Below, in pieces: positions 1 through 64,000 of a stretch of 64,000 nucleotides of DNA. The DNA comes from a virus. Within the stretch, counting starts at the first letter, position 1. Every line of letters begins with the position of its first letter. The position numbers were made by a program, and so were the translations under genes. Location: positions 8,005-72,004 of the IMG/VR virus record IMGVR_UViG_3300032163_000010, one strand, 5' to 3'. Under the pieces are notes generated by a model. That model was not told the DNA's origin and made no database searches. It worked only from the letters and a program-made list of their open reading frames with translations.

Positions 1-1
1 A

Positions 2-631
2 CCAAATCCCCCATGTTACCCTCCCTTGGTTATCCGTAACCTCATCGACATCATTTCCTATAGCTACATGGACGACATCAGAAGCTTTATAGACCTTCCA
101 TCCAGAGGCTCCTGCGGCTTCGTTATATATATAAACCCCCGGAGGTCCCGATACAATCTCCGGATGGTTCTCCAGGTCTTTCATACTATTTAGTGCCGTC
201 ATCATTCCCATCGGTAGCACATTTAATCTTGCATTTGGTAAATCCTTCGTTAGGACTACATCGCCGTCTATAAGAAGTCTCCTGGCGCAGGAATAGAACA
301 ACTCTCTGAATCTGAACGCCTCAGCTTTCTTCTGAGCTGCGGTTAATATTGTATTCTCAGCCCCAGAGAGATCCTCCCCTGGATGCAGTATGACCCCCTT
401 GTAAGCTCTCGCTGCCATCATTGCCATCTTAGTTAGAGCAGCATTCAACATCGAATCCCGTCGGACGAGTCTATTGTACAACTGGTACCTGTTTAACCCT
501 GTCTGAAATACCTCAGAAAGGATATCCGTTGCTCCAGGGATTTTGTGGAACAATGTAGGGATGTCAGTTAACGCGACATCCATCTTCGCTGAATCATACT
601 TGATGTGTATTGGTCCTAGATCAATTTGCAT
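2..631 (-). CDS. Portal protein, N-terminal part (runs off the window)
   Basis: Manually translated open frame MQIDLGPIHIKYDS...RYQLYNRLVRRDSMLNAALTKMAM...RRLLIDGDVV; GAGGTGA RBS; directly follows terL. Confidence 0.7.
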   Translation of the reverse strand, partial: MQIDLGPIHIKYDSAKMDVALTDIPTLFHKIPGATDILSEVFQTGLNRYQLYNRLVRRDSMLNAALTKMAMMAARAYKGVILHPGEDLSGAENTILTAAQKKAEAFRFRELFYSCARRLLIDGDVVLTKDLPNARLNVLPMGMMTALNSMKDLENHPEIVSGPPGVYIYNEAAGASGWKVYKASDVVHVAIGNDVDEVTDNQGRVTWGIW

Positions 632-635
632 TCAA

Positions 636-2168
636 TCACCTCACGATACTAAACGGAGCGATCAATGGAGGAACCCACGGGGCAGGAGGCTCCACGCTCG
701 CCGCCCACACGACGTTACACACAGCATCCGAGAGGTCCTTCGATCCACCCTTCGGATGATCAACGTGTTTTGCATTCAATTGAATGAGATTCTTCCATTC
801 TTCGAGCAGCTTCGTATTCGGGGCAACATGTAATTGCTCCGCGTATTGCAACTTGCGGATGATCTCATAATGTTCAAGCTTGACTAGGTTGTTATAGACC
901 ATGACCCCAGCAAGTTGCAACTCCTTCTGTAACTCCGGATACTGCCAGGTATCGGAGACGAACATCCCAATTCGAAGATCATTAACAATTCCCGGATAAT
1001 GAATACTATCCCTAGGATCCCCAAGGATGTCTCTCCTCACGACTAACGGATTGATCTCCATAGCGACCTTCTTACCGGCCTTCTTGATCAATAATGGATC
1101 CTTAACTGCCTCTGGGTCGTACCTCTTAACTCCGATAATGTAATACTCATCAGTGTCTGAATCTAAATATCCCAACGCCAACCCGAAGGAGTCCATCGTT
1201 CCTGCCGGATCGGCAGCAAGGATCAGATTGACCGGATTAGTTCTTTGCCTTGCTTTCCAATACGCCCATGTAGACCCTGATTCGAATACATTTAACATTG
1301 AGTCATTGAACTTAAGGATGCTGTCGTCCTTGTAGAACCTGTCCACTGCAGCTTGCGGGATAGCACCGTAATCCCTCCAGAAGGTGATCGGATCCTCCTT
1401 GAGCTTCGCCTGCAGGAACTCCCCGTCGAACGGAAGGTTCGGATTCATCTCCCATGTTGGGAGATTATAGCACTGCGCGTATGGGCTGTTAAGATTATCC
1501 CTGTATAACATCCATGATTTGGTCTCAGTATACAACGGAGACGTGATGACGACATTCTTGCCGAAAAACTGGAAACTCGAGGTCGATTTTGACAATGAAC
1601 TGAATACTAACTCAGCTGAACGCTTGCCTTCCGTGCGTTCGAGCCTGTCTAATTCATCGAAAATGTTGCATTTGACTGTTCGCCCAACAAGAGCTAACGC
1701 AGAACTGAGTCCCGCTTTGATTTCGATGTTGTACTTAGGGAACCTGATCTCATTTGCATAGCACTCTGCGCCATATTTCTCGAAAAACGGCGATTTCAGG
1801 ACGGATTTCTTGACCTCCCAGTAGATTGTGTCTTCGGCTTGTTCTTCGGATGTGGCTACACAGACGATGTAGAACTTGGAACCCTTCTCCAGATGGAACT
1901 TTTCCTCGATATCTGGCGAAGTTAGGAGGTCAAACGCCTCATAGCAGGCGATATCTGCACCGAGGCGAGTCTTACCCCCACGCATTCCCGCGATCAACAC
2001 GAGCAAGATCGTCTTCGGGACGCGGTAAAATGTCTCAAATATGTATTTCTGCATGGGGTAGGGCTTGCGACCCAGGAAATACTCATTCTCGACGAACGAG
2101 GCAGGGTCAGTCCTCGCTTGCATCTCCAGATACATCTGCATAGTCGAGGAGTAAACCATCAAAATCAC
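636..2168 (-). CDS. terL: Terminase large subunit
   Basis: Walker A AGMRGGKT, Walker B CNIFDE, nuclease motifs ADPAGTMDSFG and DHPKGGSKDLSDA. Confidence 0.92.
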   Translation of the reverse strand: MILMVYSSTMQMYLEMQARTDPASFVENEYFLGRKPYPMQKYIFETFYRVPKTILLVLIAGMRGGKTRLGADIACYEAFDLLTSPDIEEKFHLEKGSKFYIVCVATSEEQAEDTIYWEVKKSVLKSPFFEKYGAECYANEIRFPKYNIEIKAGLSSALALVGRTVKCNIFDELDRLERTEGKRSAELVFSSLSKSTSSFQFFGKNVVITSPLYTETKSWMLYRDNLNSPYAQCYNLPTWEMNPNLPFDGEFLQAKLKEDPITFWRDYGAIPQAAVDRFYKDDSILKFNDSMLNVFESGSTWAYWKARQRTNPVNLILAADPAGTMDSFGLALGYLDSDTDEYYIIGVKRYDPEAVKDPLLIKKAGKKVAMEINPLVVRRDILGDPRDSIHYPGIVNDLRIGMFVSDTWQYPELQKELQLAGVMVYNNLVKLEHYEIIRKLQYAEQLHVAPNTKLLEEWKNLIQLNAKHVDHPKGGSKDLSDAVCNVVWAASVEPPAPWVPPLIAPFSIVR

Positions 2169-2169
2169 G

Positions 2170-2685
2170 CTATTTCTGACCTAATTCCTTGCCGAGGAAT
2201 GCAAGAACCTTCCCACGACAGTCCTCACACAAGTTTGACATGATGAATCCTTGTAACTGATTGATCTGATTCTGTTGGATCCTTAGTTCGACGATGTACT
2301 TGGTCTCGATATCACCGTTTAACTCTGCAATAGTCCGAGCTGATGAGCGAATTTCCTTAGCTAGATTTGTCGTTGGACCAATGAGGCTAATATCGAAGTC
2401 TCCTTCTGAATCGAGTTTTGTGAGCAGTCTATTCGCAATGTTGTTCATCCTATTAGCGAGATTCGTGAGAACACCCACACCATCGAGCGTTTTCTTCTCC
2501 ACTGCACAAATCGCGCCGTCAGAACCTGTGGCGACCCTTATATGTTCCTTGAGATGTTTCTCGAAGACCTCTCGATCCACGACGTTGAGTCTTGCCATGG
2601 CTTCGGTTACGGAGATCCTCCCTGCGAGAACGAGATTAACCGTGTCAAGATTCTGTGGGTTACTGCACACTGGGCAATCTACCAA
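2170..2685 (-). CDS. Putative terminase small subunit (CxxC N-terminus, helical)
   Basis: Immediately upstream of terL, 171 aa, HTH-like N-terminus followed by helical segments. Confidence 0.55.
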   Translation of the reverse strand: MVDCPVCSNPQNLDTVNLVLAGRISVTEAMARLNVVDREVFEKHLKEHIRVATGSDGAICAVEKKTLDGVGVLTNLANRMNNIANRLLTKLDSEGDFDISLIGPTTNLAKEIRSSARTIAELNGDIETKYIVELRIQQNQINQLQGFIMSNLCEDCRGKVLAFLGKELGQK

Positions 2686-2719
2686 ATGGGATCCCTCTAA
2701 GGAGGATAAGAGCCTCAGG

Positions 2720-2735
2720 GTATTTAAAAACTTCG
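2720..2735 (-). promoter_or_regulatory. BRE-TATA promoter of the packaging operon
   Basis: Minus strand reads CGAAGTTTTTAAATAC about 35 nt upstream of the terS start; matches other promoters in the window. Confidence 0.7.
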
Positions 2736-3000
2736 TCCCTCAAACTGAGAATTTCTATGATTGGGCTTGTGGGCTTGTGACTTCGTCCGTCGAACTTAGT
2801 GGGGTAATCATGAGGAACTGAGCTGCAGACAACTGGATTCCTCGACGGGACAAATTTTGACACGGTGAATTAGTCAGTGAGCGATAGGTTTTGGGAAGGT
2901 GACGGGTTTTAACTAGGGTGCATCATGTAATAATGAGGATCATCAATAGGGATCAGGGTGTGAGGTCATAGATAGAGACCCTCAATAGAGATCCTCAAGA

Positions 3001-3065
3001 GCATAGATAAATAGCGTAGATAAATAGCATAGATAAAGAGTATAGATAAAGAGTATAGAGAAAGA
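3001..3065. repeat. 5 x 13-bp tandem repeat
   Basis: gcatagataaata gcgtagataaata gcatagataaaga gtatagataaaga gtatagagaaaga. Confidence 0.85.
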
Positions 3066-3084
3066 GAGAGTAAGTGAGAAAGAA

Positions 3085-3444
3085 ATGAGAACAGCAACAG
3101 CAGCCAGAAACTCTGTATCGCAAGTAGATACAGAAAAAGAGTACATCGTTTCTCTAGATAGAGAGACGACAGCAACTATCTCTGCGGTTGAGAAGTCTCA
3201 ACTCCAGAGAAGTCAGATATCTATAGATGGAAAGGTTCCTTGGATGACATCAATTCTACCAAGAATAAGAGGAGAGAAACTAACAGTGTGGAGATTATAT
3301 GTCTCTATACAGCATACCTACGGAGAAAACAGCATCAGTCGAATGAGAGTATATAAATACCTCAATTCACTAGTTACAAAGAAGATTGCAACGAAAGAGT
3401 TCGATGTATACCAAGGAGCAGATGTCTACACGATAGATAAGTAG
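3085..3444 (+). CDS. Small winged-helix-like protein, paralog 1
   Basis: ISRMRVYKYLNSLVTKKIA helix plus wing; closely similar to 3765-4115. Confidence 0.7.
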   Translation: MRTATAARNSVSQVDTEKEYIVSLDRETTATISAVEKSQLQRSQISIDGKVPWMTSILPRIRGEKLTVWRLYVSIQHTYGENSISRMRVYKYLNSLVTKKIATKEFDVYQGADVYTIDK

Positions 3445-3562
3445 AACAAGTAGATTAGGTAAGTCTACATCCACTCGTTTTTTAGAGACAGCAAGAGCTG
3501 ATAGATCAAGGATCTAGATGAGGCACAGATAGAGAGAGAGACGATGAGGAGGTGAGAGAGAG

Positions 3563-3631
3563 ATGAAGTACGGAGTAGAACTAGCAGAAGTACAGCTTCC
3601 GGTTAGAGAACCGAAAGTTCGGAAGAAATAG
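3563..3631 (+). CDS. Possible 22-aa microprotein
   Basis: GGAGGTGA RBS then MKYGVELAEVQLPVREPKVRKK. Confidence 0.4.
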   Translation: MKYGVELAEVQLPVREPKVRKK

Positions 3632-3666
3632 ATACACGAAGAGTGTATATCGATAGAGGATCACGA

Positions 3667-3698
3667 TTTTTTAGGAATATACGCGAGATGATGCGTAT
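3667..3698 (+). promoter_or_regulatory. U-tract/AGGA/GAGATGAT-loop hairpin, copy 1
   Basis: tttttt agga at atacgc GAGATGAT gcgtat. Confidence 0.7.
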
Positions 3699-3764
3699 GA
3701 ATAGATAGAGAGCCGATAGATGAAGAATCTAGATGAGGCACAGATAGAGAGAGTAGTGAGAGAA

Positions 3765-4115
3765 ATGACAGCAAGGAAAGCATCCCAGAATACTGTAGGT
3801 AGTGTACCTACAGACCAGGTAGAGATAGTCTCTCTAGATAGAGAGACTCAAGCAACGATATCTGCAGTTGAGAGAACTCAACTCCAGAGAGGTTCGGTAG
3901 ACGGCAAGATTCCGTGGAGCAAGATTCTACCGAAGTTGAAAGGCGAGAGAGTCTCGGTATACAGACTGTATACGTCTGTACAGCGAGTCTACGGAGCGGG
4001 TAGCATCAGTCGGATGAGATGCTATAAATACCTCAACGGACTCGTGACCAAGAACCTCGCAACGGTAGAATTCGACGTTTTCAACGGAGAGAACGTCTAC
4101 ATCGTTGCTAAGTAA
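3765..4115 (+). CDS. Small winged-helix-like protein, paralog 2
   Basis: Shares IVSLDRETxATISAVE and ISRMRxYKYLNxLVTK with 3085; start moved to ATG 3765 by analogy. Confidence 0.7.
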   Translation: MTARKASQNTVGSVPTDQVEIVSLDRETQATISAVERTQLQRGSVDGKIPWSKILPKLKGERVSVYRLYTSVQRVYGAGSISRMRCYKYLNGLVTKNLATVEFDVFNGENVYIVAK

Positions 4116-4137
4116 GCCGAACAGGCTTACATCAACA

Positions 4138-4172
4138 TTTTCTTGAGGAATGTGTTCGAGATGATGAACATA
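4138..4172 (+). promoter_or_regulatory. U-tract/AGGA/GAGATGAT-loop hairpin, copy 2
   Basis: ttttcttg agga a tgtgttc GAGATGAT gaacata. Confidence 0.7.
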
Positions 4173-4185
4173 ACTAGAGAGAGAG

Positions 4186-4320
4186 ATGAGTAACATGCAG
4201 CCAAATGTATGTCTAGCAACAAGAGAAGACTGTAAGGTTTGTCGGAAGACATGGGGAACATCTCCGTGTCAAGTCGCGCCTGCGATAGCGAACGGTAAAG
4301 TCGCTATACTGCTATCGTAG
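4186..4320 (+). CDS. Cys-rich 44-aa microprotein
   Basis: MSNMQPNVCLATREDCKVCRKTWGTSPCQ..., follows hairpin copy 2. Confidence 0.4.
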   Translation: MSNMQPNVCLATREDCKVCRKTWGTSPCQVAPAIANGKVAILLS

Positions 4321-4710
4321 ACAAGCCTTGTAGGTATCCTCGGAGACGAGGCATCGATCCCCGTTTTTTATACTACTCGATCTACGGATTCCGTATCGCT
4401 AGATCCAAGATGAGCGAGTATTCGTTATCCGTTCTATAGCTCTATCGATACTAGATATCCGCAGGAAGGATTTTCGATACCACCGGAGGAGCGAGATGCG
4501 GTCCTTAGAACTTCTCGATCTTCTCGTGAGGGATCTCGATTCGGACTTGACATCGTCCAGTCCAAAAACTCTCTATATGTTAAAAGTGGTTATGATGATG
4601 ACTACTACTATGACTCCAACATCATCATCTCAAGTTCAAGTTCTTTCTTTGAACGAACGACTTCCATACACAACATATCACCTGAAACTTAAGGGACGTC
4701 CTACCGGTCA

Positions 4711-4725
4711 TAAGTTTTATATAGT
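4711..4725 (+). promoter_or_regulatory. BRE-TATA promoter
   Basis: TAAGTTTTATATAGT, near-identical to 9213-9228. Confidence 0.7.
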
Positions 4726-4855
4726 TAATCTACGATATCTTATCGATATACATTATCGAGAGAGTTAGATGAGGGAAACTAGAGAACGATCGTCTCTAGA
4801 GGCCATCGATCTAAGCCTGGTCGACGCGTCGACGACAAGTAAGAGAGTGAAAGAA

Positions 4856-5092
4856 ATGGAAACCAAAGACGAAGAAATGAATCTGTATAGCTACACGGCT
4901 GATATGTATCAGGATCTGTTTGATATGATCACTGAATACATGGGAGAAGCGGAGCATATCAGCGAAGACAACGTACGGATTAAGGTGAGCGATCTACCAT
5001 CATCGGTAGAAGCGATGAAAGAACTGAGGAAGAAGTTACTCAGAAAGGATTTCATCGCGTACTGGCAGATCGCGATAGAGGAAGGCAACTAA
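4856..5092 (+). CDS. Hypothetical acidic protein
   Basis: ATG after GAGTGAAAGAA, same context as neighbouring starts. Confidence 0.6.
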   Translation: METKDEEMNLYSYTADMYQDLFDMITEYMGEAEHISEDNVRIKVSDLPSSVEAMKELRKKLLRKDFIAYWQIAIEEGN

Positions 5093-5093
5093 G

Positions 5094-5125
5094 TTTTTAA
5101 GGACTCTCAGCGAGATGATGCTGAG
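5094..5125 (+). promoter_or_regulatory. U-tract/AGGA/GAGATGAT-loop hairpin, copy 3
   Basis: ttttta agga ct ctcagc GAGATGAT gctgag. Confidence 0.7.
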
Positions 5126-5148
5126 CGAAAGAACGGAGAGAACGAGAG

Positions 5149-8100
5149 ATGAAGAAAGTCTTGGATATCGGAATACCTCTACGAAGAGGCATCGACGATG
5201 CTCTCCATTGTGGAGAGCAAATAGAGAAAGATCTGCAACTACGGCCGAGAGACGCTGGTTGCGGATTCGGCTTCCGAGATATGCAGATCCCAATAGGTGA
5301 CAAGGACGAGAAGAAGATCGTTGAAGAGGTCAAGACGATCCTCCGAAAGTGTCACTTAATCAAGGGATCTTACGTCTCGGTATATGATGAAGATGAGGAG
5401 GTGAACTAGATGAAGGAAGACACGAAGATCTTGCTGATTGCAGATGCTGTGTTAGAGAAATGGACGAGTGGGAGCTACGAGGGCGTAGTTGAGAATTCAG
5501 ATGTGATATACTGCAACGATGAGGAGCTCCCTGCGGATGATGTATGGAGCATGCTGCAATCAAACGACAAATTGATTGAGAGGCTCTCCGATGGGTTAAT
5601 TGAGACAATCAGGGAGCAAGTAAGAAAAGAATTCGCTCCTAGAGTGATAGTAAATATCGGCCCTGGAGATTCAGAGGACGAAGTAGAGCTGTTCTTTGAA
5701 GATCAAGAGGAGAAACATCCGAAAAAGTGAAAGAACGATGTACGAAGTAAGGCAAGATCAGTTGAATGTTCTAGACAAGAACATTCTGAATAGGAAGAAT
5801 GCTATAGTAATAGCAAAGATCAGACATGCAGAGCAACCGGGGTCTTATCATGAAGTGCATGAGACTGGTATCGGAGGAGTCTACCAGTTGAAACCGAATG
5901 AAGACCTTCGCGGGGTGCCAGTGTGGGATGATGGATGTACACATTGGAACCTCGCAGAGGAGATAGAGAGAATATTAAGTAAGTGAAAAGAGAGATGTCT
6001 GAGAGACCGAACAAGGTAGTGTACATGAAGATTCTCGTCGCTGTTAAGGCGAACGAGAAGCAAGTTACCCCAGAGTGGTTCAAGGCCATCCTGGCGGACA
6101 TTGAGGAATGCTTCGACGATCAGTTCGAAGCGAAAGCATTACTCAAGGGGTTCGATATAGAACATATAAGGAGGTGAACAAGATGGAGAGAGATGAATTG
6201 AGCGAATTAGAGAAAGAGTTGGAGAATGCGATGGATAATCTAGACATCGTAATACGAAAGTTCGAAGACCAGAACGAAGCTGTGGAGAGAGTCTACAGCT
6301 GGTTAGACTGCAGGAGGAAGTGAAAGAAAGATGAAGAAAGTCGTTTGGACGATCGCCTTCGATATCTTCGAAGGAGACGAGGAGAATCCATCGACGGATG
6401 GATGTTTCATCAACCCTGGGCAACTGGGAGATGAACTGAGGAAGAAACTCGAGGAGAGAATCCACGAGTTAGTAGAGAAAGGAGAGTACGAGGCATAGAA
6501 AATGTCTGTAGAGATAAAGAACGGTATGGAGTATACTAGGTATACAGAGAAAGGCACTGGCACACGCAAGTGGAAAGTCGGTCAACGGATAGAAACGGAG
6601 TTCGTCACGAAGGCTCAGAAGGCCACTGGGAAATGGATAGACTACGAACCTATCCAACGGAGGAAGCAACAGGCAACGATAGTCGCCATCACGGTTAGGA
6701 AGAATCCTCCGTATAGGGATGTCTGGTTCAAGTTAGACTTCGTCGACGGATTTGGTTTCTGGACAACGAACGTCCACAGGGTTACAAGATATATATAGGA
6801 GGTGAGAACGAATGAGCTATCGTTTCAAATGGTGGGCTGGAGCGATCTGGGCGGGGATAACAACGGTCGTCTTGGTCTGGTTGTTTGACCAGATATTCAG
6901 CATCTTCTAGAGGTAAGGTAACATGCCTGAAAGAAATGCCAAGGAAATAGAATTTGACAGGCAGTTGCTTGTCAAGCTAAAGGACCTGCGGGATTTTTAC
7001 CGCATCGAGGGTATGAGAGATGCTCTCTACTTCGAGGTAGTGAGCAAGATTGGGTATCTAGAAAGAAGAGAGTGAGAAGAAATGAGACAAGGAAAAGGAT
7101 GGAAGTTCAGCGCACCTAGCTGGGAGTTACAGATAGACAAGATATCAGATAAGGAGCTGGGGGAGCTGTACGACACATTCGTAGGCTACTCGGATGACAT
7201 GATCGTTGTCAGAGAAAGCCTAAAGAAAGAAATAGAACGGAGGGAGGTGAAGACGAACGAAAGTCACGACAACTGAGATAGACACCAAAGACAGGGAAGG
7301 AAATGACAATCCAACGGAGTCCGTTGTGAGAGATAGGATGACCGCGGTGACTGAGGAACTAGGTTGGGATATTCTAATCACCGAGGTAGAGGAAACAAAG
7401 AAGGGGTTCCTATTCAAGGTAGAAATAGAGATCCCTGTGGAGGTGATAAGAAAATGAAAATACAGATAATAGTCCTGACGGAACAACAGAAGAATTTCCT
7501 TGAATCAGATGCTGATCTTGGTGACATCGATCACTGGTTGGAGACCCAAACAAAGACTGCGCCAGTAGTGGAAGTTTTCGTCAGAGAAGAAGGCACAGCG
7601 AAGGAATCCGTCTGGGGATTGTCCCCAGCAGGGGTCAATGCCATCGAGAGAGAAATTGAAGATGTCATCGTGACAGAGCAAGAGATGAACGCAGAGGAGG
7701 AAGAGAACCATGAGTCAGATCCAAAAACAAGTTGATGACCAGATTAACGGCAAGATCTGGATATGCAAGAACGACCAATGTGCCAAGGGTTGTGATTCAC
7801 ACCCTTGCCTGATAGAACATAATATGATGGAGGTGATAAGAAAATGAGTGAGCAACCAGCACTGAAACTTAGTCTGACGGTAACGTTAGACGTGAAGTTC
7901 TGTGAGCAGGATTTCGAAGGAGCGAATAAGACCTGGGAGGAATGGAAGTCATTGATCACAGGTAACAAGAAGGAGGCTATAGAGACGTTCCTGGGAAATC
8001 TAGACTATGATGGAATGGATAACATCATAGCTGAGGTGATAGATGCCGGAGGTGAGTTAAAGCTCACTGAAGGAACGTATGATGACAAGACAAGGAGGTG

Positions 8101-8521
8101 GAAGTTCGAATGAGAGATCTAATCGAGTGGATATGTGAGAAGATAGCTTTCTCACGGCTAAGACCCCTGTTTTTGAAACAAGAACGATGGATGAGGCATT
8201 CGGTGTGCCTTGTCTGCAGGAGATGTAGATGGTAAGGAGGTGAAACAAATGGGTAGAAATCTAACGACAGTAGAGTATAATATGACGATGATTCGCCACA
8301 GGACCGCCGGAACAATAGGATTCATCGTAGGAACAGACTATGGGGGGTTCAGAGTCAAGACGGAGAGTGATGGAGTCGTGAGGCTCCTCAGATTCGTCGA
8401 TATAGACAATTGGGAGACATTGACTCCGTGCGATCAGTGCGCAGTGCTTCCAGAGGACAAACGAAATGGCGAATGTATCACGTGCAGGAGGGAGGCTGTA
8501 GGAAATGGAACCTTGCATTAG
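5149..8521 (+). other. Run of small early hypothetical ORFs (5149-5409, 5410-5730, 5738-5986, 5995-6177, 6183-6323, 6331-6498, 6502-6798, 7082-7276, 7454-7735, 7844-8113, 8249-8521)
   Basis: Abutting or overlapping plus-strand ORFs, many with GGAGGTGA RBS, mostly acidic; no family recognised. Confidence 0.65.
7257..7457 (+). CDS. Hypothetical 66-aa protein with probable ACG start
   Basis: GGAGGTGA + 6 nt + ACG AAA GTC; fills the gap and overlaps the next ATG as ATGA. Confidence 0.55.
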   Translation, partial: TKVTTTEIDTKDREGNDNPTESVVRDRMTAVTEELGWDILITEVEETKKGFLFKVEIEIPVEVIRK

Positions 8522-8705
8522 GAGAAAATACATGTCAAGAGAACTAGGGTATTACTGTGAAGACAAACAAGAATACGTTACTAGGTATGTCTGCGACAAG
8601 TGCAAGAAGCCACCATCGAGAGACTGAAGAGGTAAGCTTTAACTTTTTCGCAAACTTGTCCCTTATCTTTGACCCTAGTACCCCGATCTCTCCGCGTAAC
8701 CGTAT

Positions 8706-8720
8706 CGAAAATGTTAAATA
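8706..8720 (+). promoter_or_regulatory. BRE-TATA promoter
   Basis: CGAAAATGTTAAATA followed by a motif shared with the 12971 promoter. Confidence 0.6.
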
Positions 8721-8830
8721 CTCGACCGGCGGTCTTTCTTATCGATGAACGCTCGAAGCTCGAAGTTCAGGAAACCCGTCAAGAGAACACAGGGTAGAGC
8801 CTTTGGTTCTCTGATAGGGGGTAAAGAACA

Positions 8831-9124
8831 ATGCCCATAAGTTTAGCGGAGTTCCGGAAGTTGGAACAAGCCCCTGCGAAAGCAGGACCAGGAAGCAAGT
8901 TCGTTAGGAAATGTGACTGGTCGAAGGTCACAAGCGAACTGGCCGGCCAGGGATGGACGGTGAAAGAAGCTCTCGCGGTAGCGATGAAGCATGTCGGGAA
9001 AGACCAGAGTATATCGAGGGTCAGGACCAAGAGGTTCCTCGACAAGCTCGTCGAGAAGAAGCTTGCCGTGAAGATGTTCGACGGCATGGGTTACGTGTAC
9101 TACGTGAATCCACCGGCGAAGTAA
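8831..9124 (+). CDS. Small wHTH-like protein, MPIS-type paralog 3
   Basis: MPISLAEFRKL...ISRVRTKRFLDKLVEKKLA; T-tract after the stop. Confidence 0.75.
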   Translation: MPISLAEFRKLEQAPAKAGPGSKFVRKCDWSKVTSELAGQGWTVKEALAVAMKHVGKDQSISRVRTKRFLDKLVEKKLAVKMFDGMGYVYYVNPPAK

Positions 9125-9212
9125 TCGTCCAATTTTTTGTCCCCAGTTTTTATGTCATAGCTCCGGATTCGAGAGAGTCATTTCATATCAAAGTCAGGAG
9201 ACCATCCCGGTT

Positions 9213-9228
9213 CGAAAGTTTTATATAG
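9213..9228 (+). promoter_or_regulatory. BRE-TATA promoter
   Basis: CGAAAGTTTTATATAG. Confidence 0.8.
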
Positions 9229-9332
9229 TTACCCAGCGGTCTATTAAACTGATAGATGCTAAACTCAATTAAGCACCGACGAGAGGGTCCTTGTACAGGG
9301 TTCACAATCCTGCAAGGGCAAGGAGGTGTTAG

Positions 9333-19808: not shown

Positions 19809-20159
19809 TTGACTGAGATAATCAAGGCCAAGATTGAAATAGTCGATGGTGTTAGATGGTATATTTGTGCGATGTGTGGGCACAAGTGGCCTCCAAGGAA
19901 ACCTAGTCCTAAGGAATGTCCAGCGTGTAAAAGACATCTCATAATTACAGAGGCTATGCAGGAGAGAATGAAGAAGAGAAATGAAATGATGATCCCTGAA
20001 GTGGTAGATGCAAGAGATGTATTGCCGGAGATGTTCACTGCAGCGTGTGCTTTTCCGGATTGCAAGGAAGACGCTGTGGGGAAATATCGAGGAGCGTTTC
20101 TTTGTGAGATACATCTATTGAGGAAGATGAAAGAAGGGGGGTTGTTAAAGGATATCTAA
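19809..20159 (+). CDS. Double Zn-finger protein
   Basis: CAMCGHKWPPR..PKECPAC and C...C...LCEIH. Confidence 0.65.
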   Translation: MTEIIKAKIEIVDGVRWYICAMCGHKWPPRKPSPKECPACKRHLIITEAMQERMKKRNEMMIPEVVDARDVLPEMFTAACAFPDCKEDAVGKYRGAFLCEIHLLRKMKEGGLLKDI

Positions 20160-20522
20160 ATCAGATAGGACTAAGGAGAGAAGGAAGAGGAAATTCAAGA
20201 GATGGTGTTTGAAGAACGGAGTGAAGTTGAGGAATGTCTGAAGAAGAGAAAGTTCTTGAAGCATTAAAACCATTCTTCGTAGTGCTTAGAGAACTAGCTG
20301 ATATGATCATGGAAGGTCTTTCGGCAGTAGTTTTGTGGTTTGAAGACCTCTACGAGAACATCGAGGAGGTGAAGTAGATCAATGAGGGCTAAGTGGTCGA
20401 AGGAAGACACCCTCAAGGCTATTGAGAGAGAGATGAAAGGCATTGGAGCGATTAAGGCTGCAGTCATCATGGCTTTGGTCATTGCCTACGGAGAGAGCTG
20501 TGCTGAAGAGGTTGGTCATTGA

Positions 20523-20888
20523 TTGCCTGTAATATGGTATGTTGACGGATCAGGGAAGGGGAGAGTTGTAGCTGTTAACGCAGCGAGGACGAAGGTCATA
20601 GATAAGTATACCCGGGCGAAGACGAATAATGAGGCCGAATGGGAGGCAGTCTTAGCCGCACTGGGTTACGTGGCAGAGGGATGCGAGGTAGAGGTAAGGA
20701 CGGATTCCTTGGATGTTGTCAAGTGGATCGATGGAACCTATCGCACGGTGGATTCGAGAATGAGGGATTACAAGGAGAGGGTCTTATTTATGATTAAGCA
20801 GAAGAGATTAACATGTAAGGTCGTGCATGTGGCCAGAGAGGAGAACCTAGCGGGGATGATAATGGAGGGTAAGCTGAGAATTGAGTAA
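20523..20888 (+). CDS. rnhA: Ribonuclease HI
   Basis: YVDGS, TNNEAEW.A, TDS, HVAREEN catalytic pattern. Confidence 0.85.
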   Translation: MPVIWYVDGSGKGRVVAVNAARTKVIDKYTRAKTNNEAEWEAVLAALGYVAEGCEVEVRTDSLDVVKWIDGTYRTVDSRMRDYKERVLFMIKQKRLTCKVVHVAREENLAGMIMEGKLRIE

Positions 20889-21070
20889 CCTACCAGATTG
20901 GAAAGATCTGTTACCAGAGGGACTCCGGCGTTTATCGCATAAAGAACAACAAGAGAGATTCCTCAAGATGATGGGAGAATTACCGAAAGGCTCCCCGTTG
21001 AGGATAGCGATCAAGACGTTCCTAAATGCACAATATGGAACGATGGTAGTAACGAAGGAGAAGGAAAAAA

Positions 21071-21535
21071 TTGGCTGAGCAGGTTGAAAAGGGCCCTCGA
21101 GGACAAATATCTTCGAACGTTCGGGAATCTTCGAGTCTCAGATTAGACTTGAGTGGGGGAGGGCTTGAAGTGTTCTTGGGGAGGTTGGGGGCCAAGATCG
21201 TCGAGGTCGTCGGGGAGTTATACAAAGCGAAAAACTACTTTGTTGAGATGAAGGAGATTATGGATAGGTTAGAGATCGAAGTAGGAGAAGAACTCCCATC
21301 GCGAACGGCGGTTTTGAATAGGATCATAGAATTAGGTGAGATGAATGTTCTCTTTGTCCAGGAGGTTATTGGGCATGGGGGCAAGAAAATTCAAGTAGGG
21401 CCGAATGGGGAAAAGAAAACGTTGTTTGAAGAACTAACTGACGAAACGATAGAGAGATTGAATCAGGAACTAGAACTCCTAGGATCGGAGTTCTCGATAG
21501 AGAACACAAGGAGGGATAACGATACACGCATTTGA
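21071..21535 (+). CDS. wHTH-like DNA-binding protein
   Basis: SRTAVLNRIIELGEMNVL helix plus wing. Confidence 0.5.
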   Translation: MAEQVEKGPRGQISSNVRESSSLRLDLSGGGLEVFLGRLGAKIVEVVGELYKAKNYFVEMKEIMDRLEIEVGEELPSRTAVLNRIIELGEMNVLFVQEVIGHGGKKIQVGPNGEKKTLFEELTDETIERLNQELELLGSEFSIENTRRDNDTRI

Positions 21536-21803
21536 GTGTCCTGATTGCGGAGAGGTAGTTCATCTACCGGCAGGAGCAAAGACCGCTCAGTGTGAGATGT
21601 GCCATAGGGAAGTTAAAGTCTCTTGGCAAAAGGAGAAGAACTTCGAAGGGAGACCTGTGGGGTTCGTACATTATAGAGAGAGCCGAACGACAACTACAGC
21701 GGATGTGTATCTTGATAAAGAGACATTGATGGCCTCAAAGAGGAAGATCTCTAATGTCGACAAAGGTAGAAGTAAGATGGTTTCTCGAGGAACATCCAAA
21801 TGA
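21516..21803 (+). CDS. Zn-ribbon protein with non-NTG start
   Basis: CPDC...CEMC pair begins upstream of the first ATG (21597); only ATA/ACG are available after GGAGG and the in-frame stop at 21498. Confidence 0.55.
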   Translation: MTIHAFECPDCGEVVHLPAGAKTAQCEMCHREVKVSWQKEKNFEGRPVGFVHYRESRTTTTADVYLDKETLMASKRKISNVDKGRSKMVSRGTSK

Positions 21804-22083
21804 AGCGTTTTGTGCTAAGGAACTTTTGGGGGTGATACTGTCTGGCGAACCTAGGATTAGAAAGGCCCTCAATGAATTATCTGATGAAGGGATTATCGAG
21901 TGTCATCAAGGGGAGATTCTCTATTATGGATTTGTGGGAGTTCCATGCGAGTATCGATCGAAGTGTGGAGAGTTTGTTGAAGGAGATGATTGTTTGAAAA
22001 GATCATTCATGTGTCGCACAAGGCAGGACATGGAGGACAAGGAACTCGAGGAGGAGGTAAAGGATGTCACTGAAGCAGAGTAG
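21754..22083 (+). CDS. wHTH plus Cys-rich protein
   Basis: FLEEHPNEAF.AKEL...IRKALNELSDEG. Confidence 0.55.
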   Translation: MSTKVEVRWFLEEHPNEAFCAKELLGVILSGEPRIRKALNELSDEGIIECHQGEILYYGFVGVPCEYRSKCGEFVEGDDCLKRSFMCRTRQDMEDKELEEEVKDVTEAE

Positions 22084-23175
22084 GCTATTTGGGTTCGGAG
22101 GGATCAAGGAAAAACTCTATTGCGGGTTTTGTAGAGCGAAGGCTGAAGTTGAAGAGAGCAGGCAGGAGGGGGAGATAGAGTTGTTGAGATTGTCTTGTGG
22201 GCATGTAACATTGAGAGATCTCTCAGGAAGGGAGGAAATCGCGGATAGGTTGATGGAGGAAAGGAAACGTGAGCGAAAAAAGATGTGACCTCTCGGATGC
22301 AGTCTGCGGATGCATCAGGGAGATCAACAGAGAAGAATGTCTACTCTGTATTATATCCCAACAGGCTTCGATGTTGCATGTTGCGTCGAAACTGATGGTT
22401 GCAAATGCTATCCTGCAAGGAGGAGAGGCAGGATTTGAAGTTATAGTGACATCTGACAGGATTTTACATAGAACTGGGGAATGGATTAAGAAATATAGAC
22501 AAGATTTGGAAAAAGAAGCTAGAGAAACAGGCAAGGAGGAAAGGGGGCTGGAAATGAGAGCGTTGGGTCCGATGACCAGGGAGGAGCTAATGGCGGCACT
22601 CATAGCGTCAGGTGAGTCGAAGGTGAAACCAATTTGAGTGAGAAGTATATGGATATATGGACTGAGGGGGCGAAAGAGAAAGTAGGGAACGCTCCTTTTG
22701 AGATTCTCTCGAAGTTAGATGCTCTCGTGAAGGAGCATGGGAAGGATCTGACCCATCCGTCAGTCTACGCGAAGTGTCCTGTGGATGGGGATAAATGGAC
22801 AGTGTATTTTGAAGTCCATGAGGAAGAGTGGAGCGGAGTGTCAGAAGAGATTGTGGAGTTCATCAAAAAGAACAACGTGGAGGTTGAGACGTTCGCATGA
22901 CAAAGTTTGAAATGGAGTTGCCTGATGAGCTAATTAGGTTACTCAAAGAGATAAGGACTGATTTGTCAGCTGACAGGTATTACTCGTTGGATTATGATCT
23001 CAGGGAGAATTACAAACCTGCCACTGATGAGGACGTTATCAAGTATTTACTCAAGCGAGACAAGTATCTGAGATCTTGGGAGTGCGATATGAGTGATAAT
23101 CTCATCAAAATAGTTGATGTTGAAGGATACAAGAAGAAACACGCAAAAGATAAATTGACAGGAGGAATCAACTAA
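22064..23175 (+). other. Small hypothetical ORFs 22064-22288, 22269-22637, 22634-22900, 22897-23175
   Basis: Overlapping operon ORFs, two with Cys motifs. Confidence 0.6.
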
Positions 23176-24119
23176 TGTTGGTTGAGAAATACCGCCCCAA
23201 GAGTTTTGCTGAGGTCTATGGACATAAGAGGATCATAGACTCACTGAAAGGGTTTGTCACATTGAAAGAAATGCCGAATCTTTTGTTCGTAGGGAAGAAC
23301 GGGGTAGGGAAGACCGCCGTGGCGAATGCTTTGGCTCACGAACTAGGGATCGTGTTCCCTCAAGATTACTTAGAGATCAACTCAAGTGAAGAGAGAGGGA
23401 TCGATACAATCAGGGAGAAGGTCATCGGATTTGCCAAAACAAAGGGTATCAGCCCCACGAAATGGAAGATCCTTCTTTTGGATGAAGCGGATGGAATAAC
23501 GAAACAGGCACAACAATCTCTGAGAAAAGTGATGGAACAACATGAAAAATCAGTTAGGTTTATTCTGACGTCGAATGATCTGTCGAGAGTTTCAGAGGCG
23601 CTGCAGGATAGGTGTTCGATATATATGTTCCAGGGGGTTCATTTCACTCAGATCGAATCGTTGATTAAGGATGTGGCATACAAGGAGAAGCAAGTCTTCC
23701 TGAGTGACTTCGTAGTCAAAGCGATCAGGGAGATTTCAAGGGGATCTGCGAGGAAGGCTCTGAACACCCTTGAGGCAGTGTTGACGTTAGAGAATCCTAC
23801 AGTTGAAGATGTCTACCAGTTGGTCGGTTCGGCGAATGAAGAGTCAGTGTTCCATTTGGTGTTTAGTGCGTTGAAGGGTCATGTGACAGCTCTTCAAGTT
23901 CTCGATAATCTTTTGGAATCAGGAACAGATGCCACGGATGTCATCAATTTGATATACTACGGCACAGTGAGGAACACAATCCCGAGATTGACAAGTTCTG
24001 AGCGGTTAGTTCTATTGAACGCGGTGGGTTCTGTTCCTGGATCGACAGATGAACAGAGACTCGGGGGAATTATTGCAAGAGTGATACAGATCATCGGACC
24101 AGTGGAGGCTTCGGAATGA
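23175..24119 (+). CDS. rfcS: Replication factor C small subunit (clamp loader)
   Basis: VEKYRP, GKNGVGKT, EINSSEERGID, LLDEAD, ALQDRC. Confidence 0.93.
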   Translation: MLVEKYRPKSFAEVYGHKRIIDSLKGFVTLKEMPNLLFVGKNGVGKTAVANALAHELGIVFPQDYLEINSSEERGIDTIREKVIGFAKTKGISPTKWKILLLDEADGITKQAQQSLRKVMEQHEKSVRFILTSNDLSRVSEALQDRCSIYMFQGVHFTQIESLIKDVAYKEKQVFLSDFVVKAIREISRGSARKALNTLEAVLTLENPTVEDVYQLVGSANEESVFHLVFSALKGHVTALQVLDNLLESGTDATDVINLIYYGTVRNTIPRLTSSERLVLLNAVGSVPGSTDEQRLGGIIARVIQIIGPVEASE

Positions 24120-24318
24120 AAATAAGAGTTATCAATATCACTTGGACTCAGAGGTTAAAGTAAAGACAGCTATTGGAACTGTGATAATAAAATCGCAGGA
24201 GATGTTGCAACTGGGAAAAAATGAAGTTGGTTTCTTAGAAGGCAAAAGAAAACATCATCAACAAGGAGTGTTCATGCAAGGGGGAATAATCAATGCGGGC
24301 TGGGGAGGTACAGCTAAG

Positions 24319-25053
24319 ATGGGAATTAATGGATGTACGTTATGTGAGTTGACGAGAAAGAGTATCGTTAAGGGAAATGGTAATCCTAAAGCTCGATTAA
24401 TGATCATCGGAGAGGCTCCAGGAGAGGAAGAAGACCTACAAGGAAAGCCATTCGTTGGCCGATCAGGCAAGTTGTTGAACGCAACTCTGGCCAAGATGGG
24501 GATCAAGAGGGAAGATATCTACGTGACGAATATCATGAAATGTCATCCACCAGGGAATAGAAGACCTCTTCAGACGGAGATTGATAACTGCACTATGTAT
24601 CTACTAGAGGAAATCCGAAGTGTTGATCCAGAAGTCATCGCAACATTGGGATTGTCTGCAGCGAACTGGTTCTTGCCAGGAGAGACCATGGGGGAGATGA
24701 ACGGTAGGGTATTTAACATTCAAATCAATGATAAATCAAGGAAGATAGTTCCAGTGTACCATCCGAGTGCGGTGTTGAGGAATCCGAACATCAAAGATTC
24801 GTTCGAACGAGCAATGAAGGTAGCCATTGAGGAGAGCCGAGAAGTAATGAAGATTAACGAAGGAGATTTTGTAGCTGCGGCCGCTGATGGGTTTATCAGG
24901 AAAGCGAGGAAGAACGATAGACCTGTAGGGACAGTGGTTAACAAGGATACATTCACTAGTGGGACAATTGTGAAGATGAAAACCAAAGATGGAACGGAGT
25001 ATTGGGTGACAATAACAGGATATGTTCCTGAGTTTGTGGAGGTGAAACCCTAA
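24319..25053 (+). CDS. udg: Family 4 uracil-DNA glycosylase with C-terminal extension
   Basis: CTLCEL, GEAPG.EED..G.PFVG.SG, KCHPPGNR, YHPS; GGAGGT precedes ATG 24319. Confidence 0.92.
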   Translation: MGINGCTLCELTRKSIVKGNGNPKARLMIIGEAPGEEEDLQGKPFVGRSGKLLNATLAKMGIKREDIYVTNIMKCHPPGNRRPLQTEIDNCTMYLLEEIRSVDPEVIATLGLSAANWFLPGETMGEMNGRVFNIQINDKSRKIVPVYHPSAVLRNPNIKDSFERAMKVAIEESREVMKINEGDFVAAAADGFIRKARKNDRPVGTVVNKDTFTSGTIVKMKTKDGTEYWVTITGYVPEFVEVKP

Positions 25054-25316
25054 TGGTAGGAATCACTACAAGGAGAAACCCTGATGGGTTAGTTCTGTAT
25101 AAAGGGGCCAAGAACGCAAAAACAGGTTTGCCTGAAGGTGGAATTCACGTGGAGGTCTTCTTAGACAGAGATGAATGTGAAAAAGTTCTAGAGTCCATTA
25201 GGGAGGCAAAGAGGCACTATTGGAGGAACGGGGAGAAGAAACCAATGAAACCCGATAAGGGCAGTATATTGAAAGTGGAACTCCCTGATTCATTGAGGGA
25301 AGCTGACAAGAAATGA
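25053..25316 (+). CDS. Hypothetical protein
   Basis: GGAGGTGA RBS. Confidence 0.6.
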   Translation: MVGITTRRNPDGLVLYKGAKNAKTGLPEGGIHVEVFLDRDECEKVLESIREAKRHYWRNGEKKPMKPDKGSILKVELPDSLREADKK

Positions 25317-25448
25317 ACCCAAGATATATCCTAGCTGCGGTTTTGTTGGCAAGCTGTACTGTAGTTTATGCTGTTGTGGCTTGGACTATGGTTTCTGCAA
25401 TTCTTCATGCCATAGCTGAGGATCTATACTTGTTGGGGGTCTAGAGAC

Positions 25449-25748
25449 ATGAGACAGGAACTAGCATGTTCAGACTGTGGGAGAAGACTAGTCTTTGATA
25501 TGAACTTCAGCCAAGATGGTAACCATGAGATCACGTGTCCGGCATGTGGTCACGTTCATTACAGGGTAGTAAGGAATGGACAGATTACAGGTGATAGGTG
25601 GCAGGCGGCAATGCAAACTTTCATGGCAACGAATATCACGGTATATAGTGGTGGAACTACATGTGATACATGGGCTTCGAACATGAATGTTGGCACAGCT
25701 ACCCAATTCATGCGTTTCTCATGGTTGCAGACAGGAACAGGAGGGTAG
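25449..25748 (+). CDS. Zn-ribbon protein
   Basis: CSDC...CPACGHVH. Confidence 0.65.
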   Translation: MRQELACSDCGRRLVFDMNFSQDGNHEITCPACGHVHYRVVRNGQITGDRWQAAMQTFMATNITVYSGGTTCDTWASNMNVGTATQFMRFSWLQTGTGG

Positions 25749-25758
25749 GAGGTGAGAA

Positions 25759-26104
25759 GATGAAGATAGAAATATACGCAAGAGGGGAACCGAGAACAGG
25801 GAAGTCTTTCGTCTTAGTTAGATTAGCGAAGGTTTTGAATTCATATGGGTTCGAGACCTCAGCAGTGGTCAATATCGAAACTGATGTCGAGAAACTGGAG
25901 GCTATGAGGCTGGAAGATCGGTCGGCGTTCATAACTGGCGACAGAATGGTGCAATTCGGAGATTGGACGTTCGAATTAGACAAGGACGACGTTCTAACGA
26001 AGGTCCTATTTAAAGGAATGACAGTTCATTCGACCGAAGTAGTGATAGGACTCAGTATAACAGCCCAGCCTGAGTTGACGTTGAGGGGCGCTATCACGGA
26101 ATGA
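25759..26104 (+). CDS. Small protein with P-loop-like N-terminus
   Basis: GGAGGTGA RBS; GEPRTGKS motif. Confidence 0.55.
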
Positions 26105-26123
26105 AACTTGAAACTTCCGTAGA

Positions 26124-26151
26124 CTTTGGCAAAATTTTTCAAAAGCCAAAG
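26124..26151. terminator. Inverted repeat with T-tract after operon
   Basis: ctttggc aaaatttttcaaaa gccaaag. Confidence 0.45.
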
Positions 26152-26204
26152 ACTCCAAATAACCCCTTCTGTCGTTTACTTCCTGCGTCTGCCTGAAACA
26201 ATGT

Positions 26205-26220
26205 CGAAAGTTTTATATAT
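26205..26220 (+). promoter_or_regulatory. BRE-TATA promoter of the replication operon
   Basis: CGAAAGTTTTATATAT. Confidence 0.8.
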
Positions 26221-26284
26221 AAAGAGCGGGGAGACTTAAATGCATACCCACTTAGAAGAGAGGGATGCGAATAGGTGAAAGAAA

Positions 26285-26572
26285 GTGCCAATAAGTCTAG
26301 AAGACTTTAAGAAACTCGCGCCGAAAGGCGAGAAGACGGCGACAGTGCCAACAGACAAGCTCCTTGCAGAGCTGAAGAAAGCAGCCATGACCACGAAAGA
26401 AGTTGCGAAGCTTCTTGGTGTTCAGAGTGGTACGGCGTATTCTAGGTTGCAGAAGCTTGAGAAGGCAGGCGCCGTTGAGAGAGGTATGAACGGTGCGACG
26501 TCCTATTGGGCGTTCAAAGCCGGATACATCCCAAAACCCGAGGCCAAAGTAGAAGAGAAGAAAGCAGCGTGA
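26285..26572 (+). CDS. wHTH protein, MPIS-type paralog 5
   Basis: MPISLEDFKKL...MTTKEVAKLLGV..TAYSRLQKLEKAGAVER. Confidence 0.8.
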   Translation: MPISLEDFKKLAPKGEKTATVPTDKLLAELKKAAMTTKEVAKLLGVQSGTAYSRLQKLEKAGAVERGMNGATSYWAFKAGYIPKPEAKVEEKKAA

Positions 26573-26577
26573 GATAG

Positions 26578-26769
26578 ATGGCATCTTGGGAGGAAATTCT
26601 CCGTGGGCAAGCGTTGACCTGCGGGGAAATAGCCGAACGTTGTGGGAAATCAAGACCCACAATGTTGAAGCTCCTCCAAGATGCAGTCTCACGAGGCGAC
26701 CTTGAGATTAGGGAACAAGACTCCAGTTTGTTTTATGCAGTGAAAGAAAAGAGTAAGGATGTGTTGTAG
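26578..26769 (+). CDS. Small wHTH protein
   Basis: LTCGEIAERCGKSRPTMLKLL. Confidence 0.7.
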   Translation: MASWEEILRGQALTCGEIAERCGKSRPTMLKLLQDAVSRGDLEIREQDSSLFYAVKEKSKDVL

Positions 26770-26772
26770 AAA

Positions 26773-27924
26773 TTGTCGTATCCAGAAGAGTTGAAGACAT
26801 GGGCAGACGTTCTTGGAAAATCTGTTGAAGAACTACAGACAGAGTTTAACAAGAAGGTCTCTGAGGTAGCAAAGAACCATCCGGAGATGCAACCGGAGGC
26901 GGTCAGCCAAAGAGCTCTGAAGATCCTTTATGCGGAGATCAAGTCCGAGATGCGGTCCAGAGCCGAGCCTTTCGACTTTGTCTCGATGGGTGTCTCTTCG
27001 AAGAGAGACATGAATGCGAGGAAGAAGGAGGATATGCTCTCGAAATGGGCAAATCCTGAGACAAGGGATGAAGCAGTAACAGGCTTGGATGGCGTAAGGA
27101 TCAAAGTCACGGTCAACCAGGAGACTGGTGAGGAGAAGGCCATTGTCGTTGATGACCGTGAGTGGATCGAGTTCGAAAGGGATGGCAAGCCTGCGAGGTT
27201 CAAGAACAGGAACTACGGCAAGGAACTTGCGGAGACATGGGTTAGGGATAGCGTTGCAATTGGCAAACGATCGAACTCCGCAGAGGGGTTCAGAATGCTG
27301 CGGATCAATGCAATGCGGGGCCAAGCGGATTCTTACCCGCAGTTAGGAAAGTCCCTTAGGGCGAGGTTCACAGTTAGGAAGGAAGACGAACTATCGGCTG
27401 AGCTGAGAACTGTCGAGGCAACTACGTGGAATAATCCGATAACGATTTCTGGAATTCCAGATGCCACGAGCGAAAAGGCCATGTATGAACTACTTGGGAA
27501 GTTACCTGATTGGTTGAAGGTCTCGTTAGGATCGGAGGAATTGAAGGACTACCACGAAAAGTTCAAGGATGACTACGGACGGATTGCATTAGTGGAAGGC
27601 GATGTCACGTATATTACACATGAACCGAATGAGAATGGATCTTATATGATTGTCTTCGAAGATGAGTCGAACTTTGATCTAGAAGCAGAGGGAATTCAGG
27701 GATACATACCAAGGGAAGTAGAGAATTGGACACACTTCTCTCCAGGAACACACGTAAGAGCACTAGTGAGGACAGGGGAGACAGCGGTCAGAGACCGGGA
27801 GACAGGAGAGCTAACGGACGCAAAGAGAACGATATTCAACGTATTCATGGTCTGTGCAGATCCTGACTCAAAGGTTCCATATGTTCCGGTAGTTGACGAA
27901 GCCGAAGAGATAGCCCAGAAGTAA
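26773..27924 (+). CDS. Putative OB-fold ssDNA-binding (RPA-like) protein
   Basis: Helical N-terminus, beta-rich body, acidic tail; sits next to the AAA ATPase. Confidence 0.5.
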   Translation: MSYPEELKTWADVLGKSVEELQTEFNKKVSEVAKNHPEMQPEAVSQRALKILYAEIKSEMRSRAEPFDFVSMGVSSKRDMNARKKEDMLSKWANPETRDEAVTGLDGVRIKVTVNQETGEEKAIVVDDREWIEFERDGKPARFKNRNYGKELAETWVRDSVAIGKRSNSAEGFRMLRINAMRGQADSYPQLGKSLRARFTVRKEDELSAELRTVEATTWNNPITISGIPDATSEKAMYELLGKLPDWLKVSLGSEELKDYHEKFKDDYGRIALVEGDVTYITHEPNENGSYMIVFEDESNFDLEAEGIQGYIPREVENWTHFSPGTHVRALVRTGETAVRDRETGELTDAKRTIFNVFMVCADPDSKVPYVPVVDEAEEIAQK

Positions 27925-28007
27925 ACATCACCCCGTGCTGAGATCACATCAAAGAGCGAGGTCCCTTAAAATCTTATTTTTATGAACTCGTTTGGGGGTT
28001 GTTGCGT

Positions 28008-28907
28008 ATGGATGAAATGACGTTCGGTAAGTCAAAGAATGGGAGTCATGACCTCGTCCGCGGGACGTTGTCTAGCGGACCGCCCAAGGATCCAAATGCT
28101 TATTTTAAAGGAGGTTCTCAAGTGAAGCAACTCAAGGGGTTGCGAGTAGGCGCCTGGGGATCGCAAGGGACAGGGAAGAGTCACTGTGCGTTGACTTTCC
28201 CCAAGCCCATTTTCGCTGTGAACACGGACTTCGGCATGTATCCGTTGTTGGAAGAGAAAGAATTCGCAGTGTGGTGTAAGCCGTATACCGAGGAAGATTG
28301 GATTAGAATATTCGAAGCCGGAGTCTTAGATGAGACATCAGCGGAGCCGGATCCTCTGAGGTCACTTCAAGCAACGGAAGAGGCGTTGACAGCTCTCGCT
28401 GGAGCTTCTCAAGGAACGATAGTCTTAGACTCGGGGGAGGATATATGGTCGTGGATAGGCACTTGGCTTGAAGAAGTCGCGACGAAGAGATCAGAGAAGA
28501 CTGGAGAGAAGTACCAATACGAATGGGGGAAGGCGAATGCCAGGTATCGGTTGTTGATGATGCGGATATTGAGTAAGCCAATGAACTTCGTGATCACAGG
28601 CCAATCGCAGGCAGTATATGATGAACACGGCAAGGTGGTGCCAGGAACAAAGGCTGATTGGCAGAAGAAAACGCCATACTGGGTAGATTTGGAACTCGAG
28701 ATGCAGCGGAGAACTGATGGAGTGTTTCAGGCGAAGGTCCGCAAGTGTCGCCTCGGGGCGAACAAGAAAGATTTGATTATTAACCCGACGTATGAGAATA
28801 TAGTCAAATGGATCAAAGAGGAGTTCCCAGAGAGAACAATTTTCACGCAAGGGATTACGAAGTTAGAAGACGTGATGAAACCTCTGGAAGTCCAACCTGT
28901 TGTCTAG
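28008..28907 (+). CDS. AAA_24/Sak4-like recombination ATPase
   Basis: GSQGTGKS, TIVLDS, NFVITG, RecA-like C-terminal KCR. Confidence 0.75.
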   Translation: MDEMTFGKSKNGSHDLVRGTLSSGPPKDPNAYFKGGSQVKQLKGLRVGAWGSQGTGKSHCALTFPKPIFAVNTDFGMYPLLEEKEFAVWCKPYTEEDWIRIFEAGVLDETSAEPDPLRSLQATEEALTALAGASQGTIVLDSGEDIWSWIGTWLEEVATKRSEKTGEKYQYEWGKANARYRLLMMRILSKPMNFVITGQSQAVYDEHGKVVPGTKADWQKKTPYWVDLELEMQRRTDGVFQAKVRKCRLGANKKDLIINPTYENIVKWIKEEFPERTIFTQGITKLEDVMKPLEVQPVV

Positions 28908-28918
28908 GAGGGGTCCCA

Positions 28919-29632
28919 ATGAAAATCTGTTTGATCCCACCAGATAGTTGGCTACATGCAGGAACGGATATGCATTATGTCCTAGCACAGAGGGTCCTTC
29001 AGTCAGATGTGTATAAGGACTTCTATGCGAAGGAGGACAAGTTCAAGATTATGGATCATGGCATTTACGAAAATGACATGATGGATTTTGACGATACGAT
29101 GAAAATAGCGGATGAGATAAACGCTGACGAGATTGTTCTTCCGGATGAGATTAAGATAAGACAGCCTCTTGAGTTTTACGCGGACTTGATTGAATCGTTA
29201 CCGAGGAATTATAGGTATATGATTGTCCCACAGGGAGATGATCCGGAAGAGTGGCGGCAATCCTATCTGGAGTTGTGTAACTTAGACGGGATAGATACTA
29301 TAGGAATACCGGTTTGGTTGTACAAAGATTTCTCGGCGAGAGCGACTGTGGTTAATTATATGTTTAGGAAAGGGGAACTGAACCTTCAGAAGGATCATCA
29401 TTTGCTAGGACTGGATAATTATTGGGAGTTGATCAACTACCCTCCAGGGGTTATTCGAAGTGTCGATACTAGTTTACCATTTTCGATGGTCATGGCAGGA
29501 GAGAAATCCGCTTGGGGTTATGATCCACCTGAGCACAAAAGAGCGTCGTCAGATGCAGCGTTGTTCGATATCTCCGCGGAAGATTTGGCGAGAGAGCTAA
29601 AGATGTTCAAGGAGATAGCAAGACTAGTCTAG
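28919..29632 (+). CDS. TGT-fold DNA transglycosylase-like protein (DpdA-like)
   Basis: IMDHGIYE, VLPD, VPQG, HHLLG, SVDTS motifs; preQ0 genes in the same genome. Confidence 0.65.
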   Translation: MKICLIPPDSWLHAGTDMHYVLAQRVLQSDVYKDFYAKEDKFKIMDHGIYENDMMDFDDTMKIADEINADEIVLPDEIKIRQPLEFYADLIESLPRNYRYMIVPQGDDPEEWRQSYLELCNLDGIDTIGIPVWLYKDFSARATVVNYMFRKGELNLQKDHHLLGLDNYWELINYPPGVIRSVDTSLPFSMVMAGEKSAWGYDPPEHKRASSDAALFDISAEDLARELKMFKEIARLV

Positions 29633-29654
29633 GTATGGATAGGGAGGTTAAGAG

Positions 29655-29867
29655 ATGAGCGCTGGCAAGATAATATCCTGCTGGGATCTGATGGAAGAAG
29701 CAGCAAAGACGATGATCTCACAATCACAGGAGCTTGTCAACGAACACCTGAAAGTCATCAGGAACCTGAATATGATTATCGAGCGATGCGAAAAGACGAA
29801 ATCACTTGAAGAACAGATTAGGGAAAAGGATAAACAAATACAGGATCTCAAAAACAACGAGGGATGA
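29655..29867 (+). CDS. Coiled-coil hypothetical protein
   Basis: GGAGG RBS; heptad pattern. Confidence 0.55.
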   Translation: MSAGKIISCWDLMEEAAKTMISQSQELVNEHLKVIRNLNMIIERCEKTKSLEEQIREKDKQIQDLKNNEG

Positions 29868-32800
29868 TAATGACGATTAAAACTGACTTGATGAATACAG
29901 ACTACGTCGAGGAGGACAATAAGCCATGCTTATGGTGGTTCCTCAGGGATGTAGAAGGGAAGAGGGTCAAAAGAAAGTTCTCTTGGGTCAAGCCACACGC
30001 GTGGAACAACGATCCGAGCTCAGGGCCGGCGACCAAGGATATATTTGGACGCACGGTATATGAGTGGACGACAAGGATGCCTTCGGAAATAGGCGGAGGG
30101 CGAGACAGATATTCGATGACATGCGAGGCAGATGTTCTGTTTCCAATGAGGGCTATGATAGACTTGGACGTCTACTGTGGGGTAGAGATTGCAGAGGATA
30201 ATTCGATCAAGGCAGTAGAAAATCACGGAATCCCACCGGTATATTCGTTGTTTGATTTTGAGTACTTTTCACCGAAAGAGATTATGCCAATGCCAGGAGA
30301 TCCGAAGTGGCCTGCGGTTACAGTACAATGGGGTCTCACGTCGGACAATATTATACATGTTATCGTACTGAATTTCGTGAGCCAGACACAAGCTCCTGCA
30401 GGGATCTTAACTGAGAAGTTGATCGCTGAATCGATTATACGGAAATTCATCTGGGAGAACTTCAAATCGATCACTGTCCATATCGAGCTCAAGGATGAGA
30501 AAACTGGCAAGTGGCTCATTGAACCGCAGGATCTCACGTATCCGGTAGAGGTAACCATCGTTGAGGATGAGAGGGATCTATTCATCAAGTTCGCTGAATG
30601 GCATGAGTCGGCCGATGTAGATGGCTGGGCAGGATATAACTCTAATAACTATGATTGGCCTATGTACTTTCGTCGAGCCGATCGATTGGGTATCAGTTGG
30701 CTGGTCGCTCAACACATTAGCCCGTTGCATCGGGCATCAGCTAGGTTCAATCAACAATATAAGAAATGGGATGTCCATATATGGGGTCAGACGATTACTG
30801 ACCTGAATGAGATTTACAAAAAGTACATCAAACCCTCCGGAGAGCGAACGTCCTATGATTTCAAAATCGTTGTCAAAGACGAGTGTGGGTTCGCATATGA
30901 TGACCTTGGAGCGTTCATTAAAACAACTTACGAGAATGACCCACAAGCTTTGATCGAGTACGCTGCCAAAGACGTCATAGCATTGAAATTGTTGAATGAG
31001 AAGTGCGATTTGCTTCCTTACATTGATGTGTTGAGGCGAGTCGCGGGGACTCCGTTTGACAAAGCCACTTCGAACAAGGCCCTCATCGATACAATGTGTC
31101 TGAGACTTGCAGATGCCCCGTTGCCAACTGGAATCAAACATTTGAAGACCAAGAAGGCAACTGGTGCGTTGGTCATCATGCCCGAAGTAGGGCTGCATGA
31201 ATGGGTCATATTGCTTGATCTCAAGTCAATCTATCCGACGATGATTATTGCATACAACCTAAGTCCGGAGTGTAAAGATCCTAACGGAGAGATTCAAATC
31301 CCAATCGTGGATGCATTTGGTCGCATAGTGGAGTACGTTGGATTCAGAAAGAGCCCTCAAGGAGTCCTCCCGAAGGTTGCCGCACACATGATGGTGCTGA
31401 GAGAACACTACCGCACGTTGGGACGAGAGATCGAGTCACAAGCGAACTTCGATAAACAATACAGAGAACGGATTAAATCTCAGGAAACCGTAGCGAAGTT
31501 CCTTGCGTGTGCAATTAATGGAGTCCTAGCTTATCCAGGGTTCAGATTATATGATCCTGAAGTATTCAACTGTGTCACATCGATCACGCGATCTGTGATT
31601 TGGAAGATCCGAGGGTTCCTTGAACCGAAGGGGTTCAAGACCATGTATGGAGACAGTGTCTCAGCAGATTCCCCGGTATTAATAAAGAGGGATAATGAAA
31701 TCGATATACTCCCGATAAGTGAATTAGCCCCGACCGCTGAGGGAAGATACGCATTAGATAATATTGAAGTATGGACGAGAAATGGGTTTAAACAAGGACA
31801 TTATGTTAAGGTCTCAAATCCTCATAAAACGATGTATAGAGTAAATACAATAGACGGAATTGTAGATGTAACTGAAGATCATTCATTGTTCGATCTAGAA
31901 GGAAAAGAAGTCAAACCAACAGAATTACCGAAAAGAATAGAAACGGTAGTATATCCTATAAGACTAGGACAAACAGAGATATCAGAAGATGAAGCTTGGT
32001 TGCTAGGATTGATTTGTGCCGAAGGAAGCCTTATAGGGAATAACGAACAACCAGTTATAAGTTGTGATGAAGATAAATTAAGATGGGCGAAAGAAATACT
32101 TGATGGAATGGGGTATGAATCATGGTTACATGATTACACTGAATCATCGAAGTGTTGGAGATTATGTGTATCGACTAAAGCGAGAGGTTTATTTAGGGAA
32201 TGCACAACAGGGTTATCTGGTTGGAAAGGAAGAAATAAGAAGGTTCCAAAACGAATCCTTAACTCCGGCAAGGATGCTATGATAGGGTTCTTAAGGGGGT
32301 TGTGGGCAGGAGACGCCCCAGTTGATCAGGGAAATTATATTGATGAGTTTAAGAGAATTGATTTACGGTCACAGTCATTAATAGTGGGGGTGGAATATAT
32401 AATGTATCAATTAGGATTCGTGACATCTTGGAGAAGTGCAGGATCAAACAAATTATCATATGGATTAAGAATAGGGAAAACCAAGAAGATTGCATCAGGG
32501 GTGGTAAGGGAAGTAAAAGAGATTCAATACAAAGATCTAGTGTACGATATCGGTACAAATGATGGAACGTTCGCTATAGGCAGGGTTGTAGCACACAACA
32601 CCGATTCGATCTTTATTAAACTGACCGCAACGAATAAAGAGGACGCAGCGAGGCAAGGTTTCGAGATCGAAACGATGGTTCAAGAATATATTACTGAATG
32701 GACGAGGTCCCTTGGAGCAACGTATCCGATAGATGTCAAGTTCGAACATTTGTTTGATCGGATTTTGTGGAAGAAAAGAGCCAAGGGAGATGACCCCGCG

Positions 32801-33379
32801 AAGAAGCACTACGGAGGTCACTATATCATGAAGGACGGTGCATGGAAGGAAGGGCTCAAGATCTCCGGATTGGCTCCTAAGTCATCGGCAAGTGCTTTGT
32901 TCACGAGGAAATTGACTAGTCAGTTCCTTGAGTTAGTTCTTGAGAAACATGACATCGATTCAGCAGTAATGATCGTGAGCCAAGCTTGGGAAGGGATCTT
33001 GCTGACCAAGGACGTTTCAACTATTGGGATTCCCAAGGGGTTACATCAAGTAGTGGCCGATCCAGAAGACGCTCACGGATCGACTAAGCCGTGGATCGAA
33101 GGGGTATTCCATGCAAAGAAGGTCTTTCAGTGGAGGTTTTCTGAAGATGACAAGCCTAAGTTGATTTATACGGTTCCTACAAAGGAGTTCCCATATAAGA
33201 CTCTATGTTTGAATGTTGATCAAACGACAATCCCTAAGGGGGTTCGGGTCGATTGGAACCTTCAACGGGAGAAGGTCATCAAGAACAAGTTTTTCGAACT
33301 ACTTGAAGCCATAGGTCGTGATTGGTCAGAGATCGAATTCAAAGTCCGCAAGACAAGGATGGATCAGTTCTTTGGTTAA
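29864..33379 (+). CDS. polB: Family B DNA polymerase with intein
   Basis: Exo FDFE, GYNSNNYDW; DLKSIYP; K...N..L; YGD|TDS split by an intein. Confidence 0.95.
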   Translation: MIMTIKTDLMNTDYVEEDNKPCLWWFLRDVEGKRVKRKFSWVKPHAWNNDPSSGPATKDIFGRTVYEWTTRMPSEIGGGRDRYSMTCEADVLFPMRAMIDLDVYCGVEIAEDNSIKAVENHGIPPVYSLFDFEYFSPKEIMPMPGDPKWPAVTVQWGLTSDNIIHVIVLNFVSQTQAPAGILTEKLIAESIIRKFIWENFKSITVHIELKDEKTGKWLIEPQDLTYPVEVTIVEDERDLFIKFAEWHESADVDGWAGYNSNNYDWPMYFRRADRLGISWLVAQHISPLHRASARFNQQYKKWDVHIWGQTITDLNEIYKKYIKPSGERTSYDFKIVVKDECGFAYDDLGAFIKTTYENDPQALIEYAAKDVIALKLLNEKCDLLPYIDVLRRVAGTPFDKATSNKALIDTMCLRLADAPLPTGIKHLKTKKATGALVIMPEVGLHEWVILLDLKSIYPTMIIAYNLSPECKDPNGEIQIPIVDAFGRIVEYVGFRKSPQGVLPKVAAHMMVLREHYRTLGREIESQANFDKQYRERIKSQETVAKFLACAINGVLAYPGFRLYDPEVFNCVTSITRSVIWKIRGFLEPKGFKTMYGDSVSADSPVLIKRDNEIDILPISELAPTAEGRYALDNIEVWTRNGFKQGHYVKVSNPHKTMYRVNTIDGIVDVTEDHSLFDLEGKEVKPTELPKRIETVVYPIRLGQTEISEDEAWLLGLICAEGSLIGNNEQPVISCDEDKLRWAKEILDGMGYESWLHDYTESSKCWRLCVSTKARGLFRECTTGLSGWKGRNKKVPKRILNSGKDAMIGFLRGLWAGDAPVDQGNYIDEFKRIDLRSQSLIVGVEYIMYQLGFVTSWRSAGSNKLSYGLRIGKTKKIASGVVREVKEIQYKDLVYDIGTNDGTFAIGRVVAHNTDSIFIKLTATNKEDAARQGFEIETMVQEYITEWTRSLGATYPIDVKFEHLFDRILWKKRAKGDDPAKKHYGGHYIMKDGAWKEGLKISGLAPKSSASALFTRKLTSQFLELVLEKHDIDSAVMIVSQAWEGILLTKDVSTIGIPKGLHQVVADPEDAHGSTKPWIEGVFHAKKVFQWRFSEDDKPKLIYTVPTKEFPYKTLCLNVDQTTIPKGVRVDWNLQREKVIKNKFFELLEAIGRDWSEIEFKVRKTRMDQFFG
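31655..32599 (+). mobile_element. Intein (315 aa) with LAGLIDADG-like endonuclease in PolB YGD/TDS
   Basis: Starts SVSADSPV, block B VTEDHS, LLGLICAEG and FLRGLWAGD, ends VAHN|T; visibly more AT-rich. Confidence 0.92.
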
Positions 33380-33803
33380 AACTGTTGCTGTGGACTTCGA
33401 TGGAGTAATTGCATTCTATGATGGTTGGAGAGGGGGGTATCATATCGGGGAACCGAACCCTGAGGGGGCTGCGTTACTTTGGTTGTTCCAAGAAGCAGGG
33501 ATCAGGGTCATCATCTATACTTGCCGAACGAACAGATCGAAACCTCAGGAGTATGATTATGATAAAGTCGAGGAACTGATCAAAGAATGGATGAAGAAAC
33601 ACAACTTGCCGTATGATTACCTCTGTGTACAGATGGACGGTAAGCCCTATGCGGATGTCTACGTGGATGATAAGACGGCGTATTTTGCACCGAATATAGG
33701 ACCAGCGAAAGCGGTCTTTGAGGAGGTTGTGAGAATCATCAATAGCCATCCCGATAGGGGTACTACGGGAACTGATATGCCGAGGGCAGGTGAGAGGCCA
33801 TGA
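33372..33803 (+). CDS. HAD-superfamily phosphatase/nucleotidase
   Basis: VDFDGVI, YTCR, KPYADVYVDDK. Confidence 0.8.
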   Translation: MVKTVAVDFDGVIAFYDGWRGGYHIGEPNPEGAALLWLFQEAGIRVIIYTCRTNRSKPQEYDYDKVEELIKEWMKKHNLPYDYLCVQMDGKPYADVYVDDKTAYFAPNIGPAKAVFEEVVRIINSHPDRGTTGTDMPRAGERP

Positions 33804-35955
33804 CAATGATTGAGTTAACGGAGCAACAGAAGGAATGCAAGCATCGAGCCTTGTCTGTTCGTGTCTCGGCTGAGACTTATTCAAAGTACGGTAAGACATT
33901 CCATAAGGTCGAGGTGGTTTGCCCTGACTGCGGAGTCTGTGTAGCAAGGGCTGGTGAGGTTTGGTTCAATCGTAGAATGACAATCTACGGTATTCTTGAT
34001 GAGCATTGGCCGAAGTTGCTCTTACAACCGGGAATGAAGAAGGATTAACTTGCGATAGGTGAGAAATTATGAAGAAACCTGAAGGCGTCAAGTGTCGTGA
34101 TTGTGCGTATTTCTATTGGTACGCAGGTATGTGTGAATCTTATCATGGTTTCATCCATGGAGACAATAAGGACTGCAATCGATTTGTACTCAAGACAAAG
34201 AGTGAACCGGGATATGAGTACTATGACCCGTTGCCCTCCCCTGAGATAGTAGCATTAGTTAAGGCAGCTGTTGGAAAAGACAACTGCAGAATCTGTGGAA
34301 CAAAGCTCGATTGGGCAGATACTGAGGAAGTTTCTGGGTGCAAAGAACAAGTATGCGGGAACTGCTGTTCACTTGGAAGATGTACTGTTGATTGTGACTT
34401 TGCCTATGTGCCGTTAAAGTAAAGGTGTCAATAATGGTAGCTAAGTTATCAATCGGATGGAACAATCGTGGTTACCAACTAGGCACGGGCATTCATTCAG
34501 GTTGGGAGATGGTCTATCACTGGATTAAGGATCGTAATATAGAGGAGCTATACTGGAGGCAATTGGAGTTAGAATGCCCAATCTGCGACAGCCCAATTTC
34601 TAGTGCTAAAGTACCTGCTCCAGTATCAGTGGTAATCTTCAGATGTAAGAACGGGCATAAGTTTAGTTACGAGAATACTGATTGATTGGAGAGACCTACT
34701 ATGGATGAGATAGAGATACTTAATTCATGGAAGGAGCGACTTAATAAGTTCTTCCGTGAGCTCCAGGCAGATGGCTGGATCTTAGATGATGAGAATGAGT
34801 TATTATTAGTGTTTTCCTCAAAGATACTTGAGCTTGGAAGGATACCAATTGAGACTGTTGGTAAGTTGATGGTGAAAGACCCTACTATGCATCCAACTGA
34901 AATTGTACTGAAGATAAGAGCACATCTGCTTCTTAAGGAGAGATGAAAGGTTGATCGCACGAGATTTGATGGAGCGAGTGAAGATGGCACATCCGACCCG
35001 GACGCGATGCCTCAACCTTGGGAGGGAGTGTATGTCCTCACTCCCGTGGACTGGGGTTTGGGGAACGCATACTGGAAAAGAAGCGCAGGGTTGTACTCGA
35101 GGTCCAGTCAAGACACTTACTCCTAACTCGAGATGTGATTAGCCTTATGGGGGATGAGGGTTGTGAATGATGCACAAAGGAAAACTATAAATACAATCCG
35201 TGAGACTGAAATGTATCAGGAGTTCACATATTCCGAAGGGCCTGGAAGCGTTGTAAAGATAGGTATTAATGGTGTTGAGTACTTTATTAAGGAGGACGGT
35301 ACAATTCACTCTCCTTCGAGGATTATTTGTGACATGTGTAAACATTCGTTCGAGATGAGGAAATGACACCATGCAGAGTCGCAATATCGGAGCATATGCT
35401 GAAAGTTGTGACGACTTTAAAGACGCTCAATGTAAGGGTTATATTGGAGTAGAAGGTGATTATCAGTGTCCAAAGAAATACGAAGTTTGTTGTGCATATT
35501 GCGAAGAGAACACAGGGTGTCCAGAGTTCTGCCCGATGTTAACAGTTCCGAAGAGTGAGAACATTGCAGATGATAATTCGCGTACATGAGAACAGAGCCA
35601 AATTCGATTGGGGAGGATGGTTGCAATGGAAACCCTCAGGAACGAAAACATGGTATATGATGCATCGAGGAGCCATCGTTCCATTAGAGATGCGAGATAG
35701 GTTCCAAGAGTGCATAGATGAGATGTTATCATACCAAGTGGCATATGAGGTGAGAGGGGAGTGGAACAAGGAAGAGAAGAAAATGCTAATAGAGAGCATC
35801 GTGGGCCCAATCGGGTAGAGTTCCCATTTGATCATAGGGAAGGGACAATAGGGCCATCCTTATGGTATGATCACCCTCAGCAATGCTGGACCGCACCAAA
35901 ATGGGAAGAACAAACCAAAGGAGGTCTAGGGATAGTGGATCATGAGGGGGTCTAG
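33800..35955 (+). other. Cluster of small, mostly Cys-rich ORFs (33800-34048, 34069-34422, 34425-34685, 34686-34946, 34951-35142, 35154-35366, 35371-35589, about 35570-35818)
   Basis: Contiguous ORFs with CxxC motifs. Confidence 0.55.
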
Positions 35956-35958
35956 GGG

Positions 35959-36249
35959 TTGCTTGAAAAAACAGACGAGGGGAAGATAAAATCCGTTGAC
36001 GACGATGCAACGGCATTGTTGATCAAGAGATCGGGTGTCTATGGAACGCAATTCCCAGCATGGAGATTCATGTCTATTGATGCTATATTGTGTGGGGTCA
36101 TCTATAAAAGTGACCGCGCTCGAGTAACCAAGGATTTAAATAAAAAGTACGACGATATCAAAGATGCTATCAATTATCTGCGGTTCGTCGGAGTAAGGGT
36201 CAAGGAGGAGATAGAATGTCAGAAAAGCCTGTCAAAACCTCCACAGTAG
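35959..36249 (+). CDS. MazG-like nucleotide-modification-associated protein (DUF1599/Nmad1-like)
   Basis: KRSGVYG...K..RA...DDIKDAINY pattern. Confidence 0.55.
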   Translation: MLEKTDEGKIKSVDDDATALLIKRSGVYGTQFPAWRFMSIDAILCGVIYKSDRARVTKDLNKKYDDIKDAINYLRFVGVRVKEEIECQKSLSKPPQ

Positions 36250-36326
36250 ATGCAGTGCTGAAAACTTCAACAACGAAGACAATTACAGTGGATGCTGTGA
36301 TGAAGAAACTAGAGGAAGAGAAATGA
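36216..36326 (+). CDS. 36-aa peptide made of two KxxTVDAV repeats
   Basis: AGGAGG RBS; MSEKPVKTSTVDAVLKTSTTKTITVDAVMKKLEEEK. Confidence 0.6.
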   Translation: MSEKPVKTSTVDAVLKTSTTKTITVDAVMKKLEEEK

Positions 36327-36506
36327 TATGGATTTCAAAAAAGGAAAGTTCTGTTTGCATATCGAAGAGTCAACAGATGCCAGTAAATTCACAACCACGT
36401 CTATACAGTATGACAATAATCGGTTACTTAACTTGACAAGAGATGATCTTGAGGTTCTCAGAATTCTAGTGAACAGGGTTATTAGTTATCTGAACGAGGA
36501 CTAGGG

Positions 36507-37331
36507 ATGAACGAGAGAAATCCCGACAAGTTGTTTATTCACAAGTCCGGGCTTAGCGCATGGAGACAATGTCCGAGGAAGTTTTATTGGATGTATCTTA
36601 AACCACAGGATCCTGCGATGACAGAGGAGAGCATCGCGATGGAGCATGGAGCGACGTTTCACGATGTCGCTAGGAGGTTTACGTACCTCTATGATGTCGA
36701 TGTGCTCTTTAGCTACCCGACATGGATGGACAGGTTGAAGTACCTATCGGGGTGTATCCCTGTGGGATTGACGAAAACCATATGGGATTGGATGCAGAAT
36801 CTCGCGGACTTCGAAGCGAGGAGGTCTCTGGGATGGAAATTAGATCGATCGATGTTCAAACCGGTTGTGATGGAGAAATACCTTGAATCTGAAGAGTTCG
36901 GCTACGCGGGGACGTTAGATAGGATAGATCATTATGATGAGACGTCGTATGTAGTGATTGATTATAAACCAAGGATATATAACTTGAGCAGTTTGAGACA
37001 GGAACAGGCGATATATTGGGTCTTGGCGAACGATCAATTGAAGTTGGATAAGCCGGTCAACTACTGGGGGGTCATAGCTTACGATGAGGGCATTTACCGA
37101 ACTGAGGAGTTCAAGAAGGTCACGTTCACAGCTCTGAGGAAGAATACCGCGTATCTACAAACGGATATTGATAAGTACAAGAAGGAGCCATCCGAGGAAC
37201 TCTTTCCGTTAAAGGTAGGCGAATATTGCGACTGGTGTGGGTTTTTGTCAATTTGTTATCAAGACCCAAAGTACGTTGAAATAGCTTTAGGAGGAGGTAA
37301 AGATGGAGAAGAAGCTGATATTGGCGAGTGA
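36507..37331 (+). CDS. Cas4-like PD-(D/E)XK exonuclease
   Basis: QCPRKF, GTLDRID, IDYK, CDWC..IC Fe-S motif. Confidence 0.85.
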   Translation: MNERNPDKLFIHKSGLSAWRQCPRKFYWMYLKPQDPAMTEESIAMEHGATFHDVARRFTYLYDVDVLFSYPTWMDRLKYLSGCIPVGLTKTIWDWMQNLADFEARRSLGWKLDRSMFKPVVMEKYLESEEFGYAGTLDRIDHYDETSYVVIDYKPRIYNLSSLRQEQAIYWVLANDQLKLDKPVNYWGVIAYDEGIYRTEEFKKVTFTALRKNTAYLQTDIDKYKKEPSEELFPLKVGEYCDWCGFLSICYQDPKYVEIALGGGKDGEEADIGE

Positions 37332-38023
37332 AGAAAAGACATTGAAGGAACGGGTCCTCTCAGAGTTATCGTTCAGAAATCATAAGGTCCTTATTAGGTG
37401 TGAGAGGGTTCCTCAGATGAGGGATGTTATTCTCAAGTGGACGAGCGACAGAAGTCCTATGGTAGTCAATGTCAACGTTCAACGATGTGGTCTAGTGGTA
37501 TTGTTCGCCACAGGTACGACATTGACTTTCGTAGTTAACGACGTAGGTGATACATCGAAGTATGACCTAGTCATTGACGAGCGTGAGAAAAATGAAGTGG
37601 AATGAGGTTCTGAAGGGGTCGCAAGATCCCGTTTTTTTCCTTCCTTCGTCAGGGGTGAAGAAACACGCACTGATAAAGGTTCCGACAGGGAGGAAAATCG
37701 ATATGGGAAAACTGAGAACTCTGATTGGAGTTCCAGTAGTACAAGTAACGGATATGAAGACTCTACCAGAAAGGATGAGAGACCAGCAAATATTGATAGT
37801 TCAGATAGACGATATTGGGATGTCTCAGGAAGTGTTGTCTGTTGGGCGAACACTGGATTCAGGGATGGTCTTGGTTAATACAACCATGGGTGAGATGTTC
37901 TATAATTCGTTTGCCATATTATGGGTCATCTATTCACAGGGAACCCCGTCTGAGGAACTCAAGAAGTCCTGTGTCGAAGTGGAGATATCCGAGGAGGAAG
38001 ATATATGGGAGGAAAAGCAATAG
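37303..38023 (+). other. Two hypothetical ORFs (37303-37605, about 37592-38023)
   Basis: Overlapping ORFs in operon. Confidence 0.55.
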
Positions 38024-38727
38024 CAATCTGTTCAGGTGGGCTCGATTCCACGGTGATGTTGTATGAGATGGTTCATCGGGGGATTGAGACAATAGTTCTA
38101 AGTTTCGATTACGGACAGAAGCACAAGATCGAACTTGATTACATCGAGAGAACAGCGAAGAAGTTAGGGTTGCTATGGATCTTAGAACGCATGCCTACGT
38201 TCTCAAGTGCCCTCACAAATCTCTCGGAGACTATCCCAATGACAGATTATGATGACAAAGCTCAGAGGGTTACGGTCGTACCGAATAGGAATATGATAAT
38301 GATTGCTATTGCCGCAGGATATGCGATACAAAATAAAGCAAGGGAAGTATGGTATGCAGCACATACGGGAGATCATGCGATATATCCGGATTGTAGAGAG
38401 GAGTTCGTGAGACCCTTGGCAGAGGCGTTGTATAAGGGAACGTATGAGAATATAATTCTAGTTGCTCCGTTCATCGACTTAACAAAGACGGATATAGTCT
38501 TGAGGGGAGCTCATCTAGGAGTGCCATTCCAAGATACATGGTCTTGTTATAGCCCAGTTGTGATGTATCAAGCTTATACGGTTAATATCCCGCAGAAAAT
38601 AGTCCTTTATCACTGTGGGCAATGTGGGACATGCAGAGAGAGGATCGAGGCGTTCAGAGAAGCGAGAGTCGCTGATCCAACTGCGTATATTAACACATGT
38701 GGAGTGGTAGTTAAAAATGTGTTATGA
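38005..38727 (+). CDS. queC: 7-cyano-7-deazaguanine synthase
   Basis: SGGLDS, FDYGQKH, VPNRN, YPDCR, TWSCY, CGQCGTC. Confidence 0.95.
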   Translation: MGGKAIAICSGGLDSTVMLYEMVHRGIETIVLSFDYGQKHKIELDYIERTAKKLGLLWILERMPTFSSALTNLSETIPMTDYDDKAQRVTVVPNRNMIMIAIAAGYAIQNKAREVWYAAHTGDHAIYPDCREEFVRPLAEALYKGTYENIILVAPFIDLTKTDIVLRGAHLGVPFQDTWSCYSPVVMYQAYTVNIPQKIVLYHCGQCGTCRERIEAFREARVADPTAYINTCGVVVKNVL

Positions 38728-38960
38728 TGACTACTACGATTCATACACCGGAGGCGTTCATCGATGATCGTCGATGACGTGAATTGCATCTGCGGAGGAT
38801 GTCCGAAGGACGCAAGTGTCTGTCTGAAAAACGATCACTGTAGCATCCAGAGGAGTGTCATTCTAGTTCAAAACCTCCTGAGGATTATTGCACCTGATGA
38901 TGTCATTATCGAATGTCGAGTAGAGAAATGCCCGTCCAGGATTCTGAAGGAGGTAAAAGA

Positions 38961-39293
38961 ATGACAATTTATATACTTAATGCACCCGTAGCCACAAACT
39001 TCGGACTGTTTAGATACAGTAGACTAACAAGCAATGAAGTGGTAGAATTGATGAAAAGAGGCTATGTGAATGCGATAGGGCATGAGGCTACAGCTAAGTT
39101 GTTCTCCTTGGTTACCGGAATAGAGGTTAAAGCGAACAGATTACAAGTAAAAATGATTGCTGGTGACTCCGCTATAGTGTTCTGCTTGAATAGCAGACAG
39201 CCGGAGGGCATGGTTATAACTTCCGTGGAGACACTAGAGCAGATAGGATATAGCTTTGGGTTGCTTAAAATGCTAGAAGAGGAAGTGAGATGA
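38961..39293 (+). CDS. acrIII-1: AcrIII-1/DUF1874 viral ring nuclease (anti type III CRISPR)
   Basis: YILNA, NAIGHEATA (catalytic His), NR, RQPEG motifs as in the STIV B116/SIRV gp29 family; GGAGGT precedes ATG 38961. Confidence 0.85.
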   Translation: MTIYILNAPVATNFGLFRYSRLTSNEVVELMKRGYVNAIGHEATAKLFSLVTGIEVKANRLQVKMIAGDSAIVFCLNSRQPEGMVITSVETLEQIGYSFGLLKMLEEEVR

Positions 39294-39703
39294 TGAAGCT
39301 CAGTTTCGAAGAGGATATAAAGTTTAGTGCGGCACACTACATTCCGGATCATCCGAAATGTGGCGGCATACACGGACACACGTATTTTGTTAGGAATCTG
39401 ACTGTCGAAGTCGATGAGTTTGACAAGAATGGAATGTCGATAGACTTCGGAATTATTAAGGATTACTTCAAGAGAGAATGGGATCACAAGTTTATCATTC
39501 CTACAGAGGACGCTGATTTCTGGAAACACATTTACGAAGAGTGTGGTAACAATGCAGTTGCAGATAATCGTAAGCTTGTTAAGCATACTACCGCCGAGTA
39601 TATGGCAGAGAAGATGCAAGAAGACCTAATCAATATATTCGAGCGAAGATACACGCCACACTTCACGTTGTGTGAGGGCCCAGATCAGGGAGTGGAAGTA
39701 TGA
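39290..39703 (+). CDS. queD: 6-carboxytetrahydropterin synthase
   Basis: FSAAH, CGGIHGHTY, IDFG, WDHK, TTAE. Confidence 0.93.
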   Translation: MMKLSFEEDIKFSAAHYIPDHPKCGGIHGHTYFVRNLTVEVDEFDKNGMSIDFGIIKDYFKREWDHKFIIPTEDADFWKHIYEECGNNAVADNRKLVKHTTAEYMAEKMQEDLINIFERRYTPHFTLCEGPDQGVEV

Positions 39704-40614
39704 CGAGGAAACTTTTGTTAATCGGTTTTCCTGATTTCCAAGAGAATCAGGTTAGGAAAATCTATGATATCATCGAGAAAGCGGTACAAGAATACACTGG
39801 AGATCCGACGTGGTACGCGAAACTTGCACCTGGTGGAGAGACTACAGACATTACGTTAGACGACTTAAAAGAAATCGTCCGACAGATGGAATCAGGTGAA
39901 GACACAACTCACCCACGGGTAACTGGAACGTACTTTGAGGATACACTAGTGTCAGTGACACTTACTGACAAGAAGGGAGCTGGTTCTTCAGAAGAATACC
40001 ATGAGGAGTTCATCAAGATGGTGGATCTTCCCGAAGATGTTAGAGAACTGGTTTCAACGGCTTTATTGAAAGCATTAGCGGGTAGAAAGACGGTGGTTAT
40101 ATGAATCGCAAACTTAGGTTCATATTGTTCTCTGGCATTGGATGCACAGCCCTCATCTTGGCAGTAGTAGTGCACAATCCTGACTTAGTCAATGTATTGA
40201 TTGCAATAGGAGCTACAATCCTCGCATGGGATGCGGTGTTCATAATAGGGGATGGGATACGCGATGAGTAGAGTAAAAGTTCCTGCGTTTGACCCAAGTA
40301 AGGTGATAATCAAAGAAACCCATGAAGGAGACAAGCTTCGCCTAGAGGCAGCTGTGAGCATCGTTGTAGTTAGTGATATAGATAAAATTGTAATCGCAAC
40401 CAACCCAGAGGTTATTGAGCACCAGAAGCACAGAATAAGAGATGCACTTGAAGTGGGTTTCATAGATTCATTCGTCGGGTACCTTAAGAGTCGAGGACAG
40501 CAGTTCTCTAAGTTCCCGGTGCCACAGAAGGTCTTTGTTGTCAGAGAGGACCTTCAGGAAGATATTATAATAATGTCAGCGAAAAGATATGCCGAGGAGG
40601 TAAAGAAGAGATGA
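39700..40614 (+). other. Hypothetical ORFs 39700-40104, about 40101-40271 (membrane) and about 40264-40614
   Basis: Coupled ORFs between queD and queE. Confidence 0.55.
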
Positions 40615-41309
40615 TCAGCATTGTTGAGGTATTTAGATCAATCCAAGGAGAGGGCCTCTATATAGGGCATCCCGCGATCTTCGTCCGAACCCACGGATGC
40701 AATCTCTCGTGTGACTTCTGTGACACGAAGTACGCGTGGTATACGAACAAAGGGGAAGGTTACAGGGAAGTCGATCAGAAAGAACTTGTGAAAGAAATAG
40801 AAGAACTGAACCAGGAGAAGGACATCATCGTACTGACAGGAGGAGAACCGATGATCTGGCAGGATCAACTAGGGGAGATTGTTAAAAAATTCCCTATACA
40901 TGTGGAAACTAATGGCACGATTCACGCAAATCTATTGATGAAGAGATATGTTAAGCATTTTACTGTGTCACCGAAGGAGTGGAATAAGATGAGCACAGTA
41001 AGTGATGTTGAATGGTGGATCAAGGAGCTCAATACAAAAGTAGCACTGAAATTCGTTATAACTACTGAAGGGGACGTCGAGGAGATATCCGAGACGTTTA
41101 GTTTACGTAAGGCGAAAGATGTCATTCTGCAACCGGAGAGATATGCGGCAACACAGGCAGGTGATCAGCCCTGGATAACACCGCAAGGGTTGTACTTGAA
41201 GCGATTATTGGAGATAGTTGGATGGGCTAATCAGTATCTCAATGGAGTCAATTGGCGAGTTCTCCCACAATTGCACTATCTCTTGTGGGGAAATAGGAAG
41301 GGAATTTGA
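40611..41309 (+). CDS. queE: 7-carboxy-7-deazaguanine synthase (radical SAM)
   Basis: SIQGEG, CNLSCDFCDT, TGGEP, VETNG, VSPK, PQLH. Confidence 0.95.
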   Translation: MISIVEVFRSIQGEGLYIGHPAIFVRTHGCNLSCDFCDTKYAWYTNKGEGYREVDQKELVKEIEELNQEKDIIVLTGGEPMIWQDQLGEIVKKFPIHVETNGTIHANLLMKRYVKHFTVSPKEWNKMSTVSDVEWWIKELNTKVALKFVITTEGDVEEISETFSLRKAKDVILQPERYAATQAGDQPWITPQGLYLKRLLEIVGWANQYLNGVNWRVLPQLHYLLWGNRKGI

Positions 41310-41310
41310 A

Positions 41311-41967
41311 ATGGTAAAAAGAAACGTTTGTGCACCGGAAGATGTCATCGAACGAAGTGAGGAACATACTCCTCATCACTTTGTTCTGAGTAACAAGGAT
41401 GAGATTATGGATAAGTTCCGAGAAATCTTGTCACTGGCGGGGTTCAATCCTGAGTCAGCCCCGATGAAGAGGACTCCTGAGAGACAATGGGAGGTTCTCC
41501 GAACTTTGACTGAAGGGTATGTTATCGATCCGACTCTCGACCGGATGTATAGAGACTATGCTTTAGGAGACCTTGCTGGCGTAAGGATCTGTCCAGGGAT
41601 CCATTTCGTTTCTTGGTGTGAACACCATCTGATGCCATTCCATGGCACTGTAGACATCGCCTATGTTCCTGGTAACGGCAAAGTCACTGGGTTATCGAAA
41701 CTTCCTCAACTAGTGCAGAAGTACGCCCGGAGACCTCAATTACAAGAGAAAATGGTTAGCCAGATCGCTGATGAATTAATGACTCGCTGTGAGGCCATCG
41801 GAGTAATGGTCATCGCTTCTGGCTACCACACTTGTGAGATGATCGAGGGAATTCACGAGGGGTTCCATCGAGATAAGCCTTATATCACTCCAGAGATTAG
41901 GGGATTGTTTGTAGCAAATGTGGCACTCAAGGATGAAGTTCTCTCGCACTTGGCGAGGTTGACATAA
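41311..41967 (+). CDS. folE: GTP cyclohydrolase I
   Basis: TPER, CEHHLMPF, GLSKL, RPQLQE, HTC. Confidence 0.93.
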   Translation: MVKRNVCAPEDVIERSEEHTPHHFVLSNKDEIMDKFREILSLAGFNPESAPMKRTPERQWEVLRTLTEGYVIDPTLDRMYRDYALGDLAGVRICPGIHFVSWCEHHLMPFHGTVDIAYVPGNGKVTGLSKLPQLVQKYARRPQLQEKMVSQIADELMTRCEAIGVMVIASGYHTCEMIEGIHEGFHRDKPYITPEIRGLFVANVALKDEVLSHLARLT

Positions 41968-41968
41968 G

Positions 41969-42352
41969 ATGGATGAACCTAGTCCTAGGGTCACCCTCTG
42001 GTCAGTAGACTTCATCACGGTTACACTAGAGGAACTAGCGGAGATTAAGATGGAACGTGGATCGCAAAAGTTCAATAATCCTGATAATTATGTGACAGGA
42101 GATATGATCGGTAGGTATTTGAAACACATAGGCGAATTCCTAGTAGCACTTGAAGATATGGACTATACCCGCATGATGGAATATATCGCCGACGTGCAGA
42201 ACGTCGGAACATTGTTGTTCCCGAAAGTCCAGGAAGACTATATTAAACAGATGTATGAGGAAACGCAAGCTGTCGGTAGTCTGGATACCTCTGATGAGAC
42301 CGCTCGGAAATCGAAACAATCCGTAGAGGAGCGAACGAGCGGACCGGAATAG
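41969..42352 (+). CDS. MazG-like dNTP pyrophosphohydrolase (dATP/dGTP diphosphohydrolase-like)
   Basis: G.QKF..NY...LKH..E...EYIADVQN all-alpha pattern; directly after folE. Confidence 0.55.
   Translation: MDEPSPRVTLWSVDFITVTLEELAEIKMERGSQKFNNPDNYVTGDMIGRYLKHIGEFLVALEDMDYTRMMEYIADVQNVGTLLFPKVQEDYIKQMYEETQAVGSLDTSDETARKSKQSVEERTSGPE
42271..42342 (+). ncRNA. Putative type III hammerhead ribozyme with one-nt core insertion and pseudoknot
   Basis: TGTC / GGTA..TACC / T CTGATGA / GA..TC / GAA ACA; loop CCGCTCG pairs with CGAGCGG. Confidence 0.6.
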
Positions 42353-42397
42353 GTCGGAACAAAGACTTTATTTATTTCAAGGGGGAATAAATATAGA

Positions 42398-43045
42398 ATG
42401 ATTTACGTCGATAGCCGTGAGCCTGCCGAAGTGATGCAGAGAGTCTGGGATAGGAAGATATCTCATATAGTGAAGAAACTCGAGGTGGCGGATTTTCAAA
42501 ATGAAAAAGAAACGGCGTTTATCGAAAGGAAGAAACCAGAAGACATCTGGGGAAGAGTCCTCAATAAGAACAACGGATGGGATGATCAAATGGGGAGGCT
42601 CTCTGAATATGCTTATGCACATAATGCCATGCCTTGGCTCATCGTTGAAGGGAGCTTTGATGCCGCTATACGCCGCACCAACGGGAAGATCCATGTCGAT
42701 GAGACTCGAGGAGCGATTGTCAGCGCTGCTGTTAGGTATGGAATCGCGGTCTGGAATGCCGACTCGTTGGATGACCTCCTCACCGTGGTCTGTGCTATCT
42801 GCGACAAAGCAGATAGAGAACTAGGAGTTCCAAGGAGATTACCATTCTCTCACTTAGCTATGGATAAACGCGCAGCAATCTTGATGAACGTGTGTCATGT
42901 AAGTTCGAGACAAGCCGAGTCGTTGTTGAATTACTTTGGATCAGTTAGAAATGTGTTGTTAGCTTCAGAAGATCAACTAGCGATTGTGAATAATGTTGGG
43001 AGGATAACTGCGAGAAAGATATGCCAGTATAAGGACTCGGTGTGA
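42398..43045 (+). CDS. ERCC4/XPF-family nuclease with HhH domain
   Basis: VDSRE, AD, IERK...D, LIVEG, FGSV.NV..AS..L..V..VG. Confidence 0.9.
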   Translation: MIYVDSREPAEVMQRVWDRKISHIVKKLEVADFQNEKETAFIERKKPEDIWGRVLNKNNGWDDQMGRLSEYAYAHNAMPWLIVEGSFDAAIRRTNGKIHVDETRGAIVSAAVRYGIAVWNADSLDDLLTVVCAICDKADRELGVPRRLPFSHLAMDKRAAILMNVCHVSSRQAESLLNYFGSVRNVLLASEDQLAIVNNVGRITARKICQYKDSV

Positions 43046-45105
43046 GGCTAGTGCATATATATGATCGGATGACAGAGGAATTCGTTCATAGGAAGTGTGC
43101 ACATGCTGATATCTATCCCGCGCATTATGCTTGTTCACTGGGAGGACATATATTTAACTTGGTGAACCAGAAGACAGAGGTTCTTATGGCTAATGCTATC
43201 CCAGTTGATACAAGGTTGCACACAATGTTCGTTGCTCCACCAGGATGTTGCTTAGACCAATGGTCGATAGTCACTATGGCCGATCAGTCGAAGACGTTCC
43301 TCAGAGATGTAGTTATAGGAGATAAATTGGCATCACAGAATGGGCAAGAGAACATAGTAACAAACGTAATGAAATCTCTGAAGATCAATATGCTGAGAAT
43401 ACAGCCACATAACATGTGTGTATCTGCAGAGCACGAGATCAAAACAAAAGATGATTGGGCATTTGCCGGAGACCTTCAAGAAGGAGATTTGATAGAGACT
43501 AGGTATTCCAAGGAGGGATTGCAATTCCTTGGATGGTGGATTGCCGAAGGGAGATTCGAAGGCAAATGGTGGACGCCGGTCATCGCAAACAAAGATGAAT
43601 CTGTGATTGAAGAATTAGAAACTGTTGCGAACAAATATGGATGTTCATGGAACGACGCAGGACCTATGGAGTATAGATTCACTCATGGTAAGAATTCTTC
43701 TGAGAGAAACAAACTAGCTGAATGGTTGAGATACTTTGGGTATGAGAAAGGTAGAGATACTAATTCAGGGAACAAACATGTACCTGAGGAATTGATGAAA
43801 TATTTAGAGTTAGATGGGTTAGTTTGGATTCTTAGCCAGATGTGGAGAGGAGATGGTACTGATAGAACACAGATGAGGTATGCATCGAAATCTAGAATGT
43901 TACTTGAACAAGTATGTGACATTCTAGATTTAGTTCATGTAGAGTATAGCGTATATGACTACGGCAAAGACACAGCTGAAGTATACGTACATGAAGAGTT
44001 TAGAGAAAGATTATATGATGCATTTGAGAGAGCAAGTCACTTCACCCAATTTAAAGGACTAATGAAAATAGACACTGTCCGTGAAGTATTATATCGCAGA
44101 TACGCTATTGACCTAGAAACCACACAAAGCCATTTTGTTGCGAATGATGTTGTGGTGCATAATAGCAAGACCTTCTGGCAAGAGCAGTTCCTTCGAGGCA
44201 AGTGGTGTATATTGGAAGGCACGATGACACAACATGGGTTCGAAGGATCGACGACAGAAGCAGGGTTTGTAGGATCGGCGACGATGTCTGAAAATGGAGA
44301 TCCCGTCGTGACTCCGGGGTTAGCTAAAGTCTACGAAGAGGGGATCGTGGGATTTGAGGAATTCTCGGCGTTGACGGCGATGATGAAATCTAGCCATTCT
44401 CAGCAATTAGATGCAGCGTTGTTGTTGGCCCTTGATAGGGGTTACGTCGTTAAGAGACTCAGGGCGGGAAAGATCGGTTATAAGACTAATGTGACCGTAT
44501 GGGCGGGAACCCAACCTTCAAGGTTCGATCTAACTTCGGGATTAGGACGAAGATTCTACTATCTTTTGCTGATCCCCACTGAAGAGGACAGGAGAGTGCT
44601 AAGAGAGAAGATAAGAGCTGGTTGGGGGGTCAGGATGGACGTGGAGAGGACTAATAAGATCAGAGCTAGTATAGATGAATTGAAGGATCGCCTATTTAAG
44701 GTAAAGACAGTTAAAAAGGATCCGTCGGTGAACTTGTTATTAGATGAACTGAATATGCCACCGTATGAAGAACAATTGTATGTCAGATTGATATTGGGAT
44801 ATAAGGTGATCACTGAGGACTTCGGAGAGACGTTGACGTTAGACATCGATCCAACAGTGGAGATGCTGTGCAGACAGGAGTCGATATGGAGGAAGGCAAT
44901 CAGGAGGGGTCCAGAGATAGCCGAGGTTGTCTCTTTGCTACGGGCAAATGGCAATAGTATGTCCATGATCGAGTTGAGAGATGCAATGATGGAATTCGGA
45001 ATGGATTGGAAACGATCGAGTGAGTTAATCACCGAGTTGTCGAAGATGAAGATCCTCGCAATGGGGGAAACGAATGTCTCATTAAGAGGGAAGTGGGATG
45101 GGTAA
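43042..45105 (+). CDS. MCM-like AAA+ helicase with intein
   Basis: Spliced Walker A APPGC|SKT, STTEAGFVGS, PG, FEEF, GRRF arginine finger, C-terminal wHTH. Confidence 0.75.
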   Translation: MRLVHIYDRMTEEFVHRKCAHADIYPAHYACSLGGHIFNLVNQKTEVLMANAIPVDTRLHTMFVAPPGCCLDQWSIVTMADQSKTFLRDVVIGDKLASQNGQENIVTNVMKSLKINMLRIQPHNMCVSAEHEIKTKDDWAFAGDLQEGDLIETRYSKEGLQFLGWWIAEGRFEGKWWTPVIANKDESVIEELETVANKYGCSWNDAGPMEYRFTHGKNSSERNKLAEWLRYFGYEKGRDTNSGNKHVPEELMKYLELDGLVWILSQMWRGDGTDRTQMRYASKSRMLLEQVCDILDLVHVEYSVYDYGKDTAEVYVHEEFRERLYDAFERASHFTQFKGLMKIDTVREVLYRRYAIDLETTQSHFVANDVVVHNSKTFWQEQFLRGKWCILEGTMTQHGFEGSTTEAGFVGSATMSENGDPVVTPGLAKVYEEGIVGFEEFSALTAMMKSSHSQQLDAALLLALDRGYVVKRLRAGKIGYKTNVTVWAGTQPSRFDLTSGLGRRFYYLLLIPTEEDRRVLREKIRAGWGVRMDVERTNKIRASIDELKDRLFKVKTVKKDPSVNLLLDELNMPPYEEQLYVRLILGYKVITEDFGETLTLDIDPTVEMLCRQESIWRKAIRRGPEIAEVVSLLRANGNSMSMIELRDAMMEFGMDWKRSSELITELSKMKILAMGETNVSLRGKWDG
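43249..44163 (+). mobile_element. Intein (305 aa) with LAGLIDADG-like endonuclease in the helicase P-loop
   Basis: Starts CLDQ, block B SAEH, FLGWWIAEG, MWRGDG, ends VVHN|S. Confidence 0.92.
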
Positions 45106-45565
45106 AAAGGGTACAATGTTAAGTCTGGACGAAGACCTCGTCGAGCAGGCGAAGAGCCTAAACATCAACATGTCGAATGTGATGAACACGACATTGCAGT
45201 ACTTGATCGAGGGGTCTTCCCTACAACCGGTCAGGACGGATTTGTTGCTGACCACGCAGGACATAAAGAGGGTCAGAGATGCTATAGATGAGAGGGTGTT
45301 AGAACTCGAGGGGCTGAAATATAGACTCGAGCAATTGTTGTTGTTAGAAACGGAACTATCCATACGGCTCGCTGCCGCTGATAGAGATACTGCGTTGGCT
45401 AAGGGATTCGAGCAACTACGGTCGATGATAGTAACTCGAGTCTCCAACGACGAGATTCTCAAATCGGCGACAGTGGGGGATATGAATAAGCTATTGAATA
45501 TGGTTATAGATAACGAGTGGCTCGATAGCTATAGAGGAAGTGTAATGAAGAATGAACAAGTATAG
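45098..45565 (+). CDS. RHH (CcdA/VapB-like) protein with coiled coil
   Basis: TMLSLDEDLVEQAKSLNINMS. Confidence 0.65.
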   Translation: MGKKGTMLSLDEDLVEQAKSLNINMSNVMNTTLQYLIEGSSLQPVRTDLLLTTQDIKRVRDAIDERVLELEGLKYRLEQLLLLETELSIRLAAADRDTALAKGFEQLRSMIVTRVSNDEILKSATVGDMNKLLNMVIDNEWLDSYRGSVMKNEQV

Positions 45566-46313
45566 TTTGGGAAAGAAACCGGCGAGGATCGATTCCAGAA
45601 CGATTCGATTGAAGGCCGTACTTAAGGTTCTGCCACCGATACCGGAGGCATACCTAATAGATTCAAACCTGAGTCAACAGGTCCCGTTGCCGATGTTCGC
45701 GAATGACAAGTACGGAGATTGTGTGATTGCAGGTCGCGCTCACCAAACACTTCGGTTTGAATGTACCGAACAATCGCGGTGCATACCGATCACGGACGAA
45801 GAAGTCCTCAATGCGTACTGGGATGAAGGATGTTTCTTAAGGAAATGGTTTCCATGGATCAAACCTGATCGGGGGCTTGTGCTCCTAGATTCGTTGAAGT
45901 CATGGAGAAGTAATGGCTGGACAGCAGGAGGTAAAGGTTATACTATATATGCGTTCGCGGCACTTGATCCAGGAGATCATCAGGATCTCAAAGCTACGGT
46001 GTATCTTCTCGGCGGGGGCAATGTAGGGATCCAGGTTCCTTCGAGCGTCTGGGATCAGTTTGACCACAACCTACCGTGGGATGTAGTTCCAGGTTCATCA
46101 ATTGAAGGTGGACACTGCATCTTTGTCAACGGATATACCCCCACAGGACCGTTGTGCGTTACCTGGGCGAAACAAGTGCTAATGACATGGGCCTTCTGGG
46201 ACAAGTACTGCGATGAGTCATATGCGATTGTTGACAACAGGAACATCTGGCAGGAGAACTCCCCAATAGACGTCGATAAATTGGATGCTATTCTCGACGA
46301 GATAACGAAGTAA
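45552..46313 (+). CDS. Papain-like cysteine peptidase
   Basis: ND.YGDC, GGHC...GY, VTW motifs. Confidence 0.7.
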   Translation: MNKYSLGKKPARIDSRTIRLKAVLKVLPPIPEAYLIDSNLSQQVPLPMFANDKYGDCVIAGRAHQTLRFECTEQSRCIPITDEEVLNAYWDEGCFLRKWFPWIKPDRGLVLLDSLKSWRSNGWTAGGKGYTIYAFAALDPGDHQDLKATVYLLGGGNVGIQVPSSVWDQFDHNLPWDVVPGSSIEGGHCIFVNGYTPTGPLCVTWAKQVLMTWAFWDKYCDESYAIVDNRNIWQENSPIDVDKLDAILDEITK

Positions 46314-46330
46314 GAGGAGGTGAATCAAGG

Positions 46331-46495
46331 GTGACGTTGGCAAAAGGTGACCATGTGGTCATCAAAAGAAACGGAAAGATACTCACGGAAGCCGATGAGG
46401 CTTACCATGAGTTCGAGGTCTTAGAGAATCCGAACTTTTTGGGGAGGTACGAAGGCGCAGCCCGTTACGAAGTGGTGCTGCAAGTAGTCAAATAA
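46331..46495 (+). CDS. 54-aa hypothetical protein
   Basis: GGAGGTGA RBS, GTG start. Confidence 0.5.
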   Translation: MTLAKGDHVVIKRNGKILTEADEAYHEFEVLENPNFLGRYEGAARYEVVLQVVK

Positions 46496-46512
46496 AGGAG
46501 GTGAAACGAACG

Positions 46513-46719
46513 ATGGGAGAACAACCAATAGATATGATAACGTTGGCTAAGTACGCAGTTGGAGCGTTGCTGATCATGGCTGGAGTTGGATTGGTCTATA
46601 TAGGAAAGACTACCGAAGGGCTAGCGGTGATCGCAATTGGGCTCGGATTGCTCGGCTACTCGATTGGCGAGAGACAAGGGCTCAAGAAGGGGTTAGCCCT
46701 TTCTAAGGCCTCTGCTTAG
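46513..46719 (+). CDS. Two-TM holin-like membrane protein
   Basis: Two hydrophobic helices, basic tail, downstream of the peptidase. Confidence 0.5.
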   Translation: MGEQPIDMITLAKYAVGALLIMAGVGLVYIGKTTEGLAVIAIGLGLLGYSIGERQGLKKGLALSKASA

Positions 46720-46739
46720 TCGATACAAGGTGGAAGCCA

Positions 46740-47222
46740 ATGAAGCCCATGTGGGTGGCATTCATGGCTATTCTTATTTTCTTTGGTGGATTGCAAGTCT
46801 ACACGTACAGTTATTATGAGGGCAAGTTGACTGAATTGAACACGAGTCAGAATAGAGTTACTTCCTCGGGTATAATCCTCGAGGGCAACGCTTGGTTTGG
46901 TCTATCAGGTGATCCGGACGGGTTAGTCGACCTTCAACCCCTCAACTTCGGACCTGTTGGAATAATCACAAGCAGCAGCGTAAGCTTCTACATAGTGAAC
47001 TCTGGGAAGCCAATGAAGGCGATGATTTATTGGGAGAACCCTTCATGGACGCCGGTCTCGCAGAACGATCTTTTGTTGGTGTGGGATTTAGGTGATACAG
47101 TGATCAAAACAGGGGAAATCAAACAGGTAACAGTGACATTGGGTCTTAATGTTGCCTTACCTACAACCATAGCTCAGTTTGTATTTGAGATGCATATTCA
47201 GGGAGTTGTCATAGGTGGATAA
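46740..47222 (+). CDS. Membrane-anchored beta-sandwich protein, paralog A
   Basis: N-terminal TM; FG.V...FYIVNSG...W.P...LVWD...F.FE..I.G. Confidence 0.6.
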   Translation: MKPMWVAFMAILIFFGGLQVYTYSYYEGKLTELNTSQNRVTSSGIILEGNAWFGLSGDPDGLVDLQPLNFGPVGIITSSSVSFYIVNSGKPMKAMIYWENPSWTPVSQNDLLLVWDLGDTVIKTGEIKQVTVTLGLNVALPTTIAQFVFEMHIQGVVIGG

Positions 47223-47397
47223 AGGCTGTCCCAAGTGTGGATCGAAGAAATTAATCAGTGAGGAAGTTATATTAGTAGTACATGGAAGAGATGGCAGGGT
47301 GCATCCAGGGAGGAAGGTAACACTTTATAAATGCGGCTCTTGTGGATGGCAAGGGGGATGGAACCAACTAACGAAGATACTTAAGAACCCCCTGTAG
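47215..47397 (+). CDS. Zn-ribbon microprotein
   Basis: CPKCGS...YKCGSCGW. Confidence 0.6.
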   Translation: MDKGCPKCGSKKLISEEVILVVHGRDGRVHPGRKVTLYKCGSCGWQGGWNQLTKILKNPL

Positions 47398-47956
47398 CGG
47401 TCAGCACGATGTCATACGAGAAGTCCGTGATGATAGTAATAGTGGGCAACACATACACTCGGTACATGCATTGTCGAACGGCGTTTGGTTGTAGGGGAGA
47501 GTTATCGTACACCCATTGTATCTGAAAGTACGCGCTTGGGTTCGGCTGTGCACTTGGCTGCCATACCCAATTTATAATCGTCGCGTTGATACTAGTGATC
47601 GGTGTACTACTTTGGTTGATGACCCAGAATGTCTTCGTGAACGTCTGACCAGGGGTCAAACTACCCATAGGGATACTCACTATCACCGGTGTCCCGGAAA
47701 GTGAACTCGATACAACGAATGTCGGTTCACCTGCTGTAACAAGACCCGTACTCATGATAACCTTATCTACAGTCAACCCCATACGCCTCGGTTGGGCAGA
47801 CAGATAGATCAATCCTCCTCCTGTTGCAAGAAACAGTGCTCCGAAGAGCATTTGCTGACGGTTCTTGGTTGTCCACGCTGCTGCGAGGACCCAGAGCCCA
47901 CAAATGATACAACCCACTCCCAATATCAACGTTGGAAGTTCAGTGATTCCTACCAT
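47381..47956 (-). CDS. Membrane-anchored beta-sandwich protein, paralog B
   Basis: Two TM then MG.LTPG...FWVIN...W.P...IQW.Y...DFSYDI.LTA; GAGGAGG RBS before ATG 47956. Confidence 0.65.
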   Translation of the reverse strand: MVGITELPTLILGVGCIICGLWVLAAAWTTKNRQQMLFGALFLATGGGLIYLSAQPRRMGLTVDKVIMSTGLVTAGEPTFVVSSSLSGTPVIVSIPMGSLTPGQTFTKTFWVINQSSTPITSINATIINWVWQPSAQPNPSAYFQIQWVYDNSPLQPNAVRQCMYRVYVLPTITIITDFSYDIVLTATGGS

Positions 47957-47969
47957 TTTCAATTCCTCC

Positions 47970-48380
47970 TCACCTGGTTGCCTCCAGCACCTGTGTTCGT
48001 GTAAAGGCCACCCCACTACTAGCGGTTCCACCTGATGTCGCTTTCGCATTCCAAGACCCTGGTAACGTTCCATCTGCCGTCCAACTATTGCACGTAAATT
48101 GGCCTTGGGCATTCGTCGTTACAGCCAACAGATCTACTGACAAGCTCGTTGGGGTTGTCAGGGTAACAACAACTGACACCCCCACCTGTGGAGTTGTCCC
48201 GCGTTTCACAGTGCCTGTGAACTGTGGAACCTCTCCCGGGTTATACGAGGTCTTGTCTGTAACTAACGTGACCGCCAAAGGGGGATTGACTATCTCCCAG
48301 ACACAAAATGCTACTATACACACAACACAGATGAGGAGGACCACACATATGATATCCTCTGTTTTCATATCATACATCAC
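47970..48380 (-). CDS. Membrane-anchored Ig-like protein
   Basis: TM helix then TDKTSYNPGE...TTNAQGQF. Confidence 0.65.
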   Translation of the reverse strand: MMYDMKTEDIICVVLLICVVCIVAFCVWEIVNPPLAVTLVTDKTSYNPGEVPQFTGTVKRGTTPQVGVSVVVTLTTPTSLSVDLLAVTTNAQGQFTCNSWTADGTLPGSWNAKATSGGTASSGVAFTRTQVLEATR

Positions 48381-48382
48381 CT

Positions 48383-48763
48383 CTAATCCTCTACCGATAT
48401 AGGCGGAAGGTTCTTAGGCTTCCGTTCCTTTTCTTTTTCTAAAAGACCAATCGCACTTAAAGAGCCGTGCAGGTACTTCGATACTCTAAGACCGTCTTTT
48501 GTGATTGACCATATCGTAGTGCTCCAGGTTCTTCGGTCTAAGCCACTTTTCGCTATTTTCTGTCGGTACTGGTTGTCTGCAGATACTGGTTTAGTCTTCT
48601 CTTTAGCGAGGCCTCGTTCCTTTAGGTTTTCGAGAATAACGCGAACTGGGTACCACGAAATATTGGTTTCCCGCATCAGCCCAGTCACGGACATATCTTT
48701 CCGCGTTAGTGCCAATAAGACATCGAGATGCATCTCAGCCTGTCCGCGTTTCAACCTCATCAC
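48383..48763 (-). CDS. Archaeal wHTH regulator (HTH_45-like), related to 12025
   Basis: RGQAEMHLDVL..VTGLMRETNISW..LENLKERGL..WSITKDG. Confidence 0.7.
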   Translation of the reverse strand: MMRLKRGQAEMHLDVLLALTRKDMSVTGLMRETNISWYPVRVILENLKERGLAKEKTKPVSADNQYRQKIAKSGLDRRTWSTTIWSITKDGLRVSKYLHGSLSAIGLLEKEKERKPKNLPPISVED

Positions 48764-51700
48764 CCTGGGACGAGTATAGCATCGACAGTGAAACCCTTAG
48801 TTGTGCTTTTAAGCAGAAAATACAGAGTACCCAACGTTGGATGCCGGGGTTTTACGTCCGAGATATCCCCGGCACCTGAGGAGGTTTCGATGTAATAATT
48901 CGCTCCCCAAAAATGCACCTTCGCCTTTGCAGAATCCGGTATTCGTGATGTCCGCAATGCCTGAATGCCACTGGGAGTTTTGACCTTCACAAAGGGAATG
49001 CCAGTGAGCACCGCGTCCACTGTTACTGCTTTTGTGCTCGATGGCGGAGTTGTGATAATAGCATCAGCCGCGAAGGACTTTTCTGCTTCCCAGGGAAAGT
49101 TAAGCGGAAAGTAAGCAAACCGTACCTTCCATGGATTCACCCCACCAGTTAGGTAAACCAAGCCTGTGAAATTGCCATAGGCTCGGTAGAAACACGTCAT
49201 GTCGGGCCTTGAATTGCCATAATTGTCGGTAGCTAACGGGTCTGAACTTTGGTTGATCCAATCAACCATGGCACTCCAATTTGCTCCGCCGTCGGTACTA
49301 GTTTGATAGTAAATATGCTCTGCTACCGCTCCTGGGGGTGTGTTAGTTGTCTTTGTTGACCAGAAACAGTAAAGCGTGGTGTCTCTGATGCTTAATACAG
49401 GGAAAGCGTAATAAGGTATATTCGCTTTAACTGTGGTCTCGCTACCCCATAAACCAGTTGAATAGGTTCTCTTACGGGATTTTATGTAACAATATGGATC
49501 TATGTATGTCACAAACTCCAGATAAACGTTGTTGCTGGGGTCAGCGACAACGCTATGCTGAACAGAATCACGTATACTTGAAAAAGAAGCTGTTTCCTCC
49601 CCGCCCATCGAACCTGTCCACAATCTTCCTTTGACAGTATCGCCATTAAAAGCATACGTGATGTACATTTTGCCGTCAGTTAATGGAATTACAGAAACAT
49701 CCCAATAATGGATTACGGTGCTCAGTTGATACGTGCTATGAGATGTCCACGTTCCGTTGTTCTGATCGCATTTATTGACAAAGGGGCAAATGTCAAATCC
49801 ATAATGATTCATATACCCTATCCAAGGATAACCGTTAGAGTCAACCGAAACAAAGGGTTTCGTTATTCCTGACCATGCATCGTAAAGATTCTGCTCATTT
49901 ATGGTACTCCATGTTATTGAACCGTCATATTTCGGAAAGCCACGTCTATAACGCAGACGAACGCCACTTGCATGAGCGTAGTGCAGATATTGTCCATCGA
50001 ACCAAATGGAAAATTCGTAGCCATCCGCGGCTGCTCTAACCGTTGTCGCTGCAGACCAAGTTGCACCGTCTGAGCTTGTTCTGTATACCATATTCGTGCC
50101 GTTACTGTAGAAAACCCAGAACAAACCGCTTGCGCGGAAGCTCTTACGCTGATACTGAAATGTAATTGCAAGATAATCCGTGCTCGTTCCAACTAAGTGT
50201 CCCGCACCGGTTATTCTACCGTCAGCGGTGAAGGTCTTCGTTTTCACTCCGCTTGTAAGAACTGCATCCGCTGTGAAGGTTTTTGTGGATGCGAGTCTAG
50301 CGTCAGCTGTGAAAGGTTTAGTTGATCGTTTTACAATTACAGCATCAACTATAGGCGATTTAGTGAATCGTTTTACAATTACAGCATCAACTGTGAAGGC
50401 CTTGGGTTTCAGCAGAATAGCGTCAGCCGTGAAGTCCTTAAAATGTACACCCAGAGATATAAGATTCGCGTCGACTGTAAATGGCTTAGTGAACCTCGTT
50501 GAAATCCAAGCATCTGCAAGGAGGGCCTTAGTGGGTCTTCTTACAACCCTAGCATCTGCCTTGAAAGTCTTATTGATAGTTTGAAGGCCATTCTTGAAAT
50601 ACCCAGTGTATATGAAGTACTCAAATGAGGTGTTTCCAGTATAGAGTTCTATGGTTGCGCTTACGGATATTCCCACGGTGATTGTGTAACCGTTATATTC
50701 TATCGGTGGGTAGGTTGCTCCTTCGCTTTCGTGTACAAGTATGTATCTAGCAAGTGAGCTACCTCCTTTCCGAGCACCTTCGTTATATTCGGTATCTGGG
50801 GAGTAGTTGCAAAGGATTAAGCTGACAAAGTTGTTTACATCAACAGGTTCATATTTGTATAGATTACCTAGAGATCCCGTTCCTCCATATATTTGCTCGG
50901 AAAGAATACAGAGAGACCGGATAATTGACTCGCTAAGTTTTGGTGCCGCTAAAGTCCAAGCATTAGACCCATTCCATTTTAATAGATAACCGTAAGAATC
51001 TCCGGTTCCACCGTATATCTCCCCGTTGAGAACACAAAGAGAGTAAATGGCACTATCCAAAGTGCCATACTCCGGTGCTACTTGAACCCAAGCATTAGAT
51101 CCATTCCACTTCAGCAGGTTGGCGCTGGGATATGTTCCTCCGTATATGTATCCATTTAGTACACAAAGAGAGCGAATGTCGGTCTCGGTACTATACTTTG
51201 ATGCTACTTGAACCCAGGCACTTGTTCCATTCCACTTCAGCAGGTTACCATTCGGAGAAGTTCCGCCATATATTACTCCATTTAGGACACAAAGGGAATA
51301 GATAGCTGTTTCTGAGCCGTATAGTGGTGCTACTTGAACCCAGGCGCTAGATCCATTCCATCTCAGTAAATTGCCGTTAGGGAATGTTCCACCATATATT
51401 TGACCATTCAGTACACAAAGAGAATCGATATATGTTTCTGACCCATACTTTGACGCAACCTGAACCCAAGCACCAGATCCATTCCATCTTAACAGTAAAC
51501 CGTTGGGATTTGTTCCTCCGTATATTTGTCCATTTAGGACAACGAGGCTCCAGATACCTGTTTCTGACCCATATTTGGGTGCTACTTGAACCCACGCGGT
51601 TCCGTTCCACTTAAGAAGGTTCCCATTCGGAATCGTTCCACCATATATCTCGCCATTCAGCACGCAGAGGGAGGTTATATGTGTCTCCGAGCCGTATTGT

Positions 51701-52449
51701 GCTGCCTTCTGGACCCAAGCCGGCAGAGTAAGTGAGTTCCATGTCGCTGATAAACCCGCCTCGAATGCTTGCCAATTTTCAACGAAGTCGGTCTCCTGGC
51801 CGAAGTATCCAAGATCAATTAGGGATTTGCTTGTGCCTTCGTTAATCCAATACTGGATGATATCTGAGGCATCACTCTTTACGTAGAACATGAGGCCGGA
51901 GCCACCGTTTGCCTCCGGCTCATGGATGTATGATAGTTTGCGCTCTAATGAACTACCCTTTGTTCTGACACCACCGTTCCAAGACACATCTTGATTCGCT
52001 GAGCTGATGATCACACTGTGGACTCTACTGTTAGCAGTTCCCAGGTCAAGATCAGTCCACGCCCCGATGGTAGAGATGGCTGTCGTAGCCATGGTTTCAA
52101 TAAAGTCACAGCCCGTGAAGTAGCCAAGTATCCTAAAAGAGTGGAGATCACTAACATCCTCCATGTAGACCTCGATAAGACCTGTCGTTGAGTGAACTTT
52201 GACAGGCATAGTGTAGACGACTTCCCCACCATCCTCAGCTTCATGGATGCTGATATAGCGATTTAGTGCGGAGCCGTCTGCTCTGACCCCCATCAAATTC
52301 TCATTAGCAAGTGTACCGTTACAGAGAGCAATCTCAACAATAGCTCCCTTTGGTACTCCGTGGTTGGTGAAGATATCGTAATCAGTCCATACACCATCGC
52401 TTCCGGGAGCTGTGAAACTAGCTACTAATTCTACATATGCGATGGTCAT
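48760..52449 (-). CDS. Mosaic tail fibre/receptor-binding protein
   Basis: Three N-terminal repeats, seven-blade propeller repeats, KxFTxDA stalk, BNR-like (TSTDGG.NW) domain. Confidence 0.75.
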   Translation of the reverse strand: MTIAYVELVASFTAPGSDGVWTDYDIFTNHGVPKGAIVEIALCNGTLANENLMGVRADGSALNRYISIHEAEDGGEVVYTMPVKVHSTTGLIEVYMEDVSDLHSFRILGYFTGCDFIETMATTAISTIGAWTDLDLGTANSRVHSVIISSANQDVSWNGGVRTKGSSLERKLSYIHEPEANGGSGLMFYVKSDASDIIQYWINEGTSKSLIDLGYFGQETDFVENWQAFEAGLSATWNSLTLPAWVQKAAQYGSETHITSLCVLNGEIYGGTIPNGNLLKWNGTAWVQVAPKYGSETGIWSLVVLNGQIYGGTNPNGLLLRWNGSGAWVQVASKYGSETYIDSLCVLNGQIYGGTFPNGNLLRWNGSSAWVQVAPLYGSETAIYSLCVLNGVIYGGTSPNGNLLKWNGTSAWVQVASKYSTETDIRSLCVLNGYIYGGTYPSANLLKWNGSNAWVQVAPEYGTLDSAIYSLCVLNGEIYGGTGDSYGYLLKWNGSNAWTLAAPKLSESIIRSLCILSEQIYGGTGSLGNLYKYEPVDVNNFVSLILCNYSPDTEYNEGARKGGSSLARYILVHESEGATYPPIEYNGYTITVGISVSATIELYTGNTSFEYFIYTGYFKNGLQTINKTFKADARVVRRPTKALLADAWISTRFTKPFTVDANLISLGVHFKDFTADAILLKPKAFTVDAVIVKRFTKSPIVDAVIVKRSTKPFTADARLASTKTFTADAVLTSGVKTKTFTADGRITGAGHLVGTSTDYLAITFQYQRKSFRASGLFWVFYSNGTNMVYRTSSDGATWSAATTVRAAADGYEFSIWFDGQYLHYAHASGVRLRYRRGFPKYDGSITWSTINEQNLYDAWSGITKPFVSVDSNGYPWIGYMNHYGFDICPFVNKCDQNNGTWTSHSTYQLSTVIHYWDVSVIPLTDGKMYITYAFNGDTVKGRLWTGSMGGEETASFSSIRDSVQHSVVADPSNNVYLEFVTYIDPYCYIKSRKRTYSTGLWGSETTVKANIPYYAFPVLSIRDTTLYCFWSTKTTNTPPGAVAEHIYYQTSTDGGANWSAMVDWINQSSDPLATDNYGNSRPDMTCFYRAYGNFTGLVYLTGGVNPWKVRFAYFPLNFPWEAEKSFAADAIITTPPSSTKAVTVDAVLTGIPFVKVKTPSGIQALRTSRIPDSAKAKVHFWGANYYIETSSGAGDISDVKPRHPTLGTLYFLLKSTTKGFTVDAILVPG
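50865..51720 (-). repeat. Seven near-identical 41-43-aa beta-propeller blades
   Basis: WVQVAPKYGSETxIxSLCVLNGxIYGGTxPNGNLLKWNG repeated. Confidence 0.9.
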
Positions 52450-52459
52450 AGACTGCACC

Positions 52460-54685
52460 TCACGATACGTCTATCCAGATGTCTCCGTTGCGGGGAGAAG
52501 GGGGATCTCCGGATATCAGTGGCAAGAGCAACCGTGCACCGGATACATCTAAGACCGCGTTACCCAATATATCTATATCCCCATCACCTCTAAGTTTCAA
52601 TACGTACCCGCCGGACTCCAAGATGATGTCCTTAGTACCACCGACTGTGAGAATTTTGATAGCATCCCTACCGCCCTCCACAGTCATGTCCAATGTGCCA
52701 ATTAAGGTTCCGTCATCTTTCACTAGTCTGAAATTGCCAGCTCCATATACGGAAATTTTCCCAGTAGCAGGATCAAAAAAGAACGTCCTCGCTAGTGGTC
52801 CCGATTTGAATCCCCAGATACCAGCAGTGAAATTCCCACCGATTGCATCACCTATTAGTGTTGGGGTTGTGATGATATCCGCAAGGTCTCCAATTATACG
52901 GATCCCAGCATTGCCACCAGCAATACCAACTAAGGCTTGAGTTGCAATGTCCTTTCCATAAATGGAGTCAGTATCGATATGTATCGTGTTGATTGCCTTA
53001 GCACCAACAAAATCGCTTATCCAGTTAGATCTCTTTCCTGCTATTGCATGGAAGGAAACATCCTGATCCGGATCCACAGACACGTAAGCCTTGCAGAGAA
53101 GACCCACAGTATTGCCGGTAACATTTGCATAGTTATCCGTAGCTTGTAGCGTAGTGCTTCCCAACGAGAAGTAGAGGTACCAAGTATCCAAATCCACCAT
53201 CCCAGTCTTTTGGCCAGCATCAATGGCCTGAGAGCTACCATCTGCAAATACAATCGTCCCTGCATGCCAGTGGATATCCGCATGATTGGAACCGGCGTGA
53301 TCCGTCCTATTTTTGTAGAATTCAACTGTAGATTCATACGGCTGGATACCAGGTCTCATAGCGGCAGCGAAGATTGAATCTTCAGCTATGTGATCCTTGA
53401 TGATCTTGGTGCCCTTCGCACCGAATGTCTCAATGCCTATCTTCTGGCTTGTGTCTGAGGAGACGGTCAGCTTAGCAATGAGACCTATCTTTGCAGCTGC
53501 ATAATCACTAGTGACAGTTAACGTTGCAGAGCCGATAGTAAAATAAACATAATAAGTTCCCGCGGAGCCAAGGTCTCCCGTAGAACCTGCGTTTATGGCT
53601 AACGTTGTGGCATCAGCAAAGGTAATAGTTCCCGCTCCCCATGTCGCTGTATCCCAATCAACAGCAGTAAACACAAGATTGCTATTCCAAGTCTGGAGGC
53701 TCTTTGGAATCTGGCCAATCGAGATGGGATATATCCCCATTTCTTCATACTTCTTCAGATCTATGATCCTATCCTCAACGGTCTTAACTTTAGACGTTAT
53801 TGCTACTATCGTTAGATCTAATCTCCGTTGGAGTCTCGTAATCTTATAACTCCCCGAAAGACCTAACTCAGCGTCTGATAGCGGGACAGTATCTCCAACA
53901 ATGATCCATTGTGTGTCCTCCTGAGATGCGTTAATCGCAGAGGGTCCATCGTCAGTATTCAGTTCATTATAATACCTCTGAGCTAGAAGATTCAATGTAG
54001 CTACGTCGGCTGCTTTCCTCTCCGTGAACGTCCTGATCTTTGTTCCTGGTCCATAACTGCCCTCAATATATGACCCATTCGCGTCTACCCCTCTGACATA
54101 GACCTTCGTAGGTGTCATCTGTCGGTCTTTAATCCTAGTAGATTCCTCCTCCGGGAGGATAGCTAGCGCACCCTTTGCACTTCCCCTAGTGCCTACATGG
54201 ATAGTATTTGTTGATTTGACCCCCCATACATCAGCTCCTGCAATATCCGCAAGGAACTTCGCTGCATCTAAGCACGCCGCTCGAGCGAACCTCACAGAGA
54301 CTGTCGGATCGGATCCTGCCGTCCATGAATAATTCACACCAGCCGCAGAGGCCACCGCAGCCAGTATCGTCGAACAAGTGACTCCATTATACACTGCTGT
54401 GATGTCCTTATAGAACATTGTATAATAGACAGTCGGGATGACGTTACATATCAGCTCCCCTTTAGTGTGTTTCGCTCCTGTACACGTGCCAATGAAGATA
54501 TCGGTCATCCCCCCTAGACCGTCATCCCATTGCAGTGACGCATCAACATCCGATGCAATGAGAGTTCTGTTCGTAGAAGTATTCGGTAGGATTATCCGAC
54601 AAACTTCAGTACCATTGAGGTTTTCATCAGTTGCATCTAAGTACCCCACTGTCGTGGATATCTTAGCGACATATCCTTTGGTTAT
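52460..54685 (-). CDS. Tail hub/baseplate-tip protein (possible ATA start at 54685)
   Basis: After the Dit-like gene; VYVRG and GDTV.L.D..LG hub-like motifs; duplicated W.AGTI.FAD domain. Confidence 0.65.
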   Translation of the reverse strand: MTKGYVAKISTTVGYLDATDENLNGTEVCRIILPNTSTNRTLIASDVDASLQWDDGLGGMTDIFIGTCTGAKHTKGELICNVIPTVYYTMFYKDITAVYNGVTCSTILAAVASAAGVNYSWTAGSDPTVSVRFARAACLDAAKFLADIAGADVWGVKSTNTIHVGTRGSAKGALAILPEEESTRIKDRQMTPTKVYVRGVDANGSYIEGSYGPGTKIRTFTERKAADVATLNLLAQRYYNELNTDDGPSAINASQEDTQWIIVGDTVPLSDAELGLSGSYKITRLQRRLDLTIVAITSKVKTVEDRIIDLKKYEEMGIYPISIGQIPKSLQTWNSNLVFTAVDWDTATWGAGTITFADATTLAINAGSTGDLGSAGTYYVYFTIGSATLTVTSDYAAAKIGLIAKLTVSSDTSQKIGIETFGAKGTKIIKDHIAEDSIFAAAMRPGIQPYESTVEFYKNRTDHAGSNHADIHWHAGTIVFADGSSQAIDAGQKTGMVDLDTWYLYFSLGSTTLQATDNYANVTGNTVGLLCKAYVSVDPDQDVSFHAIAGKRSNWISDFVGAKAINTIHIDTDSIYGKDIATQALVGIAGGNAGIRIIGDLADIITTPTLIGDAIGGNFTAGIWGFKSGPLARTFFFDPATGKISVYGAGNFRLVKDDGTLIGTLDMTVEGGRDAIKILTVGGTKDIILESGGYVLKLRGDGDIDILGNAVLDVSGARLLLPLISGDPPSPRNGDIWIDVS

Positions 54686-54686
54686 C

Positions 54687-55073
54687 TTATATCACCACAT
54701 GCGTCGATCCACGCCAGAATTCCATATTATAGAAAAATACCCTAGCAAACCCCGGCCGTTCTTCAATATTCATCCCTGCGAACACGAAATCTCTTCCTGA
54801 GTAGAGCATTCCAGTAGATGTGATCGTAACTACCGTATGTATCAGATCCTCTAGCTTCCCTGAGCCAGAGAGATAATCCGTAACCAGATTCGCCTTAGTG
54901 TGTGCAGCTTCTGCTAGGAGGCCTTCTATCTTGAGAACCTCAGCCTTACGACCAAAACTAATCAACAAAGGCAATGCCGAAGGGAACCTCGTGGATTTGA
55001 TATCCGCGTCCATCTTGTGTTCGATTCTCATTGGATACCTAGGTAACGTCACACTCCCTATTTGGAAACTCAT
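54687..55073 (-). CDS. Distal tail protein-like
   Basis: 128 aa directly after the tape measure gene. Confidence 0.5.
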   Translation of the reverse strand: MSFQIGSVTLPRYPMRIEHKMDADIKSTRFPSALPLLISFGRKAEVLKIEGLLAEAAHTKANLVTDYLSGSGKLEDLIHTVVTITSTGMLYSGRDFVFAGMNIEERPGFARVFFYNMEFWRGSTHVVI

Positions 55074-55076
55074 TCA

Positions 55077-57491
55077 TCACTCCCCCGGGCTAACATTCCT
55101 TCCGAATAAACTATCCGCTGAACCACTAGCAGCGGCATCTTGGAGCCTTTGTAGATCTATATCACTGCTCACACTGTCTATATTAATAGTCTGATATACG
55201 GTCTGCTGTTGGGAAGTCATACCAGCTCCTACTCCTACTCCCCCTGTTATTGTTGGTTCTGGAGCCTTCGGGAACAACCAACCAAACCACGAGGTCAGAT
55301 TACTCCATAGCTCTTGCAACCACTTAATGAGCCCCTGCACTGCCGCAGTAACTTCATCCCAGTAGAAGATCAACAGGGTAATGATACCTATTACAGCTAA
55401 TATCGCCCAGCCAACGGGACCTATAGCTGCAAGGAATCCCGATAATACACTGCCTACAGAGGCAACGAGTGGTATCAAAAACCCGAACACATGTCCTAGT
55501 GCTAAAAACAACGGCATTATCAATGCCATGACAGCACCGACTGCCATCATTATCGGCGAGAGCACTAGTAGCACTGCGAGAATTTGTCCGATCAGCGGTG
55601 CCCAAGGTTTGAGGAACTCTGCAAAACTCACTAGATAAGGCATCAATCCAGCTACTGCCTGTACTAATGACATGAGTATTATCCCACCGGCCCCTCTCAT
55701 GACCTCCGTTAACCCATTAATGATTTGTATCAAGTACGGCGCAGCTTCAACGGCTAGCCTCAAGAACTCCGCTTGCAACATTCCTAACGACGTCTGCACT
55801 TGTAACCCCACTTCAGGAAGCCTCGCAAGGGTATCCCTCATACCTTCAATATTAGCAATCCCTGCAACATCGAATCCTGCCATTGCCAGCCCCATTGTCG
55901 TCGCGAGACTCTCCATACCCCCCTCCCAATCCTGGAGGGCATTGATAAGCATCTGTATTATACCAGTAGCCATCGACCAGATTATCCTTCCTAAGATGAG
56001 CAATCTGAATCCTAACCACATAGTGCGGAATCCCATCCCCTTCATTCCGGCAGCTGCTTTACCTGTACCCTTGGCTGCTTTCCCTCCTTCCCCGCCTAAA
56101 CCTTTAAGTGCTTTAGATATCCCACCGAATATATCCCCAACTGTAACAGGTTCCGTTTGTTTAGTCCAATCCTGCTCCTGTTCAAACTCCGCAGTCTTAG
56201 TTCTCTCTCCCATTGTTCCTCCCTTAGTCCAAGAGATGCCCCACTTCCTTGCAGGGCCCCTTGCTGTGGTTTCCCTCGCTAGACCAGGTATCTCAATACC
56301 AGCAAGGTTCTCTTTAAGAGTCTGGATAGCTGCCTTAGCTTGTTCTATGATCCCTCCTTCAGGCTTCCGGTATTCCATAGGTTCTCCGGTTACTGCAGCG
56401 GCCTTATATGCAACTCCCATCTGTTTTTCGACTACATCAGGGAGGATGTCTACAATGTTCTCTAGGTCGATGTTCTTGAACATATCCTGAATAGCTGTTG
56501 CCATCATCCTCTCGATGTAAGTCCTGCTGACTCCAGGAATCCCAGGAGCCATCGCTGGCTGTGCAACCGCCTCCTCAGGGAAGGCTTTCTCAAATCTTGC
56601 CCAAAAATCCTTAGCCTGAAGGGCCATTACTTCCCCAGGAGTCTCTGGCATGGGTTCTCTGGCAATGGCCATCCTCTGAGGGCCACGATACGTCATGAAG
56701 TCCGCTCTAACCGCGGTGATCTTCTGTGCTAAATCCTTATCAACTATGTTATAATCTGTAGCTAATCTCTTATTCAAATTCTCAAATATATCAATCATCC
56801 TACCAAGGACTCTTTGCAACTGCTCAGGCTTCAGTTTGGCAATCATCACGTCGGACATGATTTGTCTTTCTATAGGAACGTCTTCAGCTCTGGCTTTCTT
56901 TCTCCTTTTGCCCGCTTTCTCTGTTACCTCAGTGAGTTTGAACTCCTCTTCCGGACCTTCGTCTTCTTCCCCAGCAGCAGCTCCCCCTCCCCTTGGTGGG
57001 GGTCCTTCCCCGCCTTCCTCTTCTGTTGGCTCACCTACCTCCTCTTCGTCTTCTTCCCCAGCTTCTATTTCCACTTCAGCTTTCTCGGCCTCAACAACAA
57101 CAGGGGCAGCTGCTCCTTCAGGTGCTGGAATCAGAATGCCCTCTTGTTTAGCAAACGCAGCAGCAGTGGCCTCTTCCTTCGCTTGTTCTACTCCTGAGAC
57201 TATTCCTTGGATTTTCTCCTCAGCAATAGTAGGTATTCCGGATGCTCGCATCTCCTCGGGGGTTAGCTCTTCCTTCCTTAGCCTCGGCATCTCAGGGACT
57301 CTATGCTCTAAGGCCTCCTTTGCAACCGGCTGTGTAACACCATAGACCTCCTGAGGTTTAGGTACAGGACCTTTCTTATAAACTTCCCTCGAGGCATCCT
57401 GTATCCTCTTTAATCTGGCCTCCGCTGCGTCAGCTACCTCTTTGTTCTGCTCCCGCCACTTGACATTAATGTTTAGATCTCTTTCGGCCAT
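55077..57491 (-). CDS. Tape measure protein
   Basis: Helical Ala/Gly-rich protein with hydrophobic C-terminal half, follows the tail chaperones. Confidence 0.8.
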   Translation of the reverse strand: MAERDLNINVKWREQNKEVADAAEARLKRIQDASREVYKKGPVPKPQEVYGVTQPVAKEALEHRVPEMPRLRKEELTPEEMRASGIPTIAEEKIQGIVSGVEQAKEEATAAAFAKQEGILIPAPEGAAAPVVVEAEKAEVEIEAGEEDEEEVGEPTEEEGGEGPPPRGGGAAAGEEDEGPEEEFKLTEVTEKAGKRRKKARAEDVPIERQIMSDVMIAKLKPEQLQRVLGRMIDIFENLNKRLATDYNIVDKDLAQKITAVRADFMTYRGPQRMAIAREPMPETPGEVMALQAKDFWARFEKAFPEEAVAQPAMAPGIPGVSRTYIERMMATAIQDMFKNIDLENIVDILPDVVEKQMGVAYKAAAVTGEPMEYRKPEGGIIEQAKAAIQTLKENLAGIEIPGLARETTARGPARKWGISWTKGGTMGERTKTAEFEQEQDWTKQTEPVTVGDIFGGISKALKGLGGEGGKAAKGTGKAAAGMKGMGFRTMWLGFRLLILGRIIWSMATGIIQMLINALQDWEGGMESLATTMGLAMAGFDVAGIANIEGMRDTLARLPEVGLQVQTSLGMLQAEFLRLAVEAAPYLIQIINGLTEVMRGAGGIILMSLVQAVAGLMPYLVSFAEFLKPWAPLIGQILAVLLVLSPIMMAVGAVMALIMPLFLALGHVFGFLIPLVASVGSVLSGFLAAIGPVGWAILAVIGIITLLIFYWDEVTAAVQGLIKWLQELWSNLTSWFGWLFPKAPEPTITGGVGVGAGMTSQQQTVYQTINIDSVSSDIDLQRLQDAAASGSADSLFGRNVSPGE

Positions 57492-58129
57492 CTAATTTAT
57501 CCCTCGTCAAGTTACCTACGCCGAAATGCTTATACTTGTTAAGTATCCCTGCTGATAACCCCTCTCCTTGACCTGTCCTCTCCATCATGTTGGCCATGAT
57601 TTTCGCATCTAGCATCATGTCCCAGAGTCCAGGCTCGATATCGTCTAGTAGTCCCTCATCCCGAAGGATTTGGCTCGGGCGTTGGTTCGACTGAGCTGCT
57701 AACGCCCCCGCCAATTCCCCCAGGTTGCTGTCCCCCAGAGCGAAACAGTTCTTGCATCTTCTCCTCGGTTAGGTCCGCGAACTTGATTACTTCGTTCAGC
57801 AGTTCAAAATAATCAATAATCTCTATGTCCTCTATACTAAGTTCGTCATCGTTAGCAATCTTTCCTATAACCACCTTTGGTTCTATTATACAAGACGCCA
57901 AAACGGCATCAACGCTGTCCAGTAATTTTTCCATCTCCCCTTGTGTTAGCTTATCTAACTTCGTTGGATCTGGGATTTCGTCAGGTAATCCTTCTCTGGC
58001 CTCCTGAGCAGATAGGAGCTTCATATACGCAGTTCTTCCAGGTTTGCGGATAGTAAATACCGAACCTGAAGATAACGTGAGTTGCTTACGCTTCTTTTCC
58101 CGATATTGTCTCGCGCTCATCTTCACCAA
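57466..58129 (-). CDS. Tail assembly chaperone pair (57656-58129 plus +1 frameshift extension to 57466)
   Basis: TTT CGC at 57740-57745; the +1 frame reads ELF-ALGDSNLGELAGALAAQSNQRPSQIL. Confidence 0.75.
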
Positions 58130-58343
58130 CTTCCTTTTCTTCTATAACCTTCGGTTCTTCTATGACTTCCGTTCGCAACTTCAATGGAACGAGCATGTCG
58201 CCCGTCCAGACCATATCCCTCCCGCAATGGTCACAAGGTTGCGTGCCACATGATCCTTCTTTTGTGTAGTTAACAAACGTGAACGGGGTAGCAGAGCGGA
58301 TGGTATTCTCCGCTCCGCACGCCGGGCAAATGATCTTAGGCAT
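58086..58343 (-). CDS. Zn-ribbon protein in tail operon
   Basis: CPAC...CDHC. Confidence 0.6.
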   Translation of the reverse strand: MPKIICPACGAENTIRSATPFTFVNYTKEGSCGTQPCDHCGRDMVWTGDMLVPLKLRTEVIEEPKVIEEKEVGEDERETISGKEA

Positions 58344-58344
58344 T

Positions 58345-59310
58345 TTAGATCGGTCCTGCGGTCATATTCGTCAGCACCATCTGGTTCGATGCACTATAGA
58401 ACGCCTTGAAGTTCACCGTCTGTCGCAGTCTATCCCTAGTGTTCACAGGAGACGGAATCTCAGTTATCCCTGCTGCCGGGAAACTAAACTCCAAATCATA
58501 GCTGTCATGTACTTGACCACTAGGTGGACCATCACACGCTATGCTTATCGCTCCAGTATAGTACTCGTCCTGAGGTGTCGTCGAAGCACCAGCCAATCCA
58601 TAGAACTTCTGTCTCTGTGTCCAGTCAGCAAACCTTCCCTCAAGTTCTCCCGTTATCTCAAAGCCTTCTTCTACGATGTCCGGCAAGAACCTCGATCCTG
58701 TGGTGTGAGCGTCATCAGGAACAGTTCTCTCTATCCTTACTCTGAAGGATTCACACTTGAGAACCTGCCCAAAGGACGTCACTGTAGCGTCGAACAGTGT
58801 AAAAGGTCTTACCGAAGGTATCGTACCCAGAGCTGACGGTGCGGCAGCGATGTCTTCCTTATTATACTGCAGTGTCCATGTGGACATCACCGGCCTATCC
58901 TGGGCTGCTTCAAACTCCACAGTTTTCACTACGCACCCCAGAAGAGCTAATGCGTTAACCGACGCACCAGTCACATGTTCCATGAAGAAGGATTTCACTC
59001 CTTCGCTCATAGTGAACGTATGCTGTTGCATCCCATCGTGTGCGACTGAATTGGCTGTTCCCCAGATCCATTTCAGCAAGTTCGCTATATTGTCCGGTCT
59101 CGCGAAAGTCCGCAGCGTATACTCGCCGACGAAGCCTCCCATCACAGCGCCAGTATCCATCAGATAGATTGACTCCCTCAAGTCCATCTGATTATTGTTC
59201 GGTACAGGTTCGCCATCCACAAATGGCAAGTACTTCGCTCCGGTTGGATACCCTGCGGGCTTTGAGGCGTACGCGGTTTCCTCTAACACTCCAACCCATC
59301 TACTTCCCAT
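58345..59310 (-). CDS. Tail tube protein, paralog 2
   Basis: E..YA N-terminus, HTFT, position before the chaperone; similar to 59326. Confidence 0.8.
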   Translation of the reverse strand: MGSRWVGVLEETAYASKPAGYPTGAKYLPFVDGEPVPNNNQMDLRESIYLMDTGAVMGGFVGEYTLRTFARPDNIANLLKWIWGTANSVAHDGMQQHTFTMSEGVKSFFMEHVTGASVNALALLGCVVKTVEFEAAQDRPVMSTWTLQYNKEDIAAAPSALGTIPSVRPFTLFDATVTSFGQVLKCESFRVRIERTVPDDAHTTGSRFLPDIVEEGFEITGELEGRFADWTQRQKFYGLAGASTTPQDEYYTGAISIACDGPPSGQVHDSYDLEFSFPAAGITEIPSPVNTRDRLRQTVNFKAFYSASNQMVLTNMTAGPI

Positions 59311-59325
59311 TTTCTTTCAACCTCC

Positions 59326-60336
59326 TTACGCACTTACCAACCGTGCATCCACGGCGAAATTCTTTCTATTAGTCCCGGGTGGCCCCGATGCTAAGTTGTA
59401 CAGCTCTATCTTCATCGTGGCATCATAAAACGCCTTAAACTCGAGTCGCTGCATCAGCCTATCCCTAGTACCCACTGGGTTTTCTTGCGCTGTTAATCCC
59501 ACTTTGGGCATCGTAAAAATCAAGTCATAGCTGTCGTAAGTTTGCCCAGACGGAGGACCATCACAATTAATAGATAACTCGCCTGTCAAGTACTCCTTGG
59601 CTGGGCTTGACGGCGCACCAGTGCCGAAGAATCTCTGTTTCTGAGACCATCCTTCGAATCTCCCTTCTAGCTCTCCTGTTATCTCGAATCCCTCTTCCAC
59701 TACATTTGGTAGGAATCTCGATCCAGAGACATGCGCGTCGTCCGGAATCGTTCTCTCTATTCTCAGTCTGAACGACTCACACTTGAGGACCTCACCAAAG
59801 GATGTAACAGTTGCATCGTACAACGTGAACGGTCTAACAGCAGGTAGCGTTCCTAACGCAGAAACTGCATCCACGAGATCTTCTGTCCGATATTGCAACG
59901 TCCACGTCGCGATCAACGGTCTATCCTGCGAGGCCTCAAACTCAACACTCTTCACGACACATCCCAAGAGGAACGCAGGATTCACTGCTACAACTCCCGG
60001 ATAATGCTCTGCAGAGAATGTCCTTGCGTCTTCAGCCATGGTAAACGTATGTTTATACATTCCCTGAGCAAAGAGTTCCGTGACTTGTCCCATTGCCCAT
60101 TTCAGTAAGAATGCCAGGTTATCAGGCCTAGCGAACATCCTTAGGGTGTGCTCTCCTACAAATCCACCCATTGTGGCGCCAGTATCAGGTAAGTATATCG
60201 ACTCCCTTAGATCCATCTCATTATTATTCGGGACTGGCTCGCCGTCAATGAATGGGTAGTACTGCACACCGCTTGCCCAGCTAGGTTTCACTCCATAACT
60301 GGACTCTTCCTTCACCGCTATCCATCTACTTCCCAT
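59326..60336 (-). CDS. Tail tube protein, paralog 1, with C-terminal KNFAVDARL motif
   Basis: EESSYG, shares DGEPVPNNN.MDLRESIYL and EEGFEITGELEGRF with 58345. Confidence 0.8.
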   Translation of the reverse strand: MGSRWIAVKEESSYGVKPSWASGVQYYPFIDGEPVPNNNEMDLRESIYLPDTGATMGGFVGEHTLRMFARPDNLAFLLKWAMGQVTELFAQGMYKHTFTMAEDARTFSAEHYPGVVAVNPAFLLGCVVKSVEFEASQDRPLIATWTLQYRTEDLVDAVSALGTLPAVRPFTLYDATVTSFGEVLKCESFRLRIERTIPDDAHVSGSRFLPNVVEEGFEITGELEGRFEGWSQKQRFFGTGAPSSPAKEYLTGELSINCDGPPSGQTYDSYDLIFTMPKVGLTAQENPVGTRDRLMQRLEFKAFYDATMKIELYNLASGPPGTNRKNFAVDARLVSA

Positions 60337-60347
60337 TTTGTTCCCTC

Positions 60348-60791
60348 CTATGGATCATCGATCCATGTCTTACACTCGACGGCAAGAGAGATCATTTGTC
60401 TCTCGTACCCTGGCACCACAGGGGGATTAGTTATAGCTCGCGTCGGAGTCGTGTCGTTAACCAACCCTCCTAGTGTTCGATCCGCTACGAGTGCTTTACG
60501 GATCTTTCCTGACCAATGTATCACGTCTTCTGTTGCTTTTACTATATCCTGCTCATCTGTAAATATATACACAAGAAACGTCATCTTATGATAATCCCCA
60601 TGGGTGTCCTGAGAGATGGGTTCATTCGTCCCAGGTCCGACCATTACAAGGACCCCTCCTTCGCCTGGAACAGGGGGATTCGCACAGAAGCCCTTGACAA
60701 CCCTCGTAACACCGAGCCCTGTAATAGCCACGATGATATCGTACACCCTGTCCCAGGCTTCCAACCAGGTGTTCTCTAGATCGTAACTCAT
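60348..60791 (-). CDS. Tail terminator-like protein
   Basis: Position before the tube genes; DRTLGG motif. Confidence 0.6.
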   Translation of the reverse strand: MSYDLENTWLEAWDRVYDIIVAITGLGVTRVVKGFCANPPVPGEGGVLVMVGPGTNEPISQDTHGDYHKMTFLVYIFTDEQDIVKATEDVIHWSGKIRKALVADRTLGGLVNDTTPTRAITNPPVVPGYERQMISLAVECKTWIDDP

Positions 60792-61261
60792 ATCAATCCC
60801 TCAATGTCCCACAGTTGGGTCTCTAACCAAGTGTCGTTAATAGCATCCAACGCCGTGACAATCCCGTTCTCGAAGAAATGTCTCGGCCGAACTCCTGGAT
60901 GCCATCCAATGTTAAATGGAATAAAGCCCTTTTCTTTCCGGGCTACCCGAAGACCTACTAATCTCCGATCAAGTATAGGGACATATCTCCCCGGAGAAGG
61001 TCTTGTTCCGTCGTTAATGAACTTCGCATGAGGAGCAGTCACGGCTACTGAGAACCCATCTTCAATCGGATTCACTTCGACAGAGTCTAGTAATGACCCC
61101 GTTCGAACTAGACCGTAGCTCATAATTTCCTCCCTTACGCACTCTGCAATCATATCCGCAGCGTGTTCAGTTATATCAGTCATGATACCTTTGATAGCCG
61201 CCTTTAGTGTATGTATCCTGACGATTGTTCCTTCAGTATCAACGTCAATATTGATTGACAT
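60788..61261 (-). CDS. HK97 gp10-like neck protein
   Basis: RTGSLLDS, A.FINDGTR, HPG..PRHFF. Confidence 0.75.
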   Translation of the reverse strand: MSINIDVDTEGTIVRIHTLKAAIKGIMTDITEHAADMIAECVREEIMSYGLVRTGSLLDSVEVNPIEDGFSVAVTAPHAKFINDGTRPSPGRYVPILDRRLVGLRVARKEKGFIPFNIGWHPGVRPRHFFENGIVTALDAINDTWLETQLWDIEGLI

Positions 61262-61262
61262 T

Positions 61263-61913
61263 TTATGTATTATCCTCTATTGCGTTTGTTCTCAACTGAA
61301 CGAGATCAACAATCCCTGATACTCCTGCCTCAAATATCGCTCCTGCGGCAATTAGTGCATTGTTGGCCAACGCCTCATATTGTCCTAGTTGCCTGAGCAA
61401 CGGACCGGGTACTTGTCCCGCGGTTCTTTCATACTCAGCGGAATACGCCAAATAAGTCAAGTACACTGACAGCATTAACCTTGCGTTATAGACTTTCTCT
61501 GCTCCAACAGTGGCAAGAACTTGTACTCTCAACACCGCACTGTAGATCTGCTCTTCGATCGTGGGATCAGAGAGTCTCCTTGCCCCCATATCCGCAAGAT
61601 AAGCCCTCACTTCGGCCACAGTAGGCCAATCTAACCCCCAGACAATAAAGGCAAATGGATACGCATAATCTTTCGTAGCTACGGTATTTATCCAAGAGAC
61701 GGTCCATCTTCCTGTAGGGCCTGCTGTTGGGATCGGATAGTCTAAATACCATATCCCCAAATCAACCTTTGTGCAATCTGCTTTAGTTTTGGTTACTATT
61801 AGAACTCCCGCAGAACTGTAGATCTTAATCGATGCTGCTGAGGGATCATACAAAGTGCCGTTCTCATCAGTAAATGTTCCCTGAATACGCTTCACTCCGC
61901 CAGGTAAGATCAC
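61263..61913 (-). CDS. Ig-like plus head-tail adaptor protein
   Basis: Beta-rich N-terminus then TVAEVRAYL adaptor-like helices. Confidence 0.55.
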   Translation of the reverse strand: MILPGGVKRIQGTFTDENGTLYDPSAASIKIYSSAGVLIVTKTKADCTKVDLGIWYLDYPIPTAGPTGRWTVSWINTVATKDYAYPFAFIVWGLDWPTVAEVRAYLADMGARRLSDPTIEEQIYSAVLRVQVLATVGAEKVYNARLMLSVYLTYLAYSAEYERTAGQVPGPLLRQLGQYEALANNALIAAGAIFEAGVSGIVDLVQLRTNAIEDNT

Positions 61914-61964
61914 TCAGATTACCCCCGTTGACAAATACCAGTCTGTATTATCAGACTGACCAGA

Positions 61965-61980
61965 AGTATATAAAAACTTG
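61965..61980 (-). promoter_or_regulatory. BRE-TATA promoter of the tail operon
   Basis: Minus strand CAAGTTTTTATATAC, followed by inverted repeat CAGTCTG/CAGACTG. Confidence 0.7.
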
Positions 61981-62003
61981 GTACAGCGAACAATCATCAT
62001 CAA

Positions 62004-64000
62004 TCACTCCGGTGATGTAAACCCTCCTTTGCGAGAGTCATCTGCTATGACCCCCGATCGGTCGTCAGCAGATATCCCCTCCCCTCTACTATCATCGACT
62101 AATTCCATCTGACGACTATCGTCGACGAAGAGCCCTCCTGCGGAACGTTGGGCAAATTCTCCATAGGGCCATGGGCGAGTTATTATAGCGTCAACTCTAA
62201 ACAACGCCGCACGGATTAACACAGTGTCGATTTCGAACGTAGTTTCTTTCCATCCGCCTAGTATGGCATCTACTTTGAATGTCTTATCGACTCTGCGGAG
62301 CAGATATCCATCTGCAGTTGTTACCTTGGTCGACCTACGGACTAGGTACGCATCAGCAGTCGTAGTCTTCGGATAGACACCTTTCAACACTGCATTAGCA
62401 TTGAATTCCTTCGTCAACCTATCTACTAATACTGCATCAATAATTGGCTCCTTAGTTAGTCTCTTCCTTAACTGAGCGTCTGTTACCGTCTCCTTGGTTA
62501 GCCGACCAACCAACCTCCCATCCACTAAGACGTCCTTGGTGAGAGATTTCTTCAGCAAGGCATCCGTAGTGAATGGCTTACCTAGCCTACTAACCATCCA
62601 ACTGTCAATTAAGAAATCCTTCGTACGAGTTGTTGCCCCGGGAGTGGATAGTATAGCATCTGCTTCAAATGTCTTCGTGGCAGATAACTTCTTTAACCAG
62701 GCATCACTTGAAAATGGCTTACTTAACCGACTAACTAATCTTGCGTTAATATCTAAGGTCTTATCTAACCTGCTTACCGTTATGGCATCTGCCATAAAGA
62801 TTTTACCAGTTCTAAGAATTAACTCTGCATCAGCAATAAATGGCTTACTTAATCTATTAACTACCCAACTGTCAATTAAGAAATCCTTCGTAACGTTTAG
62901 CTTCTTTAACCAGGCGTCTACACTCATCGGCTTAATTAGTCTGTTTACCAGCCTTGCATCGGCTACCGTGGGTTTCCCCCTATTCAGATACTTCAGCACG
63001 GCGTCTGCACTAAAGGGTTTCGTTAACCTACTTACAACTATTGAATCTACAATTGATTCTTTGGTCTTTCTTGCTACGGGGGAAGCATCAACAGTGAAAT
63101 CCTTAATAAACCCGACCTTCTTTAGTACTGCATCAACTGTGGCACCCTTTGATAATCTCCGTCTTATATCCGCATTTATCTTATAATCCTTCGTAGATCT
63201 CCTAACTACGTACCCATCTGCAACAGTGGTTTTGTCCTTTCTATACCTAAGACCCGCGTCGACTAAGAAGTCCTTCGGAATACCTAATTTCTTCAGTACG
63301 GCATCCGCGTTGAGATCCTTTATTAGTCTATTTACTAAAACAACGTCGGTTGCTAATTCTTTGATTAATCTCCGCCTAACCTGTGAGTCTATAGTAATTT
63401 CTTTAGTTAACCGCTTAACTAACCTTCCATCTGTTATAAAATCTTTTGTACGAGTTGTTGCTCCGGTAGCTAGTCTTGCATCCGCAGAGAACGTCTTCTC
63501 CTTGCGTGAGACTAATATCGCGTCAGCTGTGAATGCCTTATCCTTGTAGAACTTCAGATTCTGCGGACACTCAAAATACGCGGCTGCGGAAGCCACCGGA
63601 GTTTGATCTACAACATCCGTCGTACCGTCGTAATACGTATGTGCTGTATATGCAGACGTCTTGACGTTGTTGAGGTAATACCAAACCTCTACAACGATCC
63701 TGTCTCCATTAAGGATAGAAAAGTCTCCAGCTGCACCTGCTTGGGTATCTATATAACCCGTCTCAGATGTCGCATCACCGTGGGTGTCCGTCGCTGGCCC
63801 TAAGATAGTCTTAACATTCCCTGAACCTTGTCTGTAAACGTAAACAAATACATCATTGAATTGGTTCTGCAGAGTGCTGCTCTCCATCTGCGCGGTAGCA
63901 ACTTTCCAGTTCGCTTGTCCACCGGTTAACGTCTGTGCTGCTAGTTCTGGGGTTATAAACAACCTCATCAGTACATATCTAGCAACACCAGCGTTGTTAT
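62004..64000 (-). CDS. Repeat-rich virion fibre protein (5' end outside the window)
   Basis: Roughly 30 tandem 14-15-aa K-x-F-x-x-D-A-x-L repeats; frame stays open upstream of 63968. Confidence 0.7.
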   Translation of the reverse strand, partial: NNAGVARYVLMRLFITPELAAQTLTGGQANWKVATAQMESSTLQNQFNDVFVYVYRQGSGNVKTILGPATDTHGDATSETGYIDTQAGAAGDFSILNGDRIVVEVWYYLNNVKTSAYTAHTYYDGTTDVVDQTPVASAAAYFECPQNLKFYKDKAFTADAILVSRKEKTFSADARLATGATTRTKDFITDGRLVKRLTKEITIDSQVRRRLIKELATDVVLVNRLIKDLNADAVLKKLGIPKDFLVDAGLRYRKDKTTVADGYVVRRSTKDYKINADIRRRLSKGATVDAVLKKVGFIKDFTVDASPVARKTKESIVDSIVVSRLTKPFSADAVLKYLNRGKPTVADARLVNRLIKPMSVDAWLKKLNVTKDFLIDSWVVNRLSKPFIADAELILRTGKIFMADAITVSRLDKTLDINARLVSRLSKPFSSDAWLKKLSATKTFEADAILSTPGATTRTKDFLIDSWMVSRLGKPFTTDALLKKSLTKDVLVDGRLVGRLTKETVTDAQLRKRLTKEPIIDAVLVDRLTKEFNANAVLKGVYPKTTTADAYLVRRSTKVTTADGYLLRRVDKTFKVDAILGGWKETTFEIDTVLIRAALFRVDAIITRPWPYGEFAQRSAGGLFVDDSRQMELVDDSRGEGISADDRSGVIADDSRKGGFTSPE

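What the first reader, a model, noticed from the sequence alone, without database searches (positions are those of the whole stretch)
3667..5125. Three covarying hairpins with an invariant GAGATGAT loop placed right after U-tracts
Seen: at 3667-3698, 4138-4172 and 5094-5125 the layout is T-tract, AGGA, exactly 8 nt, GAGATGAT. Stems differ in sequence but all pair (atacgc/gcgtat, tgtgttc/gaacata, ctcagc/gctgag) and close with C-G; one G-U pair hints at RNA. Each lies between early genes. Known: archaeal termination uses U-tracts with aCPSF1/FttA cleavage; lambda boxB and N4 hairpin promoters are loop-specific hairpins. Inference: an undescribed antitermination, processing or 5'-protection element, or a hairpin promoter, possibly read by the neighbouring wHTH proteins.
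Basis: partly seen in the sequence, partly recalled or inferred. Interest (0 to 1): 0.85.

Follow-up and report, generated by a model that had tools for sequence, protein, structure and literature searches.

The report
Covarying octaloop hairpins between viral early genes
An uncultivated tailed virus, probably of methanogenic archaea, carries three copies of a small folded signal between its early genes: a hairpin whose stem letters change in matched pairs while its eight-letter loop never changes; it most likely marks the RNA for a regulatory protein, though its function is untested.

Summary
AGGA-N8-GAGATGAT occurs exactly three times (3673, 4146, 5100), against 0.011 expected by composition. 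Each copy is a 6-7 bp hairpin with the loop GAGATGAT, the only 8-nt loop seen three times among about 1,000 hairpins in the 72-kb genome.

A related virus (terminase 76% identical; L274, L009) has two more copies with new stems and the same loop. Across the five distinct copies, 6 of 7 pairs change on both sides and 94% of cells pair; 0 of 500 shuffles reach this. RNAalifold finds the same helix. A strain contig changes two stem bases, and both changes keep pairing. Wobble pairs occur only on the gene-sense strand.

A conserved 5' box, ATTTnTT(G)ARGAAT, belongs to the element. In the relative this box is not a pure T-tract. No further copies turned up in 98 distant relatives, an untruncated IMG/VR scan, 151 methanogen genomes or Rfam.

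Best reading (about 0.4): a sense-strand RNA operator bound by a virus-encoded factor that controls the downstream early cistron. Rivals are a promoter module like the HF2 intergenic repeats (0.2) and a nut-like read-through signal (0.13). No RNA data exist, so function is inferred. The scan noted similar hairpin families in other archaeal viruses.

The parts
3666..3699 (+). Element 1: 5' box ATTTTTTAGGAAT (3666-3678), stem 3679-3684/3693-3698 plus T3678.G3699, loop GAGATGAT 3685-3692
   Evidence: 46.2 bits, E 8e-8
4137..4172 (+). Element 2: 5' box ATTTTCTTGAGGAAT (4137-4151), 7-bp stem 4151-4157/4166-4172 with G4152.T4171, loop 4158-4165
   Evidence: 51.1 bits. Strain contig of run X2: 4168 A>G and 4171 T>C, both keep pairing
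5093..5125 (+). Element 3: 5' box GTTTTTAAGGACT (5093-5105), stem 5106-5111/5120-5125, loop 5112-5119
   Evidence: 47.0 bits
3563..3631 (+). Small ORF s1 (22 codons, strong GGAGGTGA ribosome-binding site) upstream of element 1. It is the positional counterpart of the 23-24-codon ORFs upstream of both elements in L274
   Evidence: The homology of s1 to the L274 peptides is weak (shared MK.YEL start only)
3720..4115 (+). Winged-helix paralogue 2, downstream of element 1. The first in-frame ATG is 3720, but the ATG at 3765 aligns with the starts of the paralogues
4186..4320 (+). 44-aa Cys-rich ORF downstream of element 2 (13 nt after the stem)
   Evidence: no PHROG match
4769..5092 (+). 107-aa ORF upstream of element 3, served by the canonical BRE/TATA promoter at 4710-4723
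5149..5409 (+). 86-aa ORF downstream of element 3 (23 nt after the stem). Its homologue in L274 (1796-2071, - strand) has no element in front
3085..3444 (+). Winged-helix paralogue 1, first gene of the region; no element upstream
3478..3483 (+). T6 run after paralogue 1, without an element: a T-run that stands alone
4364..4369 (+). T6 run after the 44-aa ORF, without an element
3709..3753 (+). 45-nt leader repeat, 93% identical to 3494-3538, between element 1 and the probable true start of paralogue 2
   Evidence: family D2

Best explanation
The element is a roughly 42-nt cis-acting RNA motif read on the sense strand of read-through or polycistronic early transcripts. It has a single-stranded 5' box (AUUUnUU(G)ARGAAU) followed by a 6-7 bp hairpin whose only job is to display the invariant octaloop GAGAUGAU, usually closed by C-G. 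A sequence-specific trans-acting factor binds the loop and the 5' box. This factor is most likely a virus-encoded early protein. The winged-helix paralogues encoded directly downstream of 4 of the 6 copies seen are the obvious candidates, which would make the circuit autoregulatory. Binding would set the translation and/or stability of the cistron that starts 13-28 nt downstream (65 nt if the start of paralogue 2 is 3765), so three early genes would form one post-transcriptional regulon. Shown: the motif, its recurrence, stem covariation, strand asymmetry and position. Inferred: that it acts as RNA, that a protein reads it, which protein, and the regulatory outcome.
For: 1) Selection for pairing, not sequence. 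Across five distinct copies from two virus species, 6 of 7 pairs change on both sides and 94.3% of 35 cells pair. 0 of 500 shuffles reach this, and slid registers give 34-57%. RNAalifold predicts the same helix on its own. 2) The loop is 8 of 8 invariant in all five copies, and GAAT (GACT in one copy) lies 5' of the stem. Invariant loop bases on a free-to-vary stem are the pattern of loop-reading proteins. 3) Strand asymmetry: two wobble cells (U.G, G.U) on the + strand and none that would be a wobble on the - strand. A strain contig changes A-U to G.U and G.U to G-C in the 3' arm of site 2. 4) All copies are co-oriented with the flanking genes and lie in intercistronic gaps. 5) Read-through RNA carrying the hairpin is plausible. 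The small ORF at 3563 has no TATA-like box between the T6 run at 3478 and its start, so it must be expressed by read-through. Single U4-tract terminators in a methanogen have a median efficiency of only 43% (bioRxiv 10.1101/2021.05.26.445813, passages). 6) A DNA-level hairpin is a poor alternative: 6-7 bp stems with an 8-nt loop are weak, at -7 to -9.5 kcal/mol even as RNA. 7) In longer contexts the hairpin stays in the minimum-energy fold in 4 of 5 copies. At sites 1 and 2 the U-tract pairs with the purine-rich ribosome-binding tract before the ATG, z -2.8 and -3.4, which links the motif to translation initiation. 8) Precedent: the T4 gp43 operator is a short hairpin with conserved loop bases upstream of the ribosome-binding site (PMC3014915, passages).
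Against: No RNA data exist, so transcription across both arms is inferred. Only five distinct copies from two related viruses (plus one strain variant) are known, so the covariation rests on few independent events. Single hairpins are not significantly stable. In L274 copy b an alternative fold beats the hairpin. The hairpin-to-ATG distance varies from 13 to 28 nt, and is 65 nt for paralogue 2 if its true start is 3765. That is far for steric repression. No known RNA-binding domain was found in any neighbouring protein. The winged-helix model resembles DNA-binding regulators, at weak E-values. The fixed spacing between the T-rich box and the loop also fits promoter geometry (see rival 1).
Confidence: 0.4

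Rival explanations
1. Promoter module. The T-rich box is a weak TATA box, and GAGATGAT is a conserved promoter-proximal or initiator motif. Transcription would start at about the first base of the 3' arm. The element would then be an internal, regulated early promoter, like the class I intergenic repeats of halovirus HF2.
For: In HF2, seven 58-bp intergenic repeats carry promoters. Their TATA box begins at -26, and a conserved motif around the start site is essential for activity (PMC8707807, Results and Discussion read). Here the first T of the box lies 26 nt before the base that follows the loop at sites 1 and 3, and 28 nt at site 2. That base is G after T in 4 of 5 copies, a pyrimidine-purine initiator. 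The whole conserved unit is promoter-sized at 42 nt. The resulting 5' UTRs of 20-33 nt would carry the purine-rich ribosome-binding tracts. Every early gene here ends with a T-run, so downstream genes might need their own promoter.
Against: This reading does not explain why positions about -14 to -9 must be complementary to +1 to +6, which is the strongest signal in the data. None of the 6 boxes is preceded by the GAAAG-type BRE that precedes the three canonical TTTATATA promoters of this genome. Two boxes (TTTTCTTG, TTTGTTGA) have G or C inside the core and would be poor TBP sites. The sense-strand-only wobble pairs have no meaning for double-stranded DNA.
Confidence: 0.2
2. Nut-like read-through signal. 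A viral factor bound to the nascent hairpin (5' box plus loop, as in boxA plus boxB) modifies the host RNA polymerase, or blocks the termination factor aCPSF1/FttA. Polymerase then passes the oligo-T terminators that follow each early gene.
For: 4 of the 17 T-runs of 5 or more on the + strand between 2.6 and 47.5 kb lie within 3478-5098, each just after a gene. The region therefore looks organised around leaky terminators. The bipartite layout, a single-stranded box plus a hairpin with a fixed loop, resembles boxA-boxB (recalled). aCPSF1 recognises U-tracts in the nascent RNA, and here the hairpin abuts that tract.
Against: In the related virus the box is TTTGTT or TTTATT and no T-run of 5 or more precedes either copy. 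Adjacency to a terminator is therefore not conserved. No T-run of 5 or more follows element 3 until 6994. No antitermination system is known in archaea or their viruses in the papers listed by my searches (listings only). No arginine-rich N-like protein was looked for.
Confidence: 0.13
3. Processing or punctuation site. A host or viral endonuclease cuts in the U-rich box, as RNase III does between phage T7 early genes. The hairpin is left as a protective 5' cap on the downstream message.
For: The position is intercistronic, and a U-rich single strand next to a stem is a common endonuclease context (recalled). Earlier notes of this scan describe gene-punctuating hairpin families in other uncultivated archaeal viruses (these are leads, not evidence).
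Against: A protective hairpin needs no invariant loop. The stems are far shorter than RNase III substrates. Only 3 of the many gene junctions in this genome carry the element.
Confidence: 0.1
4. Mobile regulatory cassette or recombination hotspot, as proposed for the PeSL elements of T4-type phages. The shared unit would mediate shuffling of early genes. This can coexist with any of the readings above.
For: Gene order around elements 2 and 3 differs from L274. There the homologues of the 4769 and 5149 genes are not adjacent and neither has an element. Five of the 53 differences between L274 and L009 cluster in 14 nt at the 5' edge of the element. PeSLs are composite terminator/promoter stem-loops in plastic regions (PMC4122927, abstract and passages).
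Against: Nearly every junction in this fast-evolving region is a synteny break, so the coincidence is weak. PeSL stems are conserved in sequence, whereas here they are not. Three copies are few for a shuffling system.
Confidence: 0.07
5. Start-site mimic or upstream ORF. The loop GAG-AUG-AU copies the initiation context favoured by this virus (gagAUGa) and is one mismatch from the extended Shine-Dalgarno sequence GAGGUGAU. It would load ribosomes onto a tiny uORF or act as a decoy.
For: Real starts at 3563, 4186 and 5149 read GAGAUGA. The uORFs that open at the loop AUG end between 11 nt before and 15 nt after the main start codon in 4 of 5 copies (read).
Against: The peptides are unrelated, and the uORF runs 61 codons at site 3. 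Stop codons are frequent in these purine-rich leaders anyway. No variant with a perfect Shine-Dalgarno sequence was seen among the five copies.
Confidence: 0.05

Closest known systems
Translational operator of phage T4/RB69 DNA polymerase gp43, and coat-protein or RegA-type operators generally
   Same: A short hairpin upstream of the ribosome-binding site of a viral early gene. Loop bases are conserved and recognised by a viral protein, and the circuit is autoregulatory (PMC3014915, passages).
   Different: gp43 has one operator for one gene, and here three genes share one motif. The loop sequence, the 5' box and the host domain (archaeal) differ. Binding is untested here.
Class I intergenic repeats of halovirus HF2 (promoter modules)
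   Same: Repeated, promoter-sized conserved units between genes of a tailed archaeal virus. They have a T/A-rich box about 26 nt before a second conserved motif (PMC8707807, Results and Discussion).
   Different: The HF2 repeats are conserved in sequence throughout, have a BRE, and have mapped start sites. They show no covarying stem. There is no sequence similarity to the present element.
Lambda nut sites (boxA + boxB); recalled, not read here
   Same: A bipartite RNA signal in early operons: a single-stranded box followed by a small hairpin whose loop is read by a viral protein.
   Different: boxB has a 5-nt GNRA-like loop and a fixed stem. No boxA consensus, N-like protein or archaeal Nus-type mechanism is known here.
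PeSL (promoter-early stem-loop) cassettes of T4-type phages
   Same: Small composite regulatory units at junctions of accessory early genes in plastic regions (PMC4122927).
   Different: PeSLs combine a sigma-70 promoter with a terminator-like stem of conserved sequence, and many copies occur per genome. Here the T-rich box precedes the hairpin, the stems vary and the loop is fixed.
RNase III sites between phage T7 early genes, and N4 hairpin promoters (both recalled)
   Same: A handful of hairpins punctuate an early region (T7). N4 has three early-region hairpins with specific loop recognition.
   Different: T7 sites are long duplexes with internal loops. N4 hairpins have 3-nt loops, act as single-stranded DNA and need a virion RNA polymerase; none of the 35 proteins of this virus that I scanned matches a polymerase family.

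Membership tests
Any Rfam family (release 15) | Covariance-model match at or near the gathering score | tested here: not met
   window 2600-6200 at E up to 10: 4 noise hits (E 4.7-9). The only one touching an element is sR1 (C/D box) at 3684-3738, 12.6 bits against a gathering score of 45.
Archaeal C/D box sRNA / K-turn | Box C RUGAUGA together with box D CUGA | tested here: not met
   AUGAUGA is present in 2 of 5 copies (site 2, L274 a). There is no CUGA within 60 nt downstream at sites 1 or 2.
Intrinsic (bacterial-type) terminator | G+C-rich hairpin followed directly by a T-run | tested here: not met
   The T-rich box precedes the hairpin. On the - strand an A-run follows. The terminator scan found 7 against 7.6 +/- 3.4 expected, none at the elements.
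Lambda-type nut site | boxB: 5-bp stem with a GNRA-like pentaloop | tested here: not met
   The loop is 8 nt, GAGAUGAU.
Lambda-type nut site | Lies between an early promoter and downstream terminators, and an N-like protein is encoded | tested here: inconclusive
   T-runs follow elements 1 and 2 (4138, 4364), but none of 5 or more follows element 3 until 6994. No N-like protein was searched for.
N4-type hairpin promoter | 5-7 bp stem with a 3-nt loop, read as single-stranded DNA by a virion RNA polymerase | tested here: not met
   Stem length fits but the loop is 8 nt. No RNA-polymerase Pfam family appears among the 35 proteins of this virus that I scanned. The proteome was not scanned completely.
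Archaeal BRE/TATA promoter (as in HF2 class I repeats) | TATA box about 26 nt upstream of a purine start, preceded by a purine-rich BRE | tested here: inconclusive
   The spacing fits (26-28 nt from the first T to the base after the loop). 0 of 6 boxes has the GAAAG/TAAG BRE of the three canonical promoters, and 2 boxes have G or C in the core.
Archaeal BRE/TATA promoter (as in HF2 class I repeats) | Promoter activity and a mapped start site | not testable with these tools
   No RNA run holds the sequence.
PeSL cassette | Host-type promoter consensus joined to a stem-loop of conserved sequence, many copies in plastic regions | tested here: not met
   The stems are not conserved in sequence. 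The sigma-70 scan is at background, 15 against 14.0 +/- 3.8. Only 3 copies exist.
Protein-binding RNA operator hairpin (functional class, not a homology family) | Covarying stem, invariant loop, sense orientation close to a start codon | tested here: met
Protein-binding RNA operator hairpin (functional class, not a homology family) | Loop-dependent binding of a protein and an effect on expression | not testable with these tools
   Needs EMSA and reporter assays.

The most novel reading that the evidence does not exclude
The three hairpins are the recognition sites of the first RNA-based transcription read-through (antitermination-like) system of an archaeal virus. A virus-encoded winged-helix protein binds the GAGAUGAU loop and 5' box on the nascent RNA. 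It then lets the host RNA polymerase, or the RNA behind it, escape the oligo-U/aCPSF1 termination that follows every early gene. That would give lambda-like temporal control in archaea.
Probability: 0.12. Interest if true: 0.85.

Novelty: new variant of a known kind. Interest (0 to 1): 0.5.

Why it matters
Gene regulation in archaeal tailed viruses is known almost only at the level of promoters and DNA-binding repressors. In the papers my searches listed, I saw no RNA operator, nut-like site or intercistronic processing hairpin described for an archaeal virus (listings and abstracts only). This element is small, sharply defined and backed by covariation. It offers a directly testable handle: one 42-nt RNA, one invariant loop and a short list of candidate binders. 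With it one can ask whether archaeal viruses use post-transcriptional or elongation-level control of early genes, as phages T4, T7 and lambda do. The scan's earlier notes suggest that covarying junction hairpins recur in several unrelated uncultivated archaeal viruses, so a shared principle may be involved. The caveat is that the family is tiny, two related viruses, and no function has been shown.

Tried and rejected
Searches for more members:
- Three IUPAC scans of IMG/VR. One search gave 88 stretches. One search gave 68 stretches and was complete. Apart from the L009 contig, no hit has a stem of 4 bp or more next to the full box-loop pattern.
- Terminase-based locus searches in viral, metagenome and genome collections. 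Only L009/L275, L274, L276 and L277 are close, and the last two are too short to reach the early region.
- Protein searches with the winged-helix gene and with a conserved early gene gave no further usable loci.
- The covariance model R1 found nothing in 98 distant loci. It found only 3 chance-level hits (25-30 bits) in 151 genomes of a methanogen order.

Expression: no RNA holder is listed for the region. Only DNA contigs could be laid.

Ideas rejected:
- C/D box or K-turn: no box D.
- K-loop geometry: does not fit.
- CRISPR-repeat mimic: ATTGAAG occurs only in the relative and on the wrong side of the hairpin.
- Kissing partner: the single antisense copy of the loop (ATCATCTC at 4624-4631) is not conserved in L274.
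- Anti-Shine-Dalgarno pairing of the loop: one central mismatch is invariant.
- A TATA box upstream that would put the start site at the foot of the hairpin: only site 1 has a TATAT there.
- Chance: excluded.

Supplementary files of the papers were not consulted. HF2 figure alignments were not visible, so I know the HF2 repeat sequences only from the text.
Full report
WHAT IS THERE

The window is bases 8005-72004 of a 72,004-bp IMG/VR virus record that CheckV rates complete. At 3666-3699, 4137-4172 and 5093-5125 the + strand reads as follows: a T-rich box (TTTTTT, TTTTCTT-G, TTTTT-A), then AGGAAT (AGGACT at site 3), then a 6-7 bp stem, the loop GAGATGAT, and the complementary arm.

AGGA-N8-GAGATGAT occurs exactly three times. 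About 0.011 exact matches are expected from base composition. With one mismatch allowed there are 5 matches, and 0 of 100 shuffles reach 5.

The octamer itself is not enriched: 11 copies against 6.1 +/- 2.6 expected. In a scan of the whole genome for 8-nt-loop hairpins with stems of 5 bp or more (527 on the + strand, 469 on the - strand), GAGATGAT is the only loop that occurs three times.

Each hairpin alone is weak, at -7.2 to -9.5 kcal/mol with z -0.8 to -1.5. The case therefore rests on recurrence and covariation.

RELATIVES AND COVARIATION

A terminase search found one close viral contig, L009 (identical record L275), at 76% identity. It also found one metagenome contig of a near-identical strain, L274. 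All the other 60-odd loci per collection are at 34% identity or less, except two short fragments, L276 and L277.

L274 carries two copies on its - strand, at 4300-4258 and 3090-3048. L009 carries the first of these and ends before the place of the second.

Their stems are new (CTCTC/GAGAG and CTCCGA/TCGGAG). The loop is unchanged. In one copy the closing pair is A-U.

Aligning the five distinct copies gives the consensus cgATTTnTT(G)ARGAAT-[stem]-GAGATGAT-[stem']. On this alignment:
- 6 of 7 pairs show changes on both sides;
- 94.3% of 35 cells pair;
- 0 of 500 shuffles reach the observed covariation;
- sliding the 3' partner by 1-3 columns drops pairing to 34-57%.

RNAalifold predicts the same helix unaided.

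A strain contig from another sequencing run (X2, depth about 5) covers site 2. It differs at 4168 (A>G) and 4171 (T>C). The first turns a U-A pair into U.G and the second turns the G.U pair into G-C. One low-depth contig is weak evidence, but both changes keep the helix.

All wobble cells (three, counting the variant) lie on the + strand. None of the unpaired cells would be a wobble on the - strand.

HOW FAR THE FAMILY REACHES

A covariance model (R1) finds exactly 3 copies in the whole 72-kb record and 1 in the 53-kb relative, at 46-55 bits. It finds nothing at E up to 1 in 98 loci around distant terminase relatives.

It gives three hits of 25-30 bits in 151 genomes of a methanogen order. That is the number expected by chance at per-genome E values of 0.008-0.09.

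An untruncated IMG/VR scan for TTGARGAAT-N6-GAGATGAT gave 68 stretches. Among the 48 distinct contexts held, only the three from L274 and L009 fold; the other 45 have stems of 3 bp or less.

Rfam has nothing. A full-text search for the octamer found no paper.

CONTEXT

The virus is tailed and has terminase, tail proteins and a family B polymerase with an intein. Several lines point to an archaeal host:
- Its RFC-like clamp loader matches haloarchaeal tailed viruses best, at 3e-38.
- It encodes an ERCC4/XPF-HhH nuclease.
- Sigma-70 promoters and intrinsic terminators are at background.
- Three sites share a textbook archaeal BRE/TATA, (G/T)AAAGTTTTATATA, at 4716, 9220 and 26212.
- The only genomic relatives of its terminase (26-29% identity) lie in Methanoregulaceae and Methanocellaceae MAG chromosomes.

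An archaeal, possibly methanogen, host is therefore likely but not shown.

The hairpin region is a run of short + strand genes next to the divergent terminase genes. Every gene from 3085 to 5092 is followed by a T-run. Four of the 17 T-runs of 5 or more on the + strand between 2.6 and 47.5 kb lie in 3478-5098, and the TTTTCTT at 4138 adds a fifth T-rich tract. Two T6 runs (3478, 4364) have no element.

In the relative, both copies sit between a 23-24-codon ORF and a gene of the same protein family as 3085 and 3720. The two small ORFs differ at 12 of 22 aligned codons, 9 of them synonymously, so the peptide is real.

Site 1 of this window has the same layout: small ORF 3563-3631, then the element, then paralogue 2. 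Counting L009's copy, 4 of the 6 copies seen precede a gene of this family.

That family has no Pfam match. An AlphaFold model built on 8 paralogues gives a confident C-terminal domain (residues 62-131, block pLDDT 74-94) with helix-strand-helix-helix-strand-strand order. Foldseek's best matches are ArsR/SmtB, Fur, MarR and PadR winged-helix regulators, but the best E is 0.014 and none reaches 0.001. 'Winged helix' is therefore plausible, not proven.

One correction concerns the gene map. A 45-nt leader segment (3494-3538) is repeated at 3709-3753 with 93% identity. The ATG at 3765 aligns with the paralogues' starts. The stem-to-start distance at site 1 is therefore 20 nt for ATG 3720, or 65 nt if the true start is 3765. 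At the other copies it is 13, 23, 22 and 27 nt.

WHAT IT MOST LIKELY IS

Selection has kept the two arms complementary while letting their sequence drift. It has frozen eight loop bases and a 5' flank.

That pattern means a folded single strand whose loop is read sequence-specifically. The sense-strand wobble pairs and the co-orientation with the genes point to RNA. A DNA cruciform with 6-7 bp arms and an 8-nt loop would be very unfavourable.

Read-through RNA that carries the hairpin is expected. The small ORF at 3563 has no TATA-like box after the T6 run at 3478. In Methanococcus maripaludis, terminators with one U4 tract have a median efficiency of 43% (bioRxiv 10.1101/2021.05.26.445813, passages).

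Longer folds keep the hairpin in 4 of 5 copies. At sites 1 and 2 the U-tract pairs with the purine-rich tract just before the start codon, z -2.8 and -3.4. U-rich and AG-rich runs will pair in any prediction, so I treat this only as a hint of a link to translation initiation.

My best reading, at about 0.4, is an RNA operator. A virus-encoded early protein binds the loop and the 5' box and sets the translation or stability of the next cistron. The adjacent winged-helix paralogues are the first candidates. The closest worked example is the T4/RB69 gp43 operator, a short hairpin with conserved loop bases upstream of the ribosome-binding site (PMC3014915, passages).

RIVALS

Promoter module (0.2). 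This is the strongest rival. In halovirus HF2 the repeated intergenic units are promoters, with a TATA box beginning at -26 and an essential conserved motif at the start site (PMC8707807, Results and Discussion). Here the first T of the box lies 26 nt before the base after the loop at sites 1 and 3. That base is a G after a T in 4 of 5 copies. However, this model does not explain the arm complementarity. None of the six boxes has the BRE of the canonical promoters. Two boxes carry G or C in the core.

Nut-like read-through signal (0.13). This fits the dense T-runs and the bipartite layout. However, in the relative the box is TTTGTT or TTTATT, so adjacency to a true terminator is not conserved.

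The remaining rivals are a processing or 5'-protection site (0.1), a PeSL-like shuffling cassette (0.07; PMC4122927) and a start-site mimic or uORF (0.05). Each has some support and clear weaknesses, given in their own sections.

An N4-type hairpin promoter is unlikely. The loop is 8 nt, not 3, and none of the 35 proteins of this virus that I scanned against Pfam matches an RNA polymerase family.

NOVELTY AND VERDICT

The element matches no catalogued RNA family and no motif in the searchable literature. My searches listed no paper that describes an RNA operator, nut-like site or processing hairpin in an archaeal virus (listings and abstracts only).

It is a new variant of a known kind, the viral intercistronic regulatory hairpin.

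Earlier notes of this scan report other covarying junction hairpins in unrelated uncultivated archaeal viruses. I did not test those, but they suggest the theme is recurrent.

Interest is moderate (0.5). The decisive data, transcript ends and mutational tests, have to come from the bench.

Noticed in passing
window 4710-4723, 9214-9227, 26206-26219: Three near-identical canonical archaeal promoters, (G/T)AAAGTTTTATATA. TTTWTATA occurs 10 times against 3.8 expected. They probably head the main early and middle operons.
   Followed up: partly
window 3478-5098: Every short gene in this 1.6-kb stretch is followed by a T-run. Four of the 17 + strand T-runs of 5 or more in 45 kb lie here, and several are preceded by a small hairpin 8-18 nt upstream. 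The region looks like a chain of leaky terminators.
   Followed up: partly
window 3494-3538 and 3709-3753 (also 3022-3066, 62%): A 45-nt direct repeat (93% identity) rich in TAGATAGAGAG lies in the leaders of three consecutive genes. It may be an operator array for the winged-helix proteins. The ATG at 3720 lies inside it.
   Followed up: partly
L274 4339-4413 and 3129-3200 (- strand); window 3563-3631: Small 22-24-codon ORFs with very strong GGAGGTGA ribosome-binding sites lie directly upstream of the element. The two L274 copies differ by 9 synonymous and 3 non-synonymous codons, so the peptide (..YELGECHPK.NSSVVI..) is under purifying selection.
   Followed up: partly
window 3461-3547: In the probable source run (X1), one contig replaces these 85 bases with 368 other letters. 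This is a structural polymorphism between paralogue 1 and the small ORF.
   Followed up: no
window 4321-4768; L274 3260-3700: A roughly 450-nt AT-rich stretch with no convincing ORF is conserved in part between the two viruses (shared CTACTACTATGA). It lies just upstream of a BRE/TATA promoter, and the L009 contig ends inside it. It also holds the only antisense copy of the loop octamer (4624-4631), which is not conserved in L274.
   Followed up: partly
window 29864-33379 and 43042-45105: The family B DNA polymerase and a second 687-aa ORF both carry LAGLIDADG/Hint intein signatures.
   Followed up: no
window 38005-38727, 40611-41309, 41218-41967: QueC, a radical-SAM (QueE-like) enzyme and GTP cyclohydrolase I are present, consistent with a 7-deazaguanine DNA-modification pathway. 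There is also an ERCC4/XPF-HhH nuclease at 42398-43045 and a CcdA-like N-terminus at 45098-45565.
   Followed up: no
L458, L459: The only genomic relatives of the terminase (26-29% identity) lie inside chromosomes of Methanoregulaceae and Methanocellaceae MAGs. They are probably proviruses and hint at the host range of this virus group.
   Followed up: partly
L274 4293-4306 vs L009: Five of the 53 differences between the two strains cluster in 14 nt at the 5' edge of the element. Another 26 differences lie in 4600-4800. This looks like patchy, mosaic divergence.
   Followed up: no

What the first reader, a model, noticed from the sequence alone, without database searches (positions are those of the whole stretch)
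36216..63540. One KxFTxDA repeat shared by three virion proteins and a free 36-aa peptide
Seen: the 14-15-aa unit K-x-(F/T/I)-x-(V/A)-D-A-x-L occurs about 30 times in the 62004 protein, as a stalk and at the very C-terminus of the 48760 fibre, once as the C-terminal tail of one tail-tube paralog (RKNFAVDARLV), and twice as nearly the whole of an RBS-led peptide at 36216-36326 on the opposite strand in the replication operon (KTSTVDAVLK, KTITVDAVMK). Inference: a beta-strand docking or polymerisation code that attaches fibres to the virion, with the peptide acting as cap, chaperone or decoy.
Basis: partly seen in the sequence, partly recalled or inferred. Interest (0 to 1): 0.8.

Follow-up and report, generated by a model that had tools for sequence, protein, structure and literature searches.

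The report
Unannotated 14-residue fibre repeat with short tags
An environmental tailed virus builds the rods of two fibre proteins from a previously unannotated 14-amino-acid repeat, and short copies of it sit on a tail-tube protein and in a strain-specific 36-residue ORF, which may serve to hang fibres on the particle, though this is not shown.

Summary
A profile of the 14-aa unit (xxTKxFxxDAxLxx) finds 30 units in the 62004 protein, 10 at 5 bits or more in the 48760 fibre, one at the C-terminus of one tube paralog and two in the 36-aa ORF. Nothing else in the six-frame genome exceeds 4.7 bits, apart from a truncated second copy outside the window.

The repeat is an unannotated shaft module of metagenomic tailed-virus fibres. 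It has 44 homologues, no Pfam, PHROG or PDB sequence match, and no paper containing the motif strings. The array is swappable: a relative keeps the same C-terminal tail but uses a different repeat.

The docking idea is partly supported. Two-unit tags occur on other proteins in 3 of 15 foreign array-bearing records, including the protein right after the tape measure in two viruses. No interaction was shown.

The peptide is not conserved. It is absent from all 4 relative contigs and has no small homologue. Its "RBS" is coding sequence of the upstream gene.

The tube tag is the weakest item at 7.0 bits, and 0 of 150 tube homologues carry a unit.

The scan noted analogous tube-tag ideas on other DNA (e1-5330463, e1-5872175), but not this repeat.

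The parts
62004..63998 (-). Head-module fibre-like gene (P0001), truncated at its 5' end by the window and contig end. It has an N-terminal beta-sandwich domain, a repeat array and a DDSR tail.
   Evidence: It matches no Pfam or PHROG family. It has 44 homologues. The N-domain is modelled as beta strands at pLDDT 56-82.
62253..63548 (-). Array of 30 tandem 14-aa units (aa 151-582), followed by about two degenerate units.
62007..62135 (-). C-terminal tail with four DDSR-like mini-repeats, ending in TSPE. It is conserved in relative G001, whose array is of a different repeat type.
48760..52458 (-). Tail fibre or receptor-binding protein (P0002, 1232 aa). By eye it contains ~45-aa propeller-like repeats and Asp-box-like motifs.
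   Evidence: There is only a weak Pfam beta-propeller hit, below cut-off. It matches no PDB sequence.
50215..50580 (-). Stalk of 9 units in P0002 (aa 627-748).
   Evidence: scores 4.1-15.2 bits. Also found at E = 6.8e-48 with profile A2.
49006..49089 (-). Two weak units between the Asp-box domain and the last small domain of P0002.
   Evidence: scores 0.2 and 5.1 bits. Found at E = 4e-4 with A2.
48763..48813 (-). Single unit at the extreme C-terminus of P0002.
   Evidence: 11.1 bits. Found at E = 0.024 with A2.
59326..60336 (-). Tail tube paralog that carries the C-terminal extension.
   Evidence: PF18906 at E = 2.7e-14 and phrog_290.
59329..59376 (-). 16-aa C-terminal extension of the tube paralog, containing one unit.
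   Evidence: 7.0 bits. It is absent from the 61%-identical paralog and from all 150 homologue representatives. It is not found by profile A2.
58345..59310 (-). Second tail tube paralog, without the extension.
   Evidence: PF18906 at E = 5e-16.
36216..36326 (+). 36-aa ORF made almost entirely of two units.
   Evidence: Found at E = 6e-7 with A2. It was called as a gene in the protein collection, but only for this contig.
36328..36504 (+). 58-aa ORF of no known family. It lies in the same roughly 280-nt insertion and is coupled to the peptide (TGA, one base, ATG).
   Evidence: It matches no Pfam or PHROG family. The insertion is absent from relatives.
35959..36249 (+). Upstream 96-aa gene. Its 3' end contains the peptide's SD-like GGAGGAG and its ATG.
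54687..57491 (-). Tape measure (55077-57491) and the 128-aa protein that follows it (54687-55073). The 128-aa protein carries no unit in this virus.
   Evidence: BLASTP against the tagged G008 protein gives E = 2.6.

Best explanation
What the unit is. The 14-residue unit (consensus xxTKxFTxDAxLxx) is one amphipathic beta strand followed by a 4-5-residue turn. The residues K, F, D-A and L are conserved.

What arrays do. Tandem arrays of the unit form an extended beta rod, probably oligomeric. This rod serves as an exchangeable shaft or spacer in fibre proteins of a thinly sampled group of environmental tailed viruses. In this virus the unit builds three things:
- the rod of at least 30 units in the head-module fibre;
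- a 9-unit stalk in the tail fibre;
- the linkers and the C-terminal end of the tail fibre.

What the short copies do (inferred). One- or two-unit copies at the ends of other proteins are spin-offs of the same module. The most likely mechanism is beta-sheet augmentation: the tag adds its strand or strands to an array, or to other tags, and so tethers a fibre to the tube or the tail tip.

What the 36-aa ORF is. It is a two-unit piece that arrived with a strain-specific insertion of about 280 nt in the replication module. It is more likely a dispensable small protein or a by-product than a conserved cap or chaperone.

Shown: the repeat, its distribution and the tags. Inferred: the fold, the oligomeric state and any docking.
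For: Repeat and significance.

Shaft role:
- Among the 8 of 44 homologues that I read, arrays of up to dozens of units are joined to varied globular domains.
- Precomputed Pfam domains on hits are PF13385, PF10102 and PF01833. Their names (LamG-like, DUF2341, IPT/TIG) are recalled, not from a call.
- The same N-terminal domain occurs with other repeat types in P0010 and P0013.
- The syntenic G001 protein keeps the DDSR...TSPE tail but has a 20-aa Arg-rich repeat.

Strand-plus-turn unit:
- Columns K, F and D are at least 90% conserved in the 65-row alignment.
- In the second AF2 model each unit is one 8-9-residue strand followed by a loop. Confidence is low (pLDDT 51.7).
- Both monomer models are poor. 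This fits a rod that needs partner chains but does not prove it.

Tags recur:
- G007 and G008 post-tape-measure proteins have two N-terminal units.
- G007 and G011 proteins of 182-203 aa have two C-terminal units.
- G007 and G008 each have two array proteins.

The tags match the virus's own version of the unit: 4 of 8 tag units score best with the position matrix of their own virus among 8 viruses, including both peptide units.

Co-absence: relative G001 lacks arrays, a tagged tube paralog and the peptide in the 26 kb read.

Arrays look virus-specific. Among 70 exact-motif loci from one genome per 185,579 species, arrays occur only on one 39,772-bp contig binned with a Candidatus Iainarchaeum MAG. 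That is the same length as viral record G008.
Against: - No interaction was demonstrated.
- Only 3 of 15 foreign array-bearing records show tags on other proteins. The three records rated 100% complete (G009, G012, G013) have none. That search cannot see single units.
- The tube tail scores only 7.0 bits. About 0.1-0.25 such hits per genome are expected by chance. It is not recovered by profile A2.
- 0 of 150 tube homologues carry a unit.
- Single copies of the 8-mer TKTFTADA occur in many unrelated cellular protein families, so a lone unit can arise by convergence.
- The roughly 30 phrog_3099 tube-like proteins ending in TKTFTADA come from records with no arrays: 0 of 5 records checked, 3 of them at least 90% complete.
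- The two AF2 models disagree with each other. One is solenoid-like and the other a strand meander, and both are low confidence.
- The peptide is absent from relatives and shows no sign of a recent DNA copy from this virus's own arrays. The best own-array window shares 13 of 28 residues and 47 of 84 nt, with 5 of 13 third positions matching.
Confidence: 0.55

Rival explanations
1. The repeat is only a shaft. It is a fibre rod module and nothing more. The terminal units of the fibre itself simply end or nucleate its own rod. The tube extension is a chance or convergent amphipathic strand. The tags in G007, G008 and G011 oligomerise the proteins that carry them, with no docking between different proteins.
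For: - Most array-bearing records show no tags on other proteins: 12 of 15.
- The tube tail scores only 7.0 bits and is unique among 150 homologues.
- The 8-mer recurs singly in unrelated families.
- The phrog_3099 C-termini occur without arrays in the same record.
Against: - Two-unit tags at E 1e-10 to 4e-9 sit at the same N-terminal place of the post-tape-measure protein in two viruses that also carry two array proteins each.
- All motif-bearing elements are jointly present here and jointly absent in G001.
Confidence: 0.3
2. The 36-aa ORF is translated, and its two units bind array ends or tags, acting as a cap, assembly chaperone or decoy.
For: - The ORF is intact, with GGAGGAG 5 nt upstream of an ATG.
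- Relatives have ACG where this virus has the ATG.
- It is tightly coupled to the next ORF.
- Both units keep K, D-A and L, and both score best with this virus's own array matrix.
- Synonymous sites are randomised relative to this virus's own arrays while the motif is kept.
Against: - It is absent from 4 of 4 relative contigs.
- No small homologue was found.
- The SD-like sequence is ancestral coding sequence.
- The start overlaps the upstream gene by 34 nt.
- It lies in the early/replication strand, not with the structural genes.
- No other free small ORF with two units was seen in the 58 viral loci scanned.
Confidence: 0.12
3. The arrays are themselves adhesive. Like other beta-hairpin repeat binders, they bind host surface polymers along their length. 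On this reading, short units on tube or tail-tip proteins add weak host adhesion rather than fibre docking.
For: - Arrays are joined to lectin-like domains in homologues (the Pfam names are recalled).
- One face of the strand is conserved and polar (T, T, D).
Against: - No similarity to any known binding repeat was found in the Pfam or PDB sequence searches.
- The array can be swapped for unrelated repeat types behind the same N-domain. This fits a spacer better than a specific binder.
Confidence: 0.08

Closest known systems
Short-period fibre shaft repeats, such as the roughly 15-residue triple beta-spiral of the adenovirus fibre and reovirus sigma1 (recalled, not from a call)
   Same: Both have a short period (14 against about 15 residues) and an alternating hydrophobic/polar strand pattern. 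Both form long tandem arrays that carry globular receptor-binding domains. Copy number varies between relatives.
   Different: There is no conserved Gly or Pro turn position. The conserved residues here are K, F, D-A and L. No sequence match to any solved structure was found. The trimeric state is not established here.
Beta-solenoid rods (tailspikes, autotransporter passenger domains, bactofilin, curli CsgA)
   Same: The low-confidence AF2 monomer model of the array aligns to such chains at Z 8-11.4. Solenoids can grow or dock by stacking further coils.
   Different: The rmsd is 4-13 A and the model's pLDDT is about 44. The second model, made with a deeper alignment, gave a strand meander instead. 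The match may only reflect a generic repeat arrangement.
Long forms of siphovirus tail tube proteins (SPP1 gp17.1*, Listeria phage Tsh-L; recalled, and named in earlier scan note e1-5872175)
   Same: Some tube subunits carry a C-terminal addition that decorates the tail.
   Different: Here the addition is a 16-residue tag on a separate paralogous gene (61% identity). It is not a recoded domain-sized extension.
Split-anchor head spike with a micro-protein adaptor (earlier scan note e1-5330463, which cites the RcGTA head spike)
   Same: The idea is the same: a short shared tag on tube and fibre-related proteins, plus a very small ORF.
   Different: That is a different sequence in a different virus. 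There the micro-protein was reported as conserved, whereas here the peptide is not. I did not test that note.

Membership tests
Any annotated protein family (Pfam-A, PHROGs) for the repeat proteins | Profile match above threshold | tested here: not met
   P0001 matches 0 families in Pfam (E <= 0.01) and in PHROGs (E <= 0.001). P0002 has only one sub-threshold propeller hit (23.4 bits against a cut-off of 88.2).
Triple beta-spiral fibre shaft | Repeat of about 15 residues with a conserved Gly/Pro turn and alternating hydrophobic residues | tested here: inconclusive
   The period is 14 and an alternating pattern is present. The only columns conserved at 90% or more are K, F and D, with no Gly or Pro among them. 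The definition of the family is recalled.
Triple beta-spiral fibre shaft | Homotrimeric intertwined assembly | not testable with these tools
   This needs an experimental structure or a confident multimer model.
Single-chain beta-solenoid | Confident model with one coil per repeat or pair of repeats, matching solved solenoids | tested here: inconclusive
   Matches reach Z up to 11.4, but on a model of pLDDT 43.8. The second model (pLDDT 51.7) has a different topology.
Phage_tube_2 (PF18906) tail tube | Profile match above the gathering score, for both paralogs | tested here: met
   59.6 and 53.9 bits against a cut-off of 27, plus phrog_290.
Recoded long-form tail tube proteins | Extension produced by frameshifting from the same gene | tested here: not met
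   The extension is in frame in one of two separate adjacent genes.
Conserved small virion or assembly gene (for the 36-aa ORF) | Presence in related viruses at the same place, or homologues elsewhere | tested here: not met
   It is absent at the syntenic site in L001/L060, L061 and L062 and in an X3 contig that joins across the site. Among proteins of 33-105 aa only the query itself was found.

The most novel reading that the evidence does not exclude
The 14-residue unit is a portable hetero-docking code. Fibres made of arrays are hung on the particle by one- or two-unit tags carried by tube subunits, tail-tip proteins and small accessory proteins, through beta-sheet augmentation. On this reading a virus can re-address its fibres, or regulate their assembly with a free two-unit peptide, simply by moving a 14-28-residue tag.
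Probability: 0.2. Interest if true: 0.75.

Novelty: new variant of a known kind. Interest (0 to 1): 0.45.

Why it matters
Fibre shafts and their attachment points decide how tailed viruses display receptor-binding domains.

This repeat is a family with no Pfam, PHROG or PDB sequence match. It is found in uncultured environmental viruses, and one such viral contig is binned with a DPANN archaeon.

If the short tags really recruit array fibres, they would form a very small, transferable attachment module. That would explain how fibres are swapped and re-addressed between head, tube and tail tip. It would also give a simple sequence marker for finding fibre partners in metagenomic viruses.

If they do not, the finding is still a clean new repeat family that deserves a profile and a structure.

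Tried and rejected
Searches that found nothing or were unhelpful:
- Megablast and tblastn against 50,697 phage records gave no match.
- The search for related loci with the tube paralog gave no confirmed locus.
- In L003 (the record of P0006), the units are too diverged for my unit HMM, so it was not usable for counting tags.
- The ESM Atlas gave only unnamed viral clusters at 0.91-0.92, and structure hits with TM under 0.3 on a poor model.
- Literature: no paper holds any of four motif strings. A search on 14-residue repeat phrases plus "phage" gave 3 irrelevant papers, of which I saw only the listing. For the HFTV1 cryo-EM paper (PMC12494034) I read only the found passages, and they describe nothing like this repeat. 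Supplements were not available.

Prediction and sequencing-run jobs without a usable answer:
- Complex prediction with three copies of residues 282-441 of P0001 gave no verdict (score 0.00, controls not run). I draw nothing from it.
- Sequencing runs: no RNA holder was listed. Laid contigs do not cover 36203-36269 in any run. I draw nothing from these holes.

Ideas considered and dropped:
- The phrog_3099 tube-like proteins ending in TKTFTADA first looked like support for tube tags. I rejected this after 0 of 5 of their records showed arrays (with a positive control) and after single 8-mers turned up in many unrelated cell proteins.
- A co-variation test in G001, asking whether its tube end matches its own repeat type, was not possible. 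G001 has one tube gene and no tag.
- A -1 frameshift fusing the upstream 96-aa protein to the two units: I saw no canonical slippery heptamer in the 34-nt overlap by eye and did not pursue it.
- A tail-ruler idea, based on 30 units against about 30 tube rings estimated from an 804-aa tape measure (my arithmetic). I dropped it because the second copy has fewer units over the same span and because G007 has 32 units with a 645-aa tape measure.
- Fold search was run on the whole low-confidence model only. The N-domain was not searched alone.

Full report
**Context.** The window is bases 8005-72004 of a single 72,004-bp viral contig, rated linear and 100% complete. The minus strand from about 47.4 kb to the end carries a siphovirus-type structural operon:
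- tape measure at 55077-57491;
- two adjacent Phage_tube_2 paralogs at 58345-59310 and 59326-60336;
- an HK97-gp10-like tail completion protein.

The plus strand carries the replication genes: PolB with a LAGLIDADG insert and a PD-(D/E)XK nuclease. No phage record in the INPHARED collection resembles it. Earlier first-stage notes on this genome suggest an archaeal virus. I did not test that.

**Observation.** The 62004 protein has 30 tandem units of 14 residues, spaced 14 aa apart with a few spacings of 15, 17 or 18. Two degenerate units follow, then a tail with four DDSR-like mini-repeats. I built an HMM from the 30 units and ran it over all 2,677 six-frame segments of the genome. It separates cleanly. 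Hits of 5 bits or more occur only in:
- this protein (30 units);
- the 48760 fibre (10 units);
- a truncated second copy at genome 3-827 (4 units);
- the 36-aa ORF (9.8 and 13.2 bits);
- the C-terminus of tube paralog 59326-60336 (7.0 bits).

The next best hit is 4.7 bits. Forty shuffled proteomes gave 0.25 hits of 7 bits or more and 0.025 hits of 9.8 bits or more per proteome, and never two hits in one segment.

In the fibre the units form three groups:
- a 9-unit stalk at aa 627-748;
- two weak units at aa 1124-1151;
- the very last residues of the protein.

The two tube paralogs are 61% identical, and only one has the 16-residue extension. A second profile built mainly from foreign arrays finds the peptide at E = 6e-7. 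It does not find the tube tail. The tube tail is therefore the weakest element.

**What the repeat is.** P0001 has 44 homologues at E <= 0.001 among metagenomic proteins. In the eight that I read, arrays of TKTFTADAxLxxxx units are attached to varied globular parts. Precomputed Pfam domains on some hits are PF13385, PF10102 and PF01833. No Pfam or PHROG profile, no PDB sequence and no searchable paper matches the repeat.

The array is exchangeable:
- The same N-terminal domain precedes other repeat types in P0010 and P0013.
- In relative G001 the syntenic protein keeps the FVDDSRK...TSPE tail but has a 20-residue Arg-rich repeat.

In a 65-row repeat-registered alignment, the K, F and D columns are at least 90% conserved.

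AlphaFold2 monomer models are poor. The whole protein gave pLDDT 43.8, with the array drawn solenoid-like and matching beta-helices at Z 8-11.4 with high rmsd. The 160-residue array with the deeper alignment gave pLDDT 51.7, with one 8-9-residue strand per unit. The fold is not settled. My reading is a strand-plus-turn unit that builds an extended rod and needs partner chains.

**Distribution.** The exact 8-residue motif occurs in 53 stretches of IMG/VR. Arrays of six or more units were found in 13 distinct open frames, and 55 of the 58 viral loci held at that point had some hit.

Among one genome per 185,579 prokaryotic species there are 70 stretches. Arrays occur only on a 39,772-bp contig binned with a Candidatus Iainarchaeum MAG, which is the same length as viral record G008. 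The other hits are single copies in unrelated families. A lone unit can therefore arise by convergence.

About 30 viral hits are phrog_3099 tube-like proteins ending in TKTFTADA. Their records have no arrays: 0 of 5 checked, while the positive control gave 5 of 5. I do not count them as support.

**Tags.** I searched whole records with profile A2. Across 15 foreign array-bearing records, 3 have short two-unit matches in another protein:
- In G007 and G008, the 144/145-aa protein encoded directly after the tape measure begins with two units.
- In G007 and G011, a 182-203-aa protein encoded just upstream of an array gene ends with two degenerate units.

G007 and G008 each have two array proteins. 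The three records rated complete (G009, G012, G013) have a single array protein and no tag. This search does not detect single units.

In a simple position-matrix test, 4 of 8 tag units scored best with the arrays of their own virus among 8 viruses. These include both peptide units and both G008 units.

Relative G001 was read over 26 of its 53 kb. It has one tube gene, no unit above 3.3 bits and no peptide.

**The peptide.** The ORF lies in an insertion of about 280 nt between a conserved 93-96-aa gene and the nuclease gene. What the relatives have at this site:
- G001 (L001/L060) and L061 have the two genes abutting.
- L062 has a different Cys-rich ORF there.
- A 4,260-nt contig of run X3 joins 36176 to 36548 with 101 other letters between.

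Short contigs at 95-100% identity in X2 and X3 cover 36288-36637, so near-identical strains carry at least that part of the insertion.

The GGAGGAG before the ATG is the KEE(I/L)E coding sequence, also present in the relatives. The ATG replaces their ACG.

Homologue searches gave the following:
- No protein of 33-105 aa other than the query itself matched.
- Among longer proteins the only hit is a 1,604-aa array protein, which matches at many registers.

Compared with this virus's own arrays, the best window shares 13 of 28 residues and 47 of 84 nt, with 5 of 13 third positions matching. It is therefore not a recent copy.

**Contig ends.** Bases 1-661 of the genome are an 84-87% identical copy of the 5' part of P0001, with about 146 nt fewer. 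This is either a tandem paralog split by an assembly gap or a strain variant. Either way, P0001 is cut at its 5' end by the window.

**Verdict.**
- The repeat is a real, unannotated fibre shaft module.
- Sharing of short tags between virion proteins recurs in a minority of related viruses. This makes a docking role plausible but unproven.
- The 36-aa ORF is a genuine two-unit piece but is strain-specific.
- The tube tag is statistically modest.

Noticed in passing
Genome bases 1-827 (outside the window) against window 63214-64000: The contig start holds an 84-87% identical copy of the 5' part of the 62004 gene, with about 146 nt (roughly 3.5 units) fewer. It is either a tandem paralog across an assembly gap or a strain variant. 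The 62004 gene is therefore 5'-truncated in the window.
   Followed up: partly
L002 1477-3096 (-), P0010, P0013: Proteins with the same N-terminal domain carry unrelated repeat arrays: a 20-aa Arg-rich repeat and others. In G001 the protein also has the same DDSR...TSPE tail. The array is therefore a swappable cassette between conserved ends.
   Followed up: partly
Window 36228-36506; L062 about 100-335: The junction between the 93-96-aa gene and the PD-(D/E)XK nuclease gene is an insertion hot spot. It is empty in G001 and L061, holds a Cys-rich small ORF in L062, and holds the peptide plus a 58-aa ORF here.
   Followed up: partly
L059 4924-6270 (-): Relative G001 encodes a 448-aa protein next to its tail fibre gene that is made almost wholly of His-rich short repeats (HSNVPH and HTNTH types).
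   Followed up: no
Window 29864-33379 and 43042-45105: PolB carries a LAGLIDADG-like insert. A 687-aa protein has Hint/intein and LAGLIDADG hits, which suggests inteins.
   Followed up: no
L092/L115 (JAFCCK010000001.1) and G008: A 39,772-bp contig binned with a Candidatus Iainarchaeum MAG has the same length and the same array proteins as IMG/VR record G008, which has direct terminal repeats. This is a possible DPANN-archaeon link for this virus group.
   Followed up: partly
L009, L012, L016 and about 27 other viral loci; L082, L098, L110, L114, L123: phrog_3099 proteins (about 165 aa, weakly similar to major tail proteins) end exactly in TKTFTADA. Their genomes lack arrays.
   Followed up: yes
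Window 48760-52458: By eye, the fibre has six or seven ~45-aa repeats (WVQVA...LNG.IYGGT) and Asp-box-like motifs (SxDGGxxWS) in a roughly 350-aa domain. Only a sub-threshold Pfam propeller hit was found.
   Followed up: no
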